A program made the translations under genes and the position numbers. Below, one piece after another: positions 1 through 64,000 of a DNA stretch of 64,000 nucleotides; position 1 is the stretch's first letter; the number at the start of each line of letters is the position of its first letter. Origin of the DNA: Mizuhopecten yessoensis (lineage: Eukaryota). The DNA lies in assembly GCF_002113885.1 (NCBI RefSeq), contig NW_018407426.1:1362908-1426907 (forward strand), written 5' to 3'. The notes beneath the pieces were generated by a model. That model was not told the DNA's origin and searched no databases. It worked only from the letters and a program-made list of their open reading frames with translations.

Positions 1-196
1 TTTTTGTTGACCTTTGTCCATGGAAGGTCCCTGCAAAATTTCATTGAAATTGGTTCAGGGGTTTTGGAGAAGAAGTCGAAAATGTAAATTGTTTACGGAC
101 GGACGACGGACGCGTCGTCGAAGGACGACGGACGACGACGGACAAAAGGCGATCGCAATAGGTCACTTGAGACTTTGTCTCAGGTGACCTAAAAAC
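1..196 (+). mobile_element. 3' end of a pearl/HINE-type non-autonomous Helentron
   Basis: Core unit, then a (GGAC/GAC)n microsatellite at about 95-143, then the terminal hairpin aggtcacttgagac-tttt-gtctcaggtgacct followed by an A-run. Confidence 0.75.
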
Positions 197-3110
197 TATC
201 ATTCACAATTACAATAAGATAACATAGATATCAGAAAGCAGGAAGGCATAATCTTCGAAGTGCCTTTTTCCTGGATCATCAAATATGAAATGTATGCCAT
301 AAGATCATCTCTGTATGGACCATATCCATCTATAACCTTACCCACTTTCTTCATGTCTCTCCTGCTTTGTCCTAATCACCACCTTACACACTATCTGCAT
401 GTCAAGTTGACCATTTCTCTTCCATACAAAACCTTACTGAGATCCCAGTGGGACATGTATGAACCATTAAGTCAATATTGAACTGTTTAGAATAAGGTTG
501 ACAATGGGGATTGTCTTCATTTGACTCAACACTCAACAGACAACACAGACAGATCTAGTAAATAGTGCATGCATACTAACACAGACATTTCCCTTAGAAA
601 AAAAGCCACAGACACTTTCAAGGAAATGGAATTAACCTGGCATCTTGGTCTATACAAAAGGTATAGGTGAAACAAATACTGTCACTCTTAGTGAATCATG
701 TACCAGTTTAATCCTCCATATCAGAGATAAAAGGTTTCTTAATAAATGTCATTTATCGATATCTACAGCTTATATTACATATAAACATGTCTGTCTTTGT
801 ACACTTGTTTAACTCACGAGATACCAAAGTGTGTATACTTGTTTGTGTGACGTCAAAGTAGCGTTTTAGTTCCCTTTCCATGGAGGATATATATTGTACC
901 TCTTATTTACAGACCCGAACTCCACAGTACATTAAGTTCATGTTGTAATAAACATTGATATATGTATTGCTAGAAGCTATAGAAATCAATAAAAAAAAAA
1001 AAAAAACAACTTCAAAAGCGTTTTCTTTACATCAGACTGCGTGTGTGCCTGAACAAGTCTGATCTAGGAAGTATAGGAGAATGAATGGTTTGTAAATATG
1101 TCATTCTCAAAGGAGGTCTGCGATATAGCTCTCAATTTAACTGTCTCGGACCAACCAGGATATTATCAAAATGAGTGCTAGAGTCTGCATGGTACCCCAT
1201 CTGGCAACTAGGTAGACTTGATCAATAAAGGGTATTGGTAGCACCAATAAACTCTCTGCACAATTAAATAGTAGACTTTGTAAAAAAAAATATGAAATAC
1301 ATATACATGTACTCTGAAATGCAGTTAATATTAACTAGAATGTGCAGCAACAGACAAATCAATGATTAAAAAATAAAAAGATCCAAAAATTCACTCGATC
1401 TAAAGCATCCATTTAACATTTCTACCATAGCATACTGTACCGAACATGGGTGATATCGGTACAGTTAGATGTCAAAAGGTACACAGAATATTGTCAACTT
1501 CAGCAGTTCTCAAAAAAATAAATCATATTTGCTTCTGCAAGTCAGAAAGGTGGCGCCTATAGATTATGAAATATGCAACAGTAGTAGATATATTACGGGT
1601 GGTCTGAAGGTTATATAATAACCAATAAAACTATAAAATCGGTCGTGCTCAGTTTTTGATTGACAAATTAAGACACGCTTCATTCATAATACATATTAGA
1701 AAGGTAAAACTAGTATCTATATCCGTCACTTCAAACGAATTTGTGACTACCATGTACACAACCTAGTGGTTCATTATTCATACTAATACTGTCTCATTAC
1801 GGTATAAATGGTACAAGTTTTAGAATTAACTCAACCAAGTGGAACTCATGTCTCCCTCTATAAAATGGCAAGTGTTCAAAGAGCATGAATTAAGATAAGT
1901 AAGTGCAACTAAAGCAAACACTTGCATGGCACTGTCATCAGATCCACAAAATGAGAAGAGATTTCCTGAAGAATACCCCCCCAACCCCTCCTCAACCTGT
2001 TCTCTCCCCCTCCTTTAGAGATGGTACTGCTACTGAAATCGCATGGCCAAACCAACTTTGTAGATACCATTTTTATTGCAACACATTGACCAGTGTTACT
2101 AAGATATCAGTTGATACAATAATTTGTTTGGAGAATAATCAAAAGTGAGCCACCTTATAAAGGTTTTTCTCTCAATGTTACAGAAAATCCTGCAGCTTAC
2201 TAGAATATCTGACAGGTAGAGTTACAGCTTACCTGATCACACACATGTCTGACACTCACCAACGTCGCTGATCTGTGTGAAGGATAGCTTTTATTAACTG
2301 GGGATTTACTCACAAATCCCCAGATAACCCTGTGTGGTAGGGATAATTACAACGCCACGGAATGGTCAATAGTGTCAAGAGTACATCAATACATCTGATC
2401 ATACATAGGCTACGTCTGGTTACAGACACAGGTAAACTGTTACAGGTAACCTAATTACTAGACTGCAGAGCTTGTGGTAATAACTACTTCTGCTAAACCA
2501 GCAATAATCAGAGAGAAAATTAATGATGTCTATTTCTTAATTTGATCATTTCACATCTCTTCCGTCTGTGAAGGAAACTTAAGGCCGAACATTTTCATCA
2601 CGAACTTGACAACTCATACATTTGTATGTCTATAACATTACAAATTTTGTCTATGGTATAGATGTTGATTATTGTGAAATGATTTTACATATTTAGAATA
2701 ATTGTATTGCTTGGCTTTTTGTCCTTTAAGTCATGAAATGGTTATTTCAACAATATCAGGAACAAACAAAATCACGACAAACCATATATCATTATGTATT
2801 GTGCATAAGGCTTTTGTTTCAAAACAATTCTCAGAAATATTAGATCATTACCAGCTATAGTTAGCTCACCGAAACTTATTGTCTCCAGTACTGATCTGTT
2901 CTTAAATAAACTAATCATCAATTTTCAAAACACTTTGAAAAAAAAATCTGCGGCTAAATAACATATTTTGTAAAAGACTATGTATACAAGATTAATGGTA
3001 CTGAATGGGTGTGTTATACACAGACGAGCTGGCTACTGTTATAACACAAAGGAATAGACTCAGGTTATAATGAGGTTTATTAATAATGGGAAACAGGTAA
3101 ATGAGATTAG

Positions 3111-3370
3111 TGTACTGGCCGACAGGATTAGATAACAGGTTCCCGACTGTGCCAGGTCTACAGGGATACTCCAACAGGTCATAGGTCACACTGACACACC
3201 ATGGCCGCCTTGGAGTGGTGCCTGTAGGGGAGTGTAACTGGTTACTGTACTGGCCGACAGGGTTAGAAAACAGGTTCCCCACCATGCCAGGTCTACAGGG
3301 ATCCCCCGGATACTCCAACAGGTCATAGGTCACACTGACACACTATAGGTGCTTGTAGGGGAGATAACTC
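3111..3370. repeat. ~135-bp imperfect tandem duplication
   Basis: tgtactggccgacagg...ggtcacactgacacac occurs twice. Confidence 0.85.
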
Positions 3371-6300
3371 TAAATAATGTTTTATGACTTGATTTGTTAC
3401 TGTTGTTTTATTTGTGTATACAGATTGTTAAATAATAATACAACAATGGGGCACCTGGTTTTGAAAAAACAACACTTTGACCCCTGAAAAAGTAAGTATA
3501 TATTAAATACCTTATTGTATACCAAAAAAAATGCCAATTTAAAAATCAATTCTGAAAAAACAATATATAATAGTAAATAAATCTGAGGTTGTTCAACTCA
3601 CTAACTTCATATTTCAATAAAAATGTTTTTATTTTTCTGGATATTTATGGAAATGCCATATTTGTTAAATTCAGAAATGTTTATGTTATATCAAAACATC
3701 TAAAGCAACTAGTATCCTCTTCCGTAGTTTCGATTCTAGGATTGTCTGAAATCCTTCTTGTTATGAGATATCTCTAGGCAAAAGTGGAAAATGAAAAAAC
3801 TGCTATCAAACAAGATTTTCATTTTTTTAAAAAGATTTTTGTACATGATTTCTTCTATCAAATTAAGAAGCATTTAAAAATGTGGCCAAACTTCTGCCTG
3901 AAATGTAGGTAGGTAGGGAAAAAACAACCTCCAGTAATAAAACTGATTAAACCGTAAAACATATAATACACCCATACATCAATTGAAGTGGAAAGTGAAT
4001 AATTTTTTGCTGTTTTAAATGAACTGAACTGACCTGCTCTACCATTAGCATGCTTTCCGACATTCACAGGTAACTTAACACTATCTACAATCACAGAAAC
4101 ACCGGCCTCAGAGGAACCACTCATAACGATTAGATTTATACAAAAAATGGAGATATTGTTTTCAGAACTAAAATAAAAATAAGATCTAAATGTATATTAC
4201 CTGAGTTTGACAGCTCCAAGCTAAGCTATGATGTATTGCCAGTCAAAACCTTCTGAAATCCTGATATGGTCACATGACTGCCCACCTGAAGTCCTAATAC
4301 AACTCAAAGTGTGGTCACATGACCTAGTGTGTCACAGCTCCGCACACGATATTACTACCCAGTACATTGGTGATTATGATGTAATGTTATATAGAAATTA
4401 TTTTATAATATATTGTGACTGTATATACACACAAATACATGTAGATTTTGTGATAGGTATGGAACAGGCCCGGACAGCAAGGTTATTGTCGTCCTACCTG
4501 TACAAGGTAGAACCCCCTCAGACTCTTGATAACCTATCCAGTCAGACCGTTAGTTCATTTGGCGTCACAAACACCAATTGTAACGAGAGAAAAAAAGTCT
4601 GTAAAAAATACGGACAAACACCTTTTTTTATCAAAGGAATACAAAGGTATTATTACAACTTGGCTTGTCACCAATTCAAATTATGGCAACTCATCAAAAA
4701 TTGTGTGATTACATTTGGTCACAGAAATGAGTACTGACTCATTCTGGCTTATATAATCTGTCTCCCAGTCAGGAAATATTAAAGTAACCGTTAAGTTGCA
4801 ACAAAATGTCCACAAAACCTGGCGTTTTATAACTGCCCATTGTGTATCTTTTCATACCTCTACCTGTAGCCGGCCGCCTCTTATTTAAAATACAAATATT
4901 TATGTCATAGCAGGTTATGATACTATATGCCTTTATTCATTTACCCAGACTTCCTGACCACAGACAGCAAATGGTTCACATTGAACAAAAAATTCACATT
5001 AATTACTGTACATAATCTATATTTAAAGTAAAATAAATTTTCAATATATTTTAACATTCTGTCCCAAAAAAATCATTACAACATTGAAAATGTTACTTTG
5101 AAAGTTTTCCATGCACAAAGCTTAAATTATTTATTTTTATTATTAAACAACATTTGATTTAGCATTCTATCACTATAAACCACTCTGCCACTTCAGAGTA
5201 CATAGATATAAAATTCATTCAATACAGTATATCAATCAATACAGTTCGAGGTTTATGAAGGCGCTGCCTTACCAGTCCCTACACGACTATAGTCCTATAT
5301 CACCTGGATAACTTCTCTTACATGTAGATATAAAGGTAAGCATGTAACGTGAGGGTTTAATTGGCTTCTGTTTTGTGGTGGGACTATGATTCCAATGGCA
5401 TCTTTTTCCCAAAGTGCCATCCAACATTTATATTGCAGCACAGATACTGTAGCACCCACCAGAGACCATTCTATAGTCAACGAGACAAAACACCACCTGG
5501 CCAAATCTACCTTTATATGGCTACATTCCAACTAATGCTAAAAAGGTAGGCCTTCATATCAATATCTTTTGAATTTCAGTAATTTGTTTATTTAATTTTT
5601 TCTCTTTGCTGATAGTATACATTAATACAGTAGAACTAAAACACATTTTTTTGTAAATCTAACTCAATCCAGATTTTTAACTGTCAACTTAACTTTGTGA
5701 TCGAGCCAAGAACATCATGTACTGATTGCCATTTAAGAAAACAAATCCTGAACTTAGTTTTTTTTCTTTCACTTGCTAAAAGAAATACCTGTTCTGCCTG
5801 ACTTGTGTCCATATCCATATCTTCATCATCAAACAATGCTTGGCTCTCCATATCCATATTGTTTCAACGCACCTCTGAGATCACGTTTCACGATCCTCTA
5901 TTGTATAAAGTCATGTAAATGTCTGTGCCAATCAGCAGTTTTAAATAATGGCACACTTCACCAACGTGTAGGTAAGTTTTGCACGTACCAGCAAAATCAA
6001 CTTATCAGTGCTGCACTTTTTCCAACAGATGTTTGCTTACCTAGACCGATAAATTACCTTTACATCAAGAGCATAGGTGACCTTCCTGCAAGCAACTTAG
6101 TTACCCAATGAGCTGTCACGAAAGATTACCAGAACCTACACGGCAGTTAGGGGACTTATAAAGGATTGTCTTTACGCCACTAATACTATTTAAATGGCTG
6201 AGGATCACAATACAGCAGAATAATGAGATTTTTCACACAATACATAATACATTACAAACTAATTGACATCAGTGTGGCGGTGGTTAAAAGCAAAGAAAAT

Positions 6301-8484
6301 TCATTAAAACTGGAACTGGTAATGTTACATGTTTATCACATAAACATTATACCCATTATTATAAACAATCAGAAAAAAGTGTAAGAGTTACGAGGAGCTA
6401 GACTTTGACTTTCATACCCATTATTATAAACCATCAGATGTAAGAGTTACCAGGAGCTAGACTTTCATACCCATTGTTATAAACCATCAGAGTTACCAGG
6501 ACCCAGACTTTTGTACACTTTATCACACGCGAGGGGGAAATGGGTCTAGATGTAATAGGTGTGACACTCGGAAATAAACCCAGGCTGTAGAACAACACAT
6601 ATGGTAACGGGCTATGTGCATGCAGGGTAATTCCTATCTACCTAGCAACCAGCATGTGTTCAATATGAGGTATAGATTATGTAAACCATAGTTGGATTTA
6701 CTAGTATCAAGTCCATTCCTGCCTTATCAAACAAATTGTATATCAAACTATTCTCAGAATCCAAAACAAATATGTGAAAAAAAAGGTTTAGAGTGAAAGA
6801 GATCACCCTTATGACAGCAAACTGCTTTCAAAAAAAAATTAACTTTGAAAAATGTTCTGGAATGAAGGAACAGTAATCTTCAATACAACAGTTATGAAGT
6901 AAAAATGTGTTACCTCTGAGTTGTCTGCCCTTGAAATATAGTCACACCATCCAAACAACAGGTCACAGTTCAATTCATTAATTCAAAGAGTTCAGTCATC
7001 ACTTTCTCCTCACCAAACCATAAAATAATCCATCGTTTTATATACTCTAACTAGAAAGAAACTCTAAAAATACTGTTCATATTACAAATAAAATTGGTGA
7101 CATTTTCTAATCCATTTGTTACCAGTGCTGTTCTCAGACACAGCCTTTACTATAAATATCTACCAGTACTGGTGTGTCAATGATCCTGTTTTATTACCAA
7201 AATGACAATGTCCCTCTGGTCCACTTCCTTGACACAATGCTATCCCCTAGTTATCAAGTACTTATCATATAATTTGTATAGTCCACCATTCATTTCCATT
7301 GTATAGTGCAATTTCTTATATCGAGCAATAGGTATTATATCACATATGTATATAAATGAATCATTACTTTAATTAGGCATAAAAATCTGATTCCATTCAA
7401 AAGATCAATGCTTCCAAATTGTATTCAATCATTATGTTTTAAATATAATTAAACAGGGACTGAAAGTAGCCTGCATTACTAGGATTTTTTATATTTGTGA
7501 GTCAAACATTACTAATTTTTCAACTTTTTTAATTTCTTACCTGAACAAATATACGAGTCCAAGGTGAGTTAACAGCCCCGTACCTACCGAGATCTCCTGA
7601 TCAGATATCAAACATATAAAAGAAAACCACCCTTGCTTGTTTTGTCAGATAATTGGATAGCTATTTCTTATGGTGCCGTAACACTTACATTTTTCAGGTA
7701 TTGTATATTTGATACTTTGCCAAATAAATATTTTAACAATAGAATTTTGTAGTGAAATTGCATTGCCTTAACACCACCTTATTGTATAACAAACAAAACG
7801 CTAATATCTCTACTGTAATTAACATTCCTTTATAATCTAATTTTGAAAAAAGAATGGATTTCAGCTTGTGATTTACGGCCAATTAAAAAAATTACAGCGA
7901 TTGTATGTGTTTTACTTTCAATCACTCTGATATGCCATAACTGACGACTTAAACTTACCACAGGGTATAGATACATGAAGACTTTCTAGAGGTAGAATCG
8001 CAATATTTCTCTTGCATTTTTCGTTAATATATATCAGTATATTTCCCTAAATCTTGTCTTTTCCTCAAATATAATTAAATCACTGCAGAAAACAGCTTGA
8101 GCAATAGCATTTTACAATATTGTTTTGCCAAAATGATTCTGTCATTAAGTACTGTTTTAGACAATTTTAAGTTCTGTCATTTTGTTTTCCACCATGAAAA
8201 ACTAAATGATTGCCAAGTAATTATTAGTTTCGTGACATTGGCCCTGTCTACTTACATCATCAAGTACTAAAGGTCAAATCCATTTAAGGAGACAAGTTAG
8301 CACAAAGGAAAGACCTTCAAAATGATTTTTATTATACCATGTGATGCCTTGTGTATTTTCGTTCTTATTAAGGATCCCTGTCCCATTGAACTGTAGTTTT
8401 CCCCATAAACAGTGTAACCTCCCCTTAACTTCTGTTTGGATATAACTATCACACCTTTTGGCCGGGACACTTCTGTTGACCATT

Positions 8485-8570
8485 GTAGGTAGCTCAGTCG
8501 GTTAGAGGGATAGTATATCAATCTGAAGTCCAGGGTTCGAATCCCAGATTATCCCCGCTAAATGTTTACA
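8485..8570 (+). mobile_element. tRNA-derived element (SINE head or TRIM LTR remnant)
   Basis: A box gtagctcagtcggttagag and B box gggttcgaatccc, with no complete cloverleaf acceptor stem. More decayed minus-strand relatives occur at about 24445-24530 and 47570-47640. Confidence 0.55.
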
Positions 8571-9788
8571 TTCAGACAACTATTATTTACTATATTTTGT
8601 TTCTTTCATCTTCATTATTTTTCATATGAAAGTCCTGCAAGGTAGGGTTTTCTTTTCATAATAAAAGATTTATCAAAGCTGGAGTCATGCTCAAAAACAC
8701 AGTTTCCATTACATTTTTATGCAGTTGTACGGGGATCCTTAAGTGGAAAGCTTGGACAACAGGAGACAAAACCGTTCAAACTAATCAAATTTCATTAATT
8801 AATTGCTAATTCTGAAATACAACAAACCAGCTTTATTCTTTATTATTGCATTGAGACACTTCAATTAATGACAAACCCAGTTACCTCCCCTATAAACTGT
8901 GTTGTGGACATTCCAGTACATATATATGTATATGTCAATAGACTGTTTGCACAAATATAATTCTACTTAGGGGTAGTTACCCTCTGAACATCAAGAAATA
9001 AACCAAATATTTTCAAACAGACATCTTAAAAAATTATTGTTCTCATCTTTTAGTACCAGAGCTTTGATATACAAAGCTCAACAGAACAGTACTGCACCTA
9101 ACTAATAACCGCCCCTACCTATGACTGGAAATGTACAGAAAATATAACGACAATCAAAGTCCACAAACATGCTTTAAAGCTGTTTTCTTTTGCCTGCATA
9201 ATACTAACTAATTATTTGTGTATTCCAGGGATTGTTTGCTACAAAACAATGATGACAATTAAAAATTTCCAGTAAATATAGATATTTTTGACAAGGCCGA
9301 GATGTAACGACCTAGATAGGAATGACAAGTTGTATTGGTGCTGTATTTTTGTGTAACTAGATCCCCCCCAAAGGTCATTTAAACCCCCAGCTGTCACACA
9401 CTGCCTTGTGGGGCATGTACTGTCATAACTCCGATAATAAATATTGAACAGGTGTATAGTTCGATACCCTGAATACACATTGTATTGGCAACACAATGGA
9501 TAGTCAATCCAGTAACTTTTTGACATTTTCAATGTTGCAATGTTGCAAAATTCTGCTACGGGCCATTTTAACACTTGTATTGTGCAGTAATGGTGAATAC
9601 AACCAGTAACCAAATCCACTAATTCAAAGCTGACTGGTAGGAGTTGACCCAGAGTCTGAGATGAATGTCAACGAAAATCAAAAAATCAAGACAGGGTAAT
9701 TATTTTGAAAGAGGCAGGACTTCAGCAGGAACTGTTCTTCACTGTAAACTATGTTGTAACAGCTAAGGAATTTTTGAGGGGAAAATAC

Positions 9789-9904
9789 TGCCTTACTGGT
9801 AAGCTAGCTTTTCCAGTGATGCGGTATAACCTGTGGACCCGCTCACTAGTTCAGCAACGTCGGGCCTGGTCAGAAGTTGGATGGGTGACCGCCCGCACGT
9901 TACA
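9789..9904 (+). mobile_element. 5S rRNA-derived fragment within an LTR-like unit (Ajax/Cassandra-like) or a 5S pseudogene fragment
   Basis: 9840-9893 (cgctcactagttcagcaacgtcgggcctggtcagaagttggatgggtgaccgcc) matches the 5S internal control region. The unit ends in cgttaca and is preceded by a purine run, gaggggaaaa. Confidence 0.6.
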
Positions 9905-9984
9905 AAAGACTCTTTTGACCAGTGACGAAGAGGTCAGTATAGTCACAAAACAGTGCATCATATCACTTAGTTCATCTTCTATAG

Positions 9985-10112
9985 TGCCGCAGAACTGGAC
10001 TTGGTCAATCGGCAGCGACCAGGTGTCTCAAATGATTAGAGCCTCTAACAAGAGTTTGATTGGTCCTAGGCTCAAATGCTAGTCTTGCCATGCATTTTTC
10101 TCTCCCATTACA
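9985..10112 (+). mobile_element. tRNA-like LTR of the same family
   Basis: tgccgcagaactggacttgg...tgcatttttctctcccattaca, 128 bp, followed by tttgg (PBS-like start). Confidence 0.6.
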
Positions 10113-10917
10113 TTTGGGCCTCAATGAAATATACCCTAGGTAGGTGTTATAGGGTCTCATGTAGTAATGTAGTAATGAACTAGCATTTCCAATATGTGTT
10201 TCAAGTTGTATCAAGCTATCTAAAATTATTGTTACAATTATGACACTTGCACATGTACCAAGGGGGTTTCAGTTGTCGAAAAGCCTTACCAAGAAATGAA
10301 ATAGTATCACACATATATGTCTTATAGCCTACACTCAACAAATACCTGTCAAATGTATTAAGGGGGATGTAAATTATTTTGAGAAACATATATTTCAACT
10401 TGAAGATTACTTTTGAAATGGTTCATTAACATACGGTAATAGCATTTTAGTGGCAATTTTTAACCTCGCTACCCCATAATTCAACCCGCCCAATATAGAA
10501 CAGTTTGATAGCCAATAAATAACAGCCAATTTATCAGTTCTGCACACACCAGCCATTTAAACTCACTAACAACAACCTTAATGAATTCCCGGTCACATAT
10601 TTTCACAACCATGACATTGATTAAAGAACAGTTTTATCAATTACTTTTAAAACACAGATTAATATAGTGGCCATTACAGTCTATGGGCCTCATGTTCCTA
10701 TTGTGGTGGGGAATTTCTATAGTAGTGTAGAGTAATAAGCTTGAGTATAGTAACCCCGAGGCTGGTCTAGTACCAGTACATTGACAAAGTCACCATACAT
10801 ACACTGTACAGGTCCTCAGCATTCTTTAGTACTGTATCACAGATAGACCAACTTATATCACTCTCACTTTGAGTCCTCCTAAAACCTAAAGCTTGTGCTC
10901 AAATTTTCATGCTAAGC

Positions 10918-11186
10918 AGGGCCCATATTCATGACACCGTTCTCATGCTCAAGCATAGATTTAGTGCTCAAACCATCTTTCTTGTAACTCACTTAAACCA
11001 TGGCAAATGATCAAAGAATCAAATGTCAACATTTAAAACAGTATTCGGCTTTAGATCTCTTCAAATATTTTTCCATATCATTGACAAAATAAGATTTTAT
11101 TGTTAATTTATAAAAAGAAAAAGAAATCAGGATTGAGTGCAAAATCCTTGCTTGAGCAGGAAAATAGTTTCATGAATACGGATCTA
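10918..11186. mobile_element. Degenerate MITE
   Basis: gggcccatattcatga...tgctcaagca pairs with tgcttgagca...tcatgaatacgg. Confidence 0.5.
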
Positions 11187-11494
11187 GGACTTTAATTTGA
11201 CTCCTGAAACTACGACTGGGTTTAAAAGAACTTGCTATTTCACATGTTTTGACTGCCCATGTTTCAACTTCAAGGTGATTTAGCCCTGCTGTTTAATGTA
11301 TCCGCTACTAAGCTAGACCTCAGTCTGGGGCAGTCCCATAGTGTTGGTGATGAGAAAGGAGTATTACCTCTATAGTAAAAAGTTACATAGGAACACAAAA
11401 CTTTGTGTAACCTTACTGTGTCCATGACAACTTTTTCTTAACAGCTTGTTGGACTTCTTTCTTTCCTTTTTGTACTATATATACATTTCGTACT

Positions 11495-11712
11495 ATAAGC
11501 ATGAGGTCATAGGTTGAACCTAGCTGGTGACACTTACTACTGTGGTTGTGTCTTTAAACAAGATATTTAATCGTCATTGTTCCAACCTACCCAGCTACAC
11601 AAATATGTGTTAGCATGCTGGGAAGTAACCTGAACAAGACTGGGGCCCTTTAATGACTTTCTGTCACCTTAGACCATGAAAACAAGGTTTAGCTCTGGTT
11701 CATAGGCCATAA
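11495..11712 (+). mobile_element. Decayed SINE
   Basis: B-box remnant followed by ttgtgtctttaaacaagatatttaa and cccagct, resembling conserved SINE central domains. Confidence 0.35.
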
Positions 11713-12627
11713 CTAAGGCTTGAACAGACCTGCACCATAGTGATCACCATCATACTTCCTGATGAAAATTAATTTGTAATGGACTGAATCTTTTTTACTT
11801 GCTTCATTTATAACTTCCCTAACTATACATGCATGACTATGGCAAATCTGTGATAAAGCCATTAGTAAACTTAGGAACAAACAATAACAAACTTCATGAT
11901 TTATCATACTGATCAAAGTTTGAACAATCCATTTCCTGCATGCACAGATGCAATGCAACCTCCGACTATCAGTGTTAACAGTTGATTAGCTTCTCAGCCT
12001 TATAGATACGGCCAAGAGTTAAACATACTAGGTACAAATTGTATATAAGTCCCCCCTACAGTGCAACAGCCATTTCTGTGACAATATCATAAATATGGCA
12101 TCAGAGGTTTGTCCGTAATGTACATTACATTTCCATATGAGTGTAATACCCGATAAATGGGGCCATATTGGGCCTCTATGGTACATTATACCACACAAAC
12201 CTACAGGGCGGGGGATCTCTCCACTTAAATGACCGGGGCATTGAAGTTCAACACCATAACTAACGTAGGTACACATCTTATGAGAGATTTTACAAGTCTT
12301 CAAAGCCTGGTGAGTTTTCATGCTACGCTGTATTTTGTATCGCAAATGAAACTTTTAAAATTTTATAAAACTTTATGTAAAATATTATACACAAGATTAA
12401 TACTTCTAAACGACAATGTCATCTAATATAAACTGCTTTTGATATTTCTTGCTGGAATAACAAGTAATAAATCTTTTTATGAAGTTGACAGTATGAAGAC
12501 AATTTGTGTCTGTATGTGTACATGTATATGACTCAGGAAGAACACCGAATCATAAATGGCCCATGTTCTCTATAACAAGGTAATAAAATCCACAGATCAA
12601 CATGGAGGACACAGCCAATTTCACAGT

Positions 12628-12960
12628 CTACCATATAGCTAAACAACACTAAGAGGAGAGGAACTTCTACCATACAGCTAAACAACACTAAGAGGAGAGG
12701 AACTTCTCCCATATAGCTAAACAACCCTAAGAGGAGAGGAACTTCTACCATATAGCTAAACGACACTAAGAGGAGAGGAACTTCTACCATACAGCTAAAC
12801 AACACTAAGAGGAGAGGAACTTCTACCATACAGCTAAACAACACTAAGAGGAGAGGAACTTCTACCATATAGCTAAACAACACTAAGAGAAGAAGAACTT
12901 CTACCATTTAGCCACACAACGCTCACAGAAGAGAACTTCGACCATTTAGCCACACAACAC
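12628..12960. repeat. 39-bp minisatellite, ~8 copies
   Basis: Unit ctaccatatagctaaacaacactaagaggagaggaactt. Confidence 0.95.
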
Positions 12961-13709
12961 ACTTAAGAGAAAAACAGCTTCCGCAGCACTATTGCTAAAT
13001 TCAATTTCGTTTAGCGAATTTTCTTTTCTTGAAAAGGTATTCTTCTAAAGAAAACTGTTCAAAGCTATCTCTCTAAACACCTATGTATTCATTTAACATA
13101 TAACTTGAAAGGAGATCAAGCGGATAGTTAATTTCCCAAAGGGCCATCGAGGACGAACACTGATCTGGATATAGGTCAGACACAAGCAGGCCCCCTTAAG
13201 CCAGCAGTTTCACCTTTACCTAAAGGAGTTTTCTGACCACAGCTGACAGGATCAGACTGTTATTGTTAAATCAATTTATATGACGATCCAAAACACAAGC
13301 CAGTGTTCAAACATATCTGAGCACACAAGAAGAAAAGTAGAAAAATGCATTAGATAATCCAACACTTATAAAGCATAATAAAGGTGTTGAGCATCTTTTA
13401 TTTTTTATTAAGAAGAAAAGAAGAACAAATTGGGAACATCTAAAGAAATTTCCCATTTAAGGATTTTATTTTTGTATTCAACATTTTAATAACCTGACCC
13501 ACCATAAAAGCACACACACCAGATGTTTGAGCAGAAAAAACATGGTTTATCAAAAATTTTACTACTTGGTCTAGGAAACCACTTACCTTATTTTCGTGAT
13601 AATGTCAACATCACCCTCTTTTCAGTCAAGGCATAGTACTTCAGCAAAGTAATGTATATACATTATAATATAAAGGTATTGCATTTAGGAGTATGTATAC
13701 ATCACTCAC

Positions 13710-13991
13710 CTTTTCACTCATGGCATTGTACTTAATGCCAAGCTCATCTCTCTCTGCCCGACTTGCTGCCAGTAGGTCCTCCACACGGTTGAGTTCTGAG
13801 GCCAGGAGTTGATTCTCCTCCTGAACCTGGTTAAGACTCGCTGACGAAGCCATCCTGCCAGGACTAGGATCGTCAGAGGTCAAGTTCTTAGTGATTATCT
13901 CCCTTATGCGGGCCGGTATCTTGGAAGGGTTGCTGTCCTCCCCTCTTACAGTGTAGTCCTCACTGTCCCTCAGCACGGAGTCTTCTAGTTT
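13710..13991 (-). CDS. CROCC: Rootletin (ciliary rootlet coiled-coil protein), conserved N-terminal exon, 94 codons, phase 0/0
   Basis: Translates KLEDSVL...IPARIREIITKNL...[48 protein letters not shown]. This closely matches the vertebrate rootletin N-terminus as I recall it (LIREIVTRNL...[38 protein letters not shown]). Acceptor gtgtttcag| at 13992 and donor AAG|gtgagt at 13709. Internal ATG at 13853 in strong context (aggATGg). The next exon was not found in 1-13709. Confidence 0.95.
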
Positions 13992-15809
13992 CTGAAACAC
14001 ACCAACATCCCATATCATTATTATAGGGCAAGGCTGTAAGCTTCTTTTTGTATTTTAAGTAAGTAATTATTACTAGAAGACAGATTTGGAGCATAAATTT
14101 AAACAAACATTGGGACAAGAAAAAGCAAGGTATGGAATATATATATAAGCATATTCAATGCTGCATTTGCCCACAACATTTGCAAAAAATGGAATTTTAT
14201 GGTAACTGCAAGGTTCAGCTTCCTAATCCTTGCAATTGTGTTTATTAGGAACACAACTAGCTTACAGACGTATATAACATACTCCTATTGAATGACTTGT
14301 ACATCTGTAACCGTACGAGGAGGAATGTTCCTCAGCGGTTTAGAAATCGTCTCCCTTGGTCATTAACCTTACAGAAATGCCCTACAACTACTCAAGTTTA
14401 GTTAGACATTCTGGAATATCAACTTGTATGTTACAGCTTTAATCAATGGTACAGATCTATACTCTGAAGTATTCGCAAACTTTCCATCTTTGTCCTGCAA
14501 AGGGTTTAGCCAATTAACAAATCAATGCTCATGATATTTTGCAAAAAAAAAATCAATTTTGGTTCAGAAAAGGAATACAAATTTCATAATACCTGTAATA
14601 TGCCAACAGGTATTTCTTAGTGATCCATATTCTAAACTGAATGTATTAAAGTAAAATTTCCAATAAAGGAATTACCTAAGCATTAAACATTATACTTCAT
14701 GTTACGTTTAAAACGTCATTCAGCAACCTTATAGCAACCAGGCCAAATTTCCTTTTGACCTAATTATTATACTGTAGGTAAACTGTTTCCCCACCGTTCA
14801 CAGATGGATTCTACCGTCTATTAAACAGGATCATACCACTGAGGTTTATAGGGATAAATCAGAGGACCACATCGTTAATATTGACTAATTAAAATTAGTA
14901 GGAGCACTTTACATTACAACTCATCAGGTTTCTGTGTACAACTTCCGGCAAACACAATTGCTCAATGGGTCGGTCAATAGCTTGGATGAAATACTGCTCA
15001 CTTAGCAATTCTGTCCCTACAACGTTGGATCAGCACTATTTACCACGGTCAATAATTTAGTTTGTAACTTCACTACAGCAGGAAATTTGACTTAGTGTAT
15101 ACAAACATTTTCTCCACCACCTAGAGGCCACATTTTGTTTATTCACTAATGATAGACCATTTAAAATGAATTTTCTTATCCAATTGAATGTTGCAGCTTT
15201 ACATATAACCTCTGAATTCTGTATACAATTAGTAGGCAGATTCATTTAGAATACACAGTATAGCCGAGGGAAATACAGACCCACATGATATGTACTATCT
15301 TAACCTGTACAGTAATACATAGCTATGTTCATGCACAGAGCTAATGGAAGAACGCTAGAAACTGGACAAGAATCATTACCACCATTATATTGTCCTAGGT
15401 GATAATACAGGTACATTCAATTGCCGTGAACCATTATCAGACATTTACTGAAGAGCTGTGCCTTCTTGATATGTAGGTTCCAGTAGTATTGTTGACAATA
15501 TTTGGTACTATTGTCTACTGTATACAGGAATCATAACCTTGCTTTACAGTGTAAATTTTCACCTTACATTGCAATTTTATAAAAGAAATATTACGAAGTC
15601 AAGAGGATTTTTTTGTCTCATTTTGGGAAGAAAATACACCATTTGGAAAGGAAACTTTCAGGAGTAAACTGCAAATTTTGGGAATAATGCATAAATAAGA
15701 AATAGTTTCAATTAGGAATGGAGCCGAATGGAGCCAATTATCCTCCCCAAAAAAGTCCCAAGAAAAAGCCCTAGGAGTATATGGATTGTACGTGTACAAG
15801 CACTGGGTG

Positions 15810-15900
15810 TTAACTCATTCACCCCTGAAACTTCGTAATGAACTATTCCAACCATTGAGTTGGAAGAGTTCAAATGTGTCTTCAGGTGTGAATGAGTTAA
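15810..15900 (+). mobile_element. 83-bp piggyBac-like MITE, family A
   Basis: TTAA-CTCATTCACCCCTG...CAGGTGTGAATGAG-TTAA, with TTAA on both sides. Confidence 0.8.
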
Positions 15901-15972
15901 TACTGTTGATCTATACATGTATACCTGTGTAACTGGAAATGAAATAGAAATGATCACCAGTTTATTTCCAGT

Positions 15973-16168
15973 GTTTCCATGGTTACGTGAAATGTAAAAG
16001 AAAAGGACTCATTATCTAATTACTGGGCTATGGTATATGTATATCCTTCAGAACTAGAATTGTATAAAGAAAATGGCTTTTACCAATTAAAATATATCCT
16101 TGGTAACTGCAATATATTGCGAAATAAAGGGTATCACCTTGTTACAGACAATACGTAACCTTGGTTAC
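15973..16168. promoter_or_regulatory. Cluster of RFX X-box-like motifs
   Basis: GTTTCCATGGTTAC (15973-15986; reverse complement GTAACCATGGAAAC fits GTHNYY-AT-RRNAAC), GTAACCTTGGTTAC (16155-16168) and a half-site ccttggtaac near 16098. The cluster is about 2 kb upstream of the rootletin exon. Confidence 0.45.
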
Positions 16169-16424
16169 TCGAGTTGTATAGAAAATGAAACGGGATTGTT
16201 AACAGGTAAAGTTCATATATCATTAATTAATAAAAATTGAGCAAAATGGGGATGGGCACCCAATTTTTAGAATGGGTCTATTGATTGTAAATATGGGACA
16301 GGTTGGAACTTGTGACCATACATTCCCTGAAATAGAAATTCAATAAATTTTTAATAATTTAAATCTGTGTTAAATCAAAAATGTGTTGAAATATATGTAG
16401 AATAAAACTGACACCATAGAAATA

Positions 16425-16515
16425 TAAACACATTTACCCCTAAAGACACATTTGAACTCTTCCAATTCAAAGGTTGGAATAGTTCATTATGAAATTTCAG
16501 GGGTGAATGAGTTAA
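16425..16515 (-). mobile_element. 83-bp MITE family A copy
   Basis: Reverse-complement copy with a degenerate left TIR. Confidence 0.75.
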
Positions 16516-19500
16516 GAGAAGGTTTTACATACAATGTACATGTGTATTTGTGTTCAGTCATATATCAAGACAACCCTTACTATAACATGACTGAAGAATG
16601 TTTCATAAAAAAAAACATAAAAAATATTGTAGTATTTAAATGAGGAATATCAAACTTAAAAAAAGATTTGTCAAGAATTTTAAAACTTGTACATAAATCT
16701 AAACCGTGATAAATGAATGAGTACAAAATGTTTTTTAAAATAAAGTCCTGGTATTGAATAGATACAAGAGTCTTTATAATGTCGTTTAATGATTTGAAAA
16801 ATCAATAACATCTCACTTCAATAGTCAATAATCTGGGATAAATGTACTAGATATAAGGCTTTTATTGATTATTCGTACAATTTCCGCCTGTATGAGCGAG
16901 GATGTTAAATTTCCCGTAATACAAGGTGACCTGACACCCACCATGTAATGACATATAACCAGGCTTTCACAACTGATGTTGTAATGATATCTAGTGTATC
17001 AAAAATATATCAAATGAGGATGACAGAAATTGGATAAAAATAATAGAAGATAAATCATGATAAAAATGTTGGATCAAACATTTACAATACACTGATGTTA
17101 AATTAAAACGAGCTTTTAATTGAGAAGGAAATCAATAGCTGATCATCACTTTGGATACGTGTCAAAGCTTGTAGGCCAGAGCTACCTATGTGTGTATGAT
17201 ATTCGTAAATGAATGAACATTTTCAATATTAAATACCTAAATTCACTGTTTTATTAACTTGAGAAGGCAATAAAGTTCATATGAGTACATAGGTATACCC
17301 TAAACAGATTGAAAACTGACTCTTAGACAATGTAGCATCACCACGTCACTGTTTAAATACCTTGAATGACAGGCCCATAAATTTAACATTAAACGACTTG
17401 TGTAAGGTGATATTATATTCAACAACCAATTCAACAATTCCTAATTTTGGGGTCAAAAAGTCACTTCCTTCGCTCAAAATTGATATGTAAAAGTATGCAA
17501 TGTTTATTAAACTATCTACATATATATAACACTAAATCTGAAAATCTTTTACAACTTTCAAGGCCATAGATTCAAAGGGATAAACTGAAGGTCAAGTTTT
17601 GGTATACACAGTACCGTTGCTGTGATTTGGTTTGTGATGATCGTGAGCTGAGTTTAATTATGATGTAGTTGACACAAAGACACAGAGTAAGTCAAACCTA
17701 CACAGTTTATGAATAATGAAGTTTTACTCTAACAACTTCAAAGTAAAAACATGGATTTTTCCTTTTAGAATTCACAATGCTATCATACAATCAGTTGAAT
17801 TTGTACTTTAAAGTGAACAGGTACATGGTGCCAGGTACACAGTTTTCACTATAAAACCTCTGAGAATGAATGTAGTATATAGAAACGTGGTAGAGGGGTA
17901 ACATAGGCAGTATTTTAATGTTGTAAAACTTTAATTATAGTCCTGGACCAAGTATGTATACCTTCATACACCCCATAGCCATCCCATAGTAAAGTGAGAC
18001 ACACATAGCAGGTCCACATGAGTCTTGACTTGTCCCTATAGGAGTGACTGTCTTCCAACACTATTTACCTATATTCCAGTATTGACATTTGCCACAAGGT
18101 TGTATACACAGGTAACATAAGCCATAGCAATCACAAAAGAATTTGTAAAATGAAACTCCAGAAAACTTTTAAAACAGGATCCGGACTACAGTATAAAATT
18201 TGGAGTCAACTTTACCGTCGATGGTAGTTTGTTGTGAATTACAAATAAAATCTAGAAATGAAAATCTAGATTATTCGAGACCAGAAAGTATTATCACAAC
18301 CTCCAAAGTATTCTCCTGATAATGATCTAATAATTAAACAACCATGAAATAGTATACCGAGTAACATATACTATAAAGATTGCTTTATTTTTGCATTAAT
18401 TCATGAGAAGTACTCATTTGCAAATTAAATCGTCTATGAAATATCAATTTCCATTGATCAGTAGAAGTACAATGAACTATCAATGTCGAAACAGTATACT
18501 CTCAATCACAAATTTTACAAACATTGTAAATAGCTTAGTTCGTGAAGTAAAGTACAAACAAAAAATTAAGTGATGCATTTACTGAGCACTATATATATAT
18601 TGATAAGATCTTTTTTAAGTTTGTTAAGTATTTTGCAGAGTAGTAAATTGACAAGGTAATAATTTTGACAAAAAAGTTTTCCGCTAATTGGCTGTTTAAA
18701 AAGGTGATATAAGTACATGTAAAATAAATAAGTATAAATATATATATATGCAGATTGAAGTAATTGTTAACCTTTTCACACAAAAGCGATTTTTTTTAAA
18801 TCAGGACTGTAATGTAATCAAATAGCCTTTGACATTCTCAAGCATCAAGATTTTTTAAAACAATTTAACTACATAGGACAATATTGGTAGGAACAAAATC
18901 GTTTCTCAAACTTGATGAACTTTACTGTGCATAGGACATACATTTTTGTGATCCATTCTGTATCAAAAAACACATTTCAAAACAAGAACCCTTTATTACA
19001 ATTCACCAGACTAAAAAAATATTTTGAAACTATGCATGATGTACTTCAAAATACATAAAACATTTATGTGATTAAAATCATTCTACAAATGAGATATTTT
19101 AACAATATTGATCTTTGTTAAAGGTTAATATAATCTTTATGTACACCTGCTTGTTAATTAAATCTTTTTTTTTTTCAAAGACATTATCATGTAATGTCAT
19201 AATTAAACAATTGAATAAGCTTGTATTGGCAACCAATAAATTGCTGGTTTTTTTCATTACAGGTGGTGAAATACTCTTTGGTCACAATTCTTATCAATTT
19301 ATGAAGTAGTTATAAATATGCCGAACAAATTCTAAGGATTCTAAATGACGAAGTTTATCACAGTGTAGCAGGGGATCCCAAACAATTAACCAATTAATCT
19401 TCGGTCAAATGGGTACATGATAATCATATACCAATATGGCTACAGAAATTCTTGATGTTTACACAATTGTCATGTTATGTAGCGATTAACATTACTTGTT

Positions 19501-19671
19501 ACCAACAACTACTGTATAGAATATGACACATTTACATAACATAATTAAGGTGTAACTGTAATTCTTGAATTCAAAATAAAGAAATTACTCCGAAATTACA
19601 TCCATCTACATTTTCTGGGGGGGGATTAGCTAGCTGGTCAATAGTTCCCCCCCCCCCCCCCCCCCCCCCCC

Positions 19672-19721
19672 NNNNNNNNNNNNNNNNNNNNNNNNNNNNN
19701 NNNNNNNNNNNNNNNNNNNNN
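19672..19721. other. Assembly gap flanked by poly-C and poly-G
   Basis: N run. Confidence 1.
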
Positions 19722-20396
19722 GGGTGGGGGGGGGGGGGGGGGGGGGGGGGTGAAGAATACGCTAGCCAATGTCTTCTGCGGAAAAAATAACTAGCCTATT
19801 TTTTTCCTTTGGGAAAGAATCGGCTAGTTATTTTTTTCCCAGAGAAAAACTTTCAGATGGGGAAATAAATGAATTCTACACCAGTAGCGGTAGACCTAAA
19901 TAAATCATATCAGGTAAAACTATGTTGTGAAAAAGATGGCCGAACATCTCGTGCTAAGATTCTGTAACATCCCAACCTCGGCTTACGCCTCAATTGGGAT
20001 TTTCTTACAGAATCTTAACCCTCGACGGAGACACTCTAACTGAAACATGTTTAGGTCTATGATACTCACACTAAAACACGTTTAAGATCTACGACGGTCT
20101 AACTGTAACACATTTCAGTCTATGAAAGTTTAAATGAAACATTTTTATGTCTGGTAATAGGATATACAAAGGCTTTCTCTTTGTATAGATCTATTGGCTT
20201 TTGAGAAATATCAGGCATGAACAATATCCTATGTGCAGAGGTTGTTTAACAGGAATTTAGCATGAAAGTGGTGTCATCGAAAACAAGATAGAATTTGATA
20301 AAGAATCAAACTCCGTGAATTGAAGAGTATGTTCTTAAATTTTGAACCAACGTGAGCCATGTTCAGTACTGAACTGTGTTGTGCTTATAATTTCTC

Positions 20397-20487
20397 TTAA
20401 CTCATTCACCCCTGAAATTTTATGATGGACTATTCCAACCTTTGAATTGGAAGAGTTCAAATGTGTCTTCAAGGGTGAATGAGTTAA
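20397..20487 (+). mobile_element. 83-bp MITE family A copy
   Basis: Intact TIRs with TTAA on both sides. Confidence 0.8.
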
Positions 20488-22644
20488 AGTGACACATTCC
20501 ACACCTGACTGAAGTCTCTATGGTAGCTATAGAGATCTGAACATTGGATTTTCTTTCAAATTCTGTGCTGGTAGTTTTGGAGAAGGTAATTTATGCATTA
20601 TCAAAATAAAAATGATTTTCAGTAGCAAGTTGTGCAGTTATGTGGTTGTAGTCTTATTGCTTAAGAAAATGAAGTAAATGGTTAGGTACACCAACAATAT
20701 CTAAAAGTTACCATGACACACAGTTATATAACTTGAAATTTCAAGGCAGCTGTCGAGATCCATTTACATCATGTAAACAGGGAAACAACTAATGAATGTT
20801 TGATATGAATAATGGTACTATACATTTTCATTTCCCTGAAAATTCTATCTCTGCTGTCAGATGTGTATGATACCATTTTTTGGCAAACAAGTGAATTGGA
20901 AATTGATAATTTGATCTACAGAGTCGGTCAACCTTCATAGGAGAGAATCACATATGAAGTGCATCTAGACAGAATATGAAACATTACTTCAACAATGCCG
21001 AGCTTGCAAGAAATACAAATTCCAGAAATAGTCAAGTGATGTCACAGCCTTGTAACTAACTATGGTATAAAATGGACATCTCTATGAGAAAGGCTTTCAA
21101 ACAATGCATCAGTTCTATAATATGTTACAGAACTTGAATGTAAGCAATCTTCAATTAGCGTCCAGAAAATTTCAAATAAATTGTACCATGTACTGTCAAT
21201 AATGAGTAGTGTATGTTTGTATATACGTTATCACTGAACTGTGAAAAGCACCCAATGCAAGTACCCAGGAGGGGAGTGTTGATCTAGATACGATCGTTTA
21301 TCAATAATGAAATAATGTGTATAATGGTTGATCAATACGATACTATAATCAATGCGATTGATTATTGATGATGATAATGAAATTTGGATCCACTTCCAGA
21401 ACCGAATACAGGATAATGGTGATACGATACTATGCTACGGTTTAAGTATCGGACAGGGTACTCCGATAGTAACAATATGACATAAACACAATAACTTCAT
21501 GGGCATGTGTAAAGTATATATTCAATATGGTTTTATATCAAGTTTCAGTACAGCTAGCATATTTTATTTTTATTGATTCCCCTTTGTGATTCACATGTAT
21601 CTGTAACAGTGATAAAGCTTCATTTCTGAAAACTTCAGTACATATTGGAAGCTATAAATTTCAGTACATATTGGAAGCTATAGGGGTGTCACAATATGGC
21701 AAATGATAAATTGTAATGTGGCGCTGGTATACCATGCATCACATTTATAGTACTCCTTAGTCACTTAATATTTTCCGAAATAAAAGGTAAATATTGAAAT
21801 ACTGGGTAAATATATTAACTTTTTCCTCCTTTGTATATCAAAATAGCAACTTCTACTCAAGGAGCTAAAGATATCAAATGATAGGCTTTATTGTGAAATC
21901 TAAAAAAAAAAATGAAAAAAAAATGAAAAAATATGGCTTTATATTGTATCTGTTACAAAATTGTAAAGGTTCAAAAACCTGTATGTGGGTTACATTCATC
22001 TTTCTCTATAACATCAATATATCATATCATATCATACAGTTCCTTCAATGAAATTCTAAAATAAGAGATAGACAGTGATACTGAACTGATACATAGTCTT
22101 TAATAATGCCTTAACTGCAGTATTATGGTATTTAGCGTCCAATACTCTACGATTACTACCCTATAGCTATCAATGGCTAGGTTCACATTATCAGGATCAT
22201 ATTTCAAGGAATTTTGGCAGATTTTCAAATCACTCTATGTATTTACCTTGCCTAAACCAGCAAATTATCAACGTGTTTTAAAAACAATTTAATTGATAAA
22301 GATCATCACCATTTTTTACACAAAGAAAAATATGCAAATTGAAACGAAATTAGTTATTTTGGAAATGAGCAACAAATTTGGTTGTGTCAATATACTATAC
22401 CGATATATAATGATTTTCCATACATATCTTACTCTCCTTAACGTACAAATTTATAATATAATATCAATAATTTAATCAAAGTTTCATTGCGTTTAACATC
22501 CAACTGAGCTGATACTGATAGAACAGCGAATTAACCGTGACATAAAGAACTATTGGTAAACCAGAAACTTCAGTATGTTGAAAGTCTTTCCTCAATTCAA
22601 AAGACCTCTTAATGAGGCCGAAATTATACAATAGCTTTAGGTCA

Positions 22645-22734
22645 TTAACTCATTCACCCCTGAAATTTCATAATGAACTATTCCAACCTTTGAATTAGAA
22701 GAGCTTAAATGTTCTTACGGGGTGAATGAGTTAA
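22645..22734 (+). mobile_element. 83-bp MITE family A copy
   Basis: Intact TIRs with TTAA on both sides. Confidence 0.8.
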
Positions 22735-22897
22735 AAGGAATTATTCCTTTTAACTCATTATAGGTCATGGTGGCCATATTGAATTTTCGATAAATTTGCA
22801 TGATAACAGTGAATTCATACTTAATTCATATTCCGTATAAATTCACTGTTATCATGCAAATTTATCGAAAATTCAATATGGCCACCATGACCTATAA
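22725..22897. repeat. Two abutting palindromes (35 bp and 140 bp)
   Basis: 22725-22759 has 17-bp perfect arms. 22758-22897 has ~63-bp arms with about one mismatch. Confidence 0.9.
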
Positions 22898-22914
22898 AGT
22901 GACAAATGGAGGTG

Positions 22915-23040
22915 ACCTGGGCCCATTTGTATAAAACATCTCAAAGTTAAGGAAAATCTCAAGCAATGTATTGTCTATGGAAAATCTTAGACTTGAGGAA
23001 ATCTCAAGAGTTGAGATGATTTATACAAGTGGGCCCAGGT
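22915..23040. mobile_element. ~125-bp MITE
   Basis: TIR acctgggcccatttgtataaaacatctcaa / ttgagatgatttatacaagtgggcccaggt. Confidence 0.7.
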
Positions 23041-23370
23041 ACCCGGAGAAAGCCAGTATGGTAAGACAGGTGACCCATATCTTTTCCTGAACTGGTATGT
23101 TCAAGGCATCAAACTCAAACCCTTGCAATCCTGGTAAAAACCCTTCCACCCATTTGTAGGTTTGGGTTTGGTTTAGTATTGTTTAATGTCCTATCACCAG
23201 TTATGAACATTTAAGGACGGCCTCCCCTGTGTGCAAGATGCATGCAAGTAGTGTACGTGTGTGTGTTTTGGGAGGCTGCGATATGTTCGTGTTTGTCTCC
23301 TTGTGATAGCGCAGAACTGATGCCGACTTTATAGTGCTTAACTCACCATTTACTACTCACTGGCCACCCG
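23041..23370 (-). mobile_element. SINE fragments
   Basis: acccggagaaagcc motif, plus a tail (ggttt)n...tgtttaatgtcct and tttatagtgct, typical of antisense mollusc SINE ends as I recall them. Confidence 0.35.
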
Positions 23371-25084
23371 TCCACCCATTTGTATTTCTAGTGATTCACC
23401 AGAGTGTTTGTCCTACTTTCTTTTAGTCAATCAAATTATCTAACAATACTCTTAGGAGATACTATATATACATGTATAAAGGGAACACTTGTCCTTCTAG
23501 GCATAACATCTACTGGATGGCCATGAGGCCATATCATAGAAAACATGGAACCTCATAATGGCAAGTTTCAGTGAAATCAGCCAATTCAAAATTGACTGAA
23601 GTTTTGAAATAGTTTTCTAAAATGATTGTGATGACAGCCCTATTAGATTTCTGATTATAACAAAAAAAGAGGATTATAGAAGCTACATGCCCATAAAGTA
23701 TCGCTAAAATCTCTTCAGAAGTTAGGACACTGTTCTTCATATTCTGTTGGAAATGTAAAATGTTTATGCACCACAGATGAGGAATGGCGACAGATTGCAA
23801 TAGGTGACCAGCTAATGATAATGACAGATATTAAACGACATTGTGTATGTAACTAAGTGACAACCTGATACAAGTTTACCTACAAAATGTTGTCATAACA
23901 AGTGTAAAGTTTGTCTCAGAAAGCATTGGTCACATACAATAAATTATACCTCTAAAAAGGCCAAAGGAGACCTTCTACAATGTAGTAAAAAAAAATGGGG
24001 GAACAAGAGGGGCATATATCACCTAATGTGGACCCGAAGTTCTTTTTTAACAAGTTTCTAAATTCCATATTCACCTTGTCCTATCACTTTACCAGGTACA
24101 TGTACATTTCCCACAAAGCATTTTTAACAGGGTTGTTTTGATGGTAAACTGTCTTGTCAAACTGTTTGTTTATTTAGGGTTTTTTTCATTTCGCTTCCAA
24201 TTTAAAAATGTTGATTCACCACTGAATCGCATTTCAATCATTTCACTGTTAAAAAAACCCTGTACCACTGCCCAAAAATGGTCACTACGAAATGGAAACT
24301 TTTTACCCCCATGACAATAGCCTTAATATTAAGCCATCTCTGAAAAGAAATTCTTGCAAAACTTTAACCAAAAATAAAGAAAAGAAAATTGAAATAAAAA
24401 AAAACAATTAATTAACTTCATACACAGTGTTCTGAGCGTAAAATTGCAACAGGCCAGAATGAGATTAGGATTCAAACCTTAGACCACTAAACCACAATAT
24501 GGATGCTCACAAAACTGAGCTACCTGGGGTCTGTTTGTTTATGGGGAACACCCAGTTTGTTTGTTTTTAAATGTTAATGTTACATTTTTGGGTATAAATC
24601 CTGGCAGACCTGCAAATGTTTATGCAGGCCTTGCAAGGCTTTGTCAAGGGTTGCCTGAGAGCAGCATCAGATTACTAGCTCCAACCTCATTTCATAAAAG
24701 AACAATTCTGTTCCAACTGTTCAACAGTTTGGATCGCAATAAACGAAAGCGGCCCAAATCACTGGTAGTTCACCCACACAGTCCAATTACAATATCTTCA
24801 AAAACAAAATTAAGGGGGATTTTACTGCATATAAGACAAGAAACTATAAATGAATTCCCCCTGTGTGCAATTAACAGTGGAAAACTCTGCTGCGCATCCT
24901 CTGCTGACTCCTCCCCCACCCCCCAAAAAATGGATTCCAATTTGACAGAAAGATATGGTTATAATCTTAACAAAAGTTGTTTACAATAAATTTTGGCCAA
25001 CCAATGCATTGAATAATAATTTCTGAACAGAGGTTGTGTCAAAACATCTTGTTCACGGCTGTATACCACTATTCGTGCACGAAT

Positions 25085-26027
25085 GCTAGTCGTTTCGGTA
25101 ACAAGTGGTTTCGGGAGTCCCGAAGTCGTTTCGGGACAAAATTAAGTCGTTTCGGGACATAAAAAAAAGTATAATCAAAATATAAATGAATGTTACAAGT
25201 TACATTTCTCTTTCCTGTTTCGTAAAAATCTGTGTAAACACAGCTTTCGTCGTAGCCTTTCAGCAATGACGTCATGATTTATGTGAACACAAGAGTACGC
25301 ATATGGCGGCTTCAACCTACCCGTGCTTGGAAAATAGTTTTGCAAATTAGCGCCACGCTTATTTAATTAGATTGCTTTAGGGGTTACCTGCCAACATTAA
25401 CCTGATTGACAACATGTTGTTAATTTGATTTAACTAATCCCATTATTAAATAGAGGGGAACGAACACCAAGTACCGAACCGAACGCGCGGTCAATATCAA
25501 TCAATCAATCAATTATTTTTAAATAATTTCATTCGGTATTTAAGGTCCCTTTTTTGAAATTGTGATAACATGTTTTCATTTTATTCTTTTCCCTATTAAT
25601 GTGGCCAACTTGATCAAGTTTCCCTTTTTACAGAAGTACTCATTTGACAGTAAATTCTGCATATAAAAAGTATCAAATTTTACAATGACTATGTAGACTA
25701 GTAGGGTGTGTTTTTGTAACCCTCATTGTTGAAAGTATGAAAACAGTGATCTCCTAACTGAGGTACTCGGAGCATCTCCAAACGTTTTTTGTTTTTTTTT
25801 GTAAACCTAAGTTAAAATTATGAAATCAAAGAGCTCCTTACTGTTTGTTTTGCTGAAATTTTGAAAACTACTCAATTAAAAAGTAAACAAAACAAACATA
25901 AACACGTGTGCTAAACAAATAGTAGAAAATAATCGAGATGTCCCGAAACGACTTTTGACACTCCCGAAACGACCCGGAAAAAGGTCCCGAAACGACTTCC
26001 GTCTTGTTACCGAAACAACCTGACACC
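25085..26027. mobile_element. Non-autonomous DNA transposon with inverted subterminal repeats
   Basis: Left end has repeated gtcgtttcgg and right end has repeated ccgaaacgac. Outer inverted repeat is gtttcggtaacaag / cttgttaccgaaac. Confidence 0.7.
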
Positions 26028-26035
26028 TCGGGCAC

Positions 26036-26686
26036 TAACGTCACGCTACCACAATTGGTACAATTTTGACAGTTTTTTAGTGATCTTTAAAAATTCAGAT
26101 CTTGTATCTGGAATGTTTCTTGATTCTTGACAAAGACTACCTATGGTGGTTCATTTTCAGGAAAAGATTTATATCTAAGTAATTTATTTTTGAAAATAGA
26201 ACGCTAAACTCAGAGTGAGATTTCGTCCGTTTTTCGGCCATAAATAGTACCCAAATTGGTACACCATATCACAGGCTATGGAAATTGTTTTTATTTCTAC
26301 AAGTTGATGTGCCGATTACAACAAAATATGTTGCTTTTATAGATACCATACTGAACTATAATTGTATATATTCACTTTTATAATATCCGAATATAAGGAC
26401 CAGAAATCAACATTTAAACGTGCTTATATTTAACCCCTTGAAAATCCTCCAAAATTTCATCGACGTACGTCGTTTTTACTGGTTTTCTGATAGGTTTACT
26501 TTGAAGTCATCGTGTACTTTTTAAATGTTCCTGAAAACAAAACTATTCGGCAGAAATGCTGATAAATATCTATTTTGATATACTGTCAAAGGAAAATGCC
26601 CAAATTTAATTTTAAAGTACTATTTGAACAATTTTCTGACCGTGTACCAATTTGGGTAGTGTACCAATTGTGGTAGCGTGACGTTA
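26036..26686. mobile_element. Non-autonomous TIR DNA transposon (~650 bp)
   Basis: Perfect inverted termini ctaacgtcacgctaccacaattggtaca / tgtaccaattgtggtagcgtgacgttag. Probable TA target site and no ORF. Confidence 0.8.
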
Positions 26687-26849
26687 GTCTAAATATCTTC
26701 AAACTATAGTCCAGATCTGAAAATATACTGGAGAGAGAAATACATCAAATGCATTACTATTACATTCTATTGTATTCTTCAAAATAGATCTATGAAGTTT
26801 TTAAGAAGTTCTGCAGAATTTATAAACGTGTGTAATCAGACACATAACA

Positions 26850-28560
26850 GACGCCGGTGGATCAGATTACGTGCTCAATTTGACCTCAGGAATGTTTACA
26901 TTTCGCTAACTTCATGAAAAAGTTTTATGCAAAATTGCAGATTTACCCATAACGCTAATTTCTCAGCTAGACGATCTCTCTCGCTGACGTTGGGTAACCT
27001 GGAACGGTCCCTCACAGGAGGGGAGTTCATCCTGATGTTAGCCGGGTACATAATGCATTCTCGTATATTCTTCAAGTTTACAGTTACACGTAAACTGAAA
27101 CAGGAAATGCTAACTTTGTCCTACTTTCCTATTTCCGGTTTATAATGCTAGTTCCGCAGCAACGGTGTAGTATTTCCGTTGCCACAGTTACCGCGTCTCA
27201 CTGAAATGCTGTGCTATCGGAAAGCACTTGTGCATGTCTCGTGAACGTGTTTACTGTGCGTGTGCATACATTCCTAAGGCACGTGTGTTGTTACATTGAT
27301 ACAATGTTTATAAAACAATATATCGATTAAAGACCAACAATGTCACAAATTGTGAAAAACATTGTTCTACATTTAAATTAGTCGGGGTCCACCCGGCGTA
27401 TCCATGTGTCTATCTGGTCTGACCGGGGTAAAATATGAAGTGTTAAAAACCGGAATTGATCTGCATATGAATGGCGACAATAGAACGAAAGACTGACAGT
27501 GCGTCAGCATGCGTGTGACTCGGTATGGTAAATGTAGTAGGACAAATCACAAATATAAACAAATAAAAATAGCCACCTGTATCACTCGTTCCAAGCGATG
27601 ATCACGATCCTCAAGTGACATTTGTCCTGCTTGAAGCACCTCAAAGCTAGCAATCGAGGGTCCCCCACATATGCGTTAAAGTGTCACAGAAATCCCCAGA
27701 GCAGATGTTGGGTATGCCCCACCTTCCTACGTAAGACAGGAAGACCCGTCAATATCCCGAGTTATCTCCTATCGATGTACGGTGAATACGATATCCCAGG
27801 TGGCGTAGATGGCACATGGGTATAATTTTACCGATCTGCAGGTCTACACATGCCGACACAGCCAGCGGGACAAATGTATATATTTACCTACTTGGACCTT
27901 TAACGAGAGCCAATACACAACCACTAATTAAATACACAGCTTTCACTTAGTCAATCGCTGTACCATTATTATTTTCCAATTACAAGCCAATCCATATTTG
28001 GTGTGTGTGTATTATGTACCCAATCACTGAAGTCTAGTAAGGTGAGTATGAGAATGGAAAGCAGCCAAACGGATTACTCATAAAGGAGTTCAAACAAATT
28101 TGAAAATTGCATTTTCTGATTTCAAAAAACGGGGTATTATGAATTGTTTTATTGAAATTGAAAACAACGCGTCTATTGACCTTTGTTTTTTCAACACACG
28201 CGTTTTTGTTATGAGGCACTGGTGCACGCACCATGCATGTCTGTTATCGAACATAAAACTCGCCACTTAAGGTTTTTATCGATCTTGTATGTAGGTAAAA
28301 CTCATTTATATCGCGGCAACTTTTATACCTACACACACAGCCCGCTACACGATCGTGACGTTCATTAACTGATAAGGATTTATCCCGATAATCAATTCAA
28401 AATAAAATAAGCAAAACTTGCTGGCGATCCCGGCAAACTAAACTCGCGAAGACATTTAACGTCCCAAATAACTGTGTAAAAGGGAAAGAAAAAACAAATA
28501 GCATTGTTGTGTCAGCAACAGAATGGCGGTCGCCGGACGGCCGGTTCGTCGAAGCCTTTA
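26850..28560. promoter_or_regulatory. Relatively CpG-rich region with X-box-like motifs; possible internal CROCC promoter or enhancer
   Basis: CpG is visibly more frequent than in the surrounding intron. Motifs: gttccgcagcaac (27151), gttgccacagttac (27178), gttgtgtcagcaac (28506), and a GC patch atggcggtcgccggacggccgg near 28523. Confidence 0.35.
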
Positions 28561-30447
28561 TTTTAATCACAATACTTTCTCACGAAAAATACAAGATTGT
28601 CGGTCATTTGTTATTTCTTTCCAACTAAATACATGTATTCGCCTCCGACATGTATTGGGAATAATACTCTGTAATCCTAAAATCTCTTATTGAGATTAAT
28701 CTTTCCTATTAATAATCGCTATGAACTTATTAAGGAGAGCCTAAGAATTCATTTAGTTTAAACTTCATTTTATTGATGTTAAATTACAATGGTCCATGGT
28801 TATAAATACAGAAAAGGATCCAGAAACAAGTACATAGTACTTATGTAAATCCGTCTCCATATAGACATAACAGCAGCTATGGATCAGTACTGACAATATT
28901 ATAATTCATATAAATAAATATATATATATATAAAGTATAACATGTGCAGGGAAAAGAAAGAGAAAGGGTGCAAGGATTTATAGTGGGATGGGGATGATGT
29001 TTGATGGGAAAGCGATGGGCATCAAAACTGCATTGAAAGAATTAATTTGGGCTTGACCAGCAGAACAAAATGGTGCTGGTTTTTCTTTAATGTAATTTAC
29101 TATTTAAAATACTAGATAGGGCGTTCTCATTAGCGGTAACATTACGTGACGTTAAAAGAAAATTTTGAGACGTAAATTTTATATCTTTTATGAAGAGGAA
29201 GTGTATTTATGTTTCCCAAATCGCTTTTCAATGCCACAGAATGAGACTATAAGTTATGATAAATAAATCACTGATATATTATACTGAATGTGTTGATTCA
29301 TCAAGAAAGATTTGCAATTGAGCGAAGTTCTTTTTTTTTACTCTAAACCATGAAAATGCAGACTAAATTATTTTTATATTGGCTGTACCTCATCAAACAT
29401 GGGCGAAGAGAGAAATGAAATTCTAACAAAAAAAGTTCTAATGAATAATCATTTATCTACATATATTCAGATAGCCCGTCATCAGTGCAGTTTATGGCAC
29501 AAAAACACAACCTTTCGCATTAGATATGCCGAGTCTCTATAGTATAGAATGCTGTCAATGTGTTTAATATATTGATTACATGGCCAGGCTTCTTGGAATT
29601 ACGTCTTTTATTCCGGGACATATGTTAATTGTTAGGTAATAAAAAGACATCCGTGTAAAATCGTATTATCGCTGCACTATTCAGTGCCGTCACGATCTAC
29701 CGGCCCTGGGTCGATCAAAGTTATTATTACCGATTTAATAATTAATCACATTTTGCGCAACAAATCTCGTTATGGAATAAATGTGTGGAATCTTTTGTCC
29801 AGTAATGATATCTCCATGGAGTTTTATACCCAATTCACAATGTAACCTGCGATGAACGATTGCTGATGAGAAAATACCGAAGTGTGCTAGAGTTACTTCC
29901 CTTGGTTAAAAAAAATGACTAGAAAATGGCATGGAAAATGGCGTCCCTTTGATCTTCAAGCTTTTCAAAACTGCATTATTTAAACTGGCTCATGAATGTA
30001 AAACAAAATGAAAATTTTAATACTGTTTAAGGACAGATTTTAATATGTTTATTTCAATAAATTTGAACTTAATTTAACTAGAAACAATTGCATTTTATAG
30101 GCAAAACGTTAACATCGCTGCCATCCACGAAAAGCCCTCGATGAAAAGCCGGTTATCATTAACAGCAATTAAAACCCGCTTACAAACTACCATTAGACCC
30201 GTGTGTATTGTACAGAAGTTAACGTTATAGTAAGCTTCCTTCTGCTTACCTTCCCGTTCGTTTCTCTTCTATCAAAAATTATAATATATTTATGATATGA
30301 GAAAAGAACCTTAGAACGCTGCATTTGCAGGTGACAAAATATGCCTGATCCAGATGTACTCTGCGCGAATCACTTCTATCTTAGTAGGTACTAGTGTCCC
30401 TGTGTGGTTCAGTTAGACAGATGTGATTCGTCCTATTCCCGGCTAAC

Positions 30448-30600
30448 TTATTCCGTCTTTGTGTATTGCAGAGTTATCTTCTCTTGAGAGCAGGTATTGA
30501 TTGTTACGTCATTGGTTCGTGTGAGAAAATGACGTCGTTTTCTCAAAAATTGATGACGTTACTCTCAGAATAACAATTGCAATACACAAAGACGGAATAA
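30448..30600. mobile_element. 153-bp MITE
   Basis: Perfect 23-bp TIR: ttattccgtctttgtgtattgca / tgcaatacacaaagacggaataa. Confidence 0.75.
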
Positions 30601-31466
30601 CTTCTGTTCGGTTTCCCATCCAAACTATAAGTAACTATTACGTTGTGTGCTCTCTAACGGGTTGTTTTCTAGCCAATAGATCACTCATCGCCTGCTTTGG
30701 GAGACATTGTTTTCCAGATAACACATTTTCCCCCTCTATCTGTATTTTATTTCAACCGCACATGCCTACCGTAATTCAATCTTAAAAGAGCGTGATAGTT
30801 GTGACTACAGATGGAGATATTATTCAAATTATTTTGAAATAACACACTGGTTTTACTCAGACAATATACATACATTATGTTAAACCGGGTATACCGTTCG
30901 TATTACACTGAGTTCTAAAGATTTGATAATTTTTAGTTACTTCATACCAAATACGGCGATGAAACATAACAAAATATAAGTACAATTTCATATCGAATAG
31001 GCAAGATTGGCGAATGGAAACAATAATTCATTAACTTAACAACAATTTTCGCTTATGGGATGCATGCACGAGCTATTTGTCATGAGGGTAGCAAGCGCGT
31101 AAGTACATAGATTTCTGTATAAATTAATCTGTAAACTGAGCTTCTACGATAAAATACTTTTTTGTTTAAATATACTTTTAAACTGCCGGTCATACACAGA
31201 AAGTGCAATCATGATTTCTCCTCAATATCATGATCATTACAAAAGGTGTTTGGTTTCTCTATTAAAGACAGTACACCTTTCCATTTCAATAGAACGTTAT
31301 GAGATTGTATAGATCACATAAAACTGTCGGATACCCTAGCGGTATAGTTGAAAGGAAACTACGGATGTGTTGTATACCGTTTTTGTTATGGATTACTTGT
31401 ATAAAAAAATGTCACTAAATGTCGCCTGATCAATAACATGTTTACATGACTTAACCAAGAGAACAC

Positions 31467-31783
31467 CATCCTCGACACTCCACGGGTTATACGCTCACTT
31501 ACGCTCTCTGCACCCCTGGAACATGTCATTGCAAAATTGAAGGCTAGTGTACACTAGTTTGATCCTTTGATGTACTTCAAAAGAATCTCGCGGTCGCGTA
31601 ACGGTAAAACTTATTGGCTTTGAAGTCAGGCGTCGCTCTTCTGTAATCTTCAAAGCCTAGTAATTGGTCAGGTTTTTTCACCTGACACCAATCAAATAGC
31701 TAGCCGCGTGCGTTCAGTTTTGCTATGACATATTCAGGGGTGCAGAGAGCGAAAATGAGCGTAACCCCTGGATATCGAGGATG
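31467..31783. mobile_element. MITE with long imperfect TIRs
   Basis: catcctcga...cgctctctgcacccctg...tgtcattgcaaaa pairs with ttttgctatgaca...caggggtgcagagagcg...tcgaggatg. Confidence 0.75.
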
Positions 31784-34086
31784 CCTTGGACCTTAATTAA
31801 GTTATCTTTCCAACTCATCTTTACGAAAACTTAGCTGTAGGAAGCGTAACTCATTGTCCAACGGATATATATTTTGGACAGTAATAGGGTCATTGGCCTG
31901 TAAATGTTCTAAACTATAAATCGAAAGGACAATTAGTTATGCTTCCGGCAGCTAAGGAAGTTAAAGTTGCCAAACTTCTTCATAAGTTACATAGCCTTAA
32001 AATGTAGTGGCTTGTTTCAATAATGAAACCAATATTTGACCATAAATTTTTTCCCCCCAAGTAGTGTAAATGCTACTCACAGAACGTCTACAAACAATAG
32101 AACTGCTGATTTGCAGATCCAGTCGTACTTGGCACGTTTCCCTACATCTCTACAATGGCTTGCGAATCTATTCAACCGAAGCTTTGTGACTGAGCCAGCT
32201 AAAACAAAGCGCTGGCCAGAATTCGTAACAACGGCGGGATAGGTTTTAGTGTGGGGACACAATCGGAGTCGAACTAGCTGAAAAACACGGGTCACAGATA
32301 ATGACGACAGAGATGAGTTATTAATCTGTGGACTAAGTTCCTGCTAACATTGACGATACTATTAACAGTGTCTTACATCACATTTCTGGAAAAAAATAGT
32401 AAATGGTGGATAATGTTTTATCCGGGGACCAATGTATTGAATCTTGTGTATACCAGTGTCGTGGGAATATCGTATGCATAGCCATTCAAGACAATATTAG
32501 CAACTGGTGCCGTATTAACAGTTTATTAATACGATAATAGAAGAATGCTTTTCACATAAAACTTGTATTTTATTAATTAATAGAAAAACTCAAGAAAGTT
32601 CTGTGTTTCAAACTATTACAAATAAAAATACACATAGCCTTTTCAATATCAAGTCTCTGGCGAGTTATTCATGTCGAACGGCTCGCCAATAAATCATGTA
32701 ATCTTGCAGGGTAGGTATAGTAGCTGACAAGACTAATGCGCTGGCTAAAGCAAGACACTGTATTGCATTCACAAACCCGTGCGGCGGTCAAAGGTCTCTA
32801 CTTCGAGAAAAATCTACCAAACACAGACATTTAAAAGCATGGATTTATTGGGATTTAAATTTGACAATTTAGATTAAATAGTGATAAATCCTCCTGTTAA
32901 ATATCCAGACAATATCGGAACATTAACACTTGGGTAAGAAACGGTGAACTCGCGATAAAAAAAATCGCAGTCACTTTTGGTAGTGGAAATATTCTTGCAA
33001 ACAACGTCAATCCTCGTACGACTCGTATGAAACGCATTGTTAATATATTCTTATTTGTGTATTTATTTATTTGACTATTTTACATTACTACGTACAGCAT
33101 AATACGACTTGATTCTGTACAAACTGTAATAAAAACTGATGTAACAAGCTGATGTCATGTTAGTGAGCCGCACACAAATTACAGCGTCGATGTATAAGGC
33201 TGGGTAACAGTTAATTCCCTATCTTCGGAGAAGGTTATTATGACCGTATTGAAACTTACTCGTTATTCTGAAATACCAGCATGCGCGATTAGCTAGACCA
33301 CTTTAAATCCGGATTAGGTAGTCAACATGGTTTCATGAGGATGGTAGAATCCCAATATACATTTAAATCGTCTGACAATTTCGCTGTTCGCATAACACCA
33401 TGGATTATGAGGATCATATGAATGGGCTATATGAGCACTGCATTTGACTTAAAACATGTCTTTTGTGTGAACTAAGCTATCTAAATTAACGTCTGCCAAA
33501 CAACTTTGCGTTATTCACAGAACAAAGCGCGAAATAAGTGTTCATATATATAGGTTTAGGGTCAGAAACATGCACTAATTAATTAAAATATTACAACAAC
33601 TGCACATGTTTCTGTAAAAAGGGGGGACTTGTTAAAGTAATATTTGATAAGGTTGGTAAGTCGAACCACCTTTGCAACATAAGCTAAAATTCTACAGTAG
33701 CCCAAATACAGTAGGTCTAGTAGGACTACAAATAATCTGCCCGATATTTGTCTTATAGTGCTATTGTCTGATAAACTCAAAAGATCAGTCGGAATAGCAA
33801 TACACAAAACAAATATAAGGCTATTGAAATTTGGCAAATGCCAATTTACTCGATCAATAGACCTCGATCGATTGTAAAGGACCTGGCCGTGCGAATGATA
33901 AACCTGACCAGGTTTGTCCTATCGTCAAATAAGCCACCTAAAATCACCCCATAAACTTGCAATTTTGACCTCGAATTCATTACAAAAATCGTTATTTTGT
34001 AAGATTTGCACAAGCATGATAAAATGCGACTTGTAACAATGTAATTAAAGGGCTGAAATGCCCCATCTCTAAAAATATTTACTCAC

Positions 34087-34170
34087 CCCGAGGATAGCAG
34101 ACGCTTTTTCCTCGTCACCAAGTTCGTACAGATAATGTCACCTCCTAGACTGAAGAGCGCATGACAGGTG
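34087..34170 (-). other. CROCC: Probable non-coding 5' exon of CROCC (5' boundary approximate)
   Basis: CpG-containing stretch ending in the donor GGG|gtgagt (34086-34081). No productive ATG. A minus-strand CCAAT at 34190-34194 lies just upstream, head-to-head with PEX2. Confidence 0.5.
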
Positions 34171-34437
34171 TTGTGTTACGATTAATTTGATTGGCTTATT
34201 TGTCCGAACGAATTTATTTAGTTTTAAATATAAAAATATGTAATTAAGAAAGTATATGATTATTTTTATATATTTCGTCCAAATTATATAGACAATACAT
34301 CTAATCAAATACACGTATAAGTTATTTGGACTATGCCCGGTGCTATCACTGCTTAAACGTGTCAAGACCTGCATGAAGATATTGACCAATCACATATATT
34401 TTTACAAACGAGCACTTGGCGCGGTAGATAAACAAAT
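34170..34437. promoter_or_regulatory. Bidirectional promoter between the CROCC 5' exon and PEX2
   Basis: Oppositely oriented CCAAT boxes (ATTGG 34190-34194; CCAAT 34386-34390) flank an AT-rich spacer. About 350 bp separate the minus-strand donor from the PEX2 ATG. Confidence 0.6.
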
Positions 34438-34488
34438 ATGGCGACTACCAGGAAGGAGACACCCATTCCTGCCCTTCGCGTCAGCCAG
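34438..34488 (+). CDS. PEX2: Peroxin-2 (peroxisomal RING E3 ligase), coding exon 1: MATTRKETPIPALRVSQ
   Basis: ATG at 34438 and donor CAG|gtttgt. LRVSQ joins LDAAELD of exon 2 to give the PEX2 N-terminal motif LR(I/V)SQLDAxEL. Confidence 0.9.
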
Positions 34489-35809
34489 GTTTGTAAGCTC
34501 TGTGTGAAATGTATTTGTTTTTAGAATCGATCCGCATAAACCCCTTGCTATATAGTAAATACATTACGCACTGTCAAAGCATTAATATGACTCCGTATAC
34601 TCGAAAACAGTATAAGGAACTGCTTCATATAAAACACGTGTTGTAAGTTGACATTATTGTTAGAAACCGTTATTCATTTATTGTAATGACAATTTGATAT
34701 ATATGTTACTGGTTGATAACGTGTTGTGCTCGAGACATGGTTATTTATACATAATAGTATATAAGATACAGATTGGACTACATGTATTTGTATGTACTAA
34801 CACATCGAAGACGAATTTGCTGCAGTATGTATGTTGTTTTGACCTACTGTACATGTGTATACTGTACTCAAACAGTGTTAGGGGTTTACACGGCGAGAAA
34901 CTTTTGACAGGCGTCGCAGTCGGCAAAATCATGTCCGATAGAAGAAAAAAAGCCGACCAGCAGCCTCTTATGTTATAGGAGTATAGTGTATATAGAGTGA
35001 TCTTAGACTTTTCCAGGGTTTAGATCAACACCCAGCCTTGTATTATATTTGAAACATTGAAATAACATTTGTTTTTGGATGAAACAGAGATTATGTCTGC
35101 CTAAGTCTATTTTGTGTAGATATAGACAGATAATATTGAAAGATTGTTGCCAGAAATAGTTATTGACACATCTGTTATTAGTTGTTATATTAATCCCTAC
35201 ACATACGGATTGGTTCAAACATACCGTTTACTGTATAACAAATACTTAGATCTATCTGTGCAATTCTGTATATGATACACATTGGACTATTACAATTGTT
35301 CACAAAATATTGAAAATTACATTGATATGAATTGGAACTCCGGGTTATAACAGTTTCGTATTATTACTGCCCATGAATCACAGACAATGTTGTTATATAT
35401 GCAGGGACTGGCTGAAATTAAGTTTATATATTTAAATTTTGTCCTTAATAAATGTGTCCCCATCACATTTTTAAGCCAAAATAAATTGGGACATAAAACA
35501 GGTCAATAGATGTTTAGGAGGCACCAATGTTCTTCATGTCTAATTGCAGTAAAAAGGATAAAAGAGGAATAAGAAAATAATAAATTGTAAGGTGACCCAG
35601 TTCAATACTTGCTACCAGGTATCTTACAACAATGTTTTAATGATAAAATTAAAGAAATTGAAGCTAGAAATATTCATGGAATAATCCTGTTTAAACATCT
35701 ACGAGCACTGATCATGAAGAGCCCTGCTTATGGAGAAACAAGTGAATATAAAGAAAGAGTTGTTCCCCTTCACTGATTTAATGAATGCTTGCTTTATTGA
35801 TTGTTTCAG

Positions 35810-35887
35810 CTGGATGCTGCAGAACTTGACAATGAAGTTATCTCCCTTGTCAAGAGTCAGTTGATGCAATTGTTCAAATACCATCAG
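35810..35887 (+). CDS. PEX2: PEX2 coding exon 2: LDAAELDNEVISLVKSQLMQLFKYHQ
   Basis: Acceptor ttgtttcag|, donor CAG|gtaata, 78 nt, phase 0/0. Aligns by eye to human [22 protein letters not shown]. Confidence 0.92.
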
Positions 35888-36004
35888 GTAATAAATGGAT
35901 TTTATGATTAAACTATTTCTTTTTCTTTTTATAAAAGAAAGTTAAAATATTGAACAAATTCCTTGCTGTCCGAGCTTGTTGTCATTGTTTAAGAATCTGT
36001 CAGA

Positions 36005-37400
36005 AGGCTGAGTGAGGGAGTAAGTCTCTCAGCTTAATGAAGGAGTTAGTTTGTAGGCTGAGTTAAATATAAGGGAGTTAGCATGTTTGCGGAGTAAGGG
36101 AGTTAGCCTGTAAGCTTAGAATAGGGATTCGCCTGTAGCCTGAGTAAGTGAGCTTATGAAGCCTGTAGGGTGAGTGAGGAAGTTAACCTGTAGGCTGAGT
36201 AAGGTGTTAGCCTTAGGTTGAGTTAGGGAGTTGGCCTGTAGGCTGGGTAAAGGGGTTAGCCATGTAGGCTGAGTGAGGGGTTAGCCTGTAGGCTGAGTAA
36301 GAGTGGGGGTGGTATGAAGGCTAAGTGATGAAGGAGTTAGCCTGTAGCCTGAGTGAGAGAGCTTGTGGAAGCCTGTAAGGTGAGTGAAGGGGTTAGCCCT
36401 GTAGGCTGAGTGAAAGGGTTAGCCCTGTAGGCTGAGTGAAGGGGTTAGCCTGTAAGGTGAGTGAAGGGGTTAGCCTGTAAGCTGAGTGAAGGGGTTAGCC
36501 CTGTAGGCTGAGTGAAGGGGTTAGCCCTGTAGGCTGAGTGAAGGTGTTAGCCTTAGGTTGAGTTAGGGAGTTGGCCTGTAGGCTGAGTGAAGGGGTTAGC
36601 CCTGTAGGCTGAGTGAAGGGGTTAGCCTGTAAGTTAAGTAAGAGTGGGGGTGGTATGAAGGCAAAGTGATGAAGGAGTTAGCCTGTAGCCTGAGTGAGAG
36701 AGCTTGTGGAGGCCTGTAGCATGAGTGAAGGGGTTAGCTCTGTAAGCTGAATGAAGGGGTTAGCCTGTGGGTTGAGTGAAGGGATTAGCCCTGTAGGCTG
36801 AGTGACGAGGTTAGCCCTGTAAGCTGAGTGAAGGGGTTAGTCTGTAAGCTGAGTGAAAGGGTTAGTCATGTAGGGTGAGTGAAGGGGTTAGCCTGTGGGT
36901 TGAGTGAAGGGATTAGCCCTGTAGGCTGAGTGAAGGGGTTAGCCCTGTAAGCTGAGTGAAGGGGTTAGTCTGTAAGCTGAGTGAAAGGGTTAGTCATGTA
37001 GGGTGAGTGAAGGGGTTAGCCCTGTAGGCTGAGTGAAGGGGTAAGCCCTGTATGCTGAGTGAAGGGGTTAGTCTGTAAGTTGAGTGAAGGGGTTAGCCCT
37101 GTAAGCTGAGTGAAGGGGTTAGCCTGTGGGTTGAGTGAAGGGGTTAGCCCTGTAGGCTGAGTGAAGGGGTAAGCCCTGTAGGCTGAGTGAAGGGGTAGGC
37201 CCTGTATGCTGAGTGAAGGGGTTAGTCTGTAAGTTGAGTGAAGGGTTTAGACATGTAGGGTGAGTGAGGGGTTAGCCTGTAGGGTGAGCGAAGGGGTTAG
37301 CCATGTAGGCTGAGTGAGGGGTTAGCCTGTAGGGTGAGTGAGGGGTTAGCCTATACTATAGGGTGAGTGAAGGGGTTAGCCTGTTGGCTGAGTAATGTAA
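36005..37400. repeat. ~25-26-bp minisatellite in PEX2 intron 2
   Basis: Unit gagtgaaggggttagccctgtaggct. Confidence 0.95.
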
Positions 37401-37661
37401 GCATGTAGACTGAGTGAAGCATAAGACTATTCTCTGTATGAAGGGAGTAAACTGGAACGATTGTAAGAAAGAACATTTAGTAACAGTGCAAAAAATCTGC
37501 ATCAAAGATTATTCCTACAGCTTTTGGCGCTTACAGGGGTATACCTTCTTCATTTTCTGAATATTATATCTATATCAATGTTTGCTTAATTTTACATAAA
37601 CATTCAGTTTATTGACCAATGTTTGATACCATATATAAAAATACTTTCCCTGAACTTTCAG

Positions 37662-37724
37662 ACAAACACACTTGTGAAGTATGGACCAGAGGTGGACGCT
37701 CTTCTCAAAATCCTCATTTGGAAG
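37662..37724 (+). CDS. PEX2: PEX2 coding exon 3: TNTLVKYGPEVDALLKILIWK
   Basis: Acceptor actttcag|, donor AAG|gtaaga, 63 nt, phase 0/0. Aligns to human LARFEPEVKACLWVFLWR. Confidence 0.9.
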
Positions 37725-37859
37725 GTAAGACAATAATTTTGGGGTATACATTGGTATATATACATAAGTCCCCCGAAGAGTTGTTAAGCCACGAAAGACC
37801 TTGAGAATCAGTCTTCTTATGATTTTTCATTTTTTTTTAAATTTTCCTGTCACACAGAC

Positions 37860-38275
37860 TTTAATCTAATTTTATCACATAATAGGCCTGTTATCCGGTG
37901 AATTTGTCTGTGTAATATTGTTACATATGCCACTAGTGTAATATACCCTGGAGCGTTTTTCATTGGGTGTGCCAGTCAGAAATCAATTGTGACGTCATAA
38001 TATCGACAATGACCTGACGTCATAAATTGTGAATGGCGCAACAAAATGGCTGTCTCCGTTTGATTAAGCCCTCTACATTTTGGTTTTAAAACCTGTCAAA
38101 ATGTAAGTTTTCTGAGTTATGTGATAAAAAGTATCTTTAATTTGTTTTCATTTCATATGAGCTTTTATGAAACTTGTCTTGAAGTTTTAACTTTTGCTCG
38201 CAAAAATAAAAAAACTCTTAATACTCAATTCATAAAATCTCATATGAAATGAAAACTCATTTAAGCTCCTATATT
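37860..38275. mobile_element. Non-autonomous element with an internal inverted repeat and terminal hairpin (family uncertain)
   Basis: ttttatcacataa...ttatgtgataaaa inverted pair, then the hairpin ttttcatttcatatgag..ttttatgaa...ttcataaaatctcatatgaaatgaaaa. Paired tgacgtca motifs lie inside. Confidence 0.5.
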
Positions 38276-38958
38276 TCATATTTATAAATATATATATATA
38301 CTGTACATGTTTAACAAAAATGGTACCTAGACCAGCTACAGTATATACTTAAGGTGTTATACTATACTTAGGAACACTGCAGCACTCCAAGTATAATTAT
38401 ATTAATAATAATAATGATAAACTTTATTTATTGAAGATAAAAAACCTGTTTAGCAAAGCTAATCTTTCACAGGGTCCTCTGATAGTAAAAGGGTTAGTTA
38501 AAATCATGAAATAATATGATCAAAACGTAATTATTATCTTATGAATAGAAGGTTTACAGTTTTGTTATAAAAACAAACTAATATGAATGTGAAAGCCACT
38601 TTATTGAGGTGTATGTTGTTTCAACTGACCATTGGGTAGCTGGTCAAATAAACACTGGACAGTAGATCTAAGCCCATTGAAGTCATGTATGTAAATATTA
38701 TGCGTACAGAGTATACATAAGTATTTGTAGATTGGAATCGTCCTGATATGTGATCAGGTGTGTGTATAACCTTGTTTGACACTGGGTAGTATTTCCAATG
38801 GTTCTGTGTACAGTGTTAACATTGGCAGTGAACAGTGCATGGTTACTCTACAGGTCCTGCTGAATTGTCAGAAGGGGTGGTCACTCTAAACAGGTTTTAT
38901 TATTGTGAAAAAGGAATGATCTGTCAAGATAGAATCTTGTCTGATGGGAGAAGAGCTG

Positions 38959-40262
38959 ATAAAATGGCTGGTCTCTCAAAACAGAATCTACTGTACATAG
39001 AAAAGGGCTGTGGTCTCTTTAGAAAGGTTTTACTGTACTGACAAAATGGCTGGTCTCTCAAAACAGAATCTACTGTACATAGAAAAGGGCTGTGGTCTCT
39101 TTAGAAAGGTTTTACTGTACTGACAAAATGGCTGGTCTCTCAAAACAGAATCTACTGTACATAGAAAAGGGCTGTGGTCTCTTTAGAAAGGTTTTACTGT
39201 ACTGACAAAATGGCTGGTCTCTCAAAACAGAATCTACTGTACATAGAAAAGGGCTGTGGTCTCTTTAGAAAGGTTTTACTGTACTGACAAAATGGCTGGT
39301 TTCTCAAAACAGAATCTACCGTACTGACAAAAGGGCTGTGGTCTCTTTAGAAAGGTGTTACTGTACTGACAAACTGGCTGGTCTCTCAAAACAGAATCTA
39401 CTGTACTGACAAAATGGCGGTGGTCTCTTCAGAAAGGTTTTACTGTACTGACAAAATGGCTGGTCTCTTAAAACAGAATCTACTGTACTGACAAAAGGGC
39501 TTTGGTCTCTTTTAGAAAGGTTTTACTGTACTGACAAAATGGCTGATCTCTCAAAACAGAATATACCGTACTGACAAAAGGGCTGTGGTCTCTTTAGAAA
39601 GGTTTCACTGTACTGACAAAAGTTCTTTGGTTTCTTTAGAAAGGTTTTACTGTACTGACAAAATGGCTGTGGTCTCTTTAGAAAGGTTTTACTGTACTGA
39701 CAAAATGGCTGTGGTCTCTTTAGAAAGGTTTTACTGTACTGACAAAATGGCTGTGGTCTCTTTTAAAAGGTTTTACTGTACTGACAAAATGGCTGTGGTC
39801 TCTTTTAGAAAGGTTTTACTGTACTGACAAAATGGCTGATCTCTCAAAACAGAATATACCGTACTGACAAAAGGGCTGTGGTCTCTTTAGAAAGGTTTTA
39901 CTGTACTGACAAAAGGGCTTTGGTCTCTTTAGAAAGGTTTTACTGTACTGACAAAAGGGCTTTGGTCTCTTTAGAAAGGTTTTACTGTACTGACAAAATG
40001 GCTTTGGTCTCTTTAGAAAGGTTTTACTGTACTGACAAAATGGCTGTTCTCTCAAAACAGAATCTACTGTACTGACAAAATTGCTTTGGTCTCTTTAGAA
40101 AGGTTTAACTGTACTGACAAAATGGCTGGTCTCTCAAAACAGAATCTACTGTACTGACAAAATTGCTTTGGTCTCTTTAGAAAGGTTTAACTGTACTGAC
40201 AAAATGGCTGGTCTCTCAAAACAGAATCTACTGTACTGACAAAAGGACTGTGGTCTCTTTAA
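38959..40262. repeat. 40/42-bp two-monomer minisatellite
   Basis: Monomers actgtactgacaaaatggctggtctctcaaaacagaatct and actgtactgacaaaatggctgtggtctctttagaaaggtttt. Confidence 0.95.
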
Positions 40263-41080
40263 AAAGATCCACTACACTGACAGATCTGTGTCAGCAATCT
40301 TGTCCAGTAGTCCAATTTTACTGTACAGACTAAAGTGGTGCTCTCTCAAGACAGGTTTACAGTATTAACAGAAGTTGTGAAGTTCTTGACAGATTTTACT
40401 TTACAGAATGAAGGGGCAATCATTCTAACCTTACTGTTTTACCACTGACCAAAAGGATGTTGTCTTTATATGTTCTACTACCATACTACTTGTCTCATAA
40501 TCCCATATACCAGATAATTACAAATCTTAAGAGATCATCATAAGATCTTTCTTCATTAACATTACAATATAGAATCACTCTAACATCAAGAATTACCAGA
40601 ACTTCCTACATTTACTTATATATCATAATGGGTATACATAGTTGTTTTATAATCAGGAGGCTGTTTCTCGACAGGTAATCCCTACAACAATGTTTCAGAT
40701 CATTTGGTTTACTTTATACTCAATACAGGACATAACTTAATGTTGTGTTGTAACAAAACGTTTAAAAACATAATTTAAATGTCACAAGAGAGCAAGTACA
40801 ATATTAATGAAAACATTTCAATATGTGCAACGTATTTTATGAGTCAAACAGTGTTTTTGAAAAAGACAGAAACAACATATACACAGCAACACAATAAATA
40901 AAACTTGTAACAGTAAAATGCAGTCTTTATATCACAGAGAAAATCCAGGAATCGATGTTAATTAAACTCAGGAATATTAATAGGAGAAATTATGTTTAAG
41001 GGTATAAAACCAAATTTTTACACAGTAGGAACACTGGAAACAACAGCACGTGTGATATTTAGTAACAAGTATGACCACAA

Positions 41081-41950
41081 TACCTGTATGGTGTGTATAC
41101 ATGTATGGTGTATATACCTGTATGGTGTGTACACCTGTATGGTGTGTATACCTGTATTGTGTGTATACCTGTATGGTGTGTATACATGTATGGTGTGTAT
41201 ACCTGTATGGTGTGTATACCTGTATGGTGTGTATACATTTATGGTGTGTATACCTGTATTGCGTGTATACCTGTATGGTGTGTATTCATGTATGGTGTGT
41301 ATACCCGTATGGTGTGTATACATGTTTGGTGTGTACACATGTATGGGGTGTACACATGTATGGTGTGTAAACATGTATGGTGTGTACACATGAATGGTGT
41401 GTACACATGTATGGTGTGTAAACATGTATGGTGTGTACACCTGTATGTGTATACCTGTATGGTGGGTATACCTGTATGACTGACATCCCTAGTACGTATA
41501 CATGTATGGTGTGTTTACCTGTATGACTGACATCCCTAGTACGTATACATGTATGGGGTGTACACATGTATGGTGTGTACACCTGTATGTGTATACCTGT
41601 ATGGTGTGTATACATGTATGGTGTGTATACCTGTATGACTGACATCCATAGTATGTATACATGTATGGTAGTATACCTGTATGACCGACATATATATAGT
41701 ATGTATACCTGTATGATAAGTTTACCTGTATGACTGACTTGTATACCTGTATTACTAACATGTATATTAGTATTATTAGTATACTTGTAAGACTAACATG
41801 TATACATGTATGGTGTGTATATCTGTATGACAATTATTATACGATACATGTACTGTATGAAAAGAATACATGTAGATGTGTAATCAGTTTGATTATTCAT
41901 GTATATTGAATAGATACTGTATGATAAGTATACCTGTATGGTATGAATAT
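41081..41950. repeat. 17-bp minisatellite, decaying to the right
   Basis: Unit cctgtatggtgtgtata. Confidence 0.95.
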
Positions 41951-42281
41951 ATACCTGTATGATATGTTAATAGTATATTATATAATATAATATACAATTT
42001 TAAAATAGATTGCCAGGAAAAAAACTTGTACTGGAGATGATATTATATTGGAATTATTTGAATTTCTTACATAGTAATTTGACTGTTATATTGTATGATT
42101 TTTCATTTGTTATGGAGCATTATTCGGGGACGGGAATTTATTTCTGTGACAAGTCATACTCAGATACTTGGTTCTATCACCTGTTAATTATAATGTTTGT
42201 ATTGCCATACATGAAGTGAAGAGATTAAGGACATATTGGACAGTAAGTAAGGTCCTCTCCAACGTTATACACATTGACATG

Positions 42282-42372
42282 TTAATTCATTCACCCCTGG
42301 AGACACGTTTGAACTCTTCCAATTCAAACATTGGAATAGTTCATTATAACATTTCAGGGGTGAATGAGTTGA
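42282..42372 (-). mobile_element. 83-bp MITE family A copy
   Basis: Reverse-complement copy with TTAA/TTGA flanks. Confidence 0.75.
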
Positions 42373-42744
42373 GGTGCAGTACAAAACCCATGTGTGCCTC
42401 AGCATTCCTACCTGTTTACTGGTGGCAGCACCATGCAACTTCCTCTGTAAAAATAGTTTGTCACATGCATGAAATAAAACTGCAAAAACAGCTTATATGA
42501 GTGGAAGTAGAGGATGAATCAGCAGGTAACATTTCAAACTGGTCTGCCTAATCTCCATAGTTAATACCTGAGTTGCCAGCTCATCAGAAAATAATACATT
42601 GTTGATTTGAACTACTTCTCTGCCCGTACTGGCTTGTATTTGTACCCTTAGATACCAAATCTGGGCTGCTGGAATGACAAAACGGGGTCATACAGTCTGG
42701 TTAGAGGTCAATTATAGTCTGGTCATTGATCGGGTGATAGGTCA

Positions 42745-43005
42745 TATGATCAGGTCACCGGTCATACAATCAGGTCATCGGTCTACAATCAGGTCACAGT
42801 CATACAATTGGGACACAGGTCACACAATCAGGTCACAGGTCATACAATCAGGTCACATGTCATTGCAATCAGGTCAAGGGGCATACAATCAGGTCACAGG
42901 TCATAACAATCAGGTCACAGGGCATACAATCAGGACACGGAGCATACAATCAGGACACAGGTCACACAATTAGGTCACAGGTCATTCTATAAGGTCACAG
43001 GTCAT
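42745..43005. repeat. ~20-bp minisatellite
   Basis: Unit caggtcacaggtcatacaat. Confidence 0.9.
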
Positions 43006-43944
43006 TACATGTACCACCCTCAGTGAGTCAGGCAATTTTGTACATAGTGTACTTTGTTGTCCAATTTTTTGCTTCATATCTGTTAAGTGACTTCCTTTCT
43101 ACATACGAATATATCCGCTTATGTCTGTATCAAATAATATCTCCTATGTCTGTAAAAGGTGTAGTAACATTATCCTGTTTATATATGGAGTAACAATATC
43201 ATGTCGTTTTAGTAAAAAATTATGGTATAAAATTGTCATGTTGTCATCACAATGGCAAAACCTAAAAATTAGATTTTTAAGCATCATGTTAGTCCACACA
43301 AGTACATAACTCTTCTTGTATAATTTTCTAACCAAATGCATGAAAAATTAAGGTTAAACCAAAACAAATGGCTATCAAGTATATTTTATAAGTTATTAAT
43401 TTGGGTATACCATGAGAAAGAGGTCAGCCATTCTGATTTATATTTATGTTATCAGGTCAAATCTCCAGCTACAGGTACACATTAGCATTCATGAAGGCCT
43501 GATGTGACCCTTATTAATTAAAATCAATTATAAAACATGCATATATATACATTAATTAGATATATCTGTCCTCTAATGTCTCGATACGTATTGTGGCTTT
43601 GTTACAGGGACATTCTCATACTGTCCAAAGTACTGTACTTTGGACATGTGTGTATCAGCAATAAACCAGTATGTACAAGTAACCAAGTTCTTTGTCATGG
43701 TCTATTAAAGAGATATTTACCTCAGGTACTTTATCTTTAAATATTAGACACGGTTACACTCTATCATTCCAAGACACTATTGTTTTACGATGAATTCAGT
43801 GCTCACAACTTATTGGAATACTTGCTTAAGTACAGATCACATAATATAAGAAATAATCAATGGAAAATCTGAATAAAAACCCCAGTACTGTACTAAAAAA
43901 ATATATACAAATTCACATTAAAGGGAAATAACTCTGTCACACAG

Positions 43945-44683
43945 TTTTTTAGCCTGGTACGTACATCACTTCAGACATAATCTCTGTGGGCTCTGACATC
44001 CAATGAAAATTGATTTTCTATTTCCAAACACCTTCTACCTTATAATTCAGTAAAGCATCTGTCATTCGTCTGTTAACATTTCTTAAAACAGCTTCTTCTA
44101 AAGGACTAAAAGACCTAGGGTCTAGAAGCTGCTACTTCTGAAGAAGTGCTGTAAAGTTTCCTCAGATAAATGACTTTGACTAAACTTTCAAAGTTACATG
44201 GTTCAAATGTGCTCAATAGCGCTGTAGAGCCTTAATGCTGTAGTAGTGTGTTGAAGTTGAAGATCTTGTTGCGGTCAAATTTTTTAAGAAATTTGTCAAT
44301 TTAAGTTACATAAGGTCTAGGTTCGTGATATATAGGCAGTAGCTTTGTGGGGTAAACTACTTTAAACTTTCCTCAATTAATTCACTTTTACCTACTTTGA
44401 AAGTCACCAGGGTCAGAAATGTTAAAAACTTCAAACATTATTATGGAAAAAGTCAGGAGGTCGAGAGCAACGATACATTGGTGTTATAAGGACTGCAGTC
44501 CAGTTTTGCACATCTTTCTTTTTTCTGATATCAACTTTAAGCATCACCATTATGCAAATTACAGGTCAGAAAAAATGTTCAGTGGTTAAGCTTATGTGAT
44601 CTAAGTGTAAAATTATGCTAACATGAACCTTACATATGACGACAGCCCAGGTGAGAACTGCAGGCCCTCTTGGCCTGTTGTTT
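43945..44683 (-). mobile_element. Degenerate pearl/HINE-type element
   Basis: Begins ttttttagcc, contains ctgtcattcgtctgttaacatttc (microsatellite remnant) and degenerate internal core repeats, and ends with caggtgag...aggccctcttggcct-gttgtt, the typical opposite-end palindrome. Confidence 0.55.
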
Positions 44684-45472
44684 CTTCTTTTTGTCTTGTT
44701 TGTACATTTCAATTCTTGGAAATATTAAACTTTTGAAATTTGAAAATATTACATTGATAATTCAGAAACATTTCCGGGTCGTAATTATTGAGCATTATTT
44801 ATGTACCGGCATAATGATTTCAATAAAAGGTGGTCTGGCGTTAATAATTCATGTCTAGCACGTATCATTGTGAAGGAAATCGCTGATCCCTATTACACTT
44901 CACACTGTTTGGACATTATCTTGTATAGGGCCCAATTGGTCTGGTGTTCTTGTTGGATGAATGTCAATATGGAAAATATAGAAGACCTCACATGACATTT
45001 GACTTCATATGACCTTTGACATGTATGAGATAGATATAGTGACCTTTGACCTTTGACCTATTGTATAAAATTTGGTATTATTGTATATGTATATATATGT
45101 AACTGAAATAAGGTCTATTAAGGCAAGCCTGGGCTCTGGAATCAGTATTTTGGCCCTATCAGAATACCTTTCATGATAGATTTTCGGTTTTGTGACAGTG
45201 TGTATAATGATATGTACTCTTCACACACATTTCTGTAGCGAACAAATCTGTCAACACCTTTTCTGTCCCCACCTGTATGGCTTACCTGTTAAATACAGGT
45301 GCCAATATATATTTAACAGGTTATTCTGTATCTTTTACCTTCTACAGTTGTACTGCTATCGTTATTTCAAATTCAATATGAAACATGTTGATGTACATTT
45401 GGAGGCCACCCGAGGGAAATCTGTGTGTACATAAAGAGGCCACCTGTGGGGACATTGCTATTCAAATATAGA

Positions 45473-45608
45473 AGCCACCCCTGGGGAGTCTGTATACATA
45501 TATAGAGGCCTAGGCCACCCTTGGGGAGTCTGTATACATATATAGAGGCCTAGGCCACCCCTGGGGAGTCTGTATACATATATAGAGGCCTAGGCCACCC
45601 TTGGGGAG
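45473..45608. repeat. 40-bp tandem repeat, 3+ copies with degenerate flanking copies
   Basis: Unit ggccacccctggggagtctgtatacatatatagaggccta. Confidence 0.9.
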
Positions 45609-47037
45609 ATCTGCATGTAAATCTATAGAGGCCTTAAAATTTAAGGCCCCCATTGTGTGTGCATGTAAAAGGGGCCACCCTACGGAGATTTAAACATACT
45701 GTACATAAAATAGAGGCCTGCATTATACTGATGAGACCTGTATCTGTGTGAAGAGGGCATCACTATAGACAGGGTGTTATTGTAGACAGTCACTCATTCT
45801 AGATGGGGTGACCTTCACCTTTGCCTGTATTATCATGAATATAACTACAGATTATTTCAAACCTAACTGTAGGGGATGTCGTCACAGCATTAATACCAAG
45901 CATTGTTTGTGAAAATCAATAAGGTTCCACGATTATTATGGTGCATCCTCTTTCATTGATCTTATTAACAAAAATATGCCGAGTCAGCAAATATTGACGT
46001 TTAGTGGTTTTGTTTGGAAATAATGATGATAAACAGCTATGGGCACTGAGAACTTATGACAATGGAGTTATAAACATTCTGTCACACACGTCGGCACATA
46101 TTTATGTCAATGAGATGGTAAAATTGTTGATTTTTTTTCCTATGAAGACTTGCATGATGTTGCCAGAAATGGCATTCTCCTTCAATGAAATCTGTATTTT
46201 TCTTTAAATTGTATAAACATTATATACAATCTTAACAAATCAACGATGACCTAGACCAACACTTTTATTCATCTTCCTTGACCTTTATTCCAGAACTGTT
46301 ACCTTGGCTTTAAAATACATATGCTTTTATAATAAGGTCAGATGATGAGGCTTAACATTTTTGGTAAGTTTTGCATGCTCTTCTTATAATTAAATTAATT
46401 TCAAAAATATGTAAATTGTTTCATAGTAGTTTGATTGATTGAAAACAAAATGGCCACTCTGCAGGGAATACTAGGCTTTTGAAACTACACTTACAAACAC
46501 TTTAACAGTGACTAATTGAGTTAAGATGTCTGCATTATTTAAAAAAAAAAATTTGCCTGCAGTATATAAAGAAGAGAGGAATAGTCCATGGATCAATAAA
46601 TTTGATGAGAGGAATGTGATTTAAGTACCTGACACCTCACATTCCATGATACCTACATACCTACATACCAGTACCTACCAGGTCCCATCTTATCCCTTAT
46701 ACATGTATACGTAGTATGCTTAGTAGTTTGTAAATTCTGAGACGGGCCAAGACTGTCGGAGACAAATTTGGCAACCATTAAAAAATCAATTGAGATGCAG
46801 ACACTCAGTATATACCAAGATACAGTTAAGACAAATAATGAAGATTTTGTTTTACCCCCCACAACGAAGTTAGGGAGAGTATTTTCAAAATATTTATCCG
46901 TAAAAAATCTCTATTTCTAAGAAACCAGCAAAAAGTTACCAATGATAAAATATGTTCTTGAAGAGTAATGGATAACAGAAGCATTAACGTAGTCTGGTAT
47001 AAAAATGAAACCCAAAGGCAGTTTAAATTGACCTTCT

Positions 47038-47128
47038 TTAACTCATTCACCCCTGTAATTTCATAATGAACTATTCCAACCTTTGAATTGGAAGAGTCCA
47101 TATATGTCTTCAGGGGTAAATGAGTAAA
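47038..47128 (+). mobile_element. 83-bp MITE family A copy
   Basis: Same internal sequence, aactattccaacctttgaattggaagag. Confidence 0.75.
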
Positions 47129-48735
47129 GTTTGGCTTCTGGTGTGGTCACTATGGTCACTATAGACAGGTTGTAATCTGAGATTGACTTCAGATTTACTA
47201 CAAGATTTATTATGTACACAGCAGCATGAGGATCAATACCCCTAGCTGACCTTTGCCCTCCGGTACCTGGACATGAAATATTCATGCCACTCTACTATAG
47301 GGACATTAAAAGTGTAGTTTTGTAGTAACAGTCCAGCACTAATTATGTATATATACAGTCAGGTGGTACAGCATATAGTCAGCAAGTCGACTACGTCTGC
47401 TCCGCTGGTATTTAGGATCCCGGTACCACTGCCAAATTCATCGGAAACTTTTATTCTGTTATTAGTATAGCTTTTATAAATCATTTCTGGAAAGGAAATC
47501 TTGTTTTGTGGAAATAATAAAAATGGAGAGAAAAAGCGAAAAAAATCAACAGTGATCTGAGTGAAAAAATGTAATCGACCGGACCAGGTTTGGAACCATG
47601 GATCTGCAATACTGACAAACTAACCTACTGAGCTACCTCACTCACAGGTCAACATTAATTAGGACAATAGGTTTCCAAAACGAAAATAAGGCAAGGTTAA
47701 TAAACGTACGGTAATCTGTCGAGGAATCATCTAGATTTTGCTTGCAGTTGGACTGCAGTGATCCTTCAAACTTGAAATGCTAAAACTTCACGAACTTGCA
47801 GGTTTCAAAATTCTCATCTGTTGCCTGTTTTATAGCAGACTGATATGAAACCCAGTAGTAGCTCATAGTGGAGAATATGTTCGTAAATGACTGGTTTCAT
47901 ACCATTATAAATGTTACATGTAAACTTGCGTTCAGAACAAAGTCATTCACTAAATGGTGAATCAGCCATTTTGTGGGAACAAGGTTGTGTTTTCTATGGT
48001 TACTATTTCAATAAGGCAAATTAACCATTAGGCCTATTAATTAATTTTTACTGCCGATAAACTTTCTGGTTCTGATTATAGCTGATAATTACAGTGGCCC
48101 ACAAGACCATGATTTTAATTTGAATTAACTGAAAATGGAAATTGAAAAGAAAAATAAATAAATAATGGATGTATGTTTTGTGAAACATCGAACCATTTTT
48201 ACATTCCATAGATATTCTTGTTTTTGTGAAACTTGGTCTGGAGTTATAAGATAATCTTGGATTACTAAACCTCCGTGGATCTCACAGATTATCAATAACT
48301 TACATTATTCAGTTACATGATGGTTGATTGCATTTTTTTATGAACTTCCTTGTGGCACTTTAAAGATTAAACAGCTAGAATGACTCTGAGATGCAGGAAT
48401 TATCATGTGTATTGTTTGGACTTGTGGGTAGGATTTACAATGTTTATTACGGTACCGTTGGGACTAGTTATAGGACCGTGTATTCTGTGTAGAGACCTTT
48501 TCGTGTGACAATATTCATGTTTTATGTATGTGTTGGGCTTCAGTGCCCATGTTTACACCTGCTCTGCCGCCTTACCGGCACTGCGGGCATTTATCACCTC
48601 ATATGTTACTTCTATATATGTATATTCTCAAATCAAAAGGAGATCTAAATGATATTTTATTGGTTTAGCAGTGCAACCATTTCAAGTACCTTACCTGCTT
48701 TTAAACTAATTTTGTATTAAATTCATTTACATTTA

Positions 48736-49100
48736 TTATTATTACACACACCCTGCAATTAAGTTGGGAGGGGGGGGCAGGGTATACTGGAGCCAGGTTG
48801 TCTGTCTGTCTTTTTGTCCATTATTGTTCACACTTCTCCTCTCAAATTAATGCACCAATTTCAACTCATTCACCCCAGGAGACATATTTGAACTCTTCCA
48901 ATACAAAGGTTGGAATAGTTCATTATGAAATGTCATGGGTGAATGACTCAGTTAAGGATACTTTGTACACAGAACCTTCCAAATATATGGAACTATGCCC
49001 CCTTTTTAACAAAAATATTTGCACTATACCTGACCTCAAGCACTGCACCAATTTGAGTGATATCCTTGGTTTACATAAGACTGCAATCAAGGGGTTGTGA
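48736..49100. mobile_element. DINE-1/HINE-like element remnant, interrupted by an 83-bp MITE
   Basis: accctgcaattaagttgggag...gggtatac hairpin followed by (gtct)n. A truncated relative, tttacccccc acaacgaagttaggg, sits at about 46851. Confidence 0.45.
48861..48951 (-). mobile_element. 83-bp MITE family A copy
   Basis: Reverse-complement copy with degenerate ends. Confidence 0.7.
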
Positions 49101-49597
49101 ATAAAATATCAAAATAAGAACTGCCTCACCAATAATGGAAAACATCATTATTTTTAATGTTACAGAAAACCTGCTTTTTGTTCCTATTGAGTTATATTAC
49201 TGTATTAATATCTATCTTGTTGTTCTAACTCCATAGAGATCATAAATGGGACCAAAATGATTAGAAACATTAGATGCCATTGTGGTGCTCTGTCTTATTA
49301 GCCTGGTATTATAGAAACATTTTGTGATCACTAGATTCCTTGCCTATTAATTGCCTTAAGTAACAAATACAACGATTCATGTTGATACACATTAAATGGG
49401 TTCCAGCCATCACCACCTGTGGCTAATATCGGATCATTAAATGTAATACTCCATCAATTGATTTTACCTATGAATTAATGTATCTGATTCAGGAGATTCC
49501 TATTAGGCCAAAACAAGTGTATGTGTGTTTCAGGTGACATGACTGAAAAAATAGGGTAGGACAGTAGGGATTTAATTTAATTTTATTATTATATTAT

Positions 49598-49688
49598 TTA
49601 ACCCTTACATCCCTATGTAACTTTAGTAGACTCTACCATGCATTGATCTGGATGTGACCATTATGGTCTACAGTGGTGAAAAGTTTAA
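49598..49688 (+). mobile_element. 83-bp MITE family B copy
   Basis: Diverged copy sharing actctaccatgcat.gatctggat...cattatggtcta with 53690-53780. Confidence 0.7.
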
Positions 49689-49987
49689 GGGAGGGGGCCA
49701 ATTTAAGAAATTACGAAAATCCCCAAAGATTTAGAACATACTGTATTCATTATTCTTTTATTTAGGTCTTGTAAATAATAATATGGTATTTAAATTTGGT
49801 TTTGATACCTACATATGAAATAAAGAGGTGTCATAAAAATGCTTATGAGTTTTTCGGCATTTGAGTGAGATAAAATTGTTTGTGAAAGAGGTAAAAATAA
49901 GGGTCGATCAGGGTAGCTGAAAATATCAAATTTTCTTTTGGCTTTACATATATAAGAGGTCAAGGCTGACAGTTGTGATTGAGTTAT

Positions 49988-50368
49988 TGTCACCCTGGTA
50001 AGTTACTAGCCTCTTCCAACTTACTTAGCTAGGGAGAGTTTATCTTTAGCTAAGTCTATAAAGTGCCAGATGAGTAATCCATAGGTCCCTAGTTCGACTC
50101 CTAGCTGAGGCATTGAAAACATAATGACCTCCGTTACATTGGACACCCATTTCACCCAGTAAAAATTGACAAAATTAGTAAGTAGTATTTTACAAGAATT
50201 ACTGTGACCCCTGGAAGACTCTGGAGAAGCCCTTTCCTGGACGGGAAATATGTTGCTATGGTAAATTACTTGCTGCTTCCAATCAACTATGCTAGGTAGA
50301 ACTTCTCCTAAACTTATTCAAAAGAGAGTATGACTAATAAACAAGAGATCCTAAGTTCAACCCCTAGC
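49988..50368 (+). mobile_element. Degenerate two-LTR TRIM (second family) with a B-box in the LTR
   Basis: LTR1 49988-50138 (tgtc...gttcgactcc...cgttaca), then ttgg and a 112-bp spacer ending ggacgggaaata. A truncated LTR2 from 50251 has a matching head (tggtaa.ttact.gc..cttccaa) and gttcaacccctagc. Confidence 0.5.
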
Positions 50369-51197
50369 AAGGTCAAGGCTGACAGTTGTGATAGAGACAT
50401 GATCTATACGACAGTTGAAGGTTGACAGTTGTAGTTGAGTTATGATCTATAAATGGTCAAGGCTGACAGTTGTGATGGAGACATGATCTGTAAAAAGTCA
50501 AGGCTGAATGTTGTGATAGAGTTATTATCTTTACAAGGTCAAGTCTGACAGTTGTGATGGAGACATAATATATACAAGGTCAAAGCTGACAGTTGTGATG
50601 GAGACATGATCTTTACAAGGTCAAGTCTGACAGTTGTGATGGAGACATAATATATACAAGGTCAAGGTTGAAAGTTGTGATCGAGACATGATCTGTACAA
50701 AGGTCAAGGCTGACAGTTGTGATGGAGTATGATCTGCACAAGGTCAAGGATTACTGTTGTGATGGAAACATTATCTGTACAAGGTCAAGGCTGACAGATA
50801 GAGACATGATCTGTACAAAGGTCAAGGCTGACTTGTTATGGAGACATGATCTGTACAAGGTCAAGTCTGACAGTTGTGATGGAGACATACTCTGTACAAA
50901 GGTCAAGGTTGACAGTTGTGATGGAGACATACTCTGTACAGAGGTCAAGGTTGACAGTTGTAATGGAGACATACTCTGTACAAAGGTCAAGGCTGACAGT
51001 TGTGATGGAGACATTATCTATATAAGGTTAAGTCTGACAGTTGTGATGGAGACATCTATACAAGGTAAAGGCTGACAGTTGTGAAGGAGACATTATCTAT
51101 GCAAGGTCAAGTCTGACAATTGTGATGGAGACATAATGTATACAAGGTCAAGGCTGACAGTTGTGATGGAGACATGATCTATACAAGGTCAAGGCTG
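50368..51197. repeat. 41-42-bp minisatellite
   Basis: Unit aaggtcaaggctgacagttgtgatggagacatgatctgtac. One orphan unit lies at about 49955-49987. Confidence 0.95.
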
Positions 51198-51323
51198 AGG
51201 TAACATGTTAATATTTTGATCTGTATGCTTAGCTGTTGATGGAACATGTCAAAGTCCATTCACTTATATGTGGATGCAGTATTTAGTAACCAAGGTAACA
51301 TAATACTGTAGGAGAAAACTTAC

Positions 51324-52304
51324 ATGTCTCTCATCATCGTCAAGGTAATATCCTAAAGGACTGCTGCTGTTCGGAAGGTCCATGTACATTTTGTACCCGA
51401 TCGGTCGGCCCACCATCGTGTAGGGTGTCATGCTCTTCTTTTGTGTGTACGACCTTGGCTGTGTATACTTTGACCTTAGAGAGTCAAATTTAGATCCAGG
51501 AGGAGACACGTCACGAGAATGGGGTCGATAGCCAGCCCTATAGAGCTGTCCGAATCTGGCGTTGACATCAGTGAAGATGTCACTAACTATAGATGACTGA
51601 CCATCATCATGGAAACCTAGCATCAGCTCGTCTGTGGATGTGCTCTGACGTTTTGTCACGTTCTTAGCAGACGGCAGGTCATGGAAACCTTCCTCATCCA
51701 ATTCATTCTCTTTGAAGTTGACATTTTCATCGTCACTAACACTACCTATGTTTTCATCACTGTCACTGTCTTTATCAATGTATTTATCCTCATCATCAGC
51801 CTCCTTACCAATATTTTCATCACTGTCACTGTCTTTATCATCATCTTTATCCTCATCATCAGCCTCCTTACTTTCACTTTGAGGCTTTGTCTCTATATCA
51901 CTGAGAGCATCTAAGAACTCACCTTGTCCAGAGTGCTCCTGTTCATCGATAACTTCAGGAACAATTTGCTGGGATATTTGATCACCAGTAGTTTCTAATT
52001 TGTCTACCTTTTCTGAGGTCATCATTTCACCTTTGACCTCTTCTTCCATGCCCTCCACATCAATGATGTCCACATCCTGTTTAGGTATGATGTAGTCTAG
52101 TTCCTCCTCAGTGACCGCCACTGCATCCACAAAATCTCGAGAATCTTCCATATCCTCCACTCCGTCCCCCTCACTCCTGTTCTGACTGACCTCTCCCTCT
52201 GGCCCCTGATTTCCAGGGGTGAGGCTGTGTTCCTCATCCCCAGGGGGAAGACCATCCACACTGGACCCATCCAGAGACTCTCCGTTGGTTTTGTTTACAT
52301 CCAT
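51324..52304 (-). CDS. Large acidic, low-complexity first coding exon (327 codons); candidate alternative N-terminus of rootletin
   Basis: Longest ORF in the window. First in-frame ATG is at 52304, after an in-frame TGA at 52359-52361. The sequence is D/E-rich and ends ...PLGYYLDDDERH|gtaagt, a consensus donor in phase 0 that is compatible with the phase-0 acceptor at 13991. Assignment to CROCC is inference. Confidence 0.75.
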
Positions 52305-53689
52305 ACTTTCACTTCCTGTACAATCCACGTGTTGGCTGTTATTGTCAAATACACTGTCTCACCTGTCGGTGATGTCACACCTGGACAAGTGATTGTTCCC
52401 CTGAGGATCCTGATGTGTGGAAGGAGAAGGACCTGACCCCTGACACCGAGGTACCTACGGATGGTGGGGGTTACCTGTCCGTGTTACAGCGGTAACTCAT
52501 AAAACACCTGTTGCTACACCTGAGATTGTTGGTACTGCATACCTGGTCGGGTCCAGAGACTGGGAGGAGGTGGAGCAGGTGGGGATAACTGATGTTGGTT
52601 CCTGGGGAGGGTACTCCGATGGTATCACAGGGGTACAGGGGTGCTCCTGGTCTTGTAATAATATTCTACAGAAGCCTTACTCATGGCTTAATGCCAGCTA
52701 TACCGGCAGTATACAAACACACACTTCCCCGGCATGTCAGGTCGGACCTCCGTTTTTACTAGTCACAATCTATACTGTTCATTGATTTTCTTCCTAGTGC
52801 ATTTACTACATATCCTGGGGAGGGGGCACATTGGGGGAACAGCCACTACTGCATTACTTTCTCTTTATTGACGTGAAGATTTTCAGATATTCGGATTAAT
52901 TTTTATATTGGTGACATCAATAAAATAAGTAATCATTCCATCGGTTTTTAATCGCATAGGTCTTTAGTCGTTAACAATGGGTATTTGTTTTGTCAAAAAA
53001 TGATAAGAATAGGTTAATTTTATGTTTACCTATTTGAATTTGCCAGACTATAGGACATTATACTAACTCCGATATTATATGATTTAACGTAGCCGGTCTA
53101 AGCTCATTTGGGATTTAAATGTCCAAGTGCTTTCACAACACATTACTAAAGTCAATCAGCTAAACTTTAAACCTGGACGAGTTCTAAGGTTTCTCCCAGC
53201 GATAAATTGCCACATTTACCTGTCCGTGCCCATGTTAATTGACGAGTAATACGCACAGGTATTAAAACTGGGGCATTTACGTGAAGATTAACAATACTGT
53301 TTTGTATTTATCCATTACATTAATGCAGAAAAGGAAGTGAAAAAATCATGTTGGTTATGTTCAATAATGATTGTAAAATGTTTAAATAACTGATTTTATT
53401 AATATGTTTATAAAATATAAAGAACTTGTTTTTGAAGGAATTGTTTTATGGACATACTTGTGCAGTTTGTGGTGTTATCTGGAAGATAAAATTCTCAACT
53501 ACTCTTTATAACCTCTAACTGCAACAAGAGTAAGAATAATGCATGGCCAGACATGTAATTCATTTAAAAGTTAAATCTGCTTCTGAGTAAATTCAACCTT
53601 TGTTGTGCCTAAGCAGAGTGTCACGATTACTCGCCATATAGGTAGCGATGTATTTACTTGTGAAAAGGTATTTATGTAGTAAACTACTG

Positions 53690-53780
53690 TTAACCCTTTC
53701 ACCCCTTTGTAACTTTAATAAACTCTACCATGCATAGATCTGGATAAGTCCATTATGGTCTATAGTGGTGAAAGGGTTAA
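53690..53780 (+). mobile_element. 83-bp piggyBac-like MITE, family B
   Basis: TTAA-CCCTTTCACC...GGTGAAAGGG-TTAA: canonical CCC/GGG ends with a TTAA target site. Confidence 0.8.
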
Positions 53781-53813
53781 AGAAAATACATATGTAGTTA
53801 TTACTATTGCTAC

Positions 53814-54135
53814 TGTTATACTAGGAGTGGAAAAATGCACAGCCAGACAAGGATTTGAACCTGTGACCTCACAAACTCTAGACAGACACTACCATTTGTG
53901 CTATCTGGTCGCTGGCAAACAACCCAGTACAGTTCTGCTATATCCTCTCTCCTTTTTCTAAGTCTTCGCTCTCGAAGACATCACTACAACCCCCACAGCA
54001 ATAATTTTGTAATATGAGCAGAAAAAATGCACAGCCAGACTGGGATTCGAAAGCACTACTAAAACTCTGGGCAGGCATTATACCAATTGAGCTTCCTGGT
54101 TGCCATTGATTGATCAATTCCAGTTCCCCTGCACA
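53814..54135 (-). mobile_element. Two-LTR TRIM with tRNA-like LTRs (Helenus-like)
   Basis: Two similar ~128-bp direct repeats (54008-54135 and 53814-53942), each with A-box- and B-box-like motifs and ACA 3' ends. The 65-bp spacer ends in the polypurine tract agaaaaaggagagagga directly before the second LTR. Confidence 0.65.
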
Positions 54136-54471
54136 GTGAGATAGTGATGACAAGAATACGATGTTATGTGTATATATATATGGTCTGACAAAATTGCTTT
54201 AGAAAGTATTTGAAAAGGAAATCAGTTATTTATAACAGGTGTGTAAGTGCAATGTATTCCAATCCTTATTATGGGACGACCACACAATATTTTAATTTCA
54301 ACAAGATGAATAATATTTTTAATCCTTTTATGTTGCATATAAGCAAATGGGAAAACTTATTTAAATTTAAATAATGAGAAAAAGAGTTGTTTTAAAAACA
54401 AGATTTTTAATTTGATATGTGGTATATATTATATTATTACAAAGAACTTGTACCTATCAAGGGTATAGATA

Positions 54472-54605
54472 TATAACTGGAGAAAGAGAAATATACGACC
54501 AGCCTGGGATTTAAACCTGGGACCATCCGAACTCTAGACAGACAGTCGCTACCAATTGAGCTACCTGGTTGGTAATTATGATCAGCCAAGTCCAGTTCTG
54601 CTACA
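54472..54605 (-). mobile_element. Solo tRNA-like LTR with 4-bp TSD
   Basis: On the minus strand: TGTAGCAGAACTGGAC...ggtagctcaattggtag...ggtttaaatccc...gttata. GATA lies on both sides (54468-54471 and 54606-54609). Confidence 0.65.
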
Positions 54606-54721
54606 GATAAACACTGAAGTAGATCAAATTAATAGTTTCTCCTGTGTATGAAATAAATCATTTTAATAAACTCTATAATGGTGTCTTATCTCAATGTCAG
54701 TTTTGTTGCATTGACATGGGA

Positions 54722-56662
54722 GCAAAATGTTTAGTGGGGAGGTGTCGGGGGTGTCGGAGGTGTGTATCCCGGTGAGGTAGAAGAGCTGACCATGTGCTGT
54801 AGATATGTTAGTGGGGAGGTGTCGTGGTGTCGGGGGTGTGTATCCCGGTGAGGTAGAAGAGCTGACCATGTGCTGTAGATAGGTTAGTGGGGAGGTGTCG
54901 GGGGTGTCGGCGGTGTGTATCCCGGTGAGGTAGAAGAGCTGGCCATGTGCTGTAGATATGTTAGTGGGGATGTGTCGGAGGTGTCGGAGGTGTGTATTCT
55001 GGTGAGGTAGAAGAGCTGACCATGTGCTGTAAATATGTTAGTGGGGAGGTGTCGGGGGTGTCGGGGGTGTGTATCCTGGTGAGGTAGAAGAGCTGATCGT
55101 GTGCTGTAGATATGTTAGGGGGGGATATACAGACTTACTGTTATATACTAGGTGTGTATCCCGGTGAGGTAGAAGAGCGGACCATGTGCTGTAGATAGGT
55201 TAGTGGGGAGGTGTCGGGGGTGTCGGAGGGGTGTATCCGGGGAGGTAGAAGAGCTGACCATGTGTTGTAGATATGTTAGTGGGGAGGTGTCGGCGGTGTG
55301 TATCCCGGTGAGGTAGAAGAGCGGACCATGTGCTGTAGATATGTTAGTGGGCAGGTGTCGGAGTTGTGTATCCCGGTGAGGGAGAAGAGCTGACCATGTG
55401 CTGTAGATATGTTAGCGGGGAGGTGTCGGGGGTGTCGGAGGTGTGTATCCGGTGAGGTAGAAGAGCTGACCATGTGCTGAAGATATGTTAGTGGGGAGGG
55501 GTCGTGGTGTCGGGGGTGTGTATCCCGGTGAGGTAGCAGAGCTGACCATGTGCCGTAGATATGTTAGTGGGGAGGTGTCGGCGGTGTGTATCCCGGTGAG
55601 GTAGAAGAGGTGACCATGTGCTGTAGATATGTTAGTGGGCAGGTGTCGGAGTTGTGTATCCCGGTGAGGGAGAAGAGCTGACCATGTGCTGTAGATATTT
55701 TAGTGGGGAGGTGTCGGGGGTGTCGGCGGTGTGTATCCCGGTGAGGTAGAAGAGCTGACCATGTGCTGAAGATATGTTAGTGGGGAGGGGTCGTGGTGTC
55801 GGGGGTGTGTATCCCGGTGAGGTAGAAGAGCTTACCATGTGCTGTAGATATGTTAGTGGGCAGGTGTCGGAGTTGTGTATCCCGGTGAGGTAGAAGAGCT
55901 TACCATGTGCTGTAGATATGTTAGTGGGCAGGTGTCGGAGTTGTGTATCCCGGTGAGGGAGAAGAGCTGACCATGTGCTGTAGATAGGTTAGTGGGGAGG
56001 TGTCGGAGTTGTGTATCCTGGTGAGGTAGAAGAGCTGACCGTGTGCTGTAGATATGTTAGTGGGGAGGGGTCGGGGGGGTCGGAGGTGTGTATCCCGGTG
56101 AGGTAGAAGAGGTGACCATGTGCTGTAGATATGTTAGTGGGCAGGTGTCGGAGTTGTGTATCCCGGTGAGGTAGAAGAGCTGGCCATGTGCTGTAGATAT
56201 GTTAGTGGGGAGAGGGCGGAGGTGTGTATCCCGGTGAGGTCGAAGAGCTGACCATGTGCTGTAGATAGGTTAGTGGGGAGGTGTCGGGGGTGTCGGGGGC
56301 GTGTATCCTGGTGAGGTAGAAGAGCTGATCATGTGCTGTAGATATGTTAGTGGGGATGTGTCGGAGGTGTCGGAGGTGTGTATTCTGGTGAGGTAGAAGA
56401 GCTGACCATGTGCTGAAGATATGTTAGTGGGGAGGTGTCGTGGTGTCGGGGGGGTGTATCCCGGTGAGGTAGAAGAGCTGACCATGTGGTGTAGATATGT
56501 TAGTGGGGAGGTGTCGTGGTGTCGGGGGGGTGTATCCCGGTGAGGTAGAAGAGCTGGCCATGTGCTGTAGATATGTTAGTGGGGAGGGGTCGGGGGTGTC
56601 GGAGGTGTGTATCCTGGTGAGGTAGAAGAGCTGATCATGTGCTGTAGATATGTTAGGGGGGG
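54722..56662. repeat. ~68-77-bp G-rich minisatellite
   Basis: Unit gtgtgtatcccggtgaggtagaagagctgaccatgtgctgtagatatgttagtggggag(gtgtcgggg)1-2. Confidence 0.95.
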
Positions 56663-57114
56663 ATATACAGACTTACTGTTATATACTAGAGTTGTAAACT
56701 GTTATTTACTACAGAGTTGTAAACTGTTGAGATAAGTAACAAGTTTATTAAATGGCGACCTCAAATAGTCAATAACACGTCCAATATTTGTCCTATCTAT
56801 CATACATCATATCATTTGTTTGTCAAGTTTTGCATTTTCTTATCAGGGACGTCTTGACATACAATGGATGTACAGTTAACACTTGTCCAGGTGTGCTTGA
56901 TATAGGGGATTTACCTGAAAGTGTGGTTTTGGAGTTCTAGAAAATCATATAAATAAATTTGTATCAACTGATGATAACATATCATTAATGATGTCAAGCA
57001 CAAATCTCTTTTTTTTTGGGTCTTTAAATCAGCAAGAATAAGGTGCTAGCGGAAATTCTCTTTCCCGTTGCAAATGGTGTCAATGGCCATCAATGTGGTG
57101 ACAGGGAGTAAAAA

Positions 57115-57945
57115 CCTGTAAGGTTAGCTGTGTTCTGTTGACCGTTCCCTTGGTGTAATGTTAACAGTGTTCTGTTAGCTGTTCCCTTGGTATGAGGTTA
57201 GCTGTGTTCTGTTGACCGTTCCCTTGGTGTAAGGTTAGCTGTGTTCTGTTGGCTGTTCCCTTGGTGTGAGGTTAGCTGTGTTCTGTTGGCTGTTCCCTTG
57301 GTGTGAGGTTAGCCGTGTTCTGTTGGCTGTTCCCTTGGTGTAAGGTTAGCTGTGTTCTGTTGGCTGTTCCCTTGGTGTGAGGTTAGCTGTGTTCTGTTGT
57401 CTGTTCCCTTGGTGTGAGGTTAGCTGTGTTCTGTTGGCTGTTTCCTTGGTGTGAAGTTAGCAGTGTTCTGTTAGCTGTTACCTTGGTGTGAGGTAAGCTG
57501 TGTTCTGTTAGTTGTTCCCTTGTAAGGTTAGCTGTGTTCTGTTGACTGTTCCCTTGGTGTGAGGTTAGCAGTGTTCTGTTAGTTGTTCCCTTGGTGTGAG
57601 GTAAGCTGTGTTCTGTTAGTTGTTCCCTTGTTGTAAGGTTAGCTGTGTTCTGTTGACTGTTTCCTTGGTGTGAGGTTAGCTGTGTTCTATTGACTGTTTC
57701 CTTGGTGTGAGGTAAACTGTGTTCTGTTAGTTGTTCCCTTGTTGTAAGGTTAGCTGTGTTCTGTTGACTGTTTCCTTGGTGTGAGGTTAGCAGTGTTCTA
57801 TTAGGTTGTTTCCTTGGTGTAAGGTAGCTATGTTCTGTTGGCCATTCTCCCTTGGTGTGAGGTTAGCTGTGTTCTGTTGGCCATTCTCCCTTGGTGTGAG
57901 GTTAGCTGTGTTCTGTTGGCCATTCCCTTTTTCCCTTGGTGTGAG
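57115..57945. repeat. 37-bp minisatellite
   Basis: Unit ttcccttggtgtgaggttagctgtgttctgttggctg. Confidence 0.95.
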
Positions 57946-60548
57946 ATCCACTGCATTCCTTCATAGATTATATATACAGGTGGGGTTGACTGTTCCCTCA
58001 TTGTGAGGTCAGCTGTATTCAGCCATAGATAGTGTTGTCCAGGTCAGATCTACTAGAACTGATACAAGGTATTGATTTATACGTATCAATGCAAAAGGTA
58101 ACAGCACAGGTAACAATGGGTTCTAGATAATGACCTAGGTATGGGGATAATTGGGATGGTTAATTGGTGAAACCTGATAACTTCATGCGAAGGTGAGCGT
58201 AGAAATTTATCTTCTATGGGAGTAGGGGTGTAGGCAAATATCTACTAAAGGAGGTAATCATGTCTAAATGTCTTCTGTGTAAGATTGACGTGGTTATTAT
58301 ATTTCCTCTATCAGAGGTTGAACATGGAGGACAAATCCTTAACAGGAAGGTTATTGTAGTCAATTAACATCTATGGGAGGATAGCATTGTCAAATATCAT
58401 GTATATATGTAGGTTGATTCATGAACAGAAATTTACGATGGGTAAGGTTTACGCTGTCACCCTAAAATATATTGATACAAACTCCATGTATATATATGTA
58501 AACACTCCCATAGAGTGTCTTGTGACAAAGCTTGCTTAAAGCCTGTCAATCACAAATTGTTTAAAACTATAGAAATCAATAGTTGCTCGTTATTGCCAAG
58601 TCAGTTAATGTAATGTCTTTCTTCAACAGCTCATAAATATTTCACGATTTTCATGTATGTGTTATATGTACTGTTATTGCTCACATAAAAGAACCACAAG
58701 ATTTTATGACTTAGAAATTGTTTTAAATTATGTATAATTATTCAGTGTAAGAAAAGGACGGTGGGACACAACAGAAACAGATCAACGATTGTTGCAAACT
58801 ACAATAGAATATGCAGACCCCAGAACTTGAGACTTGATTTATTTATCTTATGGGTAGAGCAATTTTTGTTTGCTTATAACTAATAAAGTTGACTGCATGT
58901 TAAGAAATTCGGTTTTTACTTGCAAAGAAAAAACTTACATGATGCCAAAAATAATAACTTATTTTTCAAAATATTAAAGTTATTGGGCTTAGTTATGCTG
59001 ACACAAGTGATTTGTGTAAAAGTTAAGGCTATATGCTACCATACAAATTTGAGCTGTGATCCATGTAATTTGTGTTCGAGAGTTAAGGTTGTATGCTACT
59101 AGCCTGCACATTAAACTGTGATTTTTGTTAGGTTAAGGTTATATGCTTCCTTACGCATTATAATTGTGTTCGAGTTACAGTGGCTTTTTTGCTCAGTTTT
59201 ACTGCCGAATACATGCTGTTTCCCCTAGCTGAAAAGGGCCTAAAATGACCAAAAACTGAGGAATATATTCCCAAATTCAATGTTTTTGGGGTTTTTTCCC
59301 CAATTCATAAAGGAACAGGCTGTTGTAAAACTTAGGTAACAAAAACACTGAGTTAAGGTTAAATGCTACCTTACACATTATACCTTTGATTTCAAGAAGA
59401 TTATTTGGTATCTTACAAATTTTTACCTGTGAAACAATCATAACAGGTATTTCACATTTTTCATAGCGTTATTTGGATTTGCTATGGTATAGCTTGTTGC
59501 TATCATATCTCAATCTGATTTGATCCGAAGTCAAGAGATCAAAATCATATTTCTTTTTTAGTATGATTATATTGATCACGGCACTACCTTATCACCCAGC
59601 AACTGTACATAGCTAGATTACTGGCGATAGGTACCTTCTCTGCGCTGACGTCTAACATCAGTATATAAACATCTCACTGGTACAATTTGCTTACTATTCA
59701 TTTGTTTACTATACTATTCATTTGTTTACTAATTCAAATGAAAAAATACCCGCTAATCTTAAAAACATCTATTGTGTTAATAAATGTAGAATCTGTGTGT
59801 TTATTACAGGATCCCTATACCATAGCTGTCAACCCTCCCTTATTTTGACCAAAATTTAACAATCTCCGTCAAAACTCACTCATTCAACTGAATCAAGTCC
59901 AAACTCGCACAAACTCAGAATCTACATCCTGTTGTGTGTGTAATGATCATAACAGGTGTGTCTGAATCAAATGATCTCCTAGTTACTGCAGGGTGTGTGT
60001 AATGATCATAACAGGTGTGTCTGAATCAAATGAATGCTTTTTGGAGTTATTTTGATACATAGAAAAGGAGATATGAGTAGAGCAAAGCAATTTCAGTAGC
60101 GTATCATGCACTTTCTCCGTCATCAGAAATGTGGAATGAGGGAGATCTTCCTGCTATGAGATTTCAGAGGTTGACACCTATGCCATACCACTGTCAAAAA
60201 CTGTAATTTTTCAGTACGAATATTGATGAATCATTTCTGAAAATAAAATCATACTTTGCAGAAATCTAATGAAAATATGGTTATTAAACAAGAAAAAGAT
60301 TAACAGTATATTTTGAGTCAAAAATTGATGGGGTCAGACCAGTGGTTAAAATCTTGTCCTCCGAACATTATATTGTCATATATATCTTTAATAAATTGAG
60401 CTATCTCTAGTTAAGTATACGTACCCTGATCAATTTGCTGTCACACGCTTTTGTTATATCCAAAACAAAATTAAGGGGAGCTTACTCCATGCAGGAAAGA
60501 CTACAGTGGAATTCTCTTGTGTTTTGCATGCAGTGGGACAGGGTATCC

Positions 60549-60639
60549 TTAACTCATTCACTCTTGAAGACACATTTGAACTCTTCCGATTTAAAGATTG
60601 GAAAAGTTCATTATGAAATTTCAGGGGGGAATAGGTTAA
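60549..60639 (-). mobile_element. 83-bp MITE family A copy
   Basis: Diverged reverse-complement copy, TTAA-flanked. Confidence 0.7.
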
Positions 60640-61665
60640 GGCTGTAAAATACTTTATGGTCTATGTAGACTTACCGTGGGTAAGTCTTTTATACACATTA
60701 GTCGCTGGTGCGCGAGGAGTATGACAGCGTAATGCACACCCTCAATATCGTACTCCATTTAGACTGGTATAAGCTGATATTACCATTGATAATTCATGAT
60801 CTAACTGAGTGAATATTAATAATTGTTACTTTATGTGTTCATGGTTGGTTATTTAGAACAATATCCTGAATGATTATACTAGAAAAGAGCAGTATTAGGT
60901 TGTCTGCCTGATTGGATTGTGAGGAAACAGTACCGAAGTAGTACAATGAACACCATATACACGAGTGAACACATACATGGAACTCAAAGGATTAGTGCTG
61001 ATACAGTATTTCAGTTCAAATTTCATAAATTTATAATTTCCATATATATATACATTATATGAACAAGCAGGTTTGCAGTAAAATAGATACAGCCCTATAG
61101 AGTATATTATGCTTATGGGAAACTTTTTCTTGTAAAATAATGACACACAGGAACAAAATAGCAGGGTAATTAAGCCAACATGGTCTGGAAGTGTCACCAA
61201 TATTTCTACTTAACATATTTCAAAGTTATACCCAAGTAGATTTATCAATTGCTTTCTACCTGTAACATAGAAATGTTCAAATTTTATGAAAATACTTAAG
61301 TTAATTTGGTTAATTAGTGAGAATACTTCAAAAATGTAAACAGCACAAATCTTCTTGATATACAAATAAGAAAAATTGACCCGGGCCTAAAGCAATGAGA
61401 GGCGATACTAGGGGTGCTCATTTTGCACCTATAAGACTAACCAGCTGGGTGGGCACTTGATTCAAATGGAATAAATATCACACCAAAGAGCTACCCAAGT
61501 GGAGCAGACTCATCATGACCAAATGTTACCTTTTCCAGTCACCATGTTTAAAAAAGTGTTTCTATTAAAAAAGACTTTATAATTGATAAAAATTTCCACA
61601 ATAATATTAATTAACCGTGCTGGTTGAATTCAGATTTAAAGGACAAACTGAAGATATCTTAGGAC

Positions 61666-61802
61666 NNNNNNNNNNNNNNNNNNNNNNNNNNNNNNNNNNN
61701 NNNNNNNNNNNNNNNNNNNNNNNNNNNNNNNNNNNNNNNNNNNNNNNNNNNNNNNNNNNNNNNNNNNNNNNNNNNNNNNNNNNNNNNNNNNNNNNNNNNN
61801 NN
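61666..61802. other. Assembly gap
   Basis: N run. Confidence 1.
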
Positions 61803-64000
61803 CAGAGGACATTGTTTGAGCGTTGCATCATTACTGTATATAGCATTAAAGGTACTGTATGAAATTTTCTGAACATTCATTAAATAATCAGAGTCCATGA
61901 GACAAGTGGAGAATGTATGAGTATTGTGTAAATGACAGGGTCAGACATAGCTTATAACAGTTGAAATTTATTCAAAATTGAGCCCTCCCCCTGTTGACCT
62001 ATAGTTTATAGTACAGATTACATTGAAATACAATTTTTATCTGCACAATTGTATTTACATTCGATTTGTTCACCGTATCATTTGACCATATGGGAGAAAA
62101 GATCTTGTCTGAATCCTCAGAAATCTGTTTTCATTTTTCTGAGACCGTATAAAAGAAGAAATGTAACGAGTATTTGAAGTATAATTAGCCAACACTGGTA
62201 CATCAATGTCAGCCACATTTTCTATTAAATTGAATTATAAGAAATGAAATACGATATACTACTCAATTTCATCATTTCAATTGGTCTTTCATGTTCAATG
62301 AGGTCAAGAGAGACGTATATTGTGTGTGATGACCTCTGTTGACCTTTGATAAATCCCAGATATTTGACACTGTGAGACATATTGTTTGGTTAATAAAAAA
62401 AACATTCTTATTAAACAATCAGACCTTCCCACAAGTTTTCACTATCATAGAAGTGATTGTCAAACATTGGAATAGTTTGCAGATTAACTTTGATGTGTTT
62501 TTAAATCAGACCAGTTTAAAATTGATTAAAACTGTATCACATTCTTAATCTTTACAATGAAATTGGTTTAGTTGTAACTTTATGTACAATGTTTACTGAT
62601 GACAGGGTGTGTATTTGTAGAAACACACTGTAACAGTAAATAGTATAAGAGACTCAACTGTGTACAATAGGATGGACTATCCCATGTGGGAAGTGGACAA
62701 AGTATAGCTCCCTGGACAAGGACAATCTTGAACTGAAAATATATACCCCATGGGTGTAGACTGGCCCCCAACTGATTAGGGGAGCAAAGTGAAACTGGGG
62801 GTTCAGGACTCCTAGAAACCCTGTATATCCTGAAAATATCCGTCAGAAGTTGGTGGTGGTAGGGGAGTGGTCAGAAACTGCCCTCCTTGCCGCCCCACAG
62901 TCTACAGCCAAGTACCATAAACTCATTGTAACCTCCACCTGTTATACAGGGTCAGCTCCTCCTAGTAAGTCTCAATTATAATCAGACGAGGGATTCTGAA
63001 GTTGGCAGAAGTTGGTCTGTTTATTTCCATTTCAATTATTAGAAATTATTGAACTCATTCAATATATTTCATATACATTTAAGCAATTTTGAAAAATATG
63101 CAGGCTCCATTTTTCGCAGGGTTATAGATGTCTGTAGTACAGGACTACAACATAGACATACAAAAAAATATCTACAAATTAGCTGTGATAACAATACCAC
63201 CTGAACGTTGTTCTTTGATCAGATGAAGTGATCGAAAACACTGCCAGAACAGTTTTGAGTGTAATTAACCTTATTTAGCCCAAATTACTATAGCTATTGA
63301 TGTAGTAAGCACTACAGTTGATCACAGTGTGCTCAACATTACTGTGAGAAAGAAAAGTGTCACAGTGATTAACAAGGTGAGGACTATAGGTCACCCGCCA
63401 TCTTATTGGACCAGGTACTTCCTGTATACAGATGGTCAGATACAGATGGTCAGATAGTCCTAACACTTGTGTCTGACACCTGTGGCAGGTATCCAGGACA
63501 GGTACGCCGTACCTTACAGATCTTTGTACCCGAGAACTTACAGTACATCATACACACACAGGTGACGACAGGATGATCGGCACACTGCCAGGTCTGTGAA
63601 GTTGAGGACAAAGTGCTTAAGATTGACTATCATTATATAATAATAGCAGTTGTATTTGTAGGCTGTTTTCAAAACTATTTTAGATGTGTCAATAAGACTA
63701 CTTGTTTTAGGACTTAATGAACATACGTGGATGAAAAAAAATAAAGAAAAAATATACCTGTAAATTTTCAAGATATTTTTTTGAGAGAGAAAATTCTATT
63801 TGAATATTAATTCCTTATCTATTGCAACAGCCAGGCCCATATATAGCTATTGCCAATTAAGATCTAACTTCCTTATATGGTGTCGACAGTAATTATGTAA
63901 GCTTGTAATATACCTTTATCTATGTTATCCTTTCAAAAATATCTTGTACTTAATGTACTTTTATCTAACTACCATCACTATATTGAATATTTAATGTGAA

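What the first reader, a model, noticed from the sequence alone, without database searches (positions are those of the whole stretch)
13710..52304. Acidic 327-codon exon nested antisense in PEX2 intron 3 may give rootletin a new N-terminus
Seen in sequence: an ATG-initiated D/E-rich exon (52304-51324, minus) ends in a phase-0 gtaagt donor. The only recognisable downstream minus-strand coding exon is the rootletin exon, with a phase-0 acceptor 37 kb away; the join would read ...DDDERH|KLEDSVL.... PEX2 exons 1-3 lie between them on the other strand. Known: vertebrate rootletin has only a short peptide before this block. Inference: a long isoform with a disordered acidic head is transcribed antisense through the PEX2 promoter, so a ciliary rootlet gene and a peroxisome-import gene are interleaved, with scope for transcriptional interference.
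Basis: partly seen in the sequence, partly recalled or inferred. Interest (0 to 1): 0.75.

Follow-up and report, generated by a model that had tools for sequence, protein, structure and literature searches.

The report
Rootletin's acidic head exon inside PEX2

Summary
ATG 52304 to 51324 (minus strand) is a single-copy 327-codon ORF ending in GTAAGT. The exon at 13991-13710 is the conserved N-terminal rootletin block.

The proposed join is supported. RefSeq rootletin-like proteins of Argopecten irradians (2498 aa) and three Mytilus species (2401-2431 aa) all begin with the orthologous acidic head. The Argopecten locus is collinear with the window, including across the N gap. It has a 30-kb first intron with the PEX2 exons on the other strand. 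In Mytilus galloprovincialis the annotated PEX2 and rootletin genes overlap antisense by about 33 kb. A gastropod also has the head exon nested in this PEX2 intron.

The head is under purifying selection (dN/dS 0.18) and is predicted disordered.

One addition: intron 1 holds a conserved short alternative first exon (27051-26947) behind an RFX X-box-like block. A short, vertebrate-like isoform probably exists as well.

Transcriptional interference with PEX2 remains untested. Interest is modest: this is a database-annotated lineage feature that appears undescribed in the searchable literature.

The parts
51324..52304 (-). Rootletin coding exon 1a, the 'head': ATG plus 327 codons, acidic and predicted disordered. 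Conserved motifs: DENIGSVSDDE, TDELMLGFHDDGQSSIVSDIFTD, FDSLRSKYTQPR, PLGYYLDDDE.
   Evidence: Homologues. Orthologous to residues 1-291 of Argopecten rootletin-like. dN/dS 0.18. AlphaFold2 mean pLDDT 48.6.
51318..51323 (-). 5' splice site GTAAGT, phase 0.
   Evidence: Conserved as GTAAGT in Argopecten. Most homologous genomic ORFs read V-S, V-R or V-I (that is, GT) directly after the conserved end.
13992..51323 (-). Proposed intron 1 of the long isoform, 37,332 nt including the estimated gap. It contains the PEX2 5' exons on the other strand, candidate exon 1b, several minisatellites and the N gap.
   Evidence: The Argopecten equivalent is about 30.1 kb. Collinearity.
13710..13991 (-). Rootletin coding exon 2 (94 codons, KLEDSVL...IKYNAMSEK), the start of the conserved rootletin N-terminal block.
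26947..27051 (-). Candidate alternative first coding exon 1b (35 codons, MYPANIRMNSPPVRDRS...LAEKLALW, then GTAAAT, phase 0).
   Evidence: Conserved ATG, donor and a frame-keeping 6-nt indel in Argopecten. Homologous to the first exon of the Mytilus rootletin model VDI23436.1, which is spliced to RLEDSVL.
27100..27200 (-). Conserved promoter-like block upstream of exon 1b: GACGC, an RFX X-box-like site (27178-27191, GTAACTGTGGCAAC) and AAACCGGAAAT (ETS-like).
   Evidence: The motif count in the window is not above chance, so the weight comes from positional conservation in three bivalves.
35810..35887 (+). PEX2 coding exon (LDAAELDNEVISLVKSQLMQLFKYHQ), phase 0 at both ends.
   Evidence: 89% nt identity to Argopecten. 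Homologous exons lie next to Pex2_Pex12-annotated genes in Batillaria and Mytilus.
37662..37724 (+). PEX2 coding exon (TNTLVKYGPEVDALLKILIWK). The intron that follows it holds the head exon.
19672..19721 (.). Assembly gap (N) between a poly-C and a poly-G run, inside intron 1.
   Evidence: The flanks are collinear with Argopecten. Not filled.
52305..53252 (-). Region upstream of the head ATG, conserved with Argopecten (about 74% identity). Candidate 5' UTR and promoter of the long isoform; the transcription start site is unknown.
51743..51871 (-). 63-nt x 2 tandem duplication inside the head exon (KEADDEDK..DSDSDENIG twice), absent from Argopecten.

Best explanation
The ORF at 52304-51324 is the first coding exon of the scallop's rootletin orthologue. 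Its phase-0 GTAAGT donor is spliced across a roughly 37-kb intron to the phase-0 acceptor at 13991. The result is a rootletin of roughly 2,500 residues (2498 in the Argopecten ortholog), in which the conserved coiled-coil N-terminal block is preceded by a head of about 330 residues. That head is acidic and intrinsically disordered, and carries four short conserved motifs. Vertebrates have about 26 residues in its place.

The exon and its promoter sit antisense inside the PEX2 intron that follows the exon at 37662-37724. The long pre-mRNA must therefore be transcribed across PEX2's 5' exons and promoter.

What is shown:
- The exon, its splice sites and its conservation.
- The same join in gene models of four other bivalves.
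- The conserved interleaving with PEX2.

What is inferred:
- That the join is used in this species.
- That the head is a flexible, motif-bearing arm projecting from the N-terminal end of rootletin. Published work places that end at the A-band and reports that it binds kinesin light chain 3 and Nesprin1 (PMC11623930).
- That a second, RFX-type promoter with short exon 1b (27051-26947) produces a vertebrate-like short isoform.
For: Orthologous gene models:
- the 90% cluster of the nearest homologous ORF contains XP_069116600.1, rootletin-like (Argopecten irradians, 2498 aa).
- its residues 1-291 are the head (65% identity in BLASTP; 73% over the 291 aligned codons) and residues 292-385 are exon 2 (93% identity), joined directly.
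- seven RefSeq isoforms from three Mytilus species carry the same head and the same junction.

Gene structure and collinearity:
- in Argopecten, exon 1 is followed by a 30-kb intron, then exon 2, then a 23-kb intron.
- the window is collinear with that locus, and the PEX2 exons lie inside intron 1.
- the Argopecten protein maps exon by exon on the minus strand of C4099, from 1415211 down to 1300475.
- donor and acceptor are conserved.
- Mytilus PEX2 and rootletin are annotated as overlapping antisense genes.

Coding constraint and structure:
- 17 distinct homologous ORFs, nearly all starting with MD and most ending at a GT directly after the YYLDDDE motif.
- dN/dS 0.18.
- mean pLDDT 48.6, almost no secondary structure.
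Against: The XP_ proteins are automatic predictions. I could not see what evidence supports them, and a predictor can extend a 5'-incomplete model to a strong upstream ORF.

Three submitter annotations model the head as a separate small protein: Pinctada imbricata KAK3104800.1, Mytilus coruscus CAC5355767.1 and Batillaria P0014. Two of these simply read through the donor into the intron.

An older Mytilus model starts rootletin at the short exon instead.

In Batillaria and in contig ctg82300, no rootletin exon 2 was found within 16-18 kb downstream of the head exon.
Confidence: 0.85

Rival explanations
1. The head exon belongs to a separate small gene nested in the PEX2 intron, with its own short, unrecognised downstream exon or exons. 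On this view, the RefSeq joins to rootletin are artefacts of gene prediction.
For: Stand-alone models exist in Pinctada imbricata (295 aa), Mytilus coruscus (302 aa) and Batillaria (339 aa, with a terminal exon 6 kb downstream). No rootletin exon lies within 16-18 kb downstream in Batillaria or in ctg82300. Phase compatibility alone has a one-in-three chance.
Against: The Pinctada and M. coruscus models just run on into the intron after the conserved GT. The Batillaria model lacks a start codon and its tail has no counterpart in the window. No other conserved same-strand exon was found between the head exon and exon 2, in scallop against scallop or in gastropod against ctg82300. Four independently annotated genomes give the identical junction.
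Confidence: 0.08
2. Rootletin's main ciliary transcript starts at an internal RFX-type promoter and at short exon 1b (27051-26947), giving a vertebrate-like short N-terminus. The head isoform would then be an additional form from a distal promoter, possibly tissue-restricted. This complements the best explanation and does not exclude it.
For: The ATG, the phase-0 donor and a frame-keeping 6-nt indel are conserved in Argopecten. The exon is homologous to the first exon of Mytilus model VDI23436.1, which is spliced to RLEDSVL. An upstream block (GACGC, X-box-like site, AAACCGGAA) is conserved in three bivalves. From my own knowledge, untested here: ciliary genes, including rootletin orthologues in nematodes and flies, are typical RFX targets.
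Against: None of the eight RefSeq proteins seen uses this exon. The X-box-like motif is not over-represented in the window (4 found against 2.6 expected). The coding stretch is too short for a dN/dS test. The exon was not found in Batillaria or ctg82300.
Confidence: 0.45
3. The ORF is a non-expressed relic or a repeat-derived open frame.
For: Nothing beyond the lack of RNA data for this species.
Against: It is single-copy. dN/dS is 0.18 against dS 0.89. The start codon and donor are conserved across bivalves and a gastropod.
Confidence: 0.02

Closest known systems
RefSeq rootletin-like proteins of other bivalves: XP_069116600.1 (Argopecten irradians), XP_076086637.1 (Mytilus galloprovincialis LOC143057256 isoform X1), XP_071147036.1 (M. 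edulis), XP_052082353.1 (M. californianus)
   Same: All have an acidic head of about 290-300 residues that starts with MD and carries the same four motifs. All join it directly to [KR]LEDSVL, followed by the Pfam Rootletin domain and a long coiled coil. PEX2 overlaps on the other strand.
   Different: The window's head is 65% identical to Argopecten by BLASTP and about 33% identical to Mytilus. It carries a species-specific duplication of 21 codons. Its first intron is 37 kb, against 30 kb in Argopecten. The relatives are computed models, and no paper in the searchable library describes the head.
Vertebrate rootletin (CROCC) and CROCC2
   Same: The exon-2 block is shared at 44-55% identity (KLEDxVL..ARIREI..QEEN.LL..L.R.EDLLA..ERDEL). 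So are the Pfam Rootletin domain and the long coiled coil. The N-terminal end is the part reported to lie at the A-band and to bind KLC3 and Nesprin1 (PMC11623930).
   Different: Only 26 residues precede the block in four CROCC2 proteins, and about 31 in a ray's rootletin-like protein. There is no acidic head. I know of no relation to PEX2 in vertebrate genomes; that point is my own knowledge and was not tested.
Antisense-overlapping or nested gene pairs with alternative distal first exons (a general feature of animal genomes)
   Same: A distal first exon and its promoter sit inside an intron of the neighbouring, divergently transcribed gene. The two primary transcripts therefore overlap over the neighbour's 5' end.
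   Different: Here the entanglement is conserved between bivalves and a gastropod (for the head exon and PEX2). It involves a 327-codon coding first exon and not a short UTR exon.

Membership tests
Rootletin (CROCC family) | Conserved N-terminal block directly before the Rootletin domain | tested here: met
   Window 13991-13710 is 93% identical to Argopecten rootletin-like residues 292-385 and 44-55% identical to vertebrate CROCC2 and rootletin-like proteins.
Rootletin (CROCC family) | Pfam PF15035 (Rootletin) domain on the same strand, downstream | tested here: met
   Hits of 68.6 and 57.9 bits at C4099:1329399-1329572 and 1328934-1329080, and model positions 1-25 at 1340193-1340267, all on the minus strand.
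Rootletin (CROCC family) | Long collinear coiled-coil body of about 2000 residues or more | tested here: met
   Twenty-two exon matches to the 2498-aa Argopecten protein on the minus strand of C4099. Eighteen run collinearly from 1415211 down to 1300475; the other four belong to the partial second copy at 1259758-1262728. Coiled-coil propensity itself was not computed.
Rootletin (CROCC family) | Head exon physically joined to exon 2 in mRNA of this species | not testable with these tools
Bivalve long-headed rootletin-like (RefSeq models) | Head homologous over its full length, with the start codon conserved | tested here: met
   Full-length match of the head to P0018 residues 1-291, E = 1e-125. 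Nearly all homologues start with MD.
Bivalve long-headed rootletin-like (RefSeq models) | Same exon 1 / exon 2 junction and conserved splice signals | tested here: met
   Junctions in 8 RefSeq proteins. GTAAGT donor and CAG acceptor align with Argopecten.
PEX2 (peroxisome biogenesis factor 2) | Pfam PF04757 (Pex2_Pex12) domain | tested here: met
   29.5 and 28.2 bits at C4099:1437290-1438045, plus strand, beyond the window's end. PEX10 and PEX12 share this domain, so it does not by itself single out PEX2.
PEX2 (peroxisome biogenesis factor 2) | C-terminal RING finger | tested here: inconclusive
   An ORF in L005 reads [25 protein letters not shown]. It was not scanned against Pfam.
PEX2 (peroxisome biogenesis factor 2) | N-terminal exons in the window belong to the same gene as the Pex2_Pex12 exons | tested here: inconclusive
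   Homologous exons lie 5' of Pex2_Pex12-annotated genes on the same strand in Mytilus and Batillaria. The resemblance of the exon to human PEX2 'SQLDALELN' rests on my memory. The ATG exon was not found.

The most novel reading that the evidence does not exclude
The rootletin locus of molluscs has had two promoters since before bivalves and gastropods split. One is a proximal RFX-type ciliary promoter, giving a short vertebrate-like protein. The other is a distal promoter locked inside a PEX2 intron, giving a form with a long acidic, motif-bearing head. That head would recruit partners to the rootlet's A-band; its aromatic-acidic motifs, SDIFTD and GYYLDDDE, resemble kinesin-light-chain-binding W/Y-acidic motifs. 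Use of the distal promoter would necessarily run polymerase antisense through the PEX2 promoter, coupling rootlet assembly to peroxisome-import gene expression.
Probability: 0.15. Interest if true: 0.55.

Novelty: new member of a known kind. Interest (0 to 1): 0.3.

Why it matters

It also shows that mollusc rootletin carries a disordered acidic head of about 300 residues at its N-terminus. Structural work places that end of the molecule at the A-band, where membrane and motor partners are thought to dock. This gives a natural long-head/short-head comparison for testing what the rootletin N-terminus does.

The conserved antisense interleaving with PEX2, together with the candidate internal RFX promoter, gives a tractable case for studying alternative-promoter use and transcriptional interference.

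None of this changes a general principle, and the long form is already present in public gene models of relatives.

Tried and rejected
1. Pfam scans of the two exons and of 20 other ORFs gave nothing useful.

2. The exhaustive profile search of 1.84 billion representatives returned only ORFs of 255-477 aa. I first read this as 'never joined to rootletin'. That was wrong. The 2498-aa RefSeq protein was hidden as a member of the cluster represented by a 293-aa genomic ORF.

3. A word search with the last 100 residues of the head, meant to catch junction-crossing fragments, found nothing.

4. The tails of P0008 and P0014 (LSEPPTPEL and LCLALPRTPQV) looked like a shared next exon. P0008's tail is followed by its own GTAAGT in a genomic contig, and no such motif exists in the window. 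I dropped this lead.

5. The in-frame ATG at 14018, 9 codons upstream of the acceptor, was a possible rootletin start. It is not conserved; in Argopecten the nearby ATG is out of frame.

6. PEX2's ATG exon was not found by motif search, by translating the conserved blocks, or by a conserved ATG-plus-donor screen. The ORF MSDRRKKADQQPLML at 34932 has no usable donor.

7. No rootletin exon 2 lies downstream of the head exon in Batillaria (16 kb searched) or in ctg82300 (18 kb searched).

9. I built no spliced (joined) protein or cDNA model.

Full report
**1. The observation**

On the minus strand, an ATG at 52304 opens 327 codons. They end with CAT at 51324 and are followed by GTAAGT. An in-frame stop lies 18 codons upstream of the ATG. 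The stop-to-stop frame is 364 codons, in DNA of 35-41% GC.

The peptide has 86 D/E residues among 327 and a pI of 4.1. Residues 1-230 are acidic and residues 231-327 are mildly basic. The exon is single-copy in the 988-Mb assembly.

The acceptor reads tgtgtttcag|AAACTAGAAGAC at 13991, the exon has 94 codons, and GTGAGT follows 13710.

**2. The assembly gap**

The N run at 19672-19721 lies between a poly-C and a poly-G tract, inside the proposed intron. Reading frame is therefore not at issue.

Continuity across the gap was tested by synteny. The window is collinear in one orientation with a chromosome-level assembly of Argopecten irradians (locus L014), from window 2278 to 58644. Anchors lie on both sides of the gap: 18071-18168 on one side, and 21275-21316 and 22192-22228 on the other.

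**3. Is the head exon real coding sequence?**

A word search found five homologous ORFs. A profile search of 1.84 billion representatives found fourteen, two of them also among the five. Nearly all begin with MD. They share four motifs: DDNIGSVSD, TDEL..GF.DDG.S.VSDIFTD, FDSLRS.YTRPR and P.GYYLDDDE. Most stop being similar exactly where a Val codon (GT) follows, and then hit a stop codon within a few residues. These are genomic ORFs running on into an intron, so the start codon and the donor position are both conserved.

Against the Argopecten orthologue, dN/dS is 0.18 with dS 0.89. AlphaFold2 gives mean pLDDT 48.6 and pTM 0.12, with almost no secondary structure (the alignment was shallow). 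'Disordered acidic head' is a fair description.

**4. What the donor joins to**

All representatives in the profile search were 255-477 aa, and I first took this as evidence against a link to rootletin. Listing cluster members overturned that. The 90% cluster of the nearest ORF (P0001) contains XP_069116600.1, 'rootletin-like [Argopecten irradians]', 2498 aa (P0018).
- Its residues 1-291 are the head (65% identity to the window in BLASTP; 73% over the 291 aligned codons).
- Its residues 292-385 are exon 2 (93% identity).
- The junction reads ...YYLDEDERQ|KLEDSVL....

A region search with that protein then found the Mytilus galloprovincialis protein (2416 aa, Pfam Rootletin), and listing that protein's cluster brought in the M. 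edulis and M. californianus relatives. All seven RefSeq isoforms listed (2401-2431 aa) start with the head and read ...EED(S/N)K|RLEDSVL... at residue 298.

On Argopecten DNA, exon 1 is followed by a 30-kb intron, then exon 2, then a 23-kb intron. The GTAAGT donor and the CAG acceptor align base for base with the window.

The Argopecten protein maps exon by exon on the minus strand of this contig:
- residues 1-291 at C4099:1414231-1415211, which is window 51324-52304;
- residues 290-387 at window 13704-13997;
- residues 385-449 about 36 kb further on;
- the last exon at 1300475.

The Pfam Rootletin exons lie in that stretch. The gene therefore spans about 115 kb, and its first two introns are about 37 and 36 kb.

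I did not build a joined model of the two exons; each was searched separately by reference.

**5. Vertebrate comparison**

In four CROCC2 proteins the block starts at residue 27, after MSS..LGLD.VIQ. In a ray's rootletin-like protein it starts at about residue 32.

**6. PEX2**

Two plus-strand exons lie between the two rootletin exons:
- 35810-35887 (LDAAELDNEVISLVKSQLMQLFKYHQ);
- 37662-37724 (TNTLVKYGPEVDALLKILIWK).

Both have good splice signals and are 89% and 85% identical in nucleotides to Argopecten.

The Pex2_Pex12 domain and a RING-like exon follow 10-12 kb beyond the window's end. The head exon therefore sits in the PEX2 intron of about 36.6 kb that follows the 37662-37724 exon.

The same nesting is found elsewhere:
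- in Argopecten;
- in a locus of GCA_018292915.2, which papers connect with the gastropod Batillaria attramentaria;
- in an unidentified ENA contig.

In Mytilus galloprovincialis the annotated PEX2 gene (311 aa, Pex2_Pex12) and rootletin overlap on opposite strands for about 33 kb.

I could not find PEX2's ATG exon. 'Intron 3' and 'exons 1-3' are therefore only partly verified.

**7. A second, short first exon**

An older Mytilus model (VDI23436.1) starts rootletin with 47 different residues before RLEDSVL. Its motif HGSPPVRD hits the window at 27033-27001 and hits the collinear place in Argopecten.

At that place, 27051-26947 on the minus strand, the window has an ATG followed by 35 codons (MYPANIRMNSPPVRDRSRLPNVSERDRLAEKLALW) and then GTAAAT, in phase 0. 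Argopecten keeps the ATG and the donor, and differs by a 6-nt indel that preserves the frame.

About 130 nt upstream lies the best-conserved stretch of the intron. It reads GACGC, then an RFX X-box-like site (GTAACTGTGGCAAC; GTAACCGTGGCAAC in Argopecten; ATTACC-T-AGCAAC in Mytilus), then AAACCGGAA(A/G)T. The motif alone is not above chance in the window (4 matches against 2.6 expected). The argument rests on positional conservation in three bivalves.

If this exon were entered from the conserved upstream CAG in the head's reading frame, it would hit TAA after 18 codons. It is therefore not a coding cassette of the long form. I read it as a probable alternative first exon with a ciliary-type promoter, at about 45% probability, complementary to the main explanation. 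None of the RefSeq proteins seen uses it.

**8. Mechanism**

Shown: the exon structure, its conservation, and the interleaving with PEX2.

Inferred: transcription starts upstream of 52304, where about 950 nt are conserved with Argopecten. It runs antisense through PEX2's first exons and promoter. Splicing then removes 37 kb. The protein carries a flexible acidic head at the N-terminal end of the coiled coil.

A cryo-tomography study places that end at the rootlet's A-band, with putative membrane links, and cites binding of KLC3 and Nesprin1 to it (PMC11623930). A docking or spacer role for the head is my inference. So is the idea that its aromatic-acidic motifs bind kinesin light chains. Transcriptional interference with PEX2 is possible but untested.

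**9. Limits**

I went on with other tools and did not use read laying, so there is no RNA evidence from this species.

The XP proteins are automatic predictions, and I could not inspect the evidence behind them.

The genome's size and contig count match what I recall for the Yesso scallop assembly. That is memory and not a test. What is tested is close kinship to Argopecten.

**10. Novelty and verdict**

I found no paper linking rootletin with PEX2, or describing a mollusc-specific head, in the searchable library. The long form is, however, already in public gene models of four relatives.

Novelty class: new member of a known kind. Interest: about 0.3.

Noticed in passing
window 26947-27200 (minus strand): Conserved short ATG exon (35 codons, phase-0 donor) behind a block of GACGC, an X-box-like site and an ETS-like site. 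It is shared with Argopecten and Mytilus. Candidate internal RFX-type promoter and alternative first exon of rootletin.
   Followed up: partly
window 27543-28412; also 32685-32950 and 33760-34510: Long blocks inside intron 1 are conserved with Argopecten (77% over 892 nt; 83% over 267 nt; 73% over 768 nt) and have no clear reading frame. They may be regulatory DNA, the PEX2 promoter or 5' UTR, or old shared repeats.
   Followed up: partly
window 51743-51871: A 63-nt unit is duplicated in tandem inside the head exon, adding 21 acidic codons. Argopecten lacks it.
   Followed up: yes
G000:C4099:1259758-1262728 (about 100 kb left of the window): A second copy of several rootletin 3' exons (matching residues 1530-1829 and 2385-2465 of the Argopecten protein at 89-93% identity) lies 38 kb beyond the gene's last exon. 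It is either a partial duplication or an assembly duplication.
   Followed up: no
window 36071-37419, 38956-40266, 41080-41637, 50368-51198, 54731-56661, 57117-57929: Six sizeable minisatellites (periods 17-128 nt). The first fills most of the PEX2 intron between 35887 and 37662 and accounts for the strong GC skew there. The one at 50368-51198 lies just downstream of the head exon's donor.
   Followed up: partly
window 15715-16008, 16428-16640, 20338-20517, 42150-42497, 46829-47146, 48705-49097, 60411-60644: A dispersed repeat occurs on both strands. Its translation reads THSPLKTHLNSSNSKVGIVHYEISGVNEL. One copy carries a canonical X-box-like sequence (15973-15986) that is not conserved in Argopecten.
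   Followed up: no
window 52316-52362 (minus strand): Just upstream of the head ATG there is a GTGAGA donor-like site (ACAG|GTGAGA) and, 46 nt later, a TTGTACAG acceptor-like site. That is too close together for an ordinary intron. It may mark the boundary of an upstream 5' UTR exon.
   Followed up: no
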